The position numbers and the translations under genes are program-made. Below are positions 1-64,000 of a DNA stretch of 64,000 nt, in pieces (position 1 is the first letter of the stretch; each line of letters starts with the position of its first letter). Source of the DNA: Chiloscyllium plagiosum (taxonomy: Eukaryota); NCBI RefSeq assembly GCF_004010195.1, contig NC_057755.1, positions 9,277,306 to 9,341,305 on the forward strand. The letters are read 5' to 3'. The notes beneath the pieces are model-generated. The model worked only from the letters and a program-made list of their open reading frames with translations. It was not told the DNA's origin and did not search any database.

Positions 1-588
1 CCTTACCATGGGATTCTTACACCCCTTGGACTCCCATTTCATATTCTCGTTGAATTTATGAAGGTGACTGACAAACCTTCCCTTTCGGGAAGAACTCACA
101 CTTATCAGTCTTTTTCGCTGCTTCTCCTGCACTTGCAACACTTTGGACTTTAGCATGGATCTTTGACAGTCGATGGAAGAAAAAAAAGATGTTGCAACCT
201 GTGGAACGTTTTTTAATTATTCGTGGAACGTGGGCACACTTGGCTGTCCAGCATTCATTGCCCATTATTAGTTACCGTTAAGAAGGTGGGGGGTGAGCTG
301 CTTCTTAAAAATAGTGTGTTGTGGACCATGAAGAAATTAACTCACCCCCTGTTTCCATCTAAACGCAGAGTACACAGCAAAGGCAATGTGGTTACTTCTT
401 CAGGGGTGAATACCGGTTTCCAATCAATTATTCAAGCATTGAGACCACCTATCGCAGACTCTAATGAAAGCAAGAGCTCCATCATGGCTGTGTACATGTG
501 GTCATGGCTGCATTTGCTATCGTTCAACTTGACATCATGTCAGCACATAATTCCACAATTCCAGTCTAAGGTACACATCTAAAGTCAT

Positions 589-760
589 GGTCGAGAGAAT
601 GGCGCTGGAAAATCACAGCTGGTCAGGCAACATCCGAGGAACAGGATAGACGACGTTTTGGGCCGACTCTCTTGCTCCTCGGCTGCTGCCTGACCTTCTG
701 TGGATTTCCAGCATCACACTCTCGACTGTAATGTCCAGCATCTGCGGTCTGCACTTTCGC
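589..760. mobile_element. Short palindromic family-2-related element (duplicates at about 17567-17735 and 42228-42397)
   Basis: gtcgagag...gctggaaaa...ggtcaggca is inverted relative to tgcctgacc...tttccagc...ctctcgac. Confidence 0.7.
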
Positions 761-1399
761 TGAAATACCTCAATTCGCTCAATCCTGCAGATAACTAATT
801 ATCCCCTAGCATCGTTCCTTATGATACAATAAGCTTCATTCCTTGCCAGTTTTGCTTAAGTTTATATTCTCCCTCTTCTGTCTCGTACCTACCACATCTT
901 TCATGATTCTCAAGACGTTTATGGGATATTCCAGCTGTTCTCTGCCTCCGTGGTGTGCACAGACTTTGTGAGGAATTTTTCTGTTTTTGTTTTCTTACGA
1001 ATATCTAAATCCACTTGGAACCCTTACAGTCCAATTCAATTTTGCAAAGCCAACTGCCATTGGAGATAGACATGACGAGTACTTCTTTTCTCTGAGAGAC
1101 TTGAGGGAGCTGTGTAAATCTAACACCCAGATTGTAGTGATGCGTAGGAAAACAAATATATTCAAGTTTGTAATCAATGGATTTTTAATTCACAAGGGAT
1201 TCCATGGACGTGTCAGCAGTTCGAGGTGTGAGCCGTCGTGGGCAGTTCGGAAATAGTAAAATTGAACTGCACTCTTATCAAATCAGTGGTGATCTCAAAT
1301 TTCAATGTGAGGTAATATCTTCCAAAATGGATCTGGGACGCATGATTTTATTATTCATGTACTGTCTTTTCGCCTTCCCAAGCAACATAGCTCAATGTG

Positions 1400-3570
1400 A
1401 CAAGATACACAGGAATTCTTCCAGTGGATAGTGAAGAAGGAAATGTGTGGGTAATATTCTCAATCAAAATCTGAATTACCATGCTGAATGGTACAGACTT
1501 CGAAGGAATCGAGAAGCTCAAGAGTGGGCATCCATGAGGCACTGTGGACCAGACAAAGCAGCAAAACAGCACTCCAGTGCAATTTATAAGCTCATGACAT
1601 GGCATACCCCCCACTCAACTATTACCATCAAGGCTGGGGATCAACCATGGTTCAATTGAGTGTTCAGGACGGCATTCCAGGAACAGCATTAGGCATACTT
1701 AAAAATGAGTTCTTAACTTGGTGAAGACACCAAAAGTCATAAACAGCAAGTGACAGACAGAGCAAAGCGATCCCACAACCAATGGATCATATCTCGGCTC
1801 TGCAGTCGTTCCATATCCAGATGTGAATGGTCGTGGACAATTAATCAACTTACCAGACAATAAGTAACCACAAATATCCCCATCCTCAATGATAGATTTG
1901 CACGACACATCAGTGCAAAATATGAGCCTGATGCATTCACAACTATCTTCAGTCAGACGTGCAGAGTAGATGATCCATCTCGGGCTCTTGCATTAGTCCC
2001 CGGTTTCACAGGTGCCAGTTTCCTGCCATTTCGTTTCAGTATTCTTGATATCAAGGAAAGGCTGCAGGCACTCGATACTGCAAATGAGCTCTGATAAATT
2101 CAAGCAAAATAACTGAAGACGTGGGGTCCTGAAACTGCTGCTCCCACTACAGTTGCATCTACCCGACCATGTGGAAAATTGCCCAGTTATGTTCTGTGCA
2201 CAAAAAGCAGGACAAATGCAACACGGCCAATTATGGCACAATCAGTCTACTTTCTATTCTCAGTAAAGTGATGCAAGTGGTCATCGGAAGTGCTGTCAAG
2301 TAGCACTTGCTCAGCCACAGCCTGCTCAGTGATTTTCAGACTTGGATTCGCGAGCATCAAACAGCTCCTGGCCTCGCTACAGCCTTAGTTGAAACATGAA
2401 CAAAAATGCTCAATTCCACATGTGAGGTGAAGGTGACAGCGCTTGACAACAAGGCTGCTTTCACTGAGTATGCCATCAAGGGCCCTGGGAAAACTGGAAT
2501 CAATGCGCATCGGGGGAAAATACTCTGCTGTTTGGAGTCATAACTGGGTTACATGAAATTGGCTGTGGTGGGAGAAGGTAAGTCATCTCAGGTCAAGAAT
2601 ATCTCTGCAGGAGTCCCTCCAGGCTGTCATTGGCCCTAAAAATCTTCAACTGCTTCATTAAAGACCTTTGTAAGGTTAAAATTGTGGATGCTCGACAATG
2701 ATTGCACAGCGTTCAGCATCATTTGCAACTCCTCAGATACTGAAGGAGTCCGTGCTCAAATGTAACAAGATCTGGACAACATCCAGGCTTGGGCCGACAT
2801 GTGGCAAGTAATATTTGTGTCACAGAAATGCCAGACAACGACCATCACCAATAAGAGTCACTCCAACCACAACCCCTTGACATTCAACGTTATTACCATC
2901 ACTGAATCCCCACTCTCAACAATTTTGAGGTTACCACTGACCAGAAACTCAATCAGAATCACCACATAAACACAATGTCTCCAAGAATAGGTCATAGACT
3001 ATTGATACTGCGGTGAGTAACTGACCACCCAACACGCCAAAGTCTATGCACAATCTACAAGGCAAAAGTCAGGAGTGTGATGGAATACTCCCACTTACCT
3101 GGATGGGTGCAAGTACAACACAAGAAGCTTGACATCATCAAAGACAAAACAATCCGAATGATTGGCACCCCACCCACATACATTCAGACACTATCATCTG
3201 CGCTCACTAGCAGTAGTATGCATTGTCCACAGGATGTACAGCAGAAATTTTCCAAAGATCCTGAGACAGCACCATACAGACCTGTGAACATTTCCACCGA
3301 GAAGGGCAAGGGTAGCGTATACTTGAAAAAACCACGAACTGCAAGTTCCTCTCAAAGCCACTCACATTCCTTGGAAATATAGCGCTGTTTCTTCACAGCC
3401 TTTGTGTGAAATTCCTGGATTCCCTCCCTACCAGCATTGTTGGTCAACCCACAGCAACTGGACTGCTTGGATTCAAGAAGCCAGCTCACCACCACTTTCT
3501 CAAGGGAAAATAGGGATGGTCTATCAATGCTGGATAGCCTGAGAAACCCACGTCCCACAAATGAAAAGAA
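1400..3570 (+). mobile_element. Decayed non-LTR retrotransposon (CR1/L2-group LINE), RT region and 3' end
   Basis: Homologous to 19150-21200; broken RT frames. Confidence 0.75.
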
Positions 3571-4240
3571 AAGTCAACTGAGCTAACCGATGATAGGCAA
3601 TTGAAGGGATTTGAGTATGACTACTCTTAGAGGTATTTGCGGCCTCTCCTGGCCACTCAGGTACAATTCACAGTTGCATGCCCCCTCAATAAATCAGATC
3701 ATTGAAAATGTGAACAAAGTATCATAAATAATCGAAATGATTGCTTAAATCCAATTGGTCTACACCAACCATTTCAAAAACACAAATCGTCCTATGTGTT
3801 TGCGTTTTTAAACCTGTTAGTTAAAACTAATTCTGATCATGGACATACCACAATGTCTTTTGAAAGTTGCAACTGTGCCTGCATTCTGCATTTCTTTTGG
3901 CAGTCCATTCCTTGGACACGGAAATTTCTGCGCAAAGGTTTGGCACTCATGACTTTTTGCGAAACATTCTACTCTCACTTCAATATATACCCAATAATCT
4001 GGGGAAACAATCCTCGCTTATCTATTTGCCCTAATGTTTTATAAGCCTCTGTTACGTCACCACTCAACCTGTTATGCTAAATGAGCCTATTTCTTTTTAC
4101 TTCAAAACCTTAAATAATACCAACATCCTTCATAGCTCCCGTCTTCACAGAACAAAAGTGTAAGCAATGAAGACAGGCGTGCTAAACATTTTATTAACCG
4201 TTTTATCCAACAGTGATTCAAAATTGGCGGAATTACACAG

Positions 4241-4444
4241 GAGAAAGTGAGGACTGCAGATGCTGGAGATCAGAGCTGAAAATCTGTTGCTGGAAAAGCG
4301 CAGCAGGTCAGGTAGCATCCAAGGAGCAGAAGAATCGACGTTTCGGGCATAGATTCCTGAAGAAGGCCTGATGCCCGAAACGTCGATTCTCCTGCTCCTT
4401 GGATGCTGCCTGACCTGCTGCGCTTTTCCAGCAACAGATTTTCA
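4241..4444. mobile_element. Palindromic non-autonomous element, probably a PLE terminus (family 2)
   Basis: 4276-4350 is the reverse complement of 4371-4445; TSD gaattacacag at 4230-4240 and 4445-4455. Confidence 0.8.
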
Positions 4445-4455
4445 GAATTACACAG

Positions 4456-4765
4456 TGGTTAGCATTACTGCCTCAGAGCACCACTAGCAACTGTCTTTGT
4501 GGAGGTTGCACGTTTTCCCCGTGTCTTGGGTGGGTTTGCTCCCGGTGCTATTTTTCCTTTCACAATGCAGAGACGTGCAGGAAAGGTGAATTGGCCATGT
4601 AACGTGCCCATAGTATTCAGAGATGTGTGGGTTATCTGCGTTAGTCAGTGCAAAGTGTCGAGTAATAGGACAGGATATGGGTATGCGTAGTTTACTTTTT
4701 GCAGGATTGGGTGAACCTGCTGGGCCCACTGGCCAGTTTCCACACTGTAGGAATTCTATGATTTA
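4456..4765 (+). mobile_element. HE1-type tRNA-derived V-SINE (duplicates at about 21735-22070, 29099-29235, 45835-46175)
   Basis: tggttagca A-box remnant, tgtggaggttgcacgttttccccgtgtct..gtgggttt central domain, CR1-like tail. Confidence 0.75.
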
Positions 4766-5162
4766 TCGATTATCAAATCTCTAGGTTTGTTTAATATCAC
4801 TACTCAGGGCATTACCATTCATTTGATCTGACCTTTTCTTGTCTGTTTTCCAAAATGCAATATCTCACATTGATAAAAATTAAACTCTCTCTGCTAGTCG
4901 TCAGCCCATTGTTCCAATCGATCGAGGACACGTTATAAATTAATTCAACAACAATTTCAATGCTCCTCCAAATGAATTATCAACATCAATTGTTGGTGAG
5001 CCAGTTGGGAGAAGAATGCAGGCTAATCTTTTTTTCAAAACTAATTTCACTAATTCCTTTGAGGGATGGCACACAGTTAAATAGAAGATGTCTCTTTTGA
5101 CTCTGGTGAGCGCTTGTCTGAACCTTTCACGTCGAACAAAATATATCACTCCTCAGAAAAAA

Positions 5163-7305
5163 ATGGAACGGCCAATGATTCTGCTGATTAAGGAGATTTA
5201 TTATCCAATTCTTGCAACCATTGGTTTTCCTGGTGAGCCTGGTTTAAACTTTATATTGTGAATGCCAGTGAATTGCCTCAGAGTTCTAAATCTACTCTGG
5301 GAAATCTAGAATATTTCTCGGATCTCTGTGATGCAGTGGCAGATTTTACCCCTATTGACTCAGAAATCCTCTGTTCACATTGTACTTGTTTCACTAGGCT
5401 GATAATTTTGTTGATGTCTCCATATGTTTGAGGATTGAAACGTGCGAAATACGATTAAGAAAGTAAATGTAGAGCGGGTGTTTCTTCATGTTGGGCAATC
5501 CAGAACGAGAGGTTGTAGGTTTAGAATTTTGGCAGTTTTCATACCGGTATGGGGGACAGTTACGTATCTGAAAAGGGCGTCAATCTCTGAAATTCGAAGC
5601 CCAAGTGAATCACGGAAATCAGAACATTGAATAAATCTAAGGAAGAGGCAGAGAGATTTCAATTGCTTTGCAAGTTAGGATATCATTGCATGTGAAATAA
5701 TCATACATATGAGTTCCTACTCAGTACGCAAGAGTAAAGTCCCTACATATCTTTTAAGGGGCCGAATCATTCAGCGAAATAATTCATATCTTTGAGATTC
5801 ACAAAATTCATTTGTAACTTTCCAGCTCGTTCTCTTCATTGATCTTTGAAAATTTGTAACCAAGCACTGTTCTGTCCAGTCTTTGACACAATTCCAATGT
5901 AGTTGAGAATCCGGAAATCAATATCTGCGAGGTGTTAGTGTGATAAATAATCATGATGCTTTTGAAGTATTTTGATGTGTATTTGTATTGTTCAGGCATA
6001 AAGTTCAATGGACAAAGTGGTAGAACATGATATTCGAATAATTAAGGATGCATTTGAGTGGAGAAGACTTGTTTATTTCAAAGGACCTTTCTCTCTAATG
6101 CAGTATTCCCTGATTCGATGACATTTACCGACACTTACGAGAACAGAAATGCAATGTAATCTCATCAAAAGTATGTCATTTGGGGTGAGGGATGTTTTCT
6201 CATTTATAATACCACGATATGCAGTTGGTAAATTCCCGCTTTTGGTGTTGACATCTGGATAATCACATGATACACAATTAATGCTAAGGTTAATGTTTTG
6301 AGATTTCAAAAAATTGAGTGAACTTTTCTCTCCCCTTCCTTTCGTACAGCAAATATGATGACCATTGTCGTCCTTCTGCGAGGAAACTGAGGCCTCTCTA
6401 AATGTATCTCTGTCTACATGGTTTCCATGGCAGCAGCAGACCTGCTGGTTATAATCAATAACGTAATAGTTTATAGCATTCTCATATATCACTTTCCATT
6501 TTCTTTTCTGTCACAGACCCATATTTGTAAGTTTAACTATTATATGCTCTGTGTTTTGCTCAATTCATCCGTCTGGTTCACAGTCGCCTTTACGTTTGAT
6601 CGCTTTGTCGTCATCTGCTGTCCAAAGTTTAAGATAAAGTATTGTACTGTGCGAATTTCAGCTACAGTTGTAACAGTGAGCTGTATCCTTATGTGTATCA
6701 AGGATATCCCAATTTTCTTTGCATATGAACATGAATACATTATCAAACACGTGAAATGGAACTGCCAGTCAAGTGTGACATTTTTTTCCTCAATTGGAGG
6801 AGTCGTGTACATCTGGTTTTTCAGCATCTGTTTAGTTTGGATTCCTTTCATTTTAATTGCCTTGTTGAACTCATTGACGGTCAGACATATACTCGTGAGC
6901 AGTAAAGCCCGCAGAGCACTTCGAGTTCACACAATTGACAAACAATATGATCCCGAGATGAAGAATCGAATGAAATCTATTGTTTTACTCTTTGCTATCT
7001 CAGGAAGTTTCGTTCTGCTGTGGATGACAACTGTGCTAAACCTTGTAATGAACAGACTGACAAATCCTACTTATTATCGAGGAGATCTTAGAAATCCAGC
7101 ATATATTGCTGTCGAAACTGGAGCCATGCTGAGGTATTTGAGTTGCTGTTCAAACACATGCATCTACGCAGCGTCCCAGAGAAAATTCAGAGAAGAACTT
7201 GTCACTGTTTTGAAATGGCCCTGTGCATTCATTTTAAAGTTGTCAGAAACGAAAGGAAGACAGCGGAGAATACCTGGATTTGAATTTCAGTCATTTTCTG
7301 GATGA
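5163..7305 (+). pseudogene. GPR139/GPR142-like class A GPCR, copy 1; two exons (5163-5232, 6350-7305); in-frame TGA at 6388-6390
   Basis: Exon 1 ATG5163 reads MERPMILLIKEIYYPILATIGFP, followed by G|GTGAG donor. Acceptor is ttcgtacag|CA at 6350. Spliced frame reads ANMMTIVVLLRGN*GLSKC, with TGA where the other copies have TGT. The remainder (ORF 6418-7305) has AAADLL, FDRF, LLWMT and NTCIY. Confidence 0.85.
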
Positions 7306-8470
7306 GGCTTGGACTCTTTTGTCATACCGGCATAAAGATTATTAATTGGTAGAAAGGAAAAAAAAATCAGTGTCCTTTCAACCTTTCATCTACCACAAGA
7401 TTGTGACGCTTGTGTTATTACTCATTTCATTGGCCTAGTTATTGTTGGGAGAATAATAATATTTTCCCGTCATATGTAAATGGTTCCATAGATAGTGGAA
7501 CAATGCAAACTTCCTCATAATAAATTAAGAACAGATTCTAGAATCTCAGTATTTCTTCATTACAATATAAACATAGAAGGTTTTTGCATTTTCACTTAAT
7601 TTCACATGTAATTTAGTCGGTAAAACTATTCAATTGAATTCAAAACATACTTTAATTTCACATTGCGTTAAAAATACAGACAAAATAAATGTAAAAGTAA
7701 ATGCTTTACTGCCACTCCAGGGAAATACGTGGCAAAATGTTATTTATGTATATATAGTTGCTACTAATTTACTGGTACAATGTAATAGCATGCATTAAAC
7801 ACACTCCGGCAAAGGAAAATGAAGACAACCGGATTTTCCCATTAGCAATCATATTAGCAGGAGCCGAGACAGGTACAGTGGCTTCCACATCTAGCCTAAA
7901 GGCCCCAAAAACTGCACAAAGCTGAAACTATAAAACTTATTTCAGTGTGAGCTTCACCCCAAACATTCTCGCTGTTTGTATTGTTCCAACTTTGCATAAA
8001 AATCAAGTCCTCACATGTGTATCACTTCATTGACTTTTGTCCCGAAGCTCGGTCTTAACGTTCTTCATTAAAGAAAACCCGTCAGCATATACTTCTTAAA
8101 GCTATAGTATCCTCACAATACACCCCAACCGCCACTCCCCAAAAAATGAATCATCAATATGCAGATGGCTTTACTTTGAAACTTTACATTCGAAATGTAA
8201 AGAGAACATAGTATTGTGGAGATACAATTTCATGTCACGAAACTCAATCGTTGAATGAAATGAACATCCTTCCGCTGGAATTTTTGGAATGGTTTGCAGT
8301 TCTAGAATGTGCACAATAAGGGAAAGATGATTGCACTTGAGAAGTTCTCTAGCAGATGTAGCAGAACGTTACCTGGGATCGAGCAAATCACTCATGAAGA
8401 GAAATGGCTTAGATTGATATCACGAGCATTGTAGCTGAAGGGATTGTGAGTGGGTGTATATGAAAAATAA

Positions 8471-9028
8471 GAGAAAGTGAGGACTGCAGATGCTGGAGAT
8501 CAAAGCTGAAAAATGTGTTTCTGGAAAAGCGCAGCCGGTCAGGCAGCATTCAAGGAGGAGGAGAATCGACGTTTCGGGCATAATCCCTTCTTCAGGAATG
8601 AGGAAGGTGTGCCAAGCAGGCTAAGATAAAAGGCAGGGAGGAGGGACTTGGGGGGTTGGGGGGGGGGGGGCGTTGCTAATGCGATAGGTGGAAGGAGGTT
8701 AAGGTGAGGGTGATAGGCCCGAGACGAGGTGGGGGCGGTTATCTCAGTCCTAACCCTCGGACTCAGCACAGCCTTCTTGACGTGCAATCTTCTTCCCGAC
8801 CTCTCCACCCTAACCATTCTCCGGCCTATGACCCTCACCTTAACCTCCTTCCACCTATCGCATTCTCAACACCCCTCCCCCATGTCGCTCCTCCCTACCT
8901 TTAATCTTAGCCTGCTTGGCACACCTTCCTCATTCCTGAAGATGGTCTTTTGCTCGAAACGTCGATTCTCCTACTCCTTGAATGCTGCCTGACCTGCTGT
9001 GCTTTTCCAGCAACATATTTTTCAGCTC
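8471..9028. mobile_element. Large palindromic element, family 2 (arms about 230 bp)
   Basis: About 8504-8735 is inverted relative to about 8800-9027; degenerate ~13-bp TSD (tatatgaaacgta-like); empty site near 50590. Confidence 0.82.
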
Positions 9029-9504
9029 GGATATGAAACGTATACAATCATGAGAGACATTAACATGTAGAACATAAATAAGCTTTTCCTTTTATTGCAG
9101 GTATCAATAACCATGGGGCCTGGAAGTTCACAAAGGACAGAAGGTTTGGAAGGAATGAAACGAAAATCATTTTCATCCAGATGGTGATGGGAATCCGGAA
9201 CTCAATACATCAAAGTTTGTCATAGGCTGAACCCCTCATAACATTCATAAAAAACACAGATACTGGTTGCAATGCCAGTGCAGACACGGAGTTTGCAACA
9301 AGTGGTGTAAAATGGGAGTAGACACGTTAAGTCGTTGCTTTTCATTGTTGAGGATTTCATGCACTGAAAGTTTGTTTTATTTTCTTTAATCCTCCTGGAA
9401 TCTACGATTTGTACTGACAATTTCAAGGTCACAACATGAAAATCGGATCCTCAATATGTTCGTCATTTTTAGCAGATCGTGTTCACGAATCACTAAGACA
9501 TGGT

Positions 9505-9650
9505 AGTCGAGATAGTGGTGTTGGAAAAGTACATCAGGTCAGGAAACATCCGAGGAGCAGGATAATTGACGTTTCGGTCATAAGCACTTGATTCCATCAC
9601 CACACTGTCGACACTGATCTCGAGCAACTGCAGTCATCACTTTCGACTAA
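9505..9650. mobile_element. Short partly palindromic family-2-related element (duplicates at about 33594-33740 and 51058-51200; deleted in unit 2)
   Basis: agtcgagatagtggtgttggaa...ttccatcaccacactgtcgac, followed by cagcatctgcagtc-like tail. Confidence 0.6.
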
Positions 9651-9659
9651 GCTACGCCA

Positions 9660-10760
9660 GTCAGTCAGCAACTTCTCTCTCTCGTTGCTCTGCTAATATC
9701 CTTCTCTCTCTCTCTCTGCCTCTCTCATCCCTCTGTCTCTCTCTCTCTCTCTCTCTGATCTTTCTTTCTCTATTTCTCTGACAAACTTAAGTTTTTGAGT
9801 ACCTCCCTTGAAATTTCCGCTCTACTTGGACATTGATTGAACTCAAATTTAACTTCTTTGCTAATTCTAAAACTTTTGTCCTTTTTCTGTCCTTCCAAAT
9901 CTACTTAGAAAATTTGAGAACTATCCTCAAATCCCAAAACTTCTTTATCAATTTTAAGAAACACGCTTCTCACTGCTAATTTAATCAACCACAGGTTGCC
10001 AAACACAATTTCTCACCTATGTTTTCTTTCACGGTCTAAGACACTAACGCGCAAGGGTTTAAATCGGCTGGGATTTTTAGTACACTTAATCTATACAAAT
10101 CTGTACAAAACCAGTTCAAATGCCGAACAAAAGCCAACGAATTGTTTTGTGACAATGTAAAACCCCATCCACTCTTCCCGCTCCCAGCTAAGAAACCATC
10201 AACACAGAAATGATGTAACCGGTAGTGTAATCTGTTAAATTTCAAGAGGCCAAGAACTATCTCAAAGATCACTATTTAAAGTAAAAATAAACGTTTTCAT
10301 TTTTAAAACAAAATCTAACAGAGAATATTAAAAATCACAAGTATTTACAACTCTTTTCTCTAACCTATCTTTTCCTTTCCCTTCTATGATACCGTTCTGA
10401 TAAATCCCGATTAAGATTAACCAAAACATTTGAATTTCAAAACCAGCCAGCTGTCAAAGTTTGTCTTAGTATCTTCCTCTGTCTTTTTTTTTCTTCTTAG
10501 GATTTCTGTTCACAGGTTGCTGGTAAATAAAGATACATTTAAGAGAGCTGTTATGCAGGCAGTTTGCATATGTTGATGGCTTGGCAGTTCTCCCCAACTG
10601 TTCATTTTTTCCCGATCTTATACCCCGAAGCATCGGATCATTTCATTCGTTTTTAATATTGTCAAAATACCAAATTGATACTTGATTGGGTAAAGTATCT
10701 TGGGGCATAATGTAAACGGATTGGCCGAATGTAATTTAGTTTATTGTGTCGTAGCAACAC
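9660..10760 (-). mobile_element. Decayed LTR retroelement remnant (LTR, PBS-like site, gag start); duplicates at about 26590-27720, 33760-34845, 51220-52225
   Basis: Minus-strand PBS-like tgggttttgtccaggagttgaacc near 51615-51640; LKIDKEVLG and VLELAKKLNL gag-like peptides. Boundaries approximate. Confidence 0.4.
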
Positions 10761-11634
10761 ATGTTCTGTCAGCTGCCAGACTAAAAGTTGCATTGTAAAT
10801 TCTTCCGCCCTCTGTGTGCTTGCTAAGTCCTCGTAAACATGCAGGGCCCCGTACACCTTCATACCAAAGCCAAGGTTTCAAGTGTTGTGGAGATTGGGAA
10901 GATACCTGCTGTTCAGGTCGTGTTGAGGTCAGCCGTGAATGTAATATATGGCAGGTCAGGATCGATGGGCTGAATTGTCTTCTTTCTTTCGTAGCTCTTA
11001 TATTCTGTCGACTAACCTATTCAGTCATTTCACATTCTTATGAGAATATTACACCTGTAACTAAGCACAATATTCCAGCTGTAACAGAATTAGAGATTTC
11101 CACAGATTCAATATAAACTACTTGCTCTTGTACTCCGTGCCTTATTAACCAAGGGTGCATGGTGATTTATTAATCCGTCTCTAAATCTATGCTATACGCA
11201 CTGCAGTAATACAAACAAGCAACAACTTCTTTGGCAACAATCCCGGACGATACATTCTTTAAATGTGTCTATTTTTGTGTAAAATCGATCAATTTCTTTT
11301 TTAAAATTTCCATCACAGGCTGTTTTAGTTTGAGAATACCACACATCAAATATATAGATATTTAAGTTGAGACATGTGAATCGATATACTTTGAGATAAA
11401 TAAAATGGCAATGCAGTCGAATCAAAAGCAAATCATCTTTCTGCGATGTAAAAGAAAGGGTCTCAGACAAATATGTTCAAACGGATTGATTGTACGATGT
11501 TAAATTGCAACTCTGATGAGGAAAGCACATGTGAAAGTTAGATTTGTTAATGGGTACACATAAAAAAGAAAATGTCATGATCATAATTCTTCCTTTTCCC
11601 ATTAAGCCTGAGCTTGCGAGCTGTCAAAAAAACT

Positions 11635-12200
11635 GCAATTACTTCTCCAGATTCCAACACAGCTCTCCGATACACCTGATCAGGTCCTGGGATTTCTGAA
11701 CCTTTACCCGTTTCAAGACATCCAGCACTTCCTCCTCTGTAATCTGGACATTTTGCAAGATGTCATCATCTATTTCCCTTAAGTCTATATCTTCCATATC
11801 CTTTTCCTCAGTAAAATACTAATGCAAAATAGTCATTTAACATCTCCCCCATTTTCTGCGGCTCCACACATAGGCCGCCTTGCTGATCTTTGAGGAGCCC
11901 TATTCTCTCTCTCGTGACCCTTTTGTCCTTCATGTATTTGTAAAAACCCTTTGTATTCTCCTTAATGCTACTTGCCAAAGCTATCTTATGTCCCCTTTTT
12001 GCCCTCCCGAGTTCCCTCTGAAGTATACCCCTCCATCCTTTATACTCTTCTAAGGATTCACTCGATCTATCCTGTCCATACCTTGAATATGCTTCTGTCT
12101 TTTTCAAAACCAAGCCCTCAATTTCTTTCGTCATCCATCATTCCCTATACCTATCAGCCTTTCCTTTCACACTGACAGGAGTATATTTTCTCTGGATTCT
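11635..12200 (-). mobile_element. CR1 LINE ORF2 fragment
   Basis: ORF 11808-12134 (IKENTKGFYKYMKDKR..IGLLKD..MGEMLNDYFALVF), the typical CR1 EN-RT linker. Confidence 0.82.
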
Positions 12201-12339
12201 CGTTCATTTCCAAAAGGATGTTACTGAACGATGTCTTTTGGTTTTTTTTTCTGAGAATCCACGACGGTGCTCGGACTTACACATATGATTTCTCACATTC
12301 ACTTAATACAACTTCCACAGTATTCCAAAACTGGATTCG

Positions 12340-12683
12340 ACCATCCGAAGATAAATCCACCAGAAACATTCCCCTAATTTACCACGTCACCTAACACGCC
12401 GGGCAATTTTGCATTGGCAAATTCACGTAAAATGCATATTTTTGGACCATCCGAAGATAAATCCACCAAGAAACATTCCCCTAATTTACCACATCACTGA
12501 ACACTCCGGGCAATTTTGCATTGGCAAATTCACGTAAAATGCATATTTTTGGACCCAGATGAAACCCACGCAGACACAGGGAGAATGTGCTAACTCCACA
12601 CAGACAGTTTCCTGAGGCGGAGAATTGAACCCGGGTCTCTGGCACTGTGTAAGAGTAGTGCTAACTACTGTGCCACCGTGCCA
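12340..12683 (-). mobile_element. HE1-type SINE with internal ~106-bp tandem duplication
   Basis: Minus strand GGCACGGTGGCACAGTAGTTAGCAC...GACCCGGGTTCAATTC (A and B boxes); gaccatccgaag at 12339 and 12445. Confidence 0.82.
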
Positions 12684-12734
12684 CTCGTGAGAATTCGCAG
12701 TCAAGTGATATTATTGCAATATATCAATTCATCG

Positions 12735-13234
12735 NNNNNNNNNNNNNNNNNNNNNNNNNNNNNNNNNNNNNNNNNNNNNNNNNNNNNNNNNNNNNNNNNN
12801 NNNNNNNNNNNNNNNNNNNNNNNNNNNNNNNNNNNNNNNNNNNNNNNNNNNNNNNNNNNNNNNNNNNNNNNNNNNNNNNNNNNNNNNNNNNNNNNNNNNN
12901 NNNNNNNNNNNNNNNNNNNNNNNNNNNNNNNNNNNNNNNNNNNNNNNNNNNNNNNNNNNNNNNNNNNNNNNNNNNNNNNNNNNNNNNNNNNNNNNNNNNN
13001 NNNNNNNNNNNNNNNNNNNNNNNNNNNNNNNNNNNNNNNNNNNNNNNNNNNNNNNNNNNNNNNNNNNNNNNNNNNNNNNNNNNNNNNNNNNNNNNNNNNN
13101 NNNNNNNNNNNNNNNNNNNNNNNNNNNNNNNNNNNNNNNNNNNNNNNNNNNNNNNNNNNNNNNNNNNNNNNNNNNNNNNNNNNNNNNNNNNNNNNNNNNN
13201 NNNNNNNNNNNNNNNNNNNNNNNNNNNNNNNNNN
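12735..13234. other. Assembly gap (500 N)
   Basis: Run of N. Confidence 1.
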
Positions 13235-15088
13235 TGGAATTATAAATATTGACTCGGCCAGAAATCTGAATTGGTCCAACAATTTGCAGTCTCCACAAAA
13301 ATGCATGGACAATGCATCACTACTCTCGGTCAGCAATATTATTATTTCCATTCTTTCAAATACCAAAGCAATGTTGTAATGTACCTTTGTTCAAATCCAA
13401 TCAAGGCTTGAGCTGTTCTTCATTTTTATTGATAGTTAAAGAGCAGCGAAGGAAGCACAGAGAATGAGCGGAATTAACGGGTGAGAAAGTTATCATTAAA
13501 CCTTTTCCTGTCTATCTCGAACGTCATTTCGCTTTACCACAGTTGGATATCAACCAGACCCGACGAATCTGTCTGCTACCATCATCTCCCCCAGCACCAG
13601 AAAAAGGTCATAACTCCTTTGCCATATTAAACAGATATTTAAAAGATCCAAATCTCCAATTCCACATCACGAGTCGGCAACATTCGTTGCCTTTAGGAAT
13701 AATTCAAATTCATTGGTATTCACGCTCCATTGAGATAAACTGTGTTTGTGCGCCTCCTCTACTTCACATGATGAAGGAGCAGCAGTCCAAAAGCTTGTGA
13801 TTTTAATAAGATCTGTGGGATTGGACGTTTGTGTCTATGGATTTGACTTCGCCCACGCAAGTGCAACTTTGACATTTCCATATTATTTAGGACTCTGAGT
13901 ATCTCACAATTCCATCTCAAATTACAACACCATCTCAGTAGGATTGGAGAACTGTGCTCCTGACTCACCTCATCAACTCTTCTATTGTGTGACGTCCTGT
14001 CTCTAAATTTATTGTAAGTGCTTTGTCTCCAATTTTCATTTCAAAACAAATTTAGGTTCATTAGTAACTCTGCAGAAAATTGCATGAATCACAAGAGATT
14101 CCAGTCCAAATTTAACTTCCATTTTCCCTATATTCTTTTATTCCACAGCTTCCTCGCTGCGTTATATATCAGTTCTTCACAGCTCCTGGATTATAACTCA
14201 AATAAATGTCACCCCTATTCATTCCCATAAACTAATCTAATTGCCGGACGCAATTTCGGGAGGAAAAAGTGCCATCCTTCCCTGGTTGGCCTCCGTGTAA
14301 TTTCAGAAACAGCAATGTAATAGACAATACTCTGCGGGAAGAGGAACGGGAGAGGAAATAGTGACGATGCTGACACAAGTTTAACAAGGTTATGCTGTCC
14401 TTGGTATTTTTTTAAACAGTCCAGAAAAGCAGCATTTCTGAAAGGTCTCGCTTGGATGCATTTAAGGGCCAGTTTGATTATTGTTAACAAATACTGCCTT
14501 TGGAAAAGGCTTTCACGTTAAAAAATACTTGTAAAAGAAAAGAGGAGTGACCAGTTTTGCCATATTACCTTTCCTCTGGAATGTTGTTGTTTAGCAGCTT
14601 GTATATTTTAAATTTACTTGTCCAAGAAACAGCCACGTGGAAGATTCTGTTCCATGCGAAGCATCTCTGGCATTTCTCCCTCTCCTGTAACAATTTGTCT
14701 TTTATTTTACATTTATTGTTGCCGCGGTGGTCATGCAGATTGTTGAAGGAATTTGCAACAGCATCATTAAAATTGAATAACATTTTGAGTTTCCGAATAG
14801 ATTAAGTAAATCTGTGTTCTGTTCTCCGTTTGTATTTCGTTTGGAAGGCTTTCAAATAATTTCAGCTTTGTTTAATGCTACATGGTTGGGCCTGCTACAT
14901 CACTCCTGGAATATGCATCTTGTACCTGTTTAAAGCAGTTCTGAAAGTTAGCGTCTGGCTACTTTCTTGAAATGTTTTGAGGGGCCGTGGCCTGATACAT
15001 AACAGATTGGAGCCTCAAAGTTGGTGAGAAGATTTGTAGCTCGGGTGCTCATTGCTGTGGTTCTGTTCGCCGAGCTGGAAGGTTTTTT

Positions 15089-15128
15089 ACAAACGTTTCG
15101 TCCCCTGTCTAGGTGACATCCTCAGTGC
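15089..15128 (-). ncRNA. Minimal hammerhead ribozyme motif in Penelope pLTR
   Basis: gca-CUGAGGA-U-GUCACCU-AGAC-AGGGGAC-GAAACGUU-ugu. Confidence 0.65.
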
Positions 15129-16232
15129 TTGGGAGCCTCCTGTGAAGCGCTTCTGTGGTGTTTCCTTCGGCATTTATAGTGGACTGTCCCTGCCGCTTCC
15201 GGTTGTCAGTTTCAGCTGTCCGCTGTAGTGGCCGGTATATTGGGTCCAGGTCGATGTGTTTGTTGATGGAGTTTGTGGATGAGTGCCATGCTTCGAGGAA
15301 TTCCCTGGCTGTTCTTTGTTTGGCTTGCCCGAAAATGGTCGTGTTGTCCCAGTCGAATTCGTGTGGCTACTAGGGATAGCTGGTCGTGTCGTTTCGTGGC
15401 TAATTGATGTTCGTGGATGCGGATCATTAGCTGTCTTCCTGTTTGTCCTATACAGTGTTTTGTGCAATCCTTGCATGGAATTTTGTACACTACATTAGTT
15501 TTGCTCATGCTGGGTATCGGGTCCTTCATTCTGGTGAGTTGTTGTCTGAGTGTGGATGTTGGTTTGTGTGCTGTTATAAGTCCTAGTGGTCGCAGTATTC
15601 TGGCTGTCAGTTCAGGGATGTTCTTGATGTTTGGTAGTGTTGGGTTGCGGCATGTCCTCGTTCCGTTGTCTTTCCTTTCGGCATCTGTTGATGAAATTGC
15701 GAGGATATCCGTTTTTGGCGTATACCTTGTGTAGGTGATCCTCTTCCTCTTTTTGCAGTTCTGGTGTGCTGCAGTGTGTTGTGGCCCATTTGAATAGTGT
15801 CTTGATGCAACTTCGTTTTTGTGTATTGGGCTGGTTGCTTTCATAGTTCAGGACTTGGTCTGTGTGTGTGGCTTTCCTGTGTAACTTTGTGGTGAATTCT
15901 CCGTTTGGTGTTCTCTGTACCATCACGTCTAGGAATGGGAGTTGGCTGTCCTTTTCGTCCTCTCTCGTGAATCGGATTCTTGTGAGTATGGAGTTGATGA
16001 TCCGGTGTGTTTTTTCTATTTCCGTGTTTTTAATGATTACAAAGATGTCATCAAAGTATCTGACCCAGAGTTTGGATTGAATTTGTGGTACGACTGTTTG
16101 TTCTAAACTTTGCATTACTGCTTCTCCAATGAGTCCCGAGATCGTAAAGCCCATGGGTGTTCCGTTGATTTGTTCGTATACCTGGTTATTGAATGTGAAA
16201 CACCACAGAAGCGCTTTACAGGACGCTCCCAA

Positions 16233-16272
16233 GCACTGAGGATGCCACCTGGACAGGGGTCGAAACGTTTGC
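16233..16272 (+). ncRNA. Minimal hammerhead ribozyme motif in inverted pLTR copy (helix II partly degenerate)
   Basis: gca-CUGAGGA-U-GCCACCU-GGAC-AGGGGUC-GAAACGUU-ugc. Confidence 0.55.
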
Positions 16273-17374
16273 AACAAAAACTTCCAGCTCGGCGAACAGA
16301 ACCACAGCAGATTGGAGGCGCTTTGCGGGGTTTGTCCAATAGTTCCAAAACTGGGATTATAATTTTTTGAACTCAAAGGCTGCGAGTGGCATCTGTTGGT
16401 GCCTTTTGCTCTGTGTGTTGAGTTCAGTTAGTTAAAACAATGCTTGGGATAGAATTTGCTCTTTCAGTCACTGGCAGTTTTCTGCGGATGGAAAAAGTGA
16501 CTTTGGAAATTTAACAAACGGTGATTGACGGCCAGCTGCTGGAATGAGCAGACAAGCTGGGGATCTGATATCCTCCTACCTTAAAGAAAAAAAAAACATA
16601 ATTACAATAATAGCTCAGCACTTACGTTTGAAGGAAACGCCGTCAGAAACCATGTGGATGCTTGAAAGTGAATAAGAAATTATGCAGCTTGAGATGAGAC
16701 AAAAAAATGAATGGTCAACACAAACAAAAAGTTTAGAGATGCAATTTATAGCATAAAAAGGAAGAGAGAGATAAGGGAAAGTAAAGGATAGTGAGGAAAA
16801 TAAGGGAGGGCGTTTGAACTTTAATAAATTGGCACTTAGACAGGGCAGTCAGCTTCGGAAAGAGCTGAAGATAAGTCTAGTGAGGAAGGGAGTGACTACA
16901 ACCAAAGCCATGGTAACTATTGGCCTGGTGAGAAACTGTTTAAATATATTCAATCATTGCCTAAATTTGACTGGAATGATGTGGAAGACGTTTCCGTCTA
17001 ATTTTGTACGAGCGTAGATAGCAGTGTATGTTTACTGGGACAGCATTAATGTCCCAAAGGGTCTCATTTGTAATGTATTTCGCAATTTTTTTGTGAAAAT
17101 GCATAACCCTCAATTTTTTAAAAAATCATTTATTGACTTCTTTTGCACTCACGGTCATAGTTTCTTCCAATCTCCTCGTTGTAGAAAACATTACAATGTC
17201 ATGCGCATGCATTTTTTTTCAGTTTTCTTTTTTGATGCTTTCTTACAAGGTCCAATTGAAGCCACTCTTTTTCATTGCACATTTAAATATTCTGAACTAC
17301 ATACTCGACTTTCGTAAGGATGAAACACTTTGGTTTTCAATTTTCACTTCATCATTTGTCGTATCCTTCCGAAT

Positions 17375-17554
17375 NNNNNNNNNNNNNNNNNNNNNNNNNN
17401 NNNNNNNNNNNNNNNNNNNNNNNNNNNNNNNNNNNNNNNNNNNNNNNNNNNNNNNNNNNNNNNNNNNNNNNNNNNNNNNNNNNNNNNNNNNNNNNNNNNN
17501 NNNNNNNNNNNNNNNNNNNNNNNNNNNNNNNNNNNNNNNNNNNNNNNNNNNNNN
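17375..17554. other. Assembly gap (180 N)
   Basis: Run of N. Confidence 1.
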
Positions 17555-18149
17555 TCTAAATTAATTGTCGAGAGTATAGTGCTGGAAAAGCACAGGAGGT
17601 CAGGCAGCATCCGAGGAGCAATAGAGTTAGCGTTTTGGGCTGACTCTCTTGCTCCTCAGATGCTGTCTGACCTGATGTGCATTCCCAGCACCACACTCTC
17701 GACTCTAATGTCCAGCATCTGCGGTCCTCACTTTTAACTAAATACCTAAATTCGTTCAATCCAACAGATAAATAATTATCCCCTAGCATCGTTCCTTCCG
17801 GTATAATAAGCTTAATTCTTTGCCCGATCTGCTTCAGTTTAACTTCTCCCTCTTCTGTCTCGTACCTACCACATGTTTCAAGATTTTCAAGATCTTTCTG
17901 GGATGTTGCTGCTATTCTCTGCCTTCGTGGTGTGCACAGATATTGTGAGGAATTTTGCTCTTTTCATTTTAATATGAATATAGAAATCCACTTGGAACCC
18001 TTACAGCTCAATTCAATTTTGCAAAGCCATCTGCCTTTGAAGACAGAAATGATGAGTGTTTCTTTTCACTTGGAGAGTTGAGAGAGCTGCATAAATCTAA
18101 TGTCCAGATTGTAATGATGTCTGGGAAACCAAATGTACTCAACGTTGTA

Positions 18150-21100
18150 ATCAATGGATTTTTAATTCACAGGGGATTCCATGGTACGTGGGCAGTCCGA
18201 AAATAATGAAGTTGGATTGTGCTCTTATTAGACTAGCTGTAATTTCAAGTGTCAGTGAGACATACTGGATCCGAAAGTGGATCTGGGACTCACTGTTTTA
18301 TTGCTCACGTGTTGTCCTTTAACCCTTCCCATGCAACAATGCTTAATGTGACAGCAATATGGTTGACTCTCAACTGCTCTCTGAAACATTCTGGCAAGCC
18401 GCGGAGTTGTACTAATCGCTAGAAGGTCATAACAAAGAAACGAAAATCGATGGACAACGTGGCATCGACTTTGCAACCGGAAAAGAAATGGCAAAAACAC
18501 AAACAGCCTGTCGACCATGCAAAGTCCTTCTTACCAACATCTGTGGGCTAATACCGAAATTGGTGAAGCTATCTCACAAACTAGTAAAGCAACAGCATGA
18601 CATAGTCATTTTAATGTAAATATACTTTGCAGATAACACTCCTGACAGCACCGTTACCATACCTGGATTTGTTCTATTCCACTGCCAGGACAGTCTCAGA
18701 GGAAGTGAATGCACAGTGGTACAGATTCGGAAGGGAGTTGCACTGGGAATTCTTGACAGCGACTCTGGACCTCATGAAATCTCATGCCTTCAAAGGTGAG
18801 GAAATGTTTTACTGGTGACAACACACCATTCCCCTTTGGCTGATGAATCAGCGCACCTGCCTGGGGAGCAATACTTGGAGGAATTTCTGAGAATGGCAAG
18901 AGTGGAAAATGTACTTTGGGTGCGGGATTTCAATGTCCACCATCCGAAGATGATGGGCAAGAGCACCAGTGATCGAGATGTTTGCATTCTAAAGGATACA
19001 ACTGCTAGACTATACCTAGGGCAGCTGGTGAAGGAAACAACAAAAGGAAAATTTTCACTGACTTCCTACTAAATAATCAGCCGGCTGCAGAAATATCTGT
19101 CCATGACAGTTCAGGTAAAAGAGACCACCGCATTGTCCTTGTGGAAGCGAAGGCCCGCCTTCACATTGGGAATCACCATTCTGAATGGTGCAGACTTCGA
19201 ACCGATCTCGCAGCTCAAGACTGAGCATCCATGAAGTGCTGTGGCCCACCCAAAGCAGCAGAACTGCACTCCAGCGCAATCTACAACCTCATGACATGGC
19301 ATATCCCCCACTCAGCCACTAGCATCAACACTTGGGATTAACCATGGTGCTCTGGAGAGTGCAGGAGGCCTTGCCAGGAACAGCATCAGACATACATAAA
19401 AATGAGTTCTGAACTTGGTGAAGATATCAAACGGCATAAACAGCAAGTGATAGACGGAGCAAAGCGATCCAACAACGAATGGATCATATCTAAGCTCTGC
19501 AGGTTTTCCAATTCCTGTCTTGAATGTTGGTGGACAATTAAACAACTCAGCAAAGAAGAAATCTCCACAAATATCCCCATCCTCAATGATATAGATGGCC
19601 GCACATCAGTGCAAAAATAAGGCTGATACATTCGCAGTAACCTTCAGTCATACGTGCTGAGTGGATGATCCATCTCACGCTCTTGCAGCTGTCCGCAGCC
19701 TCTCAGATAACAGGTTCCTGCCAATTCTCTTGAGTCCACTTGATATCAAGGAAAGGTTGCAGGCACTGCATACTGCTAATGGGATATGATAAATTCAAAC
19801 GTTTAACTTAAGACGTGAGATCCAGAATCAGGTGCTCCCCAAGCCAAGATCTTCCAGTATAGTTGCAACACTGGCTTCTACCCGACTAGGTGGAACATTG
19901 CCCAGGTATGATCTGTGCACAAAGAGCAGGACAAATACAACCCGGCCAATTATTGCACAATCAGTCTCCTCTCCATTCTCAGTAAAGTAACGGAAGCGGT
20001 CATCAAAAGTGCTGTCAAGAAGCACCTGCTCAGCAACAGCCTGCTCAGTGAAGTTCAGTTTGGGATTCGCCAGGATGAATCAGCTCCTGTTCTCGTTATA
20101 GCCTTGGTTCAAACATGGACAAAAGTGCTCAATTCCACAGGTGAGGTGAAGGTGACAGCGCTTGAAGACAAGGCTGCTTTTCACCGAGTATGCCATTAAG
20201 GGCCATGGGAAAACAGCAGCACAGGATATCTCTGCAGGAGTCCCTCATCGCTGTGTCCAGGGACCAAATATCTTCAAGTGCCTCATTAAAGGACTTCATA
20301 TGGTTCGAAGTGTGGACGTTCGCCAATGATTGCACAGAGTTCAGCGTCATTTGCAACTCCTCAGATACTGAAGGAATCCGAGCTCAAATCTAACAAGGTC
20401 GGGAAAACGTCCAGGCTTGGTCCGACATGTGGCAATCGTGCCAAACAAACACCAGACAATGAACACTACCAATAAGTGCCACTCCAACCACCGCCCCTTG
20501 ACATTCAACGTTATTACCGTCACTAAATCCCCGACTGTCAACAACCTTCCGTTTAACACTGACCAGAAACTCACTCGGAACCATTACGTAAATACATATT
20601 CTACAAGAGCAGGTCAGAGTCTATAGATGATATGGCGAGTGACATCCTAACAGTACAAAGACTCTGCACCATCTACAAGGCAAAATTCAGGTGTATGATG
20701 GAATACTCCCCTTAGCCTGGATGGGTGCAAGTCCAACAACACAGAAGAAGCTTGACACCATCCAAGGCAAAGCAGCCCGCTTGATTGGCACCCCATCAAC
20801 AAACAATCATTCCCTCTACCATCATCGCTGAGTAGCAGTAGCGTGTACTGTCCACAAGAAATACAGCAGAAATTCGTAAAGTCCCTTCGACAACACCATA
20901 CAAACATGCAACCATTTCCACCTAGCAGGGTAAGGGGATCATACAATTGAAAAAACCACCGCCAGCAAGTCCCCTCCCCAAGCGACTCACCATCCTGACT
21001 TAGAAAGATAATGCCGTTCCTTCAACCTCATTGTGTTAAATTCCTCGATTTCCCTCACGACCAGCATTGTTGGTCAACCCACAGCAACGAAACTGCAGGG

Positions 21101-21200
21101 ATTCAAGAAGCCAGCTCACCATCGCCTTCTCAAGTGCAAATAGTGGTGATCCATTAATGTTGGACAGCCAGTGAAGCCCACGTTGCGCAAGTGAAATAAA
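18150..21200 (+). mobile_element. Decayed non-LTR retrotransposon (CR1/L2-group LINE): AP endonuclease + RT remnants
   Basis: ORF 18815 has VLWVRDFNVHH (GDFN-like); ORF 19915 has NPANYCTISLLSILSKVTE..QFGIRQ..ALEDKAAFHRV. 5' boundary approximate. Confidence 0.8.
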
Positions 21201-22468
21201 AGTCAACTGAACTAACCAATGATGGACAATTGAAGGGATTTCAGCATGACGACTCAAACAAGTGATTTCACTTGAAGATATTTGCGCCCTCTCCTGGCCT
21301 CTTCGATGCACTTCACAGATGCATGCCTCACCAAATAAGTCACGTTACTGACAATGTGGACAACGTATTATAAATGATCGCACCGAATGCTTAAATCCAA
21401 CTGGTCCACATCAACCATATTCACAAACACCAATCCACCCATGCGTTTGCGTTATCACCCAGGTCCCTTCAAACTCTTTCTGATCATGGACTTAGCGAAA
21501 TGTATTTTGAAAGTTGCAACTGTGCCTGCATCCAACATTTCTTGTGGCAGTATTTTCTTTGGAAAAGGATTTTTTTTTGTGCGAAGAGTTGACACTCATG
21601 TCTTTCTGTTGAAACATTCTACTCTCACTTAAAAATATACCCCATAATCTTGGGAAACAGTCTTCGCTTATCCATGTATCACACGATTTTATAAATTTAT
21701 GTTGGGTCCCCACTCAACCCTTTAGGCTTAACGGGCTCAGTGGTTAGCATTGTTCCCTCACAATACCAGGAACCTGTGTTCCAAACCGACATCTGTCGAC
21801 TGTCTGTGTGGAGTTTACACTTTTGCCCCGTTTCTGGGTGGGTTTACCCCGGGTGCTATTTTTCCTCTCACAAAGCAGAGACGTGCAGGAAAGATGAATT
21901 GGCTATGTAACCTGCACATAGGGTTCAGGGATGTGTGGGGCAATTGCGTTACGCAGTGAAAAATATCGAGTAATAGGGCAGGGAATGCCTCTGCGTGGTT
22001 TACATTTTGCAGGATCGGGTTGGACTTGTTGGGTCCATTGGCCAGTTTCTACATTGTAGCAATTCGACGATGTATCCATTGTCGAATCATCACGTCTGTT
22101 TGAGAACACTACTCAGGACATTACCATTAATTTTGTCTGACCTTTACTTGTCTGTTTTCAAAAATGCAATACCTCACATTGATACAAATTAAACTCCGTC
22201 TGCCAGACGTCAGCCCTTTGTTCCAATTGATCAAGAACTCTTAATAAATTGATTCAGCAACAATTCCAATGCTCCTGAAGAGAAATGATCAACATCAACT
22301 GCTTGTGATCCAATTGGGAGACGGTTGCTTGCAAATCATCATTCAAAACAAATTTAACTAATTCTTTTGAGAGATGACGCATACTTAAATAGAAGATATC
22401 TGATCTGACTCTGGTGAGCGCTTGTCTGAGTTTCTCACGTCGAACAAAACATATCACTCCTCAGAAAA

Positions 22469-22538
22469 ATGGAACGGCCAAAGATTCTGCTGATTAAGGA
22501 GATTTATTATCCAATTCTTGCAATCATCGGTGTGCCTG
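22469..22538 (+). CDS. GPR139/GPR142-like GPCR copy 2, coding exon 1 (MERPKILLIKEIYYPILAIIGVP + 1 nt)
   Basis: ATG at 22469, 70 nt, phase-1 donor G|GTGAG at 22539; supplies the N-terminus and first half of TM1; conserved in all four copies. Confidence 0.88.
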
Positions 22539-23657
22539 GTGAGCCTGGTTTAAACTTTATATTGTGAACGTGTGTGAATTGCTTCAGAGTTCTAAACCTA
22601 CTCTGGGAAAACTAGAATATTTCTCCGAACTCAGTGACACAATGGCAGATTTTACCCCTATTGTCTCATAAATCCTCTGTTCACATTGTGCTTGTTTCAC
22701 TGGACTGATAATTTTGTTGCTGTTACCATAGGTTTGAGGTTTGAAACGGGCGAAACATGACTAACAAAGTAAATGTAGACCGGATGGTTCCTCATGTTGG
22801 GCAATCTAGAACGAGAGGTTATAGGTTTAGAATGGTGACAGATTTCAAACAGGTATGGGGAGAGTTACATTAATTAAAGTGGCGTCAATCTCTGGAATTC
22901 ACTGCCCAATCGTATCGTGGAAATCAGAAAATTGAATTAACCTAAGGAAGAGGCTGACAGATTTCACTTGCTAAGCAGGTTAGGATATCACCACATGAGA
23001 AATAATTATACATATCAGTTCCTACTCAGTATGCAAAAGTAAAGTCCCTACATATCTTTTATTGGGCTGAATTATTGAGTGAAATAATTCATATCTTTGA
23101 AATGCACAAAATTCTCTAGTCACTTTGCAGCTCGTTCTCTTCATTGATCTTTCCAAATTTGTAACCAACCACTGTTCTGTCCTGTATTTGCCACAATTCC
23201 AATGTAGTTGGTAATCCGGAAACCAATATCTGCGAGGTTTTAGTGTGACAAATAATCATGACGCTTTTGAAGTATTTTGGTGTGCTTTGTGTTGCTAAGG
23301 CATAAAGGTCAATGGACAAAGTGCTAGATCATTTTATTCGAATAGTTAGGGATGTATTTGAGCGGAGGAGACTTCCTTATTTTAATAGACCTTTCCCTCT
23401 GATGCAATCTTCTCTTATTCAATGACACTTAATTACACTTACGAAAAGACAAATGCATTAAAATCTCATCAAACATATGTCATTTGCGTTGAGGAGATTT
23501 TTTTTGTTCTTTATAACGTCATGAAAAGCAGTTGGTAACTTCCTGCTTTTGGTGTTGACATCTGGATAATCACATGGTTCACAATTGATACCCAGGTTTG
23601 TGCTTTGAGAGTTCAAAAAAAATGAGTTAACGTTTGTCTCGTCTTCCTTTTTTACAG

Positions 23658-24613
23658 CAAACATGATGACCATTGTCGTTCTTGTGCGAGGAAACTGTGG
23701 CCTCTCTAAATGTATCTCTGTCTACATGCTTTCCATGGCAGCAGCAGACTTACTGGTTATAATCAATAATGTAATAGTTCATAGCATTCTTACGTATTAC
23801 TTTCCATTTTCATTTCTGCGTCAGACACATACTTGTAAATTTATTTTTTATCTGCACTGTGTTATGCTCAATTCATCCGTCTGGTTCACAGTCGCCTTTA
23901 CGTTTGACCGCTTTGTCGTCATCTGCTGTCCAAAGTTTAAGACAAAGTATTGTTCTGCGCGAATTTCAGCTACAGTTGTAACAGTGAGCTGTATCCTCAT
24001 GTGTATCAAGGATATCCCAGTTTTCTTTGCGTATGAACATGAATATATTATTAAACACGTGAAATGGAACTGCCAGTCAAGTGTGACATTTTTTTCCTCA
24101 ATTGCAGGAGTCGTGTACATCTGGTTTTTCAGCATCTGTTTAGTTTGGCTTCCTTTCATTTTAATTGCCTTGTTGAACTCATTGACGGTCAGACATATAC
24201 TCGTGAGCAGTAAAGCCCGCAGAGCGCTTCGAGTTAACACAATTGACAATCAATGTGATCCCGAGATGAAGAATCGAATGAAATCTATTGTTTTACTCTT
24301 TGCTATCTCAGGAAGTTTCGTTCTGCTGTGGATGACAAGTGTGCTAAACCTTGTAATTAACAGACTGACAAATCCGACTTATTATCGAGGAGATCTTAGA
24401 AATCCAGCGTATATTGCTGTCGAAACTGGAGCCATGCTGAGGTATTTGAGTTGCTGTTCAAACAAATGCATCTACGCAGTGTTCCAGAGAAAATTCAGAG
24501 AAGAATTTGTCGCTGTTTTGAAATGGCCCTGTGCATTCATTTTAAAGTGGTCAGAAATGAAAGGAAAACAGCGGAGAATACCTGGATTTGAATTTCAGTC
24601 ATGTTCTGTATGA
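23658..24613 (+). CDS. GPR139/GPR142-like GPCR copy 2, coding exon 2 (spliced product 341 aa, intact)
   Basis: Polypyrimidine tract plus tttacag|CA AAC ATG. Hydrophobic TM segments; TM1 GVPAN across the junction, TM2 AAADL, TM3 FDRF, TM6 LLWMT, TM7 NKCIY, helix 8 RKFREE. Confidence 0.9.
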
Positions 24614-24827
24614 GGCTTGGACTCTTTTGTCATACCGGCATAAAGATTATTAATTGGTAGAAAAGAAAAAAAATATCAGTGTCCGTTCAACTTTTCATCT
24701 TCCACAAGAATGTGACGCTTGTGTTATTACACATTTCATTGGCCGAGTCATTGTTGGGAGAATAATTATATTTTCCCGTTGTATGTAAATGGTTCCATAG
24801 ATAGTGGAACAGTGCAAACCTCCTCAT

Positions 24828-24833
24828 AATAAA
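24828..24833 (+). terminator. Candidate polyadenylation signal AATAAA (paralogs 7519, 31985, 48872)
   Basis: About 215 nt after the stop codon; retained even in the divergent flank of copy 4; no transcript evidence. Confidence 0.3.
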
Positions 24834-25774
24834 TTAAGAACAGATTCCAGCATCTCAGTATTTCTTCATTACAATATAAACATAGAAGTTTTTTGCATTT
24901 TTCACATAATTTCACATGTAATTTCATCGGAAAAACCATTCAATTGTATTCCAGACATACTTTAATTTCACATTGCGTTAAAAATGCAGACAAAATAAAT
25001 GTAAAAGTAAATTCTTTACTGCCACTCCAGGGAAATTCGTGGCAAAATGTTATATATGTATATATAGCTGCTACTAATTAACTGGTACAATATAATAGCA
25101 TGCATTAAACACGCCCCGGCAAAGGAAAATGAAGACAAACCGATTTTTCCACAAGTAATCGTATTAGCAGGAACCGAGACAGGAACAGGGGCTTCCAAGT
25201 CTAACCTAAAGGCCCCCAAAACTGCACAAAGCTGAAACTATAAAACATATTTCAGTGTGAGCTTCACCCCAAACATTCTCGCTGTTAGCATTGTTCCACT
25301 TTTGCTTTAAAGTCAAGACCTCACATGTGTTGACTTTGGTATAAACTCCCGCTGCTCGATCTTAACTTTCTTCATAAAAGAAAACCCGTCAGCATATACT
25401 TCTTAAAGCTATATTATCGTCACAATACACCCCAACCGCCACTTCCCGAAAATCGAATCATCAATATGCAGATGGCTTTACTTTTAAACTTTGCATTCGA
25501 AATGTAAAGAGAACATAGTATTGTGGAGACACAATTTCATGTCACGAAACTCAACCATTGAATGAAATGAACATCCTTCCGCTTCAACTTTGGAATGGTT
25601 TGCAGTTCTAGAATGTGCACAGTAAGGGAAGATGATTGCACTTGAGAAGTTCTCCAGCAGATCTAGCAGAACGTTATCTGGGATCGAGCAAAACACTCAT
25701 GAAGAGAGATAGCTTAGATCGATATCACTAGCATTGTAGCTGAAGGGATTGTGAGTGGGTGTATATGTAACGTA

Positions 25775-26323
25775 GGAGTAAGTGACGACTGCAGATGCTG
25801 GAGATCAGAGCTGAAAAATATGTTGCTGGAAAAGCGCAGAAGGTCAGGCAGCATTCAAGGAGGAGGAGAATCGACATTTCGGGCATAAGCCTTTCTTCAG
25901 GAATGAGGAAGATGTGCCAAGCAGGCTAAGATAAAAGCTGGGTAGGAGGGGTTTGGGGGAGGGGCGTTGGTAATGCGATAGGTGGAAGGAGGTTAAGGTG
26001 AGAGTGATAGGCCGAAGAGGGGGTGGGGGCGGTTATCTCAGTCCCAACCCTCGGACTCAGCACCGCCTTCTTGACCTGTAATATTCTTCTCGACCTCTCC
26101 GCCCCCACCTCCTCTCTGACCTATCATCCTCACCTTAAACTCATTCCACCTATCGCATTCTCAACGTCCCTTCCCCAAGTCCCTCCTCCCTATCTTTTAT
26201 CTTAGCCTGCTTGGCACACCTTCCTCATTCCTGAAGAAGGGCCTATGCCCGAAACGTCGATTCTCCTACTCCTTGGATTGTGCCTAACCTGCTGCGCTTT
26301 TCCAGCAACACATTTTTCAGCTC
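25775..26323. mobile_element. Large palindromic element, family 2 (duplicate of 8471-9028)
   Basis: Same position within the duplication unit and same inverted arms. Confidence 0.82.
26227..26264 (+). ncRNA. Hammerhead-like motif of a second PLE-derived family (related copies near 4351-4390 +, 8563-8600 -, 8931-8970 +, 33036-33072 -, 33393-33430 +)
   Basis: cauuc-CUGAAGA-A-GGGC-CUAU-GCCC-GAA-ACGU-C-gauuc: core boxes, 4-bp helix II, ACGU palindrome, GUC triplet; helix I is weak (U-U mismatch). Confidence 0.5.
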
Positions 26324-26627
26324 GTAAACGAAATGTATACAATTATGAGAGGCATTGATAGGTAGAACATAATAAAATTTTCCCTTTATTGCAGGTATAT
26401 ATAACCATGGGGCCTGGAAGTAAACAATGGACAGAAGGTTTGGAGGTAATGAAACGAAAAGCATTTTCATCCGGATGGTGATGGGAATCCGGAACTCAAT
26501 ACGTCTAAGTTTGTCGGAGGCTGAACCCCTCATAACATTCAGAAAAAACACAGATACAGGTTGCAATACCAGTGCATACGCCAGTCAGTCAGCAACTTCT
26601 CTCTCTCTCTCGTTGCTCTGCTAATAT

Positions 26628-26630
<3 letters not shown>

Positions 26631-26680
<50 letters not shown>
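26631..26680. repeat. (CT)n microsatellite (shorter paralogs near 9703-9756 and 33802-33821)
   Basis: Directly visible dinucleotide run. Confidence 0.95.
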
Positions 26681-26685
<5 letters not shown>

Positions 26686-28598
26686 CTCGCATCTCTCTCT
26701 TTCTCTGTTTCTCTGACAAACTTTGGTTTTTGAGTACCTCCCTTGAAATTTCAGCTCTACTTGGACATTGATTGAACTCAAATTTAACTTCTTTGCTAAT
26801 TCTAAAACTTTTGGACTTTTTCTGTCCTTCCAAACCTCCTTGGAAAATTTGAGAACTATCTTCAAATCCCAAAACTTCTTTATCAATTTTAAGAACCACG
26901 TTTCTCACTGCTAATTTGATCAACCACAGGTTGCCAAAATTAAGCACATTTTCTCACCTATGTTTTCTTTCAGGTTCTACGACATTAACTCGGAAGAGGT
27001 TTATTCTGCTGGGATTTTTCGTACGCTTAATCTATCTCGTACGCTTAATCTATTTCGTACGCAAAACCAGTTTAAATGCCGAACAAAAGCCAACGAACTG
27101 TTTTGAGACAATGTAAAACACCAACCACTCTCCTCCCTCCCAGCTAACTGAAACCATCAACACAGAAATGATGTAACCAGTCGTGTAACCTGTTAAATTT
27201 AGAGAGGCCTAAAACCATCTCAAATATCACTATTTAAAGTGAAAATAAACGACTTCATTTTTCAAACAAAACCGAAAAGAAAATAATTAAGATCACAAGT
27301 ATTTACAACTCCTTTCTGTAACCTATTTTTTCCTTTCCCTTCTATGATACCGTTCTGATAAATCCCGATTTAGATTAACCAAAAAATCAGAATTTCTAAA
27401 CCAGCCAGCTGTCAAATTTTGTCTTTGTATCTTCCTCTGTCTTATTTTTTTCTTCTTAGGATTTCTGTTCACAGGTCATTGGTAAATAATGATACATTTA
27501 AGAGAGCTATTATGCAGGCAGTCTGCATATGTTGATGGCTTGGCAGTTCTCCCCAACTGTTCATTTTTTCCTGATCTTCAACCCCAAAGCATCAGATCGT
27601 TTCATAAATTTTTAATATTGTCAAAAAACCAAATTGATACTGATTGGGTAAAGTATCTTGGGACATAAGGTAAACGGATTGGCCGAATTTAATTTAGTTT
27701 TATTGTGTCGTAGCAACACATGTTCTGCCAGCTGCCAGACTAAACGTTGCATTGTAAATTCTTCCGCCCTCTGTATGCTTGCTAAGTCCTTCAACACTCG
27801 TAAACATGCAGTGCCCCGTACACCTTCATAACAAAACCAAGAACTCAAGTGTTGTGGAGACTGGGAAGGTACCTGCTGTTCAGGTCGTGTTGAGATCAGT
27901 CGTGAATGTAATATGTGGCAGATCAAGATCGATGGGCTGAATGGTCTTCTTTCTTTCGTAGCTCTTACATTCTGTCGACTTATCTATTCAGTCGTTTCAC
28001 ATTCTTATGAGAATATGACACCTGTAACTTAGCACAATATTCCAGCTGAAACAGAATTAGAGATTCCCACAGATTCAATATAAACTACTTGCTGTTGTAC
28101 TCCGTGTCTTATTAACGAAGGATACATGGTGATTTATTAATCCGTCTCTAAATTTATGCTATACGAACTGTAGTAATACAAACAAGCAACTACTTCTTTG
28201 TCAACAATCCAGGATGATAGATTCTTTAAATGTGTCTATCTTTGTGTAAAATCGGTCAATTTTTTAAAAAAATAATTCCATCACAGGCTGTTTTAGTTTG
28301 AGAATGCCACACATCAAATGCATAGATATTTAAGTTGAGATATGTGAATCGATATACTTTGAGATAAATAAAATGACAATGCAGTCGAATCAAAACCAAA
28401 TCATCTTTCTGCGATGTGAAGGAAAGGGTCTCAGACAAATATGTTCAAACATGTTGATTGTACGAGGTTAAATTGCAACTCTGATTAGGAAAGCACATGT
28501 AAAACTTAGATTTGGTAATGGGGACACAGAAAAAAAAATGTCATGATCATAATTCTTCCTTTTTCCATTAAGCCTGAGCTTGAGAGCTGTCAAAAAAC

Positions 28599-29098
28599 NN
28601 NNNNNNNNNNNNNNNNNNNNNNNNNNNNNNNNNNNNNNNNNNNNNNNNNNNNNNNNNNNNNNNNNNNNNNNNNNNNNNNNNNNNNNNNNNNNNNNNNNNN
28701 NNNNNNNNNNNNNNNNNNNNNNNNNNNNNNNNNNNNNNNNNNNNNNNNNNNNNNNNNNNNNNNNNNNNNNNNNNNNNNNNNNNNNNNNNNNNNNNNNNNN
28801 NNNNNNNNNNNNNNNNNNNNNNNNNNNNNNNNNNNNNNNNNNNNNNNNNNNNNNNNNNNNNNNNNNNNNNNNNNNNNNNNNNNNNNNNNNNNNNNNNNNN
28901 NNNNNNNNNNNNNNNNNNNNNNNNNNNNNNNNNNNNNNNNNNNNNNNNNNNNNNNNNNNNNNNNNNNNNNNNNNNNNNNNNNNNNNNNNNNNNNNNNNNN
29001 NNNNNNNNNNNNNNNNNNNNNNNNNNNNNNNNNNNNNNNNNNNNNNNNNNNNNNNNNNNNNNNNNNNNNNNNNNNNNNNNNNNNNNNNNNNNNNNNNN
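28599..29098. other. Assembly gap (500 N)
   Basis: Run of N. Confidence 1.
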
Positions 29099-29631
29099 TG
29101 GGGCAGTTGTGTTACGCAGTGAAAAATATCGTGTAATAGGGCAGGGAATGCGTCTGCGTGGTTTACTTTTTGCAGGATTGGGGTGGACTTGTTGGGTCCT
29201 ATGGCCAGTTTCCACATTGTGGCAATTCCACGATGTATCGATTATCGAATCATCATGTCTGTTTGAGAACACTACTCAGGATATTACCATTAATTTTATC
29301 TGAACTTTACTTGTCTGTTTTCAAAAATGCAATACCTTACATTGATACAAATTGAACTCCGTATGCCAGACGTCAGCCGTTTGTTCCAATTGATCAAGAA
29401 CTCTTAATAAATTGATTCAGCAATAATTTCAATGCCCCTCCAAATGAATGATCAACATCAACTGCTTGTGATCCAGTTGGGAGACGGTTGCTTGCAAATT
29501 ATCATTCAAAACAAATTTCACTAATTCCTTTGAGAGATGACGCATACTTAAATAGAAGATTTCTGATCTGACTCTGGTGAGCGCTTGTCTGAGTCTCTCA
29601 CGTCGAACAAAACATATCACTCCTCAGAAAG

Positions 29632-29701
29632 ATGGAACAGCCAAAGATTCTGCTGATTAAGGAGATTTATTATCCAATTCTTGCAACCATCGGTGTGCCT
29701 G
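29632..29701 (+). CDS. GPR139/GPR142-like GPCR copy 3, coding exon 1 (MEQPKILLIKEIYYPILATIGVP + 1 nt)
   Basis: ATG at 29632, 70 nt, donor G|GTGAG at 29702. Confidence 0.88.
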
Positions 29702-30815
29702 GTGAGCCTGGTTTAAACTTTATATTGTGAATGTGTGTCAATTGCCTCAGAGTTCCAAACCTACTCTGGGAAATCTAGAATATTTCTCCAATCTCAGGGA
29801 TGCAATGGCAGATTTTACCCCTATTGTCTCATAAATCCTCTGTTCACATTGTGCTTGTTTCACTGGGCTGATAATTTTGTTGCTGTCACCATATGTTTGA
29901 GGTTTGAAACGGGCGAATCATGACTAACAAAGTAAATGATGGTTCCTCATGTTGGGCAATCTACAACGAGAGGTTATAGGTTTAGAATGGTGGCAGATTT
30001 TAAACAGGTATGGGGGAGAGTTACATATCTTAAGGGGGCGTCAATCTCTGAAATTCACTGCCCAAGATTATCGCGGAAATCAGAACATTGAATAATCCTA
30101 AGGAAGAGGCCGACAGATTTCACTTGCTCAGCAGGTTAGGATATCACGACATGTGAAATAATTATACATATGTGTTCCTACTCAGTATGCAAAAGTAAAG
30201 ACCCTACATATCTTTTATTGGGCCGAATTATTGAGTGAAATAATTCATATCTTTGAGATGCACAAAATTCACAAGCAACTTTCCAGCTCGTTCTCCTCAT
30301 TGATCTTTCTAAATTTGTAACCAAACACTATTCTGTCCTGTCTTTGCCACAATTCCAATGTTGTTGAGAATCTGGAAACCAATATCTGCGAGGTGTTAGT
30401 ATGACAAATAATCAGAACACTTTTGAAGTATATTGGTGTGCTTTGTGTTGCTAAGGCATAAAGGTCAATGGACAAAGTGCAAGATCATGTTATTCGAATA
30501 GTTAGGGATGTACTTGAGCGGAGGAGACTTCTTTATTTCAATAGACCTTTCTCTCTGATGCAATTTTCTCTTATTCAATGACATTTACTTACACTTACGA
30601 AAAGACAAATGCAATGTAATCTCATCAAACATATGTCATTTGGGGTGAGGAGATTTTTTTTTTGTTAATTATAACGTCACGACAAGCAGTTGGTAACTTC
30701 CTACTTTTGGTGTTGATATCTGGATAATCACATGGTTCACAATAGATAACTAGGTTGGTGCTTTGTGATTTTGAAAAATTGAGTTGACGTTTCTCTCGTC
30801 TTCCTTTTTTTACAG

Positions 30816-31771
30816 CAAACATGATGACCATTGTCGTTCTTCTGCGAGGAAACTGTGGCCTCTCTAAATGTATTTCTGTCTATATGCTTTCCATGGCAGC
30901 AGCAGACTTACTGGTTATAATCAATAATGTAATAGTTTATAGCATTCTTACGTATCACTTTCCAATTTCTTTTCTGCGTCAGACACATATTTGTAAATTT
31001 ATTTTTTATCTGCACTGTGTTATGCTCAATTCATCCGTCTGGTTCACAGTCGCCTTTACGTTTGACCGCTTTGTCGTCATCTGCTGTCCAAAGTTTAAGA
31101 CCAAGTATTGTTCTGTGCGAATTGCAGCTGCAGTTGTAACAGTGAGCTGTATCCTCATGTGTATCAAGGATATCCCAGTTTTCTTTGCGTATGAACATGA
31201 ATACATTATTAAACACGTGAGATGGAACTGCCAGTCAAGTGTGACATTTTTTACCTCAATTGGAGGAGTCGTGTACATCTGGTTTTTCAGCATCTGTTTA
31301 GTTTGGCTTCCTTTCATTTTAATTGCCTTGTTGAACTCATTGACGGTCAGACATATACTCGTGAGCAGTAAAGCCCGCAGAGCGCTTCGAGTTCACACAA
31401 TTGACAATCAATGTGATCCCGAGATGAAGAATCGAATGAAATCTATTGTTTTACTCTTTGCTATCTCAGGAAGTTTCGTTCTGCTGTGGATGACAACTGT
31501 GCTAAACCTTGTAATTAACAGACTGACAAATCCTACTTATTATCGAGGAGATCTTGGAAATCCAGCATATATTGCTGTCGAAACTGGGGCCATGCTGAGG
31601 TATTTGAGTTGCTGTTCAAACACGTGCATCTACGCAGCGTCCCAGAGAAAATTCAGAGAAGAACTTGTCAATGTTTTGAAATGGCCCTGTGCATTCATTT
31701 TAAAGTGGTCAGAAATGAAAGGAAGACAGCGGAGAATACCTGGATTTGAATTTCAGTCATGTTCTGTATGA
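30816..31771 (+). CDS. GPR139/GPR142-like GPCR copy 3, coding exon 2 (spliced product 341 aa, intact)
   Basis: Acceptor tttacag|CA AAC ATG; open to TGA at 31771; 20 aa differences from copy 2 in this exon. Confidence 0.9.
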
Positions 31772-32942
31772 GGCTTGGACTCTTTTGTCATAACGACATA
31801 AAGATTATTAATTGGTAGAAAAGAAAAAAATATCAGTGTCCGTTCAACTTTTCATCTTCCACTAGAATGTGACGCTTGTGTTATTACACATTTCATTGAC
31901 CTAGTCATTGTTGGGAGAGTAATTATATTTTCCTGTTGTATGTAAATGGTTCCATAGATAGTAGAACAGTGCAAACTTCCTCATAATAAATTAAGAACAG
32001 ATTCTAGAATCTCAGTATTTCTTCATTACAATATAAACATAGAAGGTTTTTGCATTTTTCACATAATTTCACATGTAATTTCATCGGAAAAACTATTCAA
32101 TTGTATTCAAAACATACTTTAATTTCACATTGCGTTAAAAATACCGACAAAATAAATGTAAAAGTAAATGCTTTACTGCCACTCCAGGGAAATACGTGGC
32201 AAAATGATATATATGTATATATAGCTGCTACGAATTAACTGGTACAATATAATAGCATGCATTAAACACACCCCGGCGAAGGAAAATGAAGACAAACCGA
32301 TTTTCCCACAAGTAATCGTATTAGCAGGAACCGAGACAGGAACAGGGGCTTCCAAGTCTAACCTAAAGGCCCCCAAAACAGCACCAAGCTGAAACAATAA
32401 AACTTATTTCAGTGTGAGCTTCACCCCAAACATTCTCGCTGTTAGTATTGTTCCACTTTTGCTCAAACGTCAAGACCTCACATGTGTATTACTTTGTTGA
32501 CTTTGGTATAAACTCCCGCTGCTCGATCTTAACTTTCTTCATAAAAGAGTAACCATCAGCATATAGTTCTTAAAGCTATAGTATCGTCACAATACACCCC
32601 AACCGCCACTTCCCAAAAATCGAATCATCAATATGCAGATGGCTTTACTTTTAAACTTTGCATTCGAAATGTAAAGAGAACATAGTATTGTGGAGACACA
32701 ATTTCATGTCACGAAACTCAACCATTGAATGAAATGAACATCCTTTCGCTGGAACGTTTGGATGGTTTGCAGTTCTAGAATGTGCACAATAAGGGAAACA
32801 TGATTGCACTTGAGAAGTTCTCCAGCAGATCTCGCAGAACGTTATCTGGGATCGAGCAAATCACTCATGAAGAGAGATAGCTTAGATTGATATCACTAGC
32901 ATTGTCGCTGAAGGGATTGTGAGTGGGTGTATATGTAACGTA

Positions 32943-33452
32943 GGAGAAAGTGACGACTGCAGATGCTGGAGATCAGAGCTGAAAAATATGTTGCTGGAAA
33001 AGCGCAGAAGATCAGGCAGCATTCAAGGAGGATGAGAATCGACGTTTCGGGCATAGCCCTTCTTCAGGAATGAGGAAGGTGTGCCAAGCAGGCTAAGATA
33101 AAAGCTGGGTAGGAGGGACTTGGGGGCGGGGCGTTGGTAATGCGATAGGTGGAAGGAGGTTAAGGTGAGAGTGATAGGCCGAAGAGGGGGTGGGGGCGGT
33201 TATCTCAGTCCCAACCCTCGGACTCAGCACCGCCTTCTTGACCTGTAATATTCTTCTCGACCTCTCCGCCCCCACCCCCTCTCTGACCTATCATCCTCAC
33301 CTTAACCTCCTTCCACCTATCGCATTCTCAACGTCCCTTCCCAAGTCCCTTCTCCCTACCTTTTATCATAACCTGCTTGGCACACCTTCCTCATTCCTGA
33401 AGAAGGGCCTATGCCCGAAACGTCGATTCTCCTACTCCTTGGATTGTGCCTG
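32943..33452. mobile_element. Large palindromic element, family 2; right arm truncated by a deletion
   Basis: Duplicate of 8471-9028; after ggattgtgcc it jumps to sequence homologous to about 9363. Confidence 0.8.
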
Positions 33453-35559
33453 CTGAAAGTTTGCTTTATTTGCTTTAATCCTCCTGGAATCTACGATTTT
33501 TACTGACAATTTCATGGTCACAACATGAAAATCGGATCATCAATATGTTCGTCATTTTTAGCAGATCGTGTTCACTAATCACTGAGACATGGTAGTCGAG
33601 ATACTGGTGTTGGAAAAGTATATCAGGTCAGGCAGCATCTGAGGAGCAGGATAATTGACGTTTCGGGCATAAGCGCTTCATTTCAACACCACATTGTCGA
33701 CACTGATCTTGAGCATCTGCTCAGTCATCTCTTTCGACTTCGCCACGACAGGCAGTCAGCAACTTCTCTTTCTCGTTGCTCTGTAAATAACCTTCTCTCG
33801 CTCTCTCTCTCTCTCTCTCTTTCTGCCTCTCGCATCTCTCTCTTTCTCTGTTTCTCTGACAAACTTTGGTTTTTGAGTACCTCCCTTGAAATTTCAACTA
33901 TACTTGGACCTTGATTGAACTCAAATTTAACTTCTTTGCTAATTCTAAAACCTTTGGCCTTTTTCTGTCCTTCCAAATCTCCTTGGAAAATTTGAGAACT
34001 ATCTTCAAATCCAAAAACTTCTTTATCAATTTTAAGAACCGTGTTTTTACTGCTAATTTGATCAACCACAGGTTGCCAAAATTAAACCCATTTTCTCACC
34101 TATGTTTTTTTTCAGGGTCTACGACACTAACTCGCAAGAGTTTAAATCTGCTGGGAGTTTTCGTAAGCTTAATCTATCCAAATCTGTGCAAAACCCGTTT
34201 AAATGCCGAATAAAAGCCAACGAACTGTTTTGAGACAATGTAAAACACCAACCACTATCCTCCCTCCCAGCTAACTGAAACCATCAACACAGAAATGATG
34301 TAACCAGTAGTGTAACCTGTTAAAATTCGAGAAGCCAAAAACCAACTCAAAGATCACTATTTAAAGTAAAAATAAACGACTTCATTTTTCAAACAAAATC
34401 TGAAAGAAAAAAATTAAAATCACAAGTATTTACAACTCCTTTCTCGAACCTATCTTTTCCTTTCCCTTCTATGATACCGTTCTGAAAAATCCCGATTAAG
34501 ATTAACCAAAAAGTCCGAATTTCTAAACCAGCCAGCTGTCAAATTTTGTCTTTGCATCTTCCTCTGTCTTATTTTTTTCTTCTTAGGATTTCTGTTCACA
34601 GGTCATTGGTAAATAAAAATACATTTAAGAGAGCTATTATGCAGGGAGTCTGCACATGTTGATGGCTTGGCAGTTCTCCCCAACTGTTCATTAACTGATC
34701 TTATACCCCAAAGCATCAGATCGTTTCATAAATTTTTAATATTGTCAAAATACCAAATTGATACTTGATTGGGTAAAGTATCTTGGGGCATAATGTAAAC
34801 GGATTTGCCGAATTTAATTTAGTTTATCGTGTCGTAGCAACACATGTTCTGCCAGCTGCCAGACTAAAAGTTGCATTTTAAATTCTTCCGCCCTCTGTGT
34901 GCTTGCTAAGTCCTTCAAAACTCTTAAACATGCAGTGCACTGTACACCTTCATAACAAAACCAAGAACTCAAGTGTTGTGGAGACTGCGAAGATACCTGC
35001 TGTTCAGGTCGTGTTGAGATCAGTCGTGAATGTAATATGTGGCAGGTCAGGATCGATGGGCTGAATGGTCTTCTTTCTTTCGTAGCTCTTATATTCTGTC
35101 AACTAATCTATTCAGTCGTTTCACATTCTTATGAGAATGTTACACTTGTAACTTAGCACAATATTTCAGCTGAAACAGAATTAGAGATTCCCACAGATTG
35201 CTGTTTTACTCCGTGTCTTATTAACCAAGGGTGCATGGTGATTTATTAATCCGTCTCTAAATCTATGCTCTCCGAACTGTAATAATACAAACAAGCAACT
35301 ACTTCTTTGTCAACAATCCAGGATGATAGATTCTTTAAATGTGTCTATCTTTGTGTAAATTCGGTCAATTTTTAAAAAACATTTCCATCACAGGCTGTTT
35401 TAGTTTGAGAATACCACACATAAAATACACAGATATTTAAGTTGAGACATGTGAATCGATATGCTTTGAGATAAATAAAATGGCAATGCAGTCGAATCAA
35501 AACCAAATCACCTTACTGCGATGTAAAGGAAAGTGTCTCAGACAAATATGTTCAAACAT

Positions 35560-35651
35560 TGTTGTGGTTCTGTTCGCCGAGCTGGAAGTTTTTGTTGCAA
35601 ACGTTTCGTCCCCTGGCTAGGCGACATCATCAGTGCTTGGGAGCCTCCTCC
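35560..35651 (-). mobile_element. 92-bp Penelope pLTR fragment insertion
   Basis: Matches about 15052-15140; TSD ttcaaacat at 35551-35559 and 35652-35660; absent from the paralogous site near 28444. Confidence 0.88.
35597..35636 (-). ncRNA. Minimal type I hammerhead ribozyme motif (PLE-type)
   Basis: Minus strand gca-CUGAUGA-U-GUCGCCU-AGCC-AGGGGAC-GAA-ACGU-U-ugc: both core boxes, helix II, palindromic ACGU helix III, 3-bp helix I. Confidence 0.72.
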
Positions 35652-35808
35652 TTCAAACATGTTGATTGTACGAGGTTAAATTGCAACTCTAGTTAGGAAA
35701 GCACATGTAAAACTTAGATTTGGTAATGGGTACGCATAAAAAAGAAAATGTCATGATCATAATTCTTCCTTTTCGCATTAAGCCTGAGCTTGAGAGCTGT
35801 CAAAAAAC

Positions 35809-36375
35809 TGTGTAATTACTTCTCCAGATTCCCACACAGCTCTCTGATACACCTGATCAGGTCCTGGGGATTTCTGCACCTTTACCCGTTTCAAGACATC
35901 CAGCACTTCCTCCTCTGTAATTGGGATATTTTGCAAGATGTCATCATCTATTTCCCAACAGTCTATATCTTCCATATGCTTTTCCACAGTAGAATACTAA
36001 TGCAAAATACTCATTTAGCATCTCCCCCATTTTCTGTGGCTCCACACGAAGGCTGCCTTGCTGATATTTGAGGAGCCCTATTCTCTCCCTCGTGACCCTT
36101 TTGTCCTTAATATATTTGTAAATCCCTTTGGATTCTCCTTAATGTTACTTGCCAAAGCTATCTTATGTCCCCTTTTTGCCCTCCTGAGTTCCCTCTGAAG
36201 TATACCCCTACATCCTTTATCCACTTCTAAGGATTCACGCGATCTATCCTGTCTTTACCTTAAATATGCTTCTTTCGTTTTCGAAACCAAGCCCTCAATT
36301 TCTTTAGTCATCCATCATTCAATATACCTATCAGCCTTTCCTTTCACCCTGACAGGAGTATACTTTCTCTGGATG
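35809..36375 (-). mobile_element. CR1 LINE ORF2 fragment (duplicate of 11635-12200)
   Basis: ORF 35778 contains ITEEEVLDVLKRVKVQKSPGPD. Confidence 0.82.
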
Positions 36376-36519
36376 CTAGTTCATTTCCAAAAGGATGTTA
36401 CTGAACGATGTCTTTTGTTTTTTTCTGACAATCCACGACGGTGTTCTGACTTGCAAATATGATTTCTCACATTCACTAAATAGAACTTCTTCTGTATTCC
36501 AAAGCAAGATTCGACGATC

Positions 36520-36760
36520 CGTAGAGCAATCAACCCATACCCATTCACCTACATTTACCACATAACTTAACACTCCGGGCAATTTAGCTTGGCCAATTCA
36601 CATAACCTGCATATTTTTGGACTGTTGGACCCAGATGAAACCCACGCAGACACGGGGAGAATGTGCTAACTCCACACAGACAGTTGCCTGTGGCGGGAAT
36701 TCAACCCGGGTCTCTGGCACTGTGAGAGAGTAGTGCTAACTACTGTGCCACCGTGCCACC
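36520..36760 (-). mobile_element. HE1-type SINE (duplicate of 12340-12683)
   Basis: Same A/B boxes and central domain. Confidence 0.82.
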
Positions 36761-36811
36761 CGTGGGAATTAGCAGTCAAGTCGTATTATTGCAATAATAT
36801 CAATTCATCGA

Positions 36812-37110
36812 ATGTTCTGGGGCTCTGTGTTCGAATCCAGCTTTGGAATTCTGTGGAAGTTGTATTAAGTGAATGTGAGAAATCATATGTGTAAGTCAGA
36901 ACACCATCGTGGATTGTCAGAAAAAAACTAAAGACATCGTTCAGTAACATCCTTTTGGAAATGAAACTAATCCACTTGGCTGATCAGGACTTCGTGTGAA
37001 TCCACACAAACAACAATGTGGTTGAAACTTAAATGCCATCTGGTCATTGTGGAATGACTAATAATTGTTTACTTGACCAGTAATGCCATCATCCCGTAAA
37101 TTAATAAACG
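36812..37110 (+). mobile_element. Decayed tRNA-derived SINE of a second family
   Basis: gttcgaatcc B-box; caatgtggttgaaacttaaatgccatctg resembles the LINE-associated sequence near 18355. Confidence 0.45.
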
Positions 37111-37605
37111 GTTAAAATGTAACCACTTTTAAAAAGAATAACGACAAATGTTCAGTTGCACCCTATGTTTCATGAAAGATATTATATGACATACTTATAT
37201 CAAATAAAAGGAAACATTTATTTCATTGTTTGATCGCAATCAAATCGTAGAGACCGAAAGGTGAAACATTCCACACCAATAAAACAAAGCTGCCTGAATG
37301 GACTTTATTGGATCTCCCTGAAATATTATATGGTCTAGGGATCTCTAAGCAGATAAAAACGTGAGACAAGCACTTGAGACAGTCCATATGTGTAATGCAA
37401 AGTTATGATATCTGATAGTCAGTACAGATGGAAGAGAAATACAGATGGAAGAGAAATACCATTCCAGGTTTAAAATACCTACGAATCTTCTGATATATAT
37501 TTCCGAACTGAACATCTGTGTTACAGAACAAAACAGAACACTAATAATATATTGTTTTCCAATTCACTTAATATGGAATGGTATGGAGACATGTCAAAGA
37601 TTATG

Positions 37606-37723
37606 AGGAGAAAGTGAGGTCTGCAGATGCTGGAGATCAGAGCTGGAAATGTGTTGCTGGAAAAGCGCAGCAGGTCAGGCAGCATCCAGGGAACAGGAGA
37701 ATCGACGTTTCGGGCATAAGCCC
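37606..37723 (-). mobile_element. Single-arm family-2 element
   Basis: gagaaagtgaggtctgcagatgctgg...gacgtttcgggcataagccc; TSD catgtcaaagattatg at 37590-37605 and 37724-37739. Confidence 0.82.
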
Positions 37724-38099
37724 CATGTCAAAGATTATGCATGGTATACAACATTTCATTTTCATCAGCTTTACCAGGTCAATACAATTTGTAGGAAAGT
37801 AACACTAAGTGACATCGAGTGTAAGGGACGCACTTCCATGGCCAATGATCCAGTTAGCTCAAGCCTCGACCGTCACTGACGAATCAAGTGAGAGAGGGAA
37901 AAATTCAGGAGAAGATGTAATCCTCAAACAGCGGCAGCAGTGCACATGAACCCTCTTTGCGCGTCCACTAACAGACAGAGTGGTTTGTGCATGTTTCATA
38001 TATGGATGACCTACCAAAACAACTGCTGGATGTATTGGCCATATAGTATTCTAAAAGATAATTGAATACGAAGAAGCGTTTCAAGTGATGTGGGTCAAT

Positions 38100-38420
38100 T
38101 GCAGGCTCGTGCCAGGAATCCAAGTTCGATTCCAGGTTCGGGCGACCTTCTGCGTCGAATTTTGTACATCCGCCCTGTGTCTATGTGGTTTTCTTCCGGG
38201 TGCTCTATTTTCCTCTCACAGTCCAAAGATGTGCATATTAGGTGAATTGGTCTTACTAGAATTGATCAAACTGTTCAGGATGCTGTCGGCTCGGTACATT
38301 AGTTTCGGAAAATTAGACCAATACAGTAGAGGAATGGGTGTATGTGTGATATTCTCTGCAGGGTCAGTGTTGATTTGTTGGGCCGAATGGCCTCTTTCCA
38401 CACTGTAAGGAATTTATGAT
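38100..38420 (+). mobile_element. Decayed HE1-type SINE
   Basis: gttcgattcc B-box; ccgggtgctc..acagtccaaagatgtgca..ggtgaattgg; ttgggccgaatggcct tail. Confidence 0.7.
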
Positions 38421-40653
38421 TCGATGTGGATTAGTTTAACTTAGAAATATGGTCGCTAATGCATGTTTGGATCAAAGGCCTACTTCTGTGCTGAATGACT
38501 CTACAAATGTTTGTGCATCTGCTTTCAGAGAAAACGCAAAACCCAAATTCAGAGAACGAACAGTGATCAGGCTTTGGATGGAGGTGGGGTCGCTGAGCTG
38601 CAAGGTTCATTTCTGGAAACATGCATTTAAAACCGCTACATGAGCTACAAATATACTCAAAACTTGTGAAGTGAGCAGGCCCCCGAGTTGAGGGGAAAAA
38701 AAGCCGTGGTTCCGTTTTATAAATAACTGCAGAAGGAAGTTTTAAAGATAAAGGAAGTTGTTTGTGTTTCTTATTGTTAGACGGAACACCCCCACAAATC
38801 CAATGCCAAGAATTATATGAACAATTCAATTCAGATTATTCACCAGTGTTCCAATGTGATCGACTCTTGTTGTTGAAAACTATGGAAATATAAATATTGA
38901 CTCGGCCAGAAATCTGAATTGTTCCAACAAATTGCAGTCTCCTCAGAAATGCATGAACAATGCATCACTACTCTTGGTCAGCAATATTATTATTTCTATT
39001 CTTTCAAATACCAAAGCAATGTTGTAAGGTACCTATGTTCAAATCCCATCAAGGCTTGAGCTGTTCTTCATCTTTATTGATAGTTAAAGAGCAGCGAAGG
39101 AAGCACAGAGAATGAGCGGAATTAACGGGTGAGAAAGTTATCATTAAACCTTTTCCTGTCTGTCTCTAACGTCATTTCGCTTTACCACAGTTGGATATGA
39201 ACCAAACCCGATTAATATGTCTGCTACCATCATCTCCCCCAACTCCAGAAAAAGGTCATAACTCCTTTGCCATATTAAACAGATATGAAAAAGATCCAAA
39301 TCTCCAATTCCACATCTCGAGTCGGCACCCTTTGTAGCCTTTAGGAATAATTCAAATTCATTGGTATTCATGCTCCATTGAGATAAACTGTGTTTATGCG
39401 CCTCCGTCTACTTCACATGATGAAGGAGCAGCATTCCAAAAGCTTGTGATTTTAAGAAGATCTGTGGGACTGGAGTTTGGTGTCAATGGATTTGACTTTG
39501 CTCACGCAAGTGCAACTATGACATTTCCATACTATTTAGGACTCTGAATATCTCACAATTCCATCACCAATTACAACACCATCTCAGTAGGATTGGAGAA
39601 CTGTGCTCCTGCCTCACTTCATCGACTCTTCTATTGTGTGACGATCTGTCTCTAAATTTACTGTAAGTGTTTTGTCTCCAATTTTCATTTCTAAACAAAT
39701 TTAGGTTCATTAGTAACTCTGCAGAAAATTGCATGAATCACAAGAGATTCCAGTCCAAATTTAATTTCCTATTTCCAGATATTCTTTTATTCCACAGTTT
39801 CCTCGCTGCGTTATATATCAGTTCTTCACAGCTCCTGGATTATAACTCAAATAAATGTCACCACTATTCATTACCATAAACTAATCTAATTGCCGGACGC
39901 CATTTCGGGAGGAAAAAGTGCCATCTTTCCCTGGTTGGCCTCCGTGTAATTTCAGAAACAGCAATGTAATTGACAATTCTATGCGGGAAGTGGAACGGGA
40001 GAGGAAATAGTGACGATGCTGACACAAGTTTAACAAGGTTATGCTGTCCTTGGTTTTTTTTTTAACAGTCCAGAAAAGCAGCATTTCTGAAAGGTCTCGC
40101 TTGGATGCATTTAAGGGCCAGTTTGATTATTGTTAACAGATACTGCCTTAGGGAAAGGCTTTCAAGTTAAAAAATACTTGTAAAAGAAAAGAGGACTGAC
40201 CAGTTTTGCCAGATTACTTTTCCTCTGGAATGTTGTTGTTTAGCAGCTTGTATTTTTAAAATTTGCTTGTCCAAGAAACAGCCACGTGGAAGATCCTGTT
40301 CCATGCGAAGCATCTCTGGCATTTCTCACTCTCCTGTAACAATTTGTCTTTGATTTTACATTTATTGTTGCCGCGGTGGTTATGCAGATTGTTGAAGGAA
40401 TTTGCAACAGCATCATTAAAATTGAATAACATTTTGAGTTTTCGAATAGATTAAGTAAATCTGTGTTCTGTTCTCCGTTTATATTTCGTTTGGAAGTCTT
40501 TCAAATAATTTCAGCTTTGTTTAATGCTACGTGGTTGGGCCTGCTGCATCACTCCTGGGATATGCATGTCGTACCTGTTTAAAGCAGTTCTGAAAGTTAG
40601 CGTCTGGCTATTTTCTTGAAATGTTTTGAGGGGCTGTGGCCTGATACATAACA

Positions 40654-41225
40654 GATTGGAGGCTCTTTGCGGGATTTGTCCAAAAGTTCCAAACTGGGAT
40701 TATGATTTTTGGACTCAAAGGCTGCGAGTGGCATCTGTTGGTGTCTTTTGCTCTGTGTGTTAAGTTCAGTTAGTTAAAACAATGCTTGGGATAGAATTGG
40801 CTCTTTCCGTCACTGGCAGTTTTCTGCGGAGGGAAAAAGTGACTTTGGAAATTTAACAAAAGGTGATTGACGGTCAGCTGCTGGAATGAACAGACAAGCT
40901 GGTGATCTGACAGCCTCCTACCATAAAGAAAAAAAACATAATTGCATCAATAGCTCAGAGATACAATTGATAGCATAAAGAGGAAGACCGAGATAAGGGA
41001 AAGTAAAGGATAGTGAGGAAAGGAAGGGAGGGCGTTTGAACTTTAATAAATTAGCACTTAGACAGGGCAGTCAGCTTCGGAAAGAGCTGAAGATAATCCT
41101 AGTGAGGAAGGGAGTGATAACAACCAAAGCCATGATATCTATTGGCCTGGTGAGAAATGGTTTAAATATATATCAAACATTGCCTAAATTTGACTGGAAT
41201 GATGTGGAAGACGTTTCCATCTAAT
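40654..41225 (+). mobile_element. Gypsy-like LTR retrotransposon remnant: PBS-like site, leader, decayed gag (duplicate at about 16308-17000)
   Basis: ...cataaca (LTR-end-like) followed by ttggaggctctttgcgggattt, resembling a tRNA-Pro PBS (tgggggctcgtccgggattt); gag-like peptide LPKFDWNDVE. Confidence 0.5.
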
Positions 41226-41700
41226 TTTGTACGAGCGTAGATAGCAGTGTATGTTTACTGGGACAGCATTAATGTCCCAAAGGGTCTCATTTGTAATGTA
41301 TTTCGCAATTTTTTTGTGAAAATGCATAACCCTCAATTTTTAAAAAAATCATTTATTGACTTCTTTTGCACTCACGGTCATAGTTTCTTCCAATCTCCTC
41401 ATTGTAGAAAACATTACAATGTCATGCGCATGCATTTTTTTTCAGTTTTCTTTTTTGATGCTTTCTTACAAGGTCCAATTGAAGCCACTCTTTTTCATTG
41501 CACATTTAAATATTCTGAACTACATACTCGACTTTCGTAAGGATGAAACACTTTGGTTTTCAATTTTCACTTCATCATTTGTCGTATCCTTCCGAATGAT
41601 AAGAAACAAATTTGGGCCTCTACAATATTTAAGATGGATGCTTAGATCCCTTGAACTCTTGTTTTGCATTCCCGTTGAATTTAGGAAAGTAACTGAAAAA

Positions 41701-42016
41701 AAAACCTTTCCCTTTAGAGAAGAACTTGCAATTTTCAGATTTGTTGTTGTTGAGAAAATGGGGTTGAGCTGCTTCTTAAAAGCAGTATCGTGTGCGCCAT
41801 GAAGTGACTAATTCGCCTCCTGTCTCCTTCAAATCCAATAGTACAAAACAAAAGTGTTAAAACCTTTCCCTTTAGAGAAGAACTTGCAATTTTCAGATTT
41901 GTTGTTGTTGAGAAAGTGGGGTTGAGATGCTTCTTAAAAGCAGTATCGTGTGCGCCATGAAGTGACTAATTCGCCTCCTGTCTCCTTCAAATCCAACAGT
42001 ACAAAACAAAAGTGTT
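41701..42016 (+). repeat. 158-bp direct tandem duplication
   Basis: aaaacctttccctttagagaag at 41701 and 41859; near-identical units. Confidence 0.9.
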
Positions 42017-42799
42017 GTGGTTACTTCTGCAGCGGTGAATACCGGTTTGCAATCAGTTATACAAACATTGAATCTGCCTATTGCAGACTTTCATGAGATC
42101 AAGAGCTCCATCAGTCTTGTGCACCTTTGGTTATGGCTGCATGTGCTATCGTTCAAATTGCCATAATGACAGCACATAATTACACAATAAGCAGAGGTTC
42201 CAGTCCAAAGTGCATATCTAAATTAATTGTCGAGAGTATAGTGCTGGAAAAGCACAGGAGGTCAGGCAACATCCGAGGAGCAAAAGAATGAGCGTTTTGG
42301 GCTGGCTCTCTTGCTCCTCAGATGCTGTCTGACCTGATGTGCATTCCCAGCACCACACTCTCGACTCTAATGTCCAGCATCTGCGGTCCTCACTTTCAAC
42401 TTAATACATAAATTCGTTCAATCCAACAGATAAATAATTATCCCCTAGCATCGTTCCTTCCGGTATAATAAGCTTAATTCTTTGCCCGATCTGCGTCAGT
42501 TTAACTTCTCACTCTTCTGTCTCGTACCTACCACATGTTTCAAGATTTTCAAGATCTTTCTGGGATATCGCTGCTATTCTCTGCCTTTGTGGTGTGCACA
42601 GATATTGTGACGAATTTTGCTCTTTTCATTTTAATATGAATATAGAAATCCACTTGGAACTCTTACAGCTCAATTAAATTTTGCAAAGCCATCTGCCTTT
42701 GAAGACAGAAATGATGAGTGTTTCTTTTCACTTGGAGAGTTGAGAGAGCTGCATAAATCTAATGTCCAGATTGTAATGATGTCTGGGAAACCAAATATA

Positions 42800-45020
42800 C
42801 TCAACTTTGTAATCAATGGATTTGTAATTCACTAGGGATTCCATGGGACGTTGGCAGTCCGAAAATAATGAAGTTGAATTGTGCACTTCTTCGACCAGTG
42901 GTGATCTCAAGTGTCAATGTGACATACTGGATCCGAAAATGGATCTGGGACTCACGGTTTTATTGCTCATGTGTTGTCCTTTCACCCTTCCCATGCAACA
43001 ATGCTTAATGTGACAGCAATATGGTTGACTCTCAACTGCTCCCTGAAACATCCTGGCAAGCCACGGAGTTGTACTAATCGCTAGAAGGTCATAACAAAGA
43101 AACGAAAATCGATGGACCACGTGGCATCTACTTTGCAACCGGAAAAGAAATAGCAAAACCACAAACAGCCTGTCGACCATGCAAAGTCCTTCTTACCAAC
43201 ATCTGTGGGCTAATACCGAAATTGGTGAAGCTATCTCACATACTAGTAAAGCAACAACCTGACATAGTCATTTTAATGGAAACATACTTTGCAGATAACA
43301 CTCTTCGTACCACTGTTACCATCCCTGGATTTGTTCTATTCCACTGCCATGGCAGTCTCAGCAGAAGTGACTGCACAGTGGTATAGATTCGGAAGGGAGT
43401 TGCACTGGGAATTCTTGACATCGACTCTGGACCTCGAGAAATCTCATGCCTTCAAAGGTGAGGAAATGTTTTCTGGCGACAACACACCATTTTCCTTAGG
43501 CTGATGAATCAACATTCCTGCCTGTGGAGCAATACTTGATGGAATCTCTGAGAATGGCAAGTGTGGAAAATGTACTTTGAGTGCGGGATTTCAATGTCCA
43601 CAACCCAAAGATGATGGGCAAGAGCAGTAATGATCGAGAGGTTTGCATTCTAAAGGATATAACTGCTAGACTATACCTAGGACAGCTGGTGAAGGAATCA
43701 ACAAAAGGAAAATGATCACTGATGTCATACTAAATAATAAACCGTATGCAGAAATATCTGTCCATGACAGTATAGGTAAAAGAGACCACCGCATTGTGAT
43801 GGAAGCGGTCATCAAAAGTGCTGTCAAGCAGCACCTGCTCAGCAACAACCTGCTCAGTTACGTTCAGTTTGGGATTCGCCAGGATCAGTCAGCTCCGGGC
43901 CTCGTTAAAGCCTTGGTTCAAACATGGACAAAAGTGCTCAATTCCACAGGTGAGGTGAAGGTGACAGCGCTTGACAACAAGGCTGCTTTTCACCGAGTTT
44001 GCCATTAAGGGCCATGGGAAAACAGGAGCCCAGAATATCTCTGCAGGAATCCCTCATTGCTGTGTCCAGGGACAAAATGTCTTCAAGTGCCTCATTAAAG
44101 GACTTCATATGGTTTGAAGTGTGGACGTTTGCCAATGATTGCACAGAGTTCAGCGTTTTTGCAACTCCTCAGATACTGAAGGAATCCAAGCTCAAATCTA
44201 ACAAGGTCGGGAAAACGTCCAGGCTTGGTCCGACAAGTGGCAAGTAACAATCGTGCCACACAAACACCAGACAATGAACACTACCAATAAGTGTCACTCC
44301 AACCACCACCGCTTAACATTCAAAGTTATTACCGTCACTGAATCCCCGACTGTCAACAACCTTGAGGTTACCACTGACCAGAAACTCACTCGGAACCATT
44401 ATGTAAATACAAGGTCTACAAGAGTAGGTCAGAATCTATGGATTCTATGGCGGGTAAGTGACATCCTAACAGTACAAAGACTCTGCACCATCTACAAGGC
44501 AAAATTCAGGTGTGTGATGGAACACTCCCCATTGCCTGGATGGGTGCAAGTCCAACAACACAGAAGAAGCTTGACACCATCCAAGGTAAAGCAGCCCGCT
44601 TGATTGGCACCGCGTGAACAAACAATCATTCCCTCTACCATCGTCGCTGAGTAGCAGTAGCGTGTACTGTCCACAAGATGTACAGCAGAAATTCGCAAAG
44701 TCCTTTCGACAGCACCATACAAACATGCAACCATTTCCACCCAGACGGGTAAGGGGATGATATACTTGAAAAAGCCACCGCCAGCAATTCCCCTCCCAAA
44801 GCCACTCACCACCTTGCCTTGGAAAGATAATGCTCTTCCTTCAACGGCATTGTGACAAATTCCTGGATTTCCCTCACGACCAGCATTGTTGGTCAACCCA
44901 CAGCAACGAAATTGTAGGGATTGAAGAAGCCAGCTCACCATCGCCTTCTCAAGTGCAAATAGTGATGATCCATTCATGTTGGACAGCCAGTGAAGCCCAA
45001 CTTGCACAAGTGAAATAAAA
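42800..45020 (+). mobile_element. Decayed LINE, duplicate of 18150-21200 with internal ~850-bp deletion
   Basis: ORF 43712 joins the endonuclease end (DHRIV) directly to the RT start (MEAVIK..QFGIRQ). Confidence 0.8.
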
Positions 45021-46570
45021 GTCAACTGAGTTAACCAATGATGGACAATTGAAGGGATTTCAGCATGACGACTCAAACAAGTGATTTCACTTGAAGCTAT
45101 TTGCGCCCTCTCCTGGCCTCTTCGATGCACATCACAGATGCATGCCTCACCAAATAAGTCACGTTACTGACAATGTGGACAACGTATTATAAATCATCGA
45201 ACCAAATGCTTAAATCCAACTGGTCCACATCAACCATGTTCACAAACACCAATCCACCCATGTGTTTCCGTTATCCCCCATTTTCCTTCATACTCTTTCT
45301 GATCATGGACTTAGAGAACTGTATTTTGAAAGTTGCCACTGTGCCTGCATCCAACATTTCTTTTGGCAGTATATTCCATGGAAAAAGAAATTTTATTTGT
45401 GCGAAGAGATGACACTCATGTCTTTCTGTTGAAACATTCTACTCTCACTTAAAAATATACCCCATAAAGTTGGGAAACAGTCTTCACTTATCCATGTATC
45501 ACACGATTTTATAAATTTATGTTGGGTCCCCAATCAACCCTTTCTGCTTAACGAGCCTTTTTTTTAAACCTTCAAAGCCATCAATCATACCAACGTTCTT
45601 GTAAATCGTTTCTCAACCCTCTCCGAAGTAATAATATCCTTCCTACATCAATGCAATCAGAACTACCTCCGCAAGTACAGCAGAGGCCTCACCAATGTTC
45701 TGTGCAATTTCGGGAGGCCTTCCCAACTCCTACGTTCAATGATCGAAAGTGTAAGCGATGAAGACAGGCATGCTAAACATTATAATAACCACTTTATCAA
45801 CTGTGATTGAAAGTTCACAGAATTGAACACCCGATGGCTCAGTGGTTAGCATTTTTCCCTCACAATACCAGGAACCTGTGTTCCAATCCTACATCTGTCC
45901 ACTGTCTGTGTGGAGTTTACACATTTTCCCCGTTTCTGGGTGGGTTTACCCCGGATGTTATTTTTCCTCTCACAAAGCAGAGACGTGCAGCAAAGGTGAA
46001 TTGGCTATGTAACCTGCACATAGGGTTCAGGGATGTGTGGGGCAGTTGCGTTACGCAGTGAAAAATATCGAGTAATAGGGCAGGGAATGCGGCTGCGTGG
46101 TTTACATTTTGCAGGATCGGGGTGGACTTGTTGGGTCCTATGGCCAGTTTCCACATTGTGGCAATTCCACGATGTATCGATTATCGAATCACCACGTCTG
46201 TTTGAGAACACTACTCAGGACATTACCATTAATTTTATCTGCACTTTACTTGTCTGTTTTCAAAAATGCAATACCTCGCATTGATACAAATTAAACTCCG
46301 TCTGCCAGTCATCAGCCCTTTGTTTCAGTTGATCGAGAACTCTTAATAAATTGATTCAGCAACAATTTCAATGCTCCTCCAAATGAATGATCAGCATCAA
46401 CTGCTTGTGATCCAATTGGGAGACGGTTGCATGCAAATCATCATTCAAAACAAATTTCACTAATTCCTTTGAGAGATGACGCATACTTAAATAGAAGATA
46501 TCTGATCTGACTCTGGTGAGCGCTTGTCTGAGTTTCTCACGTTGAACAAAACATATCACTCCTAAGAAAA

Positions 46571-48693
46571 ATGGAACGGCCAAAGATTCTGCTGATTAAA
46601 GAGATTTATTATCAAATTCTTGCAACCATCGGTGTGCCTGGTGAGCCTGGTTTAGACTTTACATTGTGATTGTTTGTGAATTGCCTCAGAGTTCTAAACC
46701 TCCTCTGGAAAATCTAGAATATTTCTGCGATCTCAGTGAAGCAATGGCAGATTTTACCCCTATTGTCTCATAAATCCTCTGTTCACATTGTGCTTGTTTC
46801 ACTGGGCTGATAATTTTATTGCTGTTACCATATGTTTGAGGTTTGAAACGGGCGAAAGATGACTAACAAAGTAAATGTAGACCGGATGGTTCCTCATGCT
46901 GGGCAATCTCGAACGTGAGGTTATAGGTTTAGAATGGTGACAGATTTCAAACAGGTTTGGGGGAGAGTTAAATATCTTAAAGGGGCGTCAATCTCTGAAA
47001 TTCACTGCCCAAGCGTCTCGTGGAAATCAGAAAATTGAATTAACCTAAGGAAAGGCAGACAGATTTCACTTTCTTAGCAGTTTAGGATATCACTACATGA
47101 GAAATAATTATACATATGAGTTCCTACTCAATATGCAAGAGTAAAGTCCCTGCATATCTTTTATTGGGTCGAATTATTCAGTGAAATAATTTGTATCTTT
47201 GAAATGCACTAAATTCACTAGTAACTTTCCAGCTCGTTCTCTTCATTGATCTTTCCAAATTTGTATCCAACCACTGTTCTGTCCTGTATTTGCCACAACT
47301 CCAATGTAGTTGAGAATCCGGAACCAATATCTGCGAGGTTTTAGTGTGACATATAATCATGACGCTTTTGAAGTATTTTGGTGTGCTTTGTTTTGCTAAG
47401 GCATAAATGTCAATGGACAAAGCGCGAGATCATTTTATTCGAATAGTTAGGGATGTATTTGAGCGGAGGAGACTTCTTTATTTCAATAGACCTTTCTCTC
47501 TGATGCAATCTTCTCTTATTCAATGACACTTACACTTACGAAAAGACAAATGCAATGTAATCTCATCAAACATATGTCATTTGGGGTGAGGAGATTTTTT
47601 TTGTTCTTTATAACGTCACGATAAGCAGTTGGTAACTTCCTGCTTTTGGTGTTGACATCTGGATAATCACATGGTTCACAATTGATACCTAGGTTTGTGC
47701 TTTGAGATTTCGAAAAATTGAGTTCACGTTTGTCTCGTCTTCCTTTTTTACAGCAAACATGATGACCATTGTCGTTCTTGTGCGAGGAAACTGTGGCCTC
47801 TCTAAATGTATCTCTGTCTACATGCTTTCCATGGCAGCAGCAGACTTACTGGTTATAATCAATAATGTTATCGTTTATAACATTCTTACTTATTACTTTC
47901 CATTTTCATTTCTGCGTCAGACACATATTTGTAAATTTATTTTTTATCTGCGCTGTGTTATGCTCAATTCATCCGTCTGGTTCACAGTCGCCTTTACGTT
48001 TGACCGCTTTGTCGTCATCTGCTGTCCAAAGTTTAAGACAAAGTATTGTTCTGTGCGAATTTCAGCTACAGTTGTAACAGTGAGCTGTATCCTCATGTGT
48101 ATCAAGGATATCCCACTTTTCTTTGCGTATGAACATGAATATATTATTAAACACGTGAAATGGAACTGCCAGTCAAGTGTGACTTTTTTTCCTCAATTGC
48201 AGGAGTCGTGTACATCTGGTTTTTCAGCATCTGTTTAGTTTGGCTTCCTTTCATTTTAATTGCCTTGTTGAACTCAATGACGGTCAGACATATACTCGTG
48301 AGCAGTAAAGCCCGCAGAGTGCTTCGAGTTAACACAATTGACAATCAATGTGATCCCGAGATGAAGAATCGAATGAAATCTATTGTTTTACTCTTTGCTA
48401 TCTCAGGAAGTTTCGTTCTGCTGTGGATGACAAGTGTGCTAAACCTTGTAATGAACAGACTGACAAATCCTACACATTATCGAGGAGATCTTGGAAATCC
48501 AGCATATATTGCTGTCGAAACTGGAGCCATGCTGAGGTATTTCAGTTGCTGTTCAAACACGTGCATCTACGCAGTGTCCCAGAGAAAATTTGTCGCTGTT
48601 TTGAAATGGCCCTGTGCATTCATTTTAAAGTGGTCAGAAATGAAAGGAAGACAGCGGAGAAAACCTGGATTGAATTTCTGTCTCGTTCTGTAG
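46571..48693 (+). pseudogene. GPR139/GPR142-like GPCR copy 4; exons 46571-46640 and 47754-48693; frameshifted
   Basis: Same exon structure as the other copies. A 1-nt deletion at about 48184 (gtgac-ttttttt vs gtgacattttttt) splits the ORF. There is also a 12-nt deletion in helix 8 (QRKFVA vs QRKFREEFVA) and an altered C-terminus. Confidence 0.8.
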
Positions 48694-51600
48694 ATTGATT
48701 AATAGGGAGAAAAGAAAAAACAGTGTTCATTTAACTTATCATCTTCTGCAAGATTGTCTCGTTTGTGCGATTACACATTTCATTGGCTTAATCATTGTTA
48801 GGAGAATAATGATATTTTCCTTTCAAATGTAAACGGTGCCATTGATAGTGGAACAGTGCAAGCTTCCTCATAATAAATTAAGAATAGATTCCAGATGCTC
48901 ATATTTCTTCAGTTAAGTATAAGTTTCGGAGGTTTTTACATTTTTTCACATAATTTCACAAGCAATTTCATCGGGCAAACTATTCAACAGTTTGCAAAAC
49001 ACACTTCAATTTCATATTACGTTGAAAATACAAACAAAATAAATGTAAAAGAATTGGCTTTACTGCCAGTCCAGGGAAATACATGGGGAGGTTTTATGTA
49101 TGTATATATAACTGCTGCTAATTAACTAGTTCAATGTAATACCGTGCCTTAAACACACCCTGACAACAGCAAATGAAGTCAAACAGGTTTTCTCACAAAC
49201 GATTCTATCAGCTGTGCTTTTCCAACACCAACCTAATCTTGACTGTAATCCCTAATGAGCCCTGTTTATTTTTAATGTAATGATTCTCAGATGTCATAAA
49301 TGCATTTACAGGTGTTTCACCAAATTCGTCGTCAACCACCTATCCCCATGTTCCTTGTCTCATTGAAATAGTAAGCTTGCTGATTTTGTCATCATTTTGA
49401 CGTCTAAAAAAATGCTAAATTGATTTGACAGAGTAGACTTAGACAGGATGTTTCCTCAATAGGCGAGTCAAGTTTGGGAAGTCATTGGAATGATATAAGT
49501 TGGAGGAGTTATGAAACAGATTCGTGGAGAAATTACCTCTCGCAAAGGGCTGTGAATGTGTGAATTTCAATGCCCCAGAGTCTGGAGATATTCGAGAGCA
49601 AATAGAATCAACGGAATGAGGAGATGAACAGATATTTTATTACTAATGGACTAAATGGTTGTGCATAACAGGCAGGAAAATACATTTGAAGTCACAATGA
49701 GCTCAGTTCTGTTCCTATTTCTTGGTGGAGCAGGTTCAATGGTCTGAATGACATAATCCTCCGCCCAATTCTTCTGTTCCGAAAGTATTAACTCTGATCT
49801 ATTTAATTTTCTTACTTAACAAACAGCCTTTCAAATTAATTGAGCACCATTTCCTTTCGATTGCTTGAAATTAAGACAGGCTTGAGATTAGAGTTAAGGT
49901 TATCCCTATCCCTATCCCCTGGACCTGTAGAGCACCATATATGTCACGACCCCCTGAATGTGAACTCAAACACATGATGGAGAGTTCGCCCGTAGTCTTA
50001 TGGATTTACACATCAACAAAATTATTTCTCAAATTCTTAGCTTCGCAAAGAATTGTCACATTGTTCCAACTTTATATGGTGGCTAAATTTCTTCGTATCT
50101 GGTACCAATTTGTCTCTTATTCTCTGCACCCAGCCTAGAAACACATAGCTTTGCAAGGTTACAGAAAATGAATCATTCCAATCGGAATACTGCAAAGATT
50201 TGAAACTTTCTCACTCCTTGGTATTTTACTAAATATTCATCATGTGTAATGTAAATCACGAATTGAATATAATGGATATGTAAGTTAGGACACAATGTTT
50301 CTTTTTAATTAAATGGTCAATCGAAATGCAAAAACAGAACCTGGCATTGTGGAGAGACATTTTCATGTCCCAAAACTCAACCATTTAACGAAATGGATAT
50401 CCTACCGCTGGACAGTTTGGTTGGTGCGCATCTCTAGAATGTGCACAATGAGGAAAAGATGGTTGCACTTGAGAAGATGGAGAGCAGATCTATCAGAACG
50501 TTATCTGGGCTCGAAGGAATCAGTCATGAAGAGAGATTGATTAGATTGATATCACTCGCATTGTAGGAGAAGGGACTGGGAGTGGATGTGGATGAAACGT
50601 ATACAATTATGAGATGCATTGACAGGTAGAACATGAATAAGCTCTTCCCTTTTTGCAAGAATCAATAACCATGGGGTCTGGAAGTCAACTAAGGTCAGAA
50701 CGTTTGGAGGTAATGACACGAAAACATTTTCATCCAGATGGTGATGGGAATCCGGAATTCAATACATGTAAGTATGTCAGAGGTTGAGCCACTCATAACA
50801 TTCAGAAAAAAAAACATATGCTGCAATGCCAGTACATACACGGTTTTTGCAACAAGTGCTGTCAAATAGGATTAGAAAAGATATATTGTTGGTTTTGACT
50901 GTTGAAGATTTCATGTGCTGAAAGGTTGTTTTATTTGCTTTATTCCTCCTGGAATCTTTGATTTTACTGACAATTTCGTGGGCATAACATGAAATTCAGA
51001 TCATCAATATATTCGCCCTTTTTAGCAGATCGTGTTCACTAATCACTAAGCCACGGCAGTCGAGATAGTGGTGTTGGAAAAGCACAGCAGGTCAAGCAGC
51101 TTCCGAGGAGCAGGGAAAACGACGCTTCGGGCATTAGCACTTCATTCCATTACCACACTCTCGACACTGATGTCCAGCATGTGCAGTCGTCACTTTCTAC
51201 TAAGCCATGACCAGCAGTCAGCAACTTCTCTCTTCGTTGCTCTGCTCAGAACCTTCTCTCTCTCTCTCTGTTTCTCTAACAAATATAAGTGTTTGATTAA
51301 CTCCCTTGAAATTTCAGCTGTACTTGGACCTTGTTTGAACTCAAATCAAACTTCTTTGCTAATTCTAAAACTTTTGGCCTTTTTCTGTCCTTCTCAACCT
51401 CCTTGGAAAATTTGAAAATCATCTTCAAAACCCAAAACCTCTTTATCAATTCGAAGAACCATGCTTCTCACTGATAATGTAATCAACCACAGGTTCCCAA
51501 AGTTAAACAAATGTTCTCACCTATATTTTATTTCAAGGCCTATGACACTAACTCGCAAGTGTTTAAATCCGCTGGGATTTTTCGTACATATTTCTGTCCA

Positions 51601-52767
51601 AATCTGTGCTACACTGGTTCAACTCCTGGACAAAACCCAATGAATTATTTTGAGACGATGTAAAACTGCAGCCACTATCCATCCCACCGCTCACCCCAGC
51701 TAATTTACACAAGGAACACAGAAATGAATTAACCAGTAGTGTAATTTGTTAAATTTCGACAGGCCAAGAACTGTCACAAATTAAAAATAAACAACTTAAA
51801 AAAGTCTAACAGAGAGTAATTAACATCGTTTCTCCCACATATCTTTTACTTTCCTTCTATAATACCGTTCTGATAAACCCCAATTAAGATTTACAAAAAC
51901 ATCCGAATTTCTAAAACAGCCAGATGTCAAATCTTTTCTTGGTATCTCCTCTGTCTTATTTTCTTCTTCTTAAGATTTCTGTTCACAGGTCGTTGGTAAA
52001 TAAAGATGAGAGCTATTATGCAGGCAGTCTGCATATGTTGATCGCTTGGCAAGTCGCCCTCACTGTTTATTTTCCCCAATTTATATTTCAAAACATCGGA
52101 TCGTTTCATTCGTTTTGAATATTGCCAAAATACCAAATTGATACTTGATTGGATTTCAGTATCTTGGGACATAATGTAAATGGATTTGTCGAATTTCAAT
52201 TTGTTTTCTGTGTCATTGCAACACAGATTCTGCTACTTACCGGACCAAAGGTTACATTGTAAATTCTCCAACACTGTGTGTGCCTGGTAAGTCCTTCACT
52301 CTCTTAAAGGTGCCGTGCCCCTTACACCTTCATAACATAAGCAATGGACTCAAGTGTTGTGGAGACTAGGAAGGAACCTGGTGTTCAGGTCGTGTTGACA
52401 TCAGCTGTGAATGTAATACATGGTGGAGCAGGATCGAGGGGCTGAATGGTCTTCTTTCTTACGTAGCTCTTATATTCTGTGGTCTAACCTATTCAATAGC
52501 TTCACATTCATCTGAGAATACTGCACCTGTAACTAAGCACAATATTGCAGTTGAGACAGAACTAGTGATTTCCACACTTTGAACATAAACTCAAATTGCC
52601 CTTATACTGCGTGCCTTATTAACCAAGGGTGTGTGGCGATTTATTAATCAGTCTCTAAATCGATGCTATACAAGCTTCAGGAATACATCCAAGCCACCCC
52701 CTCTTTGTCAACTGTTTAAACATGTCTCTGCTTGTGGAAAATCGGTCAATTTCGTTTTTTTAACTTT

Positions 52768-52925
52768 CAAAGTTTGTGCGAAGATTTGTAGCTCGGGTGC
52801 TCGTTGTTGTGGTTCTGTTCGCCGAGCTGGAAGTTTTTGGTGCAAACGTTTCGTCCCCTGGCTAGGCGACATCATCAGTGCTTGGGGGCCTCCTGCGAAG
52901 CGCTTCTTTGATGTTTCCTCCGGTG
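52768..52925 (-). mobile_element. Penelope pLTR fragment
   Basis: Matches about 15016-15170 (aagatttgtagctcgggtgctc...gaagcgcttct). Confidence 0.85.
52842..52881 (-). ncRNA. Minimal type I hammerhead ribozyme motif (PLE-type)
   Basis: Same 40-nt sequence as 35597-35636. Confidence 0.72.
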
Positions 52926-53819
52926 TTAAAAGAGGAAAGCCAATGTGAAACTTAGATTTGGTAATGGGCACACAGAAAAAGAAAATGTCGTGATCATGAT
53001 TCACCCTTTTCCCATTAAGCCTGAGCTTGAGTGCTGTCAAAAATGCCGTGCAGCCCAACTGGAAACCAACGCTTAGGATGTGTCAGTGAATGAGATGAAG
53101 CAAGTAACATGAGGTATCTTAAAAAAAAGTAGATGCATAAATGATTTACATTAGATGATTGGCACTTCAACAATGATGAGGAAATTTGGGACAGATGGAG
53201 AAGAAGCAAGCATTTTTCCTGACGTTTAGACCATTAAACAGAAAGCATAAAATTATATAATTAATTGAACAAAAAATAATGGCCTCAGAAACAGCAAGGA
53301 ACTGACAGCTTACGCAACAAAGACACCTGAGGTACTGCCCTTAATGCAGAAGGATACAATTTCCAAAGGAGTTTTCAATGTCAAAAAGGGAAGGTAAGGT
53401 CGAACAATCTCTTCGTACTTGGCCATATCAAACCAGTTTTACTAACTTAAGTACCTCTGTATTTTTTTCGAATTGATGGACACCTATGCTTGTCGTATTG
53501 CAAGTGGGTTCTGAGGAAGATTTGTACTGTTTCAAGGCAATTTTTCCAGATTTGAAATGAATTCAACTCTCGAAATTTTTATTTGACATTCTCTTAACTG
53601 ACAAAAATGTCACATTCTGTTCCTACTTCACAAACGTTTCCCATTTCTACACATGTTTTATCATTCTGTCAAACTGATTAATATGAACAATGCTTAATTA
53701 TGAGAATAGAAAGTGCTGGACTAGCTCAGCAGTCAGTGTGATGAGTGAAACAGAGTTAATGTTTAGAGTCAGTTATGATTATTCTGCAGAATAGATAGGA
53801 TGCTGGAAAATGCTGTCAA

Positions 53820-54390
53820 ATTGAACCACGAGTACCATAGGACTGTAAGAGGGAGAAGTAAAGTTCGGCCATTGATCCAGTTGAGTCTATTCTGCAATTC
53901 AATCATGTTTGATTTGTTTCTCAAGCTCATTCTCCTGCTTTGATCCGGCAAATTTTCAAGAATCGGGTTATCTCTGTCTTTAGGCCGCTCAATGACTAAA
54001 ATTTCACAGCATTTTGTAACCATGAGTTCCATAGTCACCACCCTCCAGTTCCAGAAATTGCTCTGCATCTCGTTTCGAATGGGTATACCTTTCACACTGA
54101 GGCTATGTTCTCTGATCCACTTCTCTCCGTCCTCAGAGCCTCTCAACATGCAGTAATTTTCATTGAGATACCACTCATCCTTCTAAACACCTTCAAACGG
54201 CAGCCCAAAATGCTGAGCCAGTCCTCATATGACAGCCTGTTCATCCCTGAGATTATTTTTGCAAGCTTCTTGTAGATACCTCAATCCCAGAACCTCACTC
54301 CAGAGATTCAGGATCAAACTGCTCACAACCTTCCAAATGTGGTCTGATGAGGGCCTTATAACGCGTCAGAAGGACGGCCCTGCTCTTATT
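53820..54390 (-). mobile_element. Old CR1-type LINE 3' fragment
   Basis: ccatagga..gttcggccatt..caatcatg and ccaaatgtggtctga motifs typical of CR1 3' ends. Confidence 0.5.
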
Positions 54391-54619
54391 TTGTCAGTTA
54401 AATTTAGGTTTATTCGTATGTGTTCTCGAATGAAAGGTTTGGAATGCCGCCACTTGCATCACATCTTCGATTCCAGTAGCATTTAGCACACTACAGAGAA
54501 ATAATAAAAAAAAGCACTCCTGCATATGATCCAAAATCAACTTTTAAAAGAAAATGTCCTCAATTTTCAAAAATTACACATCAATCCTTCAGACACTTAT
54601 CCTTTCGACTTTACTGGAC

Positions 54620-54990
54620 CAAGTCTCCAGACCAGGCATGGCATCAAAGCTTGAGGCCTGTCTTACTGTCCTCACAACACCTCAACTCACGATATGACTT
54701 CCCGTCCTCGACTCAACTCCCAAAACCGCTCTCCAGTCCGGGACTCGGCTCTCAGGTCCTGTCTCCATGACCAGGAATGAAATCCCCACTCTGGTCTCTG
54801 GTCTCGAGTCTGGGAGTCAAATTCCCACTGCAGTTTCCACTGCAGGAATCATTTCGTCACTGTGGTCTTCAGTTCAGGATTTTCCTTTCCGCTCTGGTCT
54901 CCAGTCCAGCAGTCACGTCCGAGCTTCAGTATCCAGTCCAGGACTCACATCCTTGGTCCAGTCTCGACTACGGAAGGCGGGTGGTCATGA
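54620..54990. repeat. Degenerate 32-bp minisatellite
   Basis: Units starting gtctccagtccagga-like at 54729, 54761, 54801, 54833, 54865, 54897, 54929 and 54961. Confidence 0.7.
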
Positions 54991-55329
54991 CAGTCTTACA
55001 CTCCGTGACTGGCTTCCCCGTGACAACCCTGCATTCGGGAGTCAAAACCAAGCGTGTGTCTGCAGTCAGGGAATCGGCTCGCTGTAACATTCGTCTACTA
55101 TGGAAGTCAGCCAAACATCGCCACACCCCCAACAGCCCTACCACTAAGCCCTTGACAGTCTGAAGTTTTAGATTCACAACAAGCACAAAAAAGACAGAAA
55201 ATTGATGGTTGATGTGAATGAGTTCCAGAATGGGATCCAAACCCCTATTCCGATTTGAATGCTTTCTATATTTTGTTGCGCATCGTCCTAAAGTAGAGAT
55301 CATGATTTATCCAGATATAGAAACCAGTC

Positions 55330-56060
55330 TTGTACCACATCGAACTGGAAAGAAAGTGCAGGAGCAGAGGGACCTGGGTACATAAATGCACAGAAAGTGG
55401 CAGGACAAGTCCAGAGATCAGATTAACGCAGGCAGATTACTTAGCATCATTAGAAGGTCGCAAAGTATAACACTAGGTAGGCAATATTAAACTTGGGAAA
55501 CAAGCTTGTTAAGCATTTTGCACAATTATATATTCCACTTATAAGGAAAGACATTAAAGAATTGTAGTAAGCACAGAAGACATTGAAAAACAATCGTGTC
55601 AGGCATGAGCTATTTCAGTAATAAGGATGATTGAAGACGCTGAGTCTGTTCTTCTTGGATATAATACGAGCGAGCAGAGCTTTGATAGTGATTTTCAAAA
55701 TCATGAGTGGGCTAGAAAGTGTAGATGAGAAGAAATTGTTTCTGCTGAAAAATAGAACAAGAATGAGAGTACAGAGATCAAAACTCGTCTGTGCAATGAG
55801 CAAGGATGAAATGAGCAACAAAACATCTGTCTCTGGGTTCTCACAGCATTTCCCCTGCTGAAAATTATGTTGGAAGCAAATCCACTTCAACCTTAACTGA
55901 GAAAACTGATAGGTATTGCGGGTAGGTGTTCTGTGTTGGTGTTGGGGAATAAAGGTGCAAGGATATGAGGCTTCAGTGGATGATTGGCACTCGAAAACGA
56001 TGTTCATTTAATGGAACAGTGCAAACATGATGGGCCGAACAGCGTCCTTCAGTACGGGAA
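55330..56060 (+). mobile_element. Old CR1-type LINE 3' fragment
   Basis: gagcagagggacctgggt, LIVIFKIMSGLESVDEKKLF and gatgggccgaac tail. Confidence 0.55.
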
Positions 56061-56647
56061 GATTTGTGCGTTACTGATTTGTGGTAACATTATTATGAGG
56101 AGAGTTTTGAAGGAAACAAACCAGCACTTCACAAATAGCACATGGTTTGATATGAGAATTTGAGGTCTACGAAATTAAAGTACAGAGGACACACTCTGAA
56201 TTTGTTGAAAACAGCGTTGAGACCTGAATGCAGTAAGTGTCTCAGCGAAAAAAAACTCATCTGTTTCTATAGCTTTGATCGAAATTTACCAGAAAATGAG
56301 CTGTTCTTCAAACGTGCAAAGACCGTACATAGACATATTATAGTGCGTAAACCGGCTCTCTTTCACATAAAATGGAAGACGTTAACAAATGAGGTGATAA
56401 TCAAGGTACAATTGATGACTGTCTGATTCCTATGCACAAATCCTGAAGGTGAAGAGACAGCATTTGTCATCTCACAATCAAAGACAATGAATGCATTTCT
56501 GATGTATGAACTGTTATGTCCTTTGTAGAACCCTTGTTCATGTTTCACTATCTCATTTTATTCTTTTTATAATTTTGATTTGGAGCTATGAACTGTAAAC
56601 TGTGAGCTGAAAGATGAACTTTGCGACACGAGTAGCAATATGTTTAT

Positions 56648-58590
56648 TTAGAACATAGAACATAGAACAATACAGCGCAGAACAGGCCCTTCAGCCCTCG
56701 ATGTTGCGCTGACCTGTGAACTATTCTCAGCTCGTCCCCCTGCATTATCCCATCATCATCCATGTGCTCATCCAAGGATTGTTTAAATCTCTCTAATGTG
56801 GCAGAGTTGACTATATTGGCTGTTAGAGCATTCCACGCACTGACCATTTTCTGAATAAAGAACCTGCTTCTGAAATCTGTCTTAAAATCTATCACCCCTT
56901 AATTTGTAGTTATGCCTCCTCGTACAAGCTGACGTCATCATCCTAGGAAAATGACTTTCACTGTTTACCCTATCTAATCCTCTGACCATCTTGTATTGTC
57001 TCTATCAAATCCCCGTTTAGACTTCTTTGCAATGAGAAAACACCCAAGTCTCTCAGCCATTCCTCATAAGACTTTCACTCCATAAGGCAACATCCTAGTA
57101 AATCTCCTCTGCACTTTTTCCAATGCTTCAACATCCTTCCCGAAATACGGAGACCAGAACTGTACACAATATTCCAAGTGTGGCTGCACCAGCATTTTGT
57201 TTTATAGCGGCAATGTAATATTGCGGCTCTTGAACTCAATCGCTCTGCGAATGAAACCGAACACACTGTACGACGTCTTAACAGCACTATCCACCTGGAT
57301 TGTTTTTATTTCACATTCAGTGCTTACTGTACATCGCTTCATCAAAAAAGGAAATCTTTTCTTAAAAATAGTGGAGCGAAAAGTTAGTTTCTTCAAGTAG
57401 AAGACACGAATAGCCATAGTATTCAGCTCTAATGGACTTGGGAGAAACCAAACTTGGGAGTTTTAAAATCATTCTCATTTTCATCCATCAATTTTATACT
57501 GCAGGGGTACTACAGGGATACTTTCAGGGACCTATGGTCATGGACTCCAAGATCCCTCTGCACATCCGCACTACGAGGAATATTTCCATTGACCCTGTAC
57601 TCTGACTTCCTGTTATTTTTCCCAAAGTGAATCACCTCACATTTAGCTGCATTGAACTCCATTTGCCACCTCTCAGCCCAATTCTGCAGTTTATCCGTCC
57701 GCTTGCAACCTGTAACATTCATCCACACTGTCCACTACTACACTGACTTTCGTGTCGATTGCAAACTTATTAATCCATCCACCTATGATAAACTGCGGTG
57801 GTCCCAAAACAGATCGTTGTGGCACACTATCAGTAATCTGAATCCAAGCTGAATATTTTCCATCAACTACCATTCGCTGCCTTCTTTCAGAAAGCCAGTC
57901 TTTAATCCAAACTGCTAAATCACCTTCAATTCTATTCCTCTGCATTTTCCCCAACAGCCTACCACGTGGAAGCTTATCACAGGCTATACTGAAGTCCGTG
58001 TATACCACGTAAACGGGCCTACCCTCATCTACATGCTTGGTCACCTTCTCAAAAGCCTCGATGAGGTTTGTGAGACATGACTTGCCCTAAGCGAGACCAG
58101 GTTGACTATCTGAAATCAAGTTGTTGCTTGCTAGATGATTATAAATTTAATCTCTTATAATCCTTTCCAAAACCTTTCCTACAATAGAAGTAAGGCTCAG
58201 TGGCCTGTAATTACCTGGGTCAACTATACTGCCCTTCTTGGACAAGGGAGCAACATTTGCAATCCTGCAGTCATCTGGTACTAAACCTGTAGACGATGAC
58301 GACTGAAATATCAAAACCAAAGTCTCTGTTATCTCCTGCCAAGCTTCCCAGAGACTCTTCAGATAAATCCCATCCGGCCTAAGGGACTTGTCAACTTTCA
58401 CTCCTTCGAGAATTGCTAACACCTGCTCATAACAAATCTCGATCCTTTCCAGTCTAATATCTCGTACTTCATTCTTCTCCTCAACAAAATTCTCCTTTTT
58501 CTGAGTGACAACCGATGAGGAATGTTCGTTTAGCATCTCTCCGATCTCCACAGGGTCCACACTCAACTTCCCACTTCCGTCTTTAACACT
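56648..58590 (-). mobile_element. CR1 LINE 3' half, decayed, interrupted at about 57300-57508
   Basis: Peptides DPGNYRPLSLTSIVGKVLE, VVYTDFSIACDK, SVPQRSVLGP and WAERWQMEFNAAKC; (tagaaca)n tail at 56648. Confidence 0.88.
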
Positions 58591-59891
58591 CCCACTTCTG
58601 TCTTTGACACCTCCCCCTTCTGTCTTTGAAGACGAGAATAAGCAGGCGTCTGTTATTTGTGGTGACCAGGTGTGGAAGTTAGGTGCATTTTGCTTCTTGA
58701 TGGAAAGTGCTTTACAGATACCTCGACTGCAGGTGAAACTTATGCACAAGCTGATTGCAGAATTTGAATGAAAATTGGTGCCTCGTGGAAAGACTGTCAG
58801 TCAGGCAGGGACAGGTTGGAGTTTGATCTGGTTTTTGGGCTCTGTTTGATGTGGAACGCTTCAAGGCGGAGGTTTGGTGTCATAGAATCATACAGATGTG
58901 CACACTGGAAAGAGATCTTTCGATCGCACTCGTCCATGTTGAACAGATCTTCAAAATTAAACTCGTCCCATTTGCTAGCACTTGGTCCATGTCCCATTGA
59001 AAACTTGCTGTTCATATACCTGTTCAGATGTGTTTTGAACTTAATAATTGTACAAGCTTCCACCATTCCCTACCCTCCCTCTTATCATGAGGATATTGAA
59101 AGTTCAGACAATACAATGCCCATTTTTTTAAAGAATCGTTTTCATATTTGTTGGAGGCTGTCTGCGTGTGACAGTGTCAGCACAAACCAAGCTAAATACA
59201 AGCCCATGTTGCTGTCATGCGTGCGGACCATCGAAACTGCTTCAGGAAAGTGTCCAAGCACATCCAAACTATTTCCTTCGCCTGATGTATCGTTTTAATG
59301 TATTTAATTGCCTATCTACCTTCGCCTGAGAGATAGGGTAAGATTGAAAGTGGGTTGAGTTAAATCATAGGAATTAGTTATTATAATTTATTCTTTAACT
59401 TAGCCCTCGTATGATTACTGTTCTGAGAACAGTTGACCTAATGTTCTCTTGAGATTTAAAACTGTAATCTGATACCAGTCGTTCATTGAATCTGGCACAA
59501 TGTATTTTAAGAGTCCAGTTAAGTAGCATTGGGATAAAGGGCAAAGTCCATTGGATTTTTTAATTCGATTGTGTTTTGGTTGCATGGCTTTGCTGTCAGT
59601 CTCCATTTCATAGTCTACTCAGAAGTTAACTTGTTTGACCACAAGTGCTTTGTTGAAAGCACTTAACTGGATGATTCTGGAAATAAGCCAAATTTCAGTC
59701 CCTCTGTTCTGAGTATTCAGTTTTTTGTTGTTCCATAATGCAATTTCCAACATTTTAACATTTGTACAGTTAAACATACCACTGCACACGAGTCTCAGTG
59801 GCAAAGTTTTTGAATATTGCATCACAAAATTTTGCACACTTTTAGTTTCTTATGAGATCCATTTTAAAACGACTGCCCATTTCACTTGCAG

Positions 59892-60349
59892 CGAATCAGA
59901 CGACAATTATAATTCTCGCCAGGGAATACTGCGGCGGTTTGTAATTCGAGCTACATAGTGGCCATGACAATAAAAATTCCTATGATCATGACTTTTAATG
60001 TAAATGTGCATCACGTTTTCGGTCAATACTTTACATATTCCTTCTTCTCCTCCACTGGTTTTGCACGTTATTTCAATGCATGAACTCACTGCACAAGTTC
60101 ACATTTAATCCATAGTTAGAATGGTATTTTCAGAGCCTGGAAACAAAGTATTGCAGAGTGAAAACAATGGTTGCAATTAAAATGAGAAGCACTGCCCTGG
60201 TTTGCTTGGAGAACATGTCCTTTCTGTTTGCATATGAACCTGAAACAGTCACTGATCATTAACAGTTGGGTTGTTACACAAAGTTGAAAGTTTTCACTTC
60301 ACCACTAGGTGTAGCTTTTCTTGTTTACACAGAGCAGTATTTTAGTTTT
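59892..60349 (+). pseudogene. Old decayed paralog of the same GPCR family (exon 2, TM1 to TM5 part)
   Basis: Acceptor ttcacttgcag|CG AAT in the same phase. Translates in pieces to NQTTIIILAREYCG, YIVAMT..FNVNVHHVFGQYFTYSFFSST and FTFNP*LEWYFQSLETKYCRVKT..CLENMSFLFAYEPE..GCYTKLKVFTSPLG, collinear with the intact copies; contains stops and frameshifts. Confidence 0.75.
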
Positions 60350-61345
60350 GGATGGAGGTTTGCTCGCTGAGCTGAAAGGTTCAGTGTCAGATGTTTCATT
60401 ACTTTACGAGGTAACATCTTTAGTGGACCTAATGTGAAGCAATGCTCAAGCTTCCTGCTTTCTATTTATATGTTTGGGTTTCTTTGGGTTGTTGATGTTA
60501 TTTTGTGATGTTATTTCCTGTGGTGAAATCGCTTCCTGTTCCTTGTCTCGGGCTGTGGTCGATGGGGCCGAACTCGATGTTTTTGTTGATAGATTTCTTT
60601 TTGAAATGATATGCTTCGAGGAATTCTCGTGCATGCCATTTTTTGGCTGGTCCTCGGATAGATATACTGTCCCAGTCGATGTGGTGTCCTTCCTCATCCG
60701 TATGTGAGAACACTATGAGAGAGGGTAATGTATTTTTGTGGCTAGTTGGTGTTCATGTAGCCTGGTGGCTTGTTTTCTGCCTGTTTGTGCAATACAGTGT
60801 TTGTTACAGTCCTTGCACGGTATTTTGTAAATGACGTTAGTTTTGCTCATTGTCTGTATAGGGTCTTTGAAGTTAATTAGCCGCTGTTTTAGTGTGTTGG
60901 TGAGCTTGTGGGCTATCATGATGCCAAGCGGTCTGAGTAGTCTGGCAGTCATTTCCGACATGTCTTGGATGTAGGGGAGAGTGGCGACGGTTTCTGGACG
61001 TGTTTCGTCTGCTTGTTTGGGTTTGTTGCTGAGAGATTGGTGCACTGCGTTCATTGGGTCCCCATTCTTTTTGAACACACGGTATAGAGCAAGACCGCAT
61101 AAGTATTTTTCATCATTCACTTTGAGCAGACCACCCACACCACTATCTTCAGCTGTGTTGGTGGCTTGTGGGCTACCATGATGCCAAGCGGTCTGAGTAG
61201 TCTGGCAGTCATTTCCGAGATGTCTTTGATGTAGGGGAGAGTGGCGACTGTTTCTGGACGTGTTTCTTCTGCTTGTTTGGGTTTGTTGCTGAGAAATTGG
61301 TGGACTGCGTTCATTGGGTCCCCGTTCTTTTTGTACACACAGTAT
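60350..61345 (-). mobile_element. Penelope-like retroelement fragment (GIY-YIG region + degenerate pLTR), with internal 260-bp tandem duplication
   Basis: ORF 60713-61360 contains TLPYI, NVIYKIPCKDCNKHCIAQTGR and RLHEH; tctggcagtc recurs at 60941 and 61201. Confidence 0.88.
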
Positions 61346-61517
61346 AGAGCAAGGCCGCATAAGTATTTTTCGTCATTCGCTTTGAGAAGACCACCCACAC
61401 CACTATCTTCAGCTCTCTTCATAAAAAGAAATGCGGGATAGTGCCCACCTCTGAAAGCCATGCAATCCTTACACCTCATCAATTAAAAAAAAAGAACAAC
61501 CAATGTGCAGAGTACTT

Positions 61518-63200
61518 AGAGTGATAGAGTCATAAATATATAAAGCATAGAAACATACCCTTCGGTCCAACTCCTCCATGCTGACCAGATATTACAACCC
61601 AATCTAGTCACACCTGACAGCATCCGGCCGATATCCCTCCAAAAACCTTCCTATTCAAATGCCTCTTATATCCTGCAATTGTACCAGCTTCCACCACTTC
61701 CTCTGGCAGCTCATTCCATACACGTATCACCCTCTTCATGAAAAATTGTCACTTATGTCTCTTTTATACATTTGTCCCCTCACCCTAAACCTATGCCCCC
61801 TCGTTCTGAACCCCCCGAACCGAGGGAAAAGATTTACCCTATCCATGCTCCTCATAATTTTGTACACCTCTATATGGTCACCCCTCAGCCTCTGAAGTTC
61901 CAGGGAAAACAGCCGCAGACTGTTCAGCCTCTCCCTATAGCTCAGATCCTCCAACCTTGGCAACATCCTTGTAAAACGTTTATGAAGTCTTTCAAGTTTC
62001 ACAACATCTTTCCGATAGGAAGGAGACGAGAATTGCACGCAATATTCCAACAGTGGCCTAACCATTGTTCTGTAACGCCACAACATGGCGTCCCAACCGC
62101 TTTACTCAATACTCTGACCAATCAAAGAAAGCATACCAAACGCCTTCTTCACTATCCTAACTACCTGTGACTCCACATTCAAGGAGCTTCGAACCTGCAC
62201 TCCAAGGTCTCTTTGTTCAGGAACACTCCCTAGAACCTTGCCATTACGTGTATACATCCTGCTAAGATTTGCTTTCCCAAAATGCAATACTTCGCATTTA
62301 TCAGAATTAAACTCATCTGCCACTTCTCAGCCCATTGGCCCACCTCGTCAAGATCCTGTTGTAATCTGAGGTAACCCTCGTCGCTATCCACTACATCTCT
62401 AAGTTTGGTGTAAACTGCAAATTTACTAACTGTACCGCTTATGCTCCAAATCATTTATGTAAATGACAAAAAGTAGAGGGCCCAGCACCGATCGTTGTGG
62501 CACTCCACTGGTTACAGACCACCAGTCTGAAATACTCTCCAACATCAACCTCTGTCTTCAACCTTTGAGCCAGTTCTGTATCCAAATGGCTAGTTCTCCG
62601 TGAATTACGTGATATCTAACCTTGCCAATCAGTCTCCTATGAGGAACCTTGTCGAACGCCTTACTGAAGTCCATATAGATCACATCGACCACTTTGCCCT
62701 CATCAATTCTCTTTGTTACTTCCTCGAAAAACTCAATCAAGTTTGTGAAATATGATTTCCCACTCACAAAGCCATGTTGAATATCCCTAATCAGTCCTTT
62801 CCTTTCCAAATAAATGTACATTCTGTACCTCAGGATTCCCTCCCACAACTTGCCTACCACCGACGTTAGGCTCACTGATCTACTTTCCCTGACTTGTCTT
62901 TATCAACCTTCCTTAACAGTGGCACCACGTTAGCCAACCTACAATCTTCCAGGACCTCACCTGTAACTATCGATGACACAAATATCTCAGCAAGAGGCAC
63001 AACAATCACTTCTCTCGCTTCCCACAGAGTTCTCGGTTACACCTGATCTGGTCCTGAGGATTTATCTACCTATATGTGCTTCAAGACATCCAACACTTCC
63101 TCCTCTGTAAATTGGACAATTTGCAAGATGTCACCTGCGATTTCCCTACAGTCTATATCTTCCATATCCTTTTCTCCAGTAAATATTGAAGCAAAATACT
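61518..63200 (-). mobile_element. CR1 LINE 3' half, decayed
   Basis: Peptides SLTSVVGKLWE..QHGF..DVIYMDFSKAFDKVPH and VRPLLEYCVQF..RLRGDHIEVYKIM. Confidence 0.9.
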
Positions 63201-63289
63201 TTATCAAATTTACAGGTGCATACTCATTACTAGCGAACATGGTACAAAAAAGAAAACGACTGTTTAAAACAAAATAAAGCACATACATG

Positions 63290-64000
63290 GCTCCTTGAAA
63301 ACCGTGTTAGGGAATTGGAGTTGGAACTGGATGAACTACGGATCATTCGGGAGGCTGAGAGGGTAATTGAGAGGAGTGACCGGGAGTTGGTCACTCCTAA
63401 GGCTCAGGACAAGGATAGATGGGTTACAGTTAGAGGGAGAAAGGGGACAGACAGAGAGTGCAGAGATCCCCTGTAGACATTCCCCTCAGCAATAAGTATA
63501 TCGTTTTCGATACTGCTGGGGGAGATGACCTACCAGAGGAAAACCATAGTCGTTAGTTCTCTGGCACTGAGACAAAGAAGGGAAGGGGGCAGAATAGAAA
63601 AGTACCCATGGTAGGGGTCTCGATAGTAAGGGGAATCGACGGGAGATTTGTGGTCAGGATCGGGATTCCTGGAAGGTATGTTGCCTCTCTGGTGCCAGGG
63701 TCCAGGACGTCTGCAATTGCGTGTATAAGGTTCTAAAAGGGGAGGGCGAACAGCCAGAAATAGTGTTACATATTGGCACTAATGATATAGCCATAAAAAG
63801 GACTGAGGATATAAAAAGTGATTTCAGGGAGTTACGATCGAAACTGCAAAGCAGGACGAACAGAGTAGTGTTCTCTAGGTTACTACCGGTGCCACGAGAT
63901 AGCGAGTCGAGGAAGAGGGAGCGGGTGCAGCTTAACACGTGGCTGCGCAGCTGGTGTAGGAGGGAGGGCTACAGATATGTAGATAATTGGGATGCCTTCT
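63290..64000 (+). mobile_element. CR1 LINE ORF1 fragment (SGNH esterase-like domain), runs off window
   Basis: Frames read VGVSIVRGID (GDS motif mutated), CCLSGARVQDV and VLHIGTNDI, after a coiled-coil-like ENRVRELELELDELRIIRE. Confidence 0.78.

Follow-up and report, generated by a model that had tools for sequence, protein, structure and literature searches.

A tandem array of two-exon receptor genes

The window (the whole 64,000-nucleotide stretch of Chiloscyllium plagiosum DNA analysed here) contains four class A G-protein-coupled receptor (GPCR) genes, c1–c4, and the relic of a fifth receptor, all on the + strand. Each gene has two exons, 341 codons and a single phase-1 intron in TM1; exon 1 measures 70 nt in 4/4 copies and the GT..AG introns span 1113–1119 nt. 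Exon 1 of c1 (5163–5232) supplies the N-terminus and first half of TM1 up to a phase-1 GT donor, and exon 2 (6350–7305) carries a TGA at codon 37 (6388–6390) in a frame that is open for the rest of its length. Genes c2 (22469–22538 and 23658–24613) and c3 (29632–29701 and 30816–31771) are intact, encoding 341-aa proteins that match Pfam 7tm_1 at E 4.5e-20 and 2.9e-20 (72.7 and 73.3 bits; curated cut-off, 30.5), the only domain returned by a scan that gave no Srw at E ≤ 0.001. Gene c4 (46571–46640 and 47754–48693) has lost 1 nt at about 48184, giving a frameshift to a stop at 48236–48238; a further deletion, of 12 nt, affects helix 8, and the tail is altered. The missing base lies beside a run of seven T, so that the frameshift could be a consensus error at a homopolymer; the second deletion speaks for real decay. 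For two DNA runs, the 12 of 15 indel rows listed contain neither lesion, a result that does not decide for or against them.

The relic (59879–60328) reaches only from the end of TM1 to the start of TM5, with several stops and frame changes. It matches the family profile at iE 2.7e-12 and 6.5e-5 and scores best against other subfamilies, and is thus not a decayed copy of c1–c4. tblastn likeness among the loci is far beyond chance (E from 0 to 3e-166; 1e-6 for the relic). This agrees with the initial annotation, which described five same-strand paralogs (two intact, one with a nonsense codon, one frameshifted and one relic) with a TM1 phase-1 intron, found here in all four gene copies, and a very short N-terminus, borne out by the position of N1.50 at residue 25 in 79/93 short canonical models.

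Recent duplication of a 17-kb unit

Each copy belongs, together with its flanks, to a duplicated unit of about 17 kb, with a spacing of 17.3 kb between c1 and c2 and 16.9 kb between c3 and c4; c2 and c3 are 7.2 kb apart with a gap inside. In self-BLAST the unit around c2 (13235–28598; about 15–17 kb with flanks and shared retroelement pieces) is 77–96% alike, block by block, to those around c1, c3 and c4. The window thus holds a recent tandem amplification, by units of about 17 kb, of one chondrichthyan GPCR subfamily.

Three N-gaps (12735–13234, 17375–17554 and 28599–29098) lie between c1, c2 and c3, placing c1, c2 and c3+c4+relic on separate gap-free stretches, as might be expected had the haplotigs of a single gene been set in tandem by the assembly. 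This artefact, which the initial annotation had raised against its own reading, is extremely unlikely. Genes c3 and c4 and the relic share a single gap-free stretch (29099–64000), and introns are only 85–94% alike between copies; the copies are therefore paralogs rather than haplotigs. Each also has private changes, and two independent runs yield 165 and 144 contigs over c3, mostly 88–99% alike, which points to several copies in other individuals. The runs span the intron and flanks without a spliced joint and so represent DNA. We therefore reject the haplotig reading, which is already refuted for c3 and c4.

Selection on the copies bears on a second alternative: that the array is largely the product of neutral drift in copy number, in a region rich in repeats and prone to recombination, and that only a few of its copies have functions of their own. 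Two of the four recent copies are broken and a relic lies beside them, entire 17-kb units were duplicated with their retroelement pieces, and dN/dS among c2, c3 and c4 (0.67–0.78) is indistinguishable from 1 (p 0.25–0.53), so the newest copies may be drifting. Against drift, comparisons of c1 with the other copies show purifying selection (dN/dS 0.42–0.54, p 0.002–0.04), and exon 2 (94–97% identity) is more conserved than the intron. Only 12 coding sites are informative for gene conversion (9 c1+c3, 2 c1+c2 and 1 c1+c4), too few for a call.

A large chondrichthyan family

All of the best 120 database matches listed (120/120) are elasmobranch, from 12 species, and at 90% identity they form 32 clusters in Pristiophorus, 28 in Heptranchias and 27 in Heterodontus. 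By hand count, 17/27 Heterodontus rows share the same 74.9 Mb longest contig, which points to one clustered scaffold. At 50% identity and E ≤ 1e-30 the family comprises 97 clusters, and 19 of the 20 deep representatives looked up are chondrichthyan (the other is unnamed). A maximum-likelihood tree (64 hand-picked rows, none of them a true GPR139 or GPR142 sequence; a fast tree took 212 rows) places the window genes in a single chondrichthyan clade of sharks, rays and Callorhinchus (support 99/91), whose sister is a conserved amphibian/sturgeon gene (100/99). Family lineages were already separate before the chimaera/elasmobranch split, and the deep ones reach down to 29% identity. The proposed lineage-specific expansion in cartilaginous fish is upheld by this one clade, with at least 27–32 clusters in each of three species among the best 120 matches, and birth-and-death evolution by intact, broken and relic copies in one array within a large clustered family.

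Some database relatives are far longer (435–1244 aa). Among 18 scanned, five contain two 7tm stretches and five show an unrelated domain or signs of one; we reject them as real long forms and read them as joined gene models. The unrelated domains are hemopexin, sodium channel, integrin, uromodulin D8C and TRIM coil. A crude rule, wrong in a few cases, flagged 43/165 database models for loss of likeness just before N1.50, pointing to a family-wide intron there.

The family, spanning sharks, rays and chimaeras, is large and apparently undescribed. Full-text literature searches, whose coverage leaves out most subscription journals, found no description of a shark expansion of this family, and there was no match in 12 of 24 whale-shark supplementary files or in 1 file of the supplement of PMC6504862.

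A distant paralog of GPR139 and GPR142

Searched against the PDB, the family profile finds human GPR139 best (E 1.6e-25; next receptor 1.7e-18), as do the profiles of two related single-gene sets. For c3 alone, CCR1 (6.6e-7) and GPR139 (3e-6) are level. An AlphaFold model of a 77% identical relative, P0001, shows seven helices plus helix 8 (pLDDT 88.8) with TM-scores of about 0.7–0.8 to peptide GPCRs; a fold search returned class A only and gave no family signal, GPR139 coming 25th in a series of peptide receptors with nearly equal scores.

[quoted passage not shown] The family and GPR139 share a TM1 signature, W6.48 and, in most family members, the lack of a proline at 7.50. The GPR139 intron presumably falls at the same place as that of the window genes. 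Class A motifs (N1.50, D2.50, R3.50, P5.50, W6.48 and N7.49/Y7.53) are present in 152–166 of 166 family rows. The two cysteines of the TM3–ECL2 pair occur in 162/166 and 161/166, the TM3 site being Asp in GPR139; most members lack P6.50 and P7.50 (T at 7.50 in 126/166). The signalling core of D2.50, DRF, W6.48, P5.50, N7.49, Y7.53 and both disulfide cysteines is conserved. GPR139 itself has two exons and is 70% identical between human and zebrafish (PMC7318219), whereas the family is about 24% identical to human GPR139 (about 68 identities over residues 2–289, counted by eye). GPR139 is one per genome and the family dozens or more.

The ligand site differs further. F109, H187, W241, N271, R244 and E108 of the GPR139 pocket (PMC7318219, PMC8807744) correspond to C, F, W, A, T and H in c3, so that only W6.48 is kept among the six. 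The basic residue R6.51, which holds Trp/Phe (PMC8807744), has a K/R counterpart in 4/166 family members versus 85/85 and 23/23 in the two single-gene sets. The aromatic-amino-acid pocket is not kept, and Trp/Phe sensing is therefore not to be assumed. The initial label of GPR139/GPR142-like holds in that GPR139 is the closest solved receptor; low identity, the lost pocket and the closer amphibian/sturgeon sister tell against a nearer relationship, and we reject direct orthology to GPR139 or GPR142. The family is a distant paralog of both.

The sister gene (P0216, P0395–P0414; 27–31% identity to c3) is an unnamed GPR139-like receptor that shares the very short N-terminus and a basic stretch starting TM6. 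Unlike the family, it forms one 90%-identity cluster per species among 20 further matches listed, and its pocket is strongly conserved, with K6.51 in 23/23; the 25 proteins found include no amniote or teleost match. GPR210A, GPR210B and a third gar/coelacanth set are orphan GPR139/142-related genes that have no human orthologs (Rinne et al. 2019, PMC6504862); they are small gene sets, and that paper mentions neither 'shark' nor 'cartilaginous'. A conserved coelacanth gene, P0226, is probably one of these sets. Its orthologs range from sharks to turtles and snakes, and the shark members (P0277, P0280 and P0284) fall outside the expanded clade in the maximum-likelihood tree.

Tandem clusters, pseudogenes, a short N-terminus and a variable pocket are features common to the family and the OR, TAAR, V1R/ORA, V2R and TAS2R receptors. 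Unlike these, the family has 7tm_1 only and one coding intron in TM1, and its closest kin are GPR139 and FMRFamide-receptor-like proteins. The 60 best PDB matches to the profile include no OR, TAAR, V1R, V2R or TAS2R, in keeping with the earlier proposal of a family distinct from OR/TAAR/V1R/V2R. The nearest invertebrate clusters in a protein atlas are FMRFamide-receptor-like, often with Pfam Srw, and GPR139 has been placed with the invertebrate FMRFamide/MIP/sex-peptide receptor group (PMC12208981). The srw genes have also expanded in nematodes, and a chemosensory role had been experimentally shown for none of them, according to PMC3963977; that expansion is separate from the shark family's, which is in vertebrates.

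A variable pocket on a conserved core

We compared sequence entropy at positions lining the GPR139 pocket with that at other TM positions (319/422 proteins were full-length, leaving 166, 23 and 85 rows after removal of near-duplicates). The ratio is 1.65 across the 166 family members, a value reached by 1 of 10,000 random sets, and 0.26 and 0.42 (conserved) in the two single-gene relatives, a contrast of paralogs with orthologs that is by nature expected in part. A depth-matched subset of 114 members gives 1.51 and a further ratio is 1.74; when the comparison is limited to TM positions of the extracellular half, the ratio drops to 1.24. Within the aligned family, positions matching the GPR139 pocket are thus hypervariable and the basic 6.51 is lost.

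A conserved core with a hypervariable pocket is consistent with a repertoire of ligand-diversified sensors, which, from these patterns, the family very probably is. Copies would be added by unequal crossing-over and would acquire new specificities through changes in the pocket, and redundant ones, c1 and c4 among them, would decay. Neutral drift as the main account is decidedly improbable: lineages down to 29% identity retain the signalling motifs, and variation is concentrated at pocket positions.

What the receptors may sense

A diversified pocket is the mark of any family with diversified ligands, whether immune, itch or gut, and is not particular to chemosensation. Our favoured reading, to which we give a probability of about 45%, joins the recent tandem amplification to a chemosensory, ligand-diversified repertoire. 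The ligands are conceivably, at a little under even odds, water-soluble chemicals from outside or from a lumen (peptides, derivatives of amino acids or other small molecules). The putative sensing cells would be chemosensory cells of the nose, mouth, gill or skin that signal, by analogy with GPR139, through Gq/Gi. Two runs of one single-cell RNA sample of unknown tissue gave 0 reads with about 2% and 6% read, too little to count for or against expression. The top 50 specific genes of a catshark 'brain & olfactory epithelium' library include no GPCR (PMC11979771), which counts little against receptors expressed at low levels.

An immune or somatosensory repertoire, in which leukocyte, mast-like cell or skin-nerve receptors would detect microbial, parasite or damage-derived peptides, is a less likely but serious contender. 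The family would then fill the role of the MRGPR/MAS and formyl-peptide receptor (FPR) expansions of bony vertebrates. Birth-and-death evolution is typical of the MRGPR and FPR families, and tandem clusters and pocket variability would be the same genomic signature. Cartilaginous fishes reportedly lack MAS1 and its relatives (PMC8455134), and the expression of shark OR genes is reported to lie mostly in tissues other than the nose, for example spleen (PMC11979771). Against this, the family has no sequence kinship to MRGPR or FPR, its profile matching GPR139 best, and no GPR139 or GPR142 label occurs in the 4.0 million characters of four supplementary files to a single-cell atlas of the bamboo-shark immune system (PMC11372145), a weak negative because other labels are possible.

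Improbable, in our view, is a GPR142 counterpart that has expanded and that detects digestion products in enteroendocrine or islet cells. Nutrient sensors are usually few and conserved, and the residue that holds Trp/Phe is basic in only the 4/166 members noted above; kinship to GPR139 speaks for this alternative, as does the sensing of Trp/Phe by GPR142 in pancreas and gut (PMC7318219). A reproductive repertoire in sperm, oviducal gland or placenta-like tissue, serving gamete or mate recognition, is very improbable: the invertebrate relatives include sex-peptide/MIP receptors (PMC12208981) and some catshark v2r genes are testis-expressed (PMC11979771), but the family's gene labels are absent from the paper texts searched.

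Returning to the chemosensory reading, the known catshark chemoreceptor set amounts to only 65 genes (PMC6368271). It is possible, if on balance doubtful, that a further large family of chemoreceptors exists in cartilaginous fishes, having arisen from a GPR139-like neuropeptide-type receptor and perhaps exceeding in number their OR, TAAR, ORA and V2R genes combined; it would have been missed because surveys used only known families as queries.

Cartilaginous fishes have been described as GPCR-poor (PMC8455134). Whatever its function, a family that numbers at least dozens of members in each genome, and that automatic annotation conceals as 'probable G-protein coupled receptor 139', contradicts this description. 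The ancestral ligand can be approached simply through the amphibian/sturgeon sister, in which the basic 6.51 is intact. Expression in immune cells or skin nerves would make the family a candidate stand-in for the MAS/MRGPR receptors reported lacking in sharks. Expression in sensory cells would make it a new vertebrate chemoreceptor family and render shark smell with few receptors directly testable; a large chemoreceptor family would parallel the nematode srw expansion and explain keen chemical sensing despite a seemingly tiny repertoire.

Gene copies in the window

Four near-identical GPCR reading frames and a weak remnant, all on the forward strand, are recovered by a six-frame scan and by tblastn with one copy: c1 (5163–7305), c2 (22469–24613), c3 (29632–31771) and c4 (46571–48693), with the remnant located by the family profile at 59879–60328, spanning the end of TM1 to the start of TM5. 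The same profile finds no further family loci in the window. Each copy has a 70-nt exon 1, a GT..AG intron of 1113–1119 nt and the remainder in exon 2. The 341-residue proteins of c2 and c3 both pass Pfam 7tm_1; c1 carries TGA at codon 37 (TGT in the other copies), and c4 lacks one base at ~48184, adjoining a run of seven T, as well as 12 nt in helix 8. This agrees with the initial annotation of five same-strand loci (two intact, one nonsense, one frameshifted, one relic), and the single phase-1 intron in TM1 that it described is present in all four copies. The top tblastn partners of the remnant belong to other subfamilies, which indicates an older paralog.

Duplication proceeded in units of ~17 kb, the copies being carried along with their flanks. 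c1, c2 and c3 are set apart by N-gaps, but no gap interrupts the stretch that holds c3, c4 and the relic. Pairwise, introns are 84.8–93.6% alike and exon 2 93.7–97.2%, and allelic differences in a shark would be far smaller than such divergence. Two public DNA runs yield 165 and 144 contigs over c3, with at least 99% likeness in only 21 and 22 of these. The alternative that the copies are haplotigs of one gene, which the initial annotation had raised, is therefore rejected on the gap-free stretch, the intron divergence and the many c3-like contigs, and c1–c4 are real paralogs. At the 500-N gap at 28599–29098, upstream of c3, ~10 kb of the repeat unit is missing, so further sequence, perhaps further copies, may be hidden in gaps.

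Compared with each other copy, c1 has a dN/dS of 0.42–0.54 (Nei–Gojobori, p 0.002–0.04), so it was under selection during most of its history, and its stop is recent. Among themselves, the newest copies c2–c4 give 0.67–0.78 (p 0.25–0.53, same method) and cannot be told from neutral evolution.

A MITE-like palindromic element of ~570 bp (8482–9049; arms of 173 nt at 86% and 64 nt at 91%) has related copies at 25804–26323 and 32972–33452 and a shorter one at 4239–4445; it lies downstream of c1, c2 and c3, inside the duplicated unit. Retroelement pieces occupy 15215–16427 and 60716–61482 on the reverse strand, the latter site including a 260-bp tandem duplication. The former holds an RVT_1 fragment (15615–16427) and then another frame that has no Pfam match and that we take to resemble the GIY-YIG endonuclease of Penelope-type elements. 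Decayed LINE fragments are found at 57694–58800, 61739–62899 (RVT_1 at 62561–62899) and 11811–12137 on the reverse strand and at 63598–63999 on the forward strand, where an SGNH/GDSL-like frame resembles that of CR1/L2 ORF1.

A chondrichthyan receptor expansion

A word-seeded protein search returns 1564 proteins at E ≤ 0.001. Every one of the best 120 comes from a shark or ray (12 species in total), and almost all carry the automatic label 'probable G-protein coupled receptor 139'; the remaining 1444 may include non-family proteins, and species and cluster counts cover the best 120. Among the matches listed, the closest come from zebra shark (77%) and from bamboo shark (75%), which marks the window as carpet-shark-like. 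A hand count within the best 120 gives at least 32 clusters in sawshark, 28 in sevengill and 27 in horn shark. An exhaustive search with 50% clustering yields 97 clusters at E ≤ 1e-30; when 20 deep representatives were traced to their species, 19 proved chondrichthyan, coming from sharks, skates, rays and Callorhinchus milii. A maximum-likelihood analysis of 64 selected rows, true GPR139 and GPR142 not among them, unites all 39 chondrichthyan rows in a single clade (support 99/91). The chimaera row is nested within it, so the expansion began before the chimaera/elasmobranch split. The best bamboo-shark and zebra-shark matches pair with each other (support 100/96) to the exclusion of the window copies, which therefore stem either from a carpet shark farther removed or from a paralogous branch.

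In gene models P0233, P0222, P0190, P0138 and P0134, family members are run together with uromodulin-like D8C, integrin alpha-X-like, sodium-channel, hemopexin and TRIM sequences, a hint of what lies beside them in the genome. Human GPR139 lies near GP2/UMOD, so the connection to uromodulin could reflect ancient synteny or coincidence.

The sister of the clade (support 100/99) is a conserved, unnamed gene of sturgeon and all three amphibian orders (P0216, P0395–P0414), ~70% identical across amphibians, with K at 6.51 and no amniote or teleost member among 25 matches. It is likely the co-ortholog of the whole shark family. A second GPR139-like gene (P0226, P0277–P0394), conserved across sharks, teleosts, amphibians, turtles and squamates, snakes included, falls outside the clade, with no bird or mammal member among the best 120 of 145 matches. 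Two of its models are labelled TMEM183A isoforms, which suggests that it lies beside TMEM183A. GPR210A/B are the names given to such fish and coelacanth genes by Rinne et al. (PMC6504862), the text of which makes no mention of sharks.

Relation to GPR139 and variability of the pocket

Human GPR139 is the best solved-structure match of the family profile (E 1.6e-25; neurotensin receptor, 1.7e-18), and c3 alone is only ~24% identical to it (by eye). Of the GPR139 pocket residues F109, H187, W241, N271, R244 and E108 (PMC7318219), c3 keeps W6.48 alone, as mapped via the profile alignment. GPR139 activation is described as requiring a positive charge at 6.51, modelled as holding Trp/Phe (PMC8807744). 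K/R occupies this position in 85/85 (R throughout, with S/C where W6.48 is expected) and 23/23 rows of the second-gene and amphibian/sturgeon sets, versus 4/166 in the shark family, whose members show 17 different residues there. The GPR139/GPR142-like label thus stands as kinship but not as identity: with only W6.48 of the pocket residues kept in c3 and basic 6.51 lost in nearly all members, the family is GPR139-related and has left the ancestral binding mode.

Sixteen pocket positions were chosen from GPR139 papers, independently of the family alignment. Their mean entropy relative to other TM positions is 1.65 in the shark family (n = 166), a ratio as high in 1/10,000 random sets, and 0.26 and 0.42 in the two single-gene sets. 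A depth-matched subset of 114 members (mean identity 0.62 versus 0.59 in the control) gives 1.51 (p 0.003), and comparison with extracellular-half positions only gives 1.24. Five core pocket positions besides W6.48 rank in the top 1–7% of TM variability. The activation motifs and the paired disulfide cysteines persist in 152–166 of the 166 rows. For a 77%-identical member, structure prediction gives a confident seven-helix bundle with a β-hairpin in ECL2, and fold searches match peptide receptors with no preference among them.

Proposed function

The family pairs a conserved signalling core with a variable pocket, has very short N termini, sits in tandem clusters and loses redundant copies to decay. 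Receptor repertoires that sample many ligands, such as OR, V1R, TAS2R and MRGPR, show this pattern. By this analogy the shark family is probably a ligand-diversified receptor repertoire (probability roughly 0.8); that it is mostly drift is improbable. Gq/Gi coupling may be inferred from GPR139 only.

External chemosensation is the use to which we tentatively lean, at somewhat under even odds, because the family is large, the known shark chemoreceptor repertoire is small (65 genes, PMC6368271) and sequence clusters place its kinship with the FMRFamide-receptor/srw group (PMC12208981, PMC3963977). Counting against chemosensation, no GPCR ranks in the top 50 for a catshark library of brain and nose (PMC11979771). 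The reported lack of MAS1-related receptors in cartilaginous fishes (PMC8455134) leaves room for an immune or skin-nerve repertoire, which is unlikely though not negligible; a label search of four supplementary files of the bamboo-shark immune atlas (PMC11372145) returned no GPR139/142 labels, however. Gut use is a slim prospect, and reproductive use slimmer still.

The family proteins are already in public annotation under their automatic name. A full-text literature search, with subscription journals largely outside its coverage, found no paper describing the shark expansion; cartilaginous fishes are described in one paper as poorly supplied with GPCRs (PMC8455134), and in the available part of PMC12294341 GPR139 occurs only within a reference. 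This lineage-expanded class A receptor family is real and apparently undescribed, and the amphibian/sturgeon gene offers a good target for identifying the ancestral ligand.
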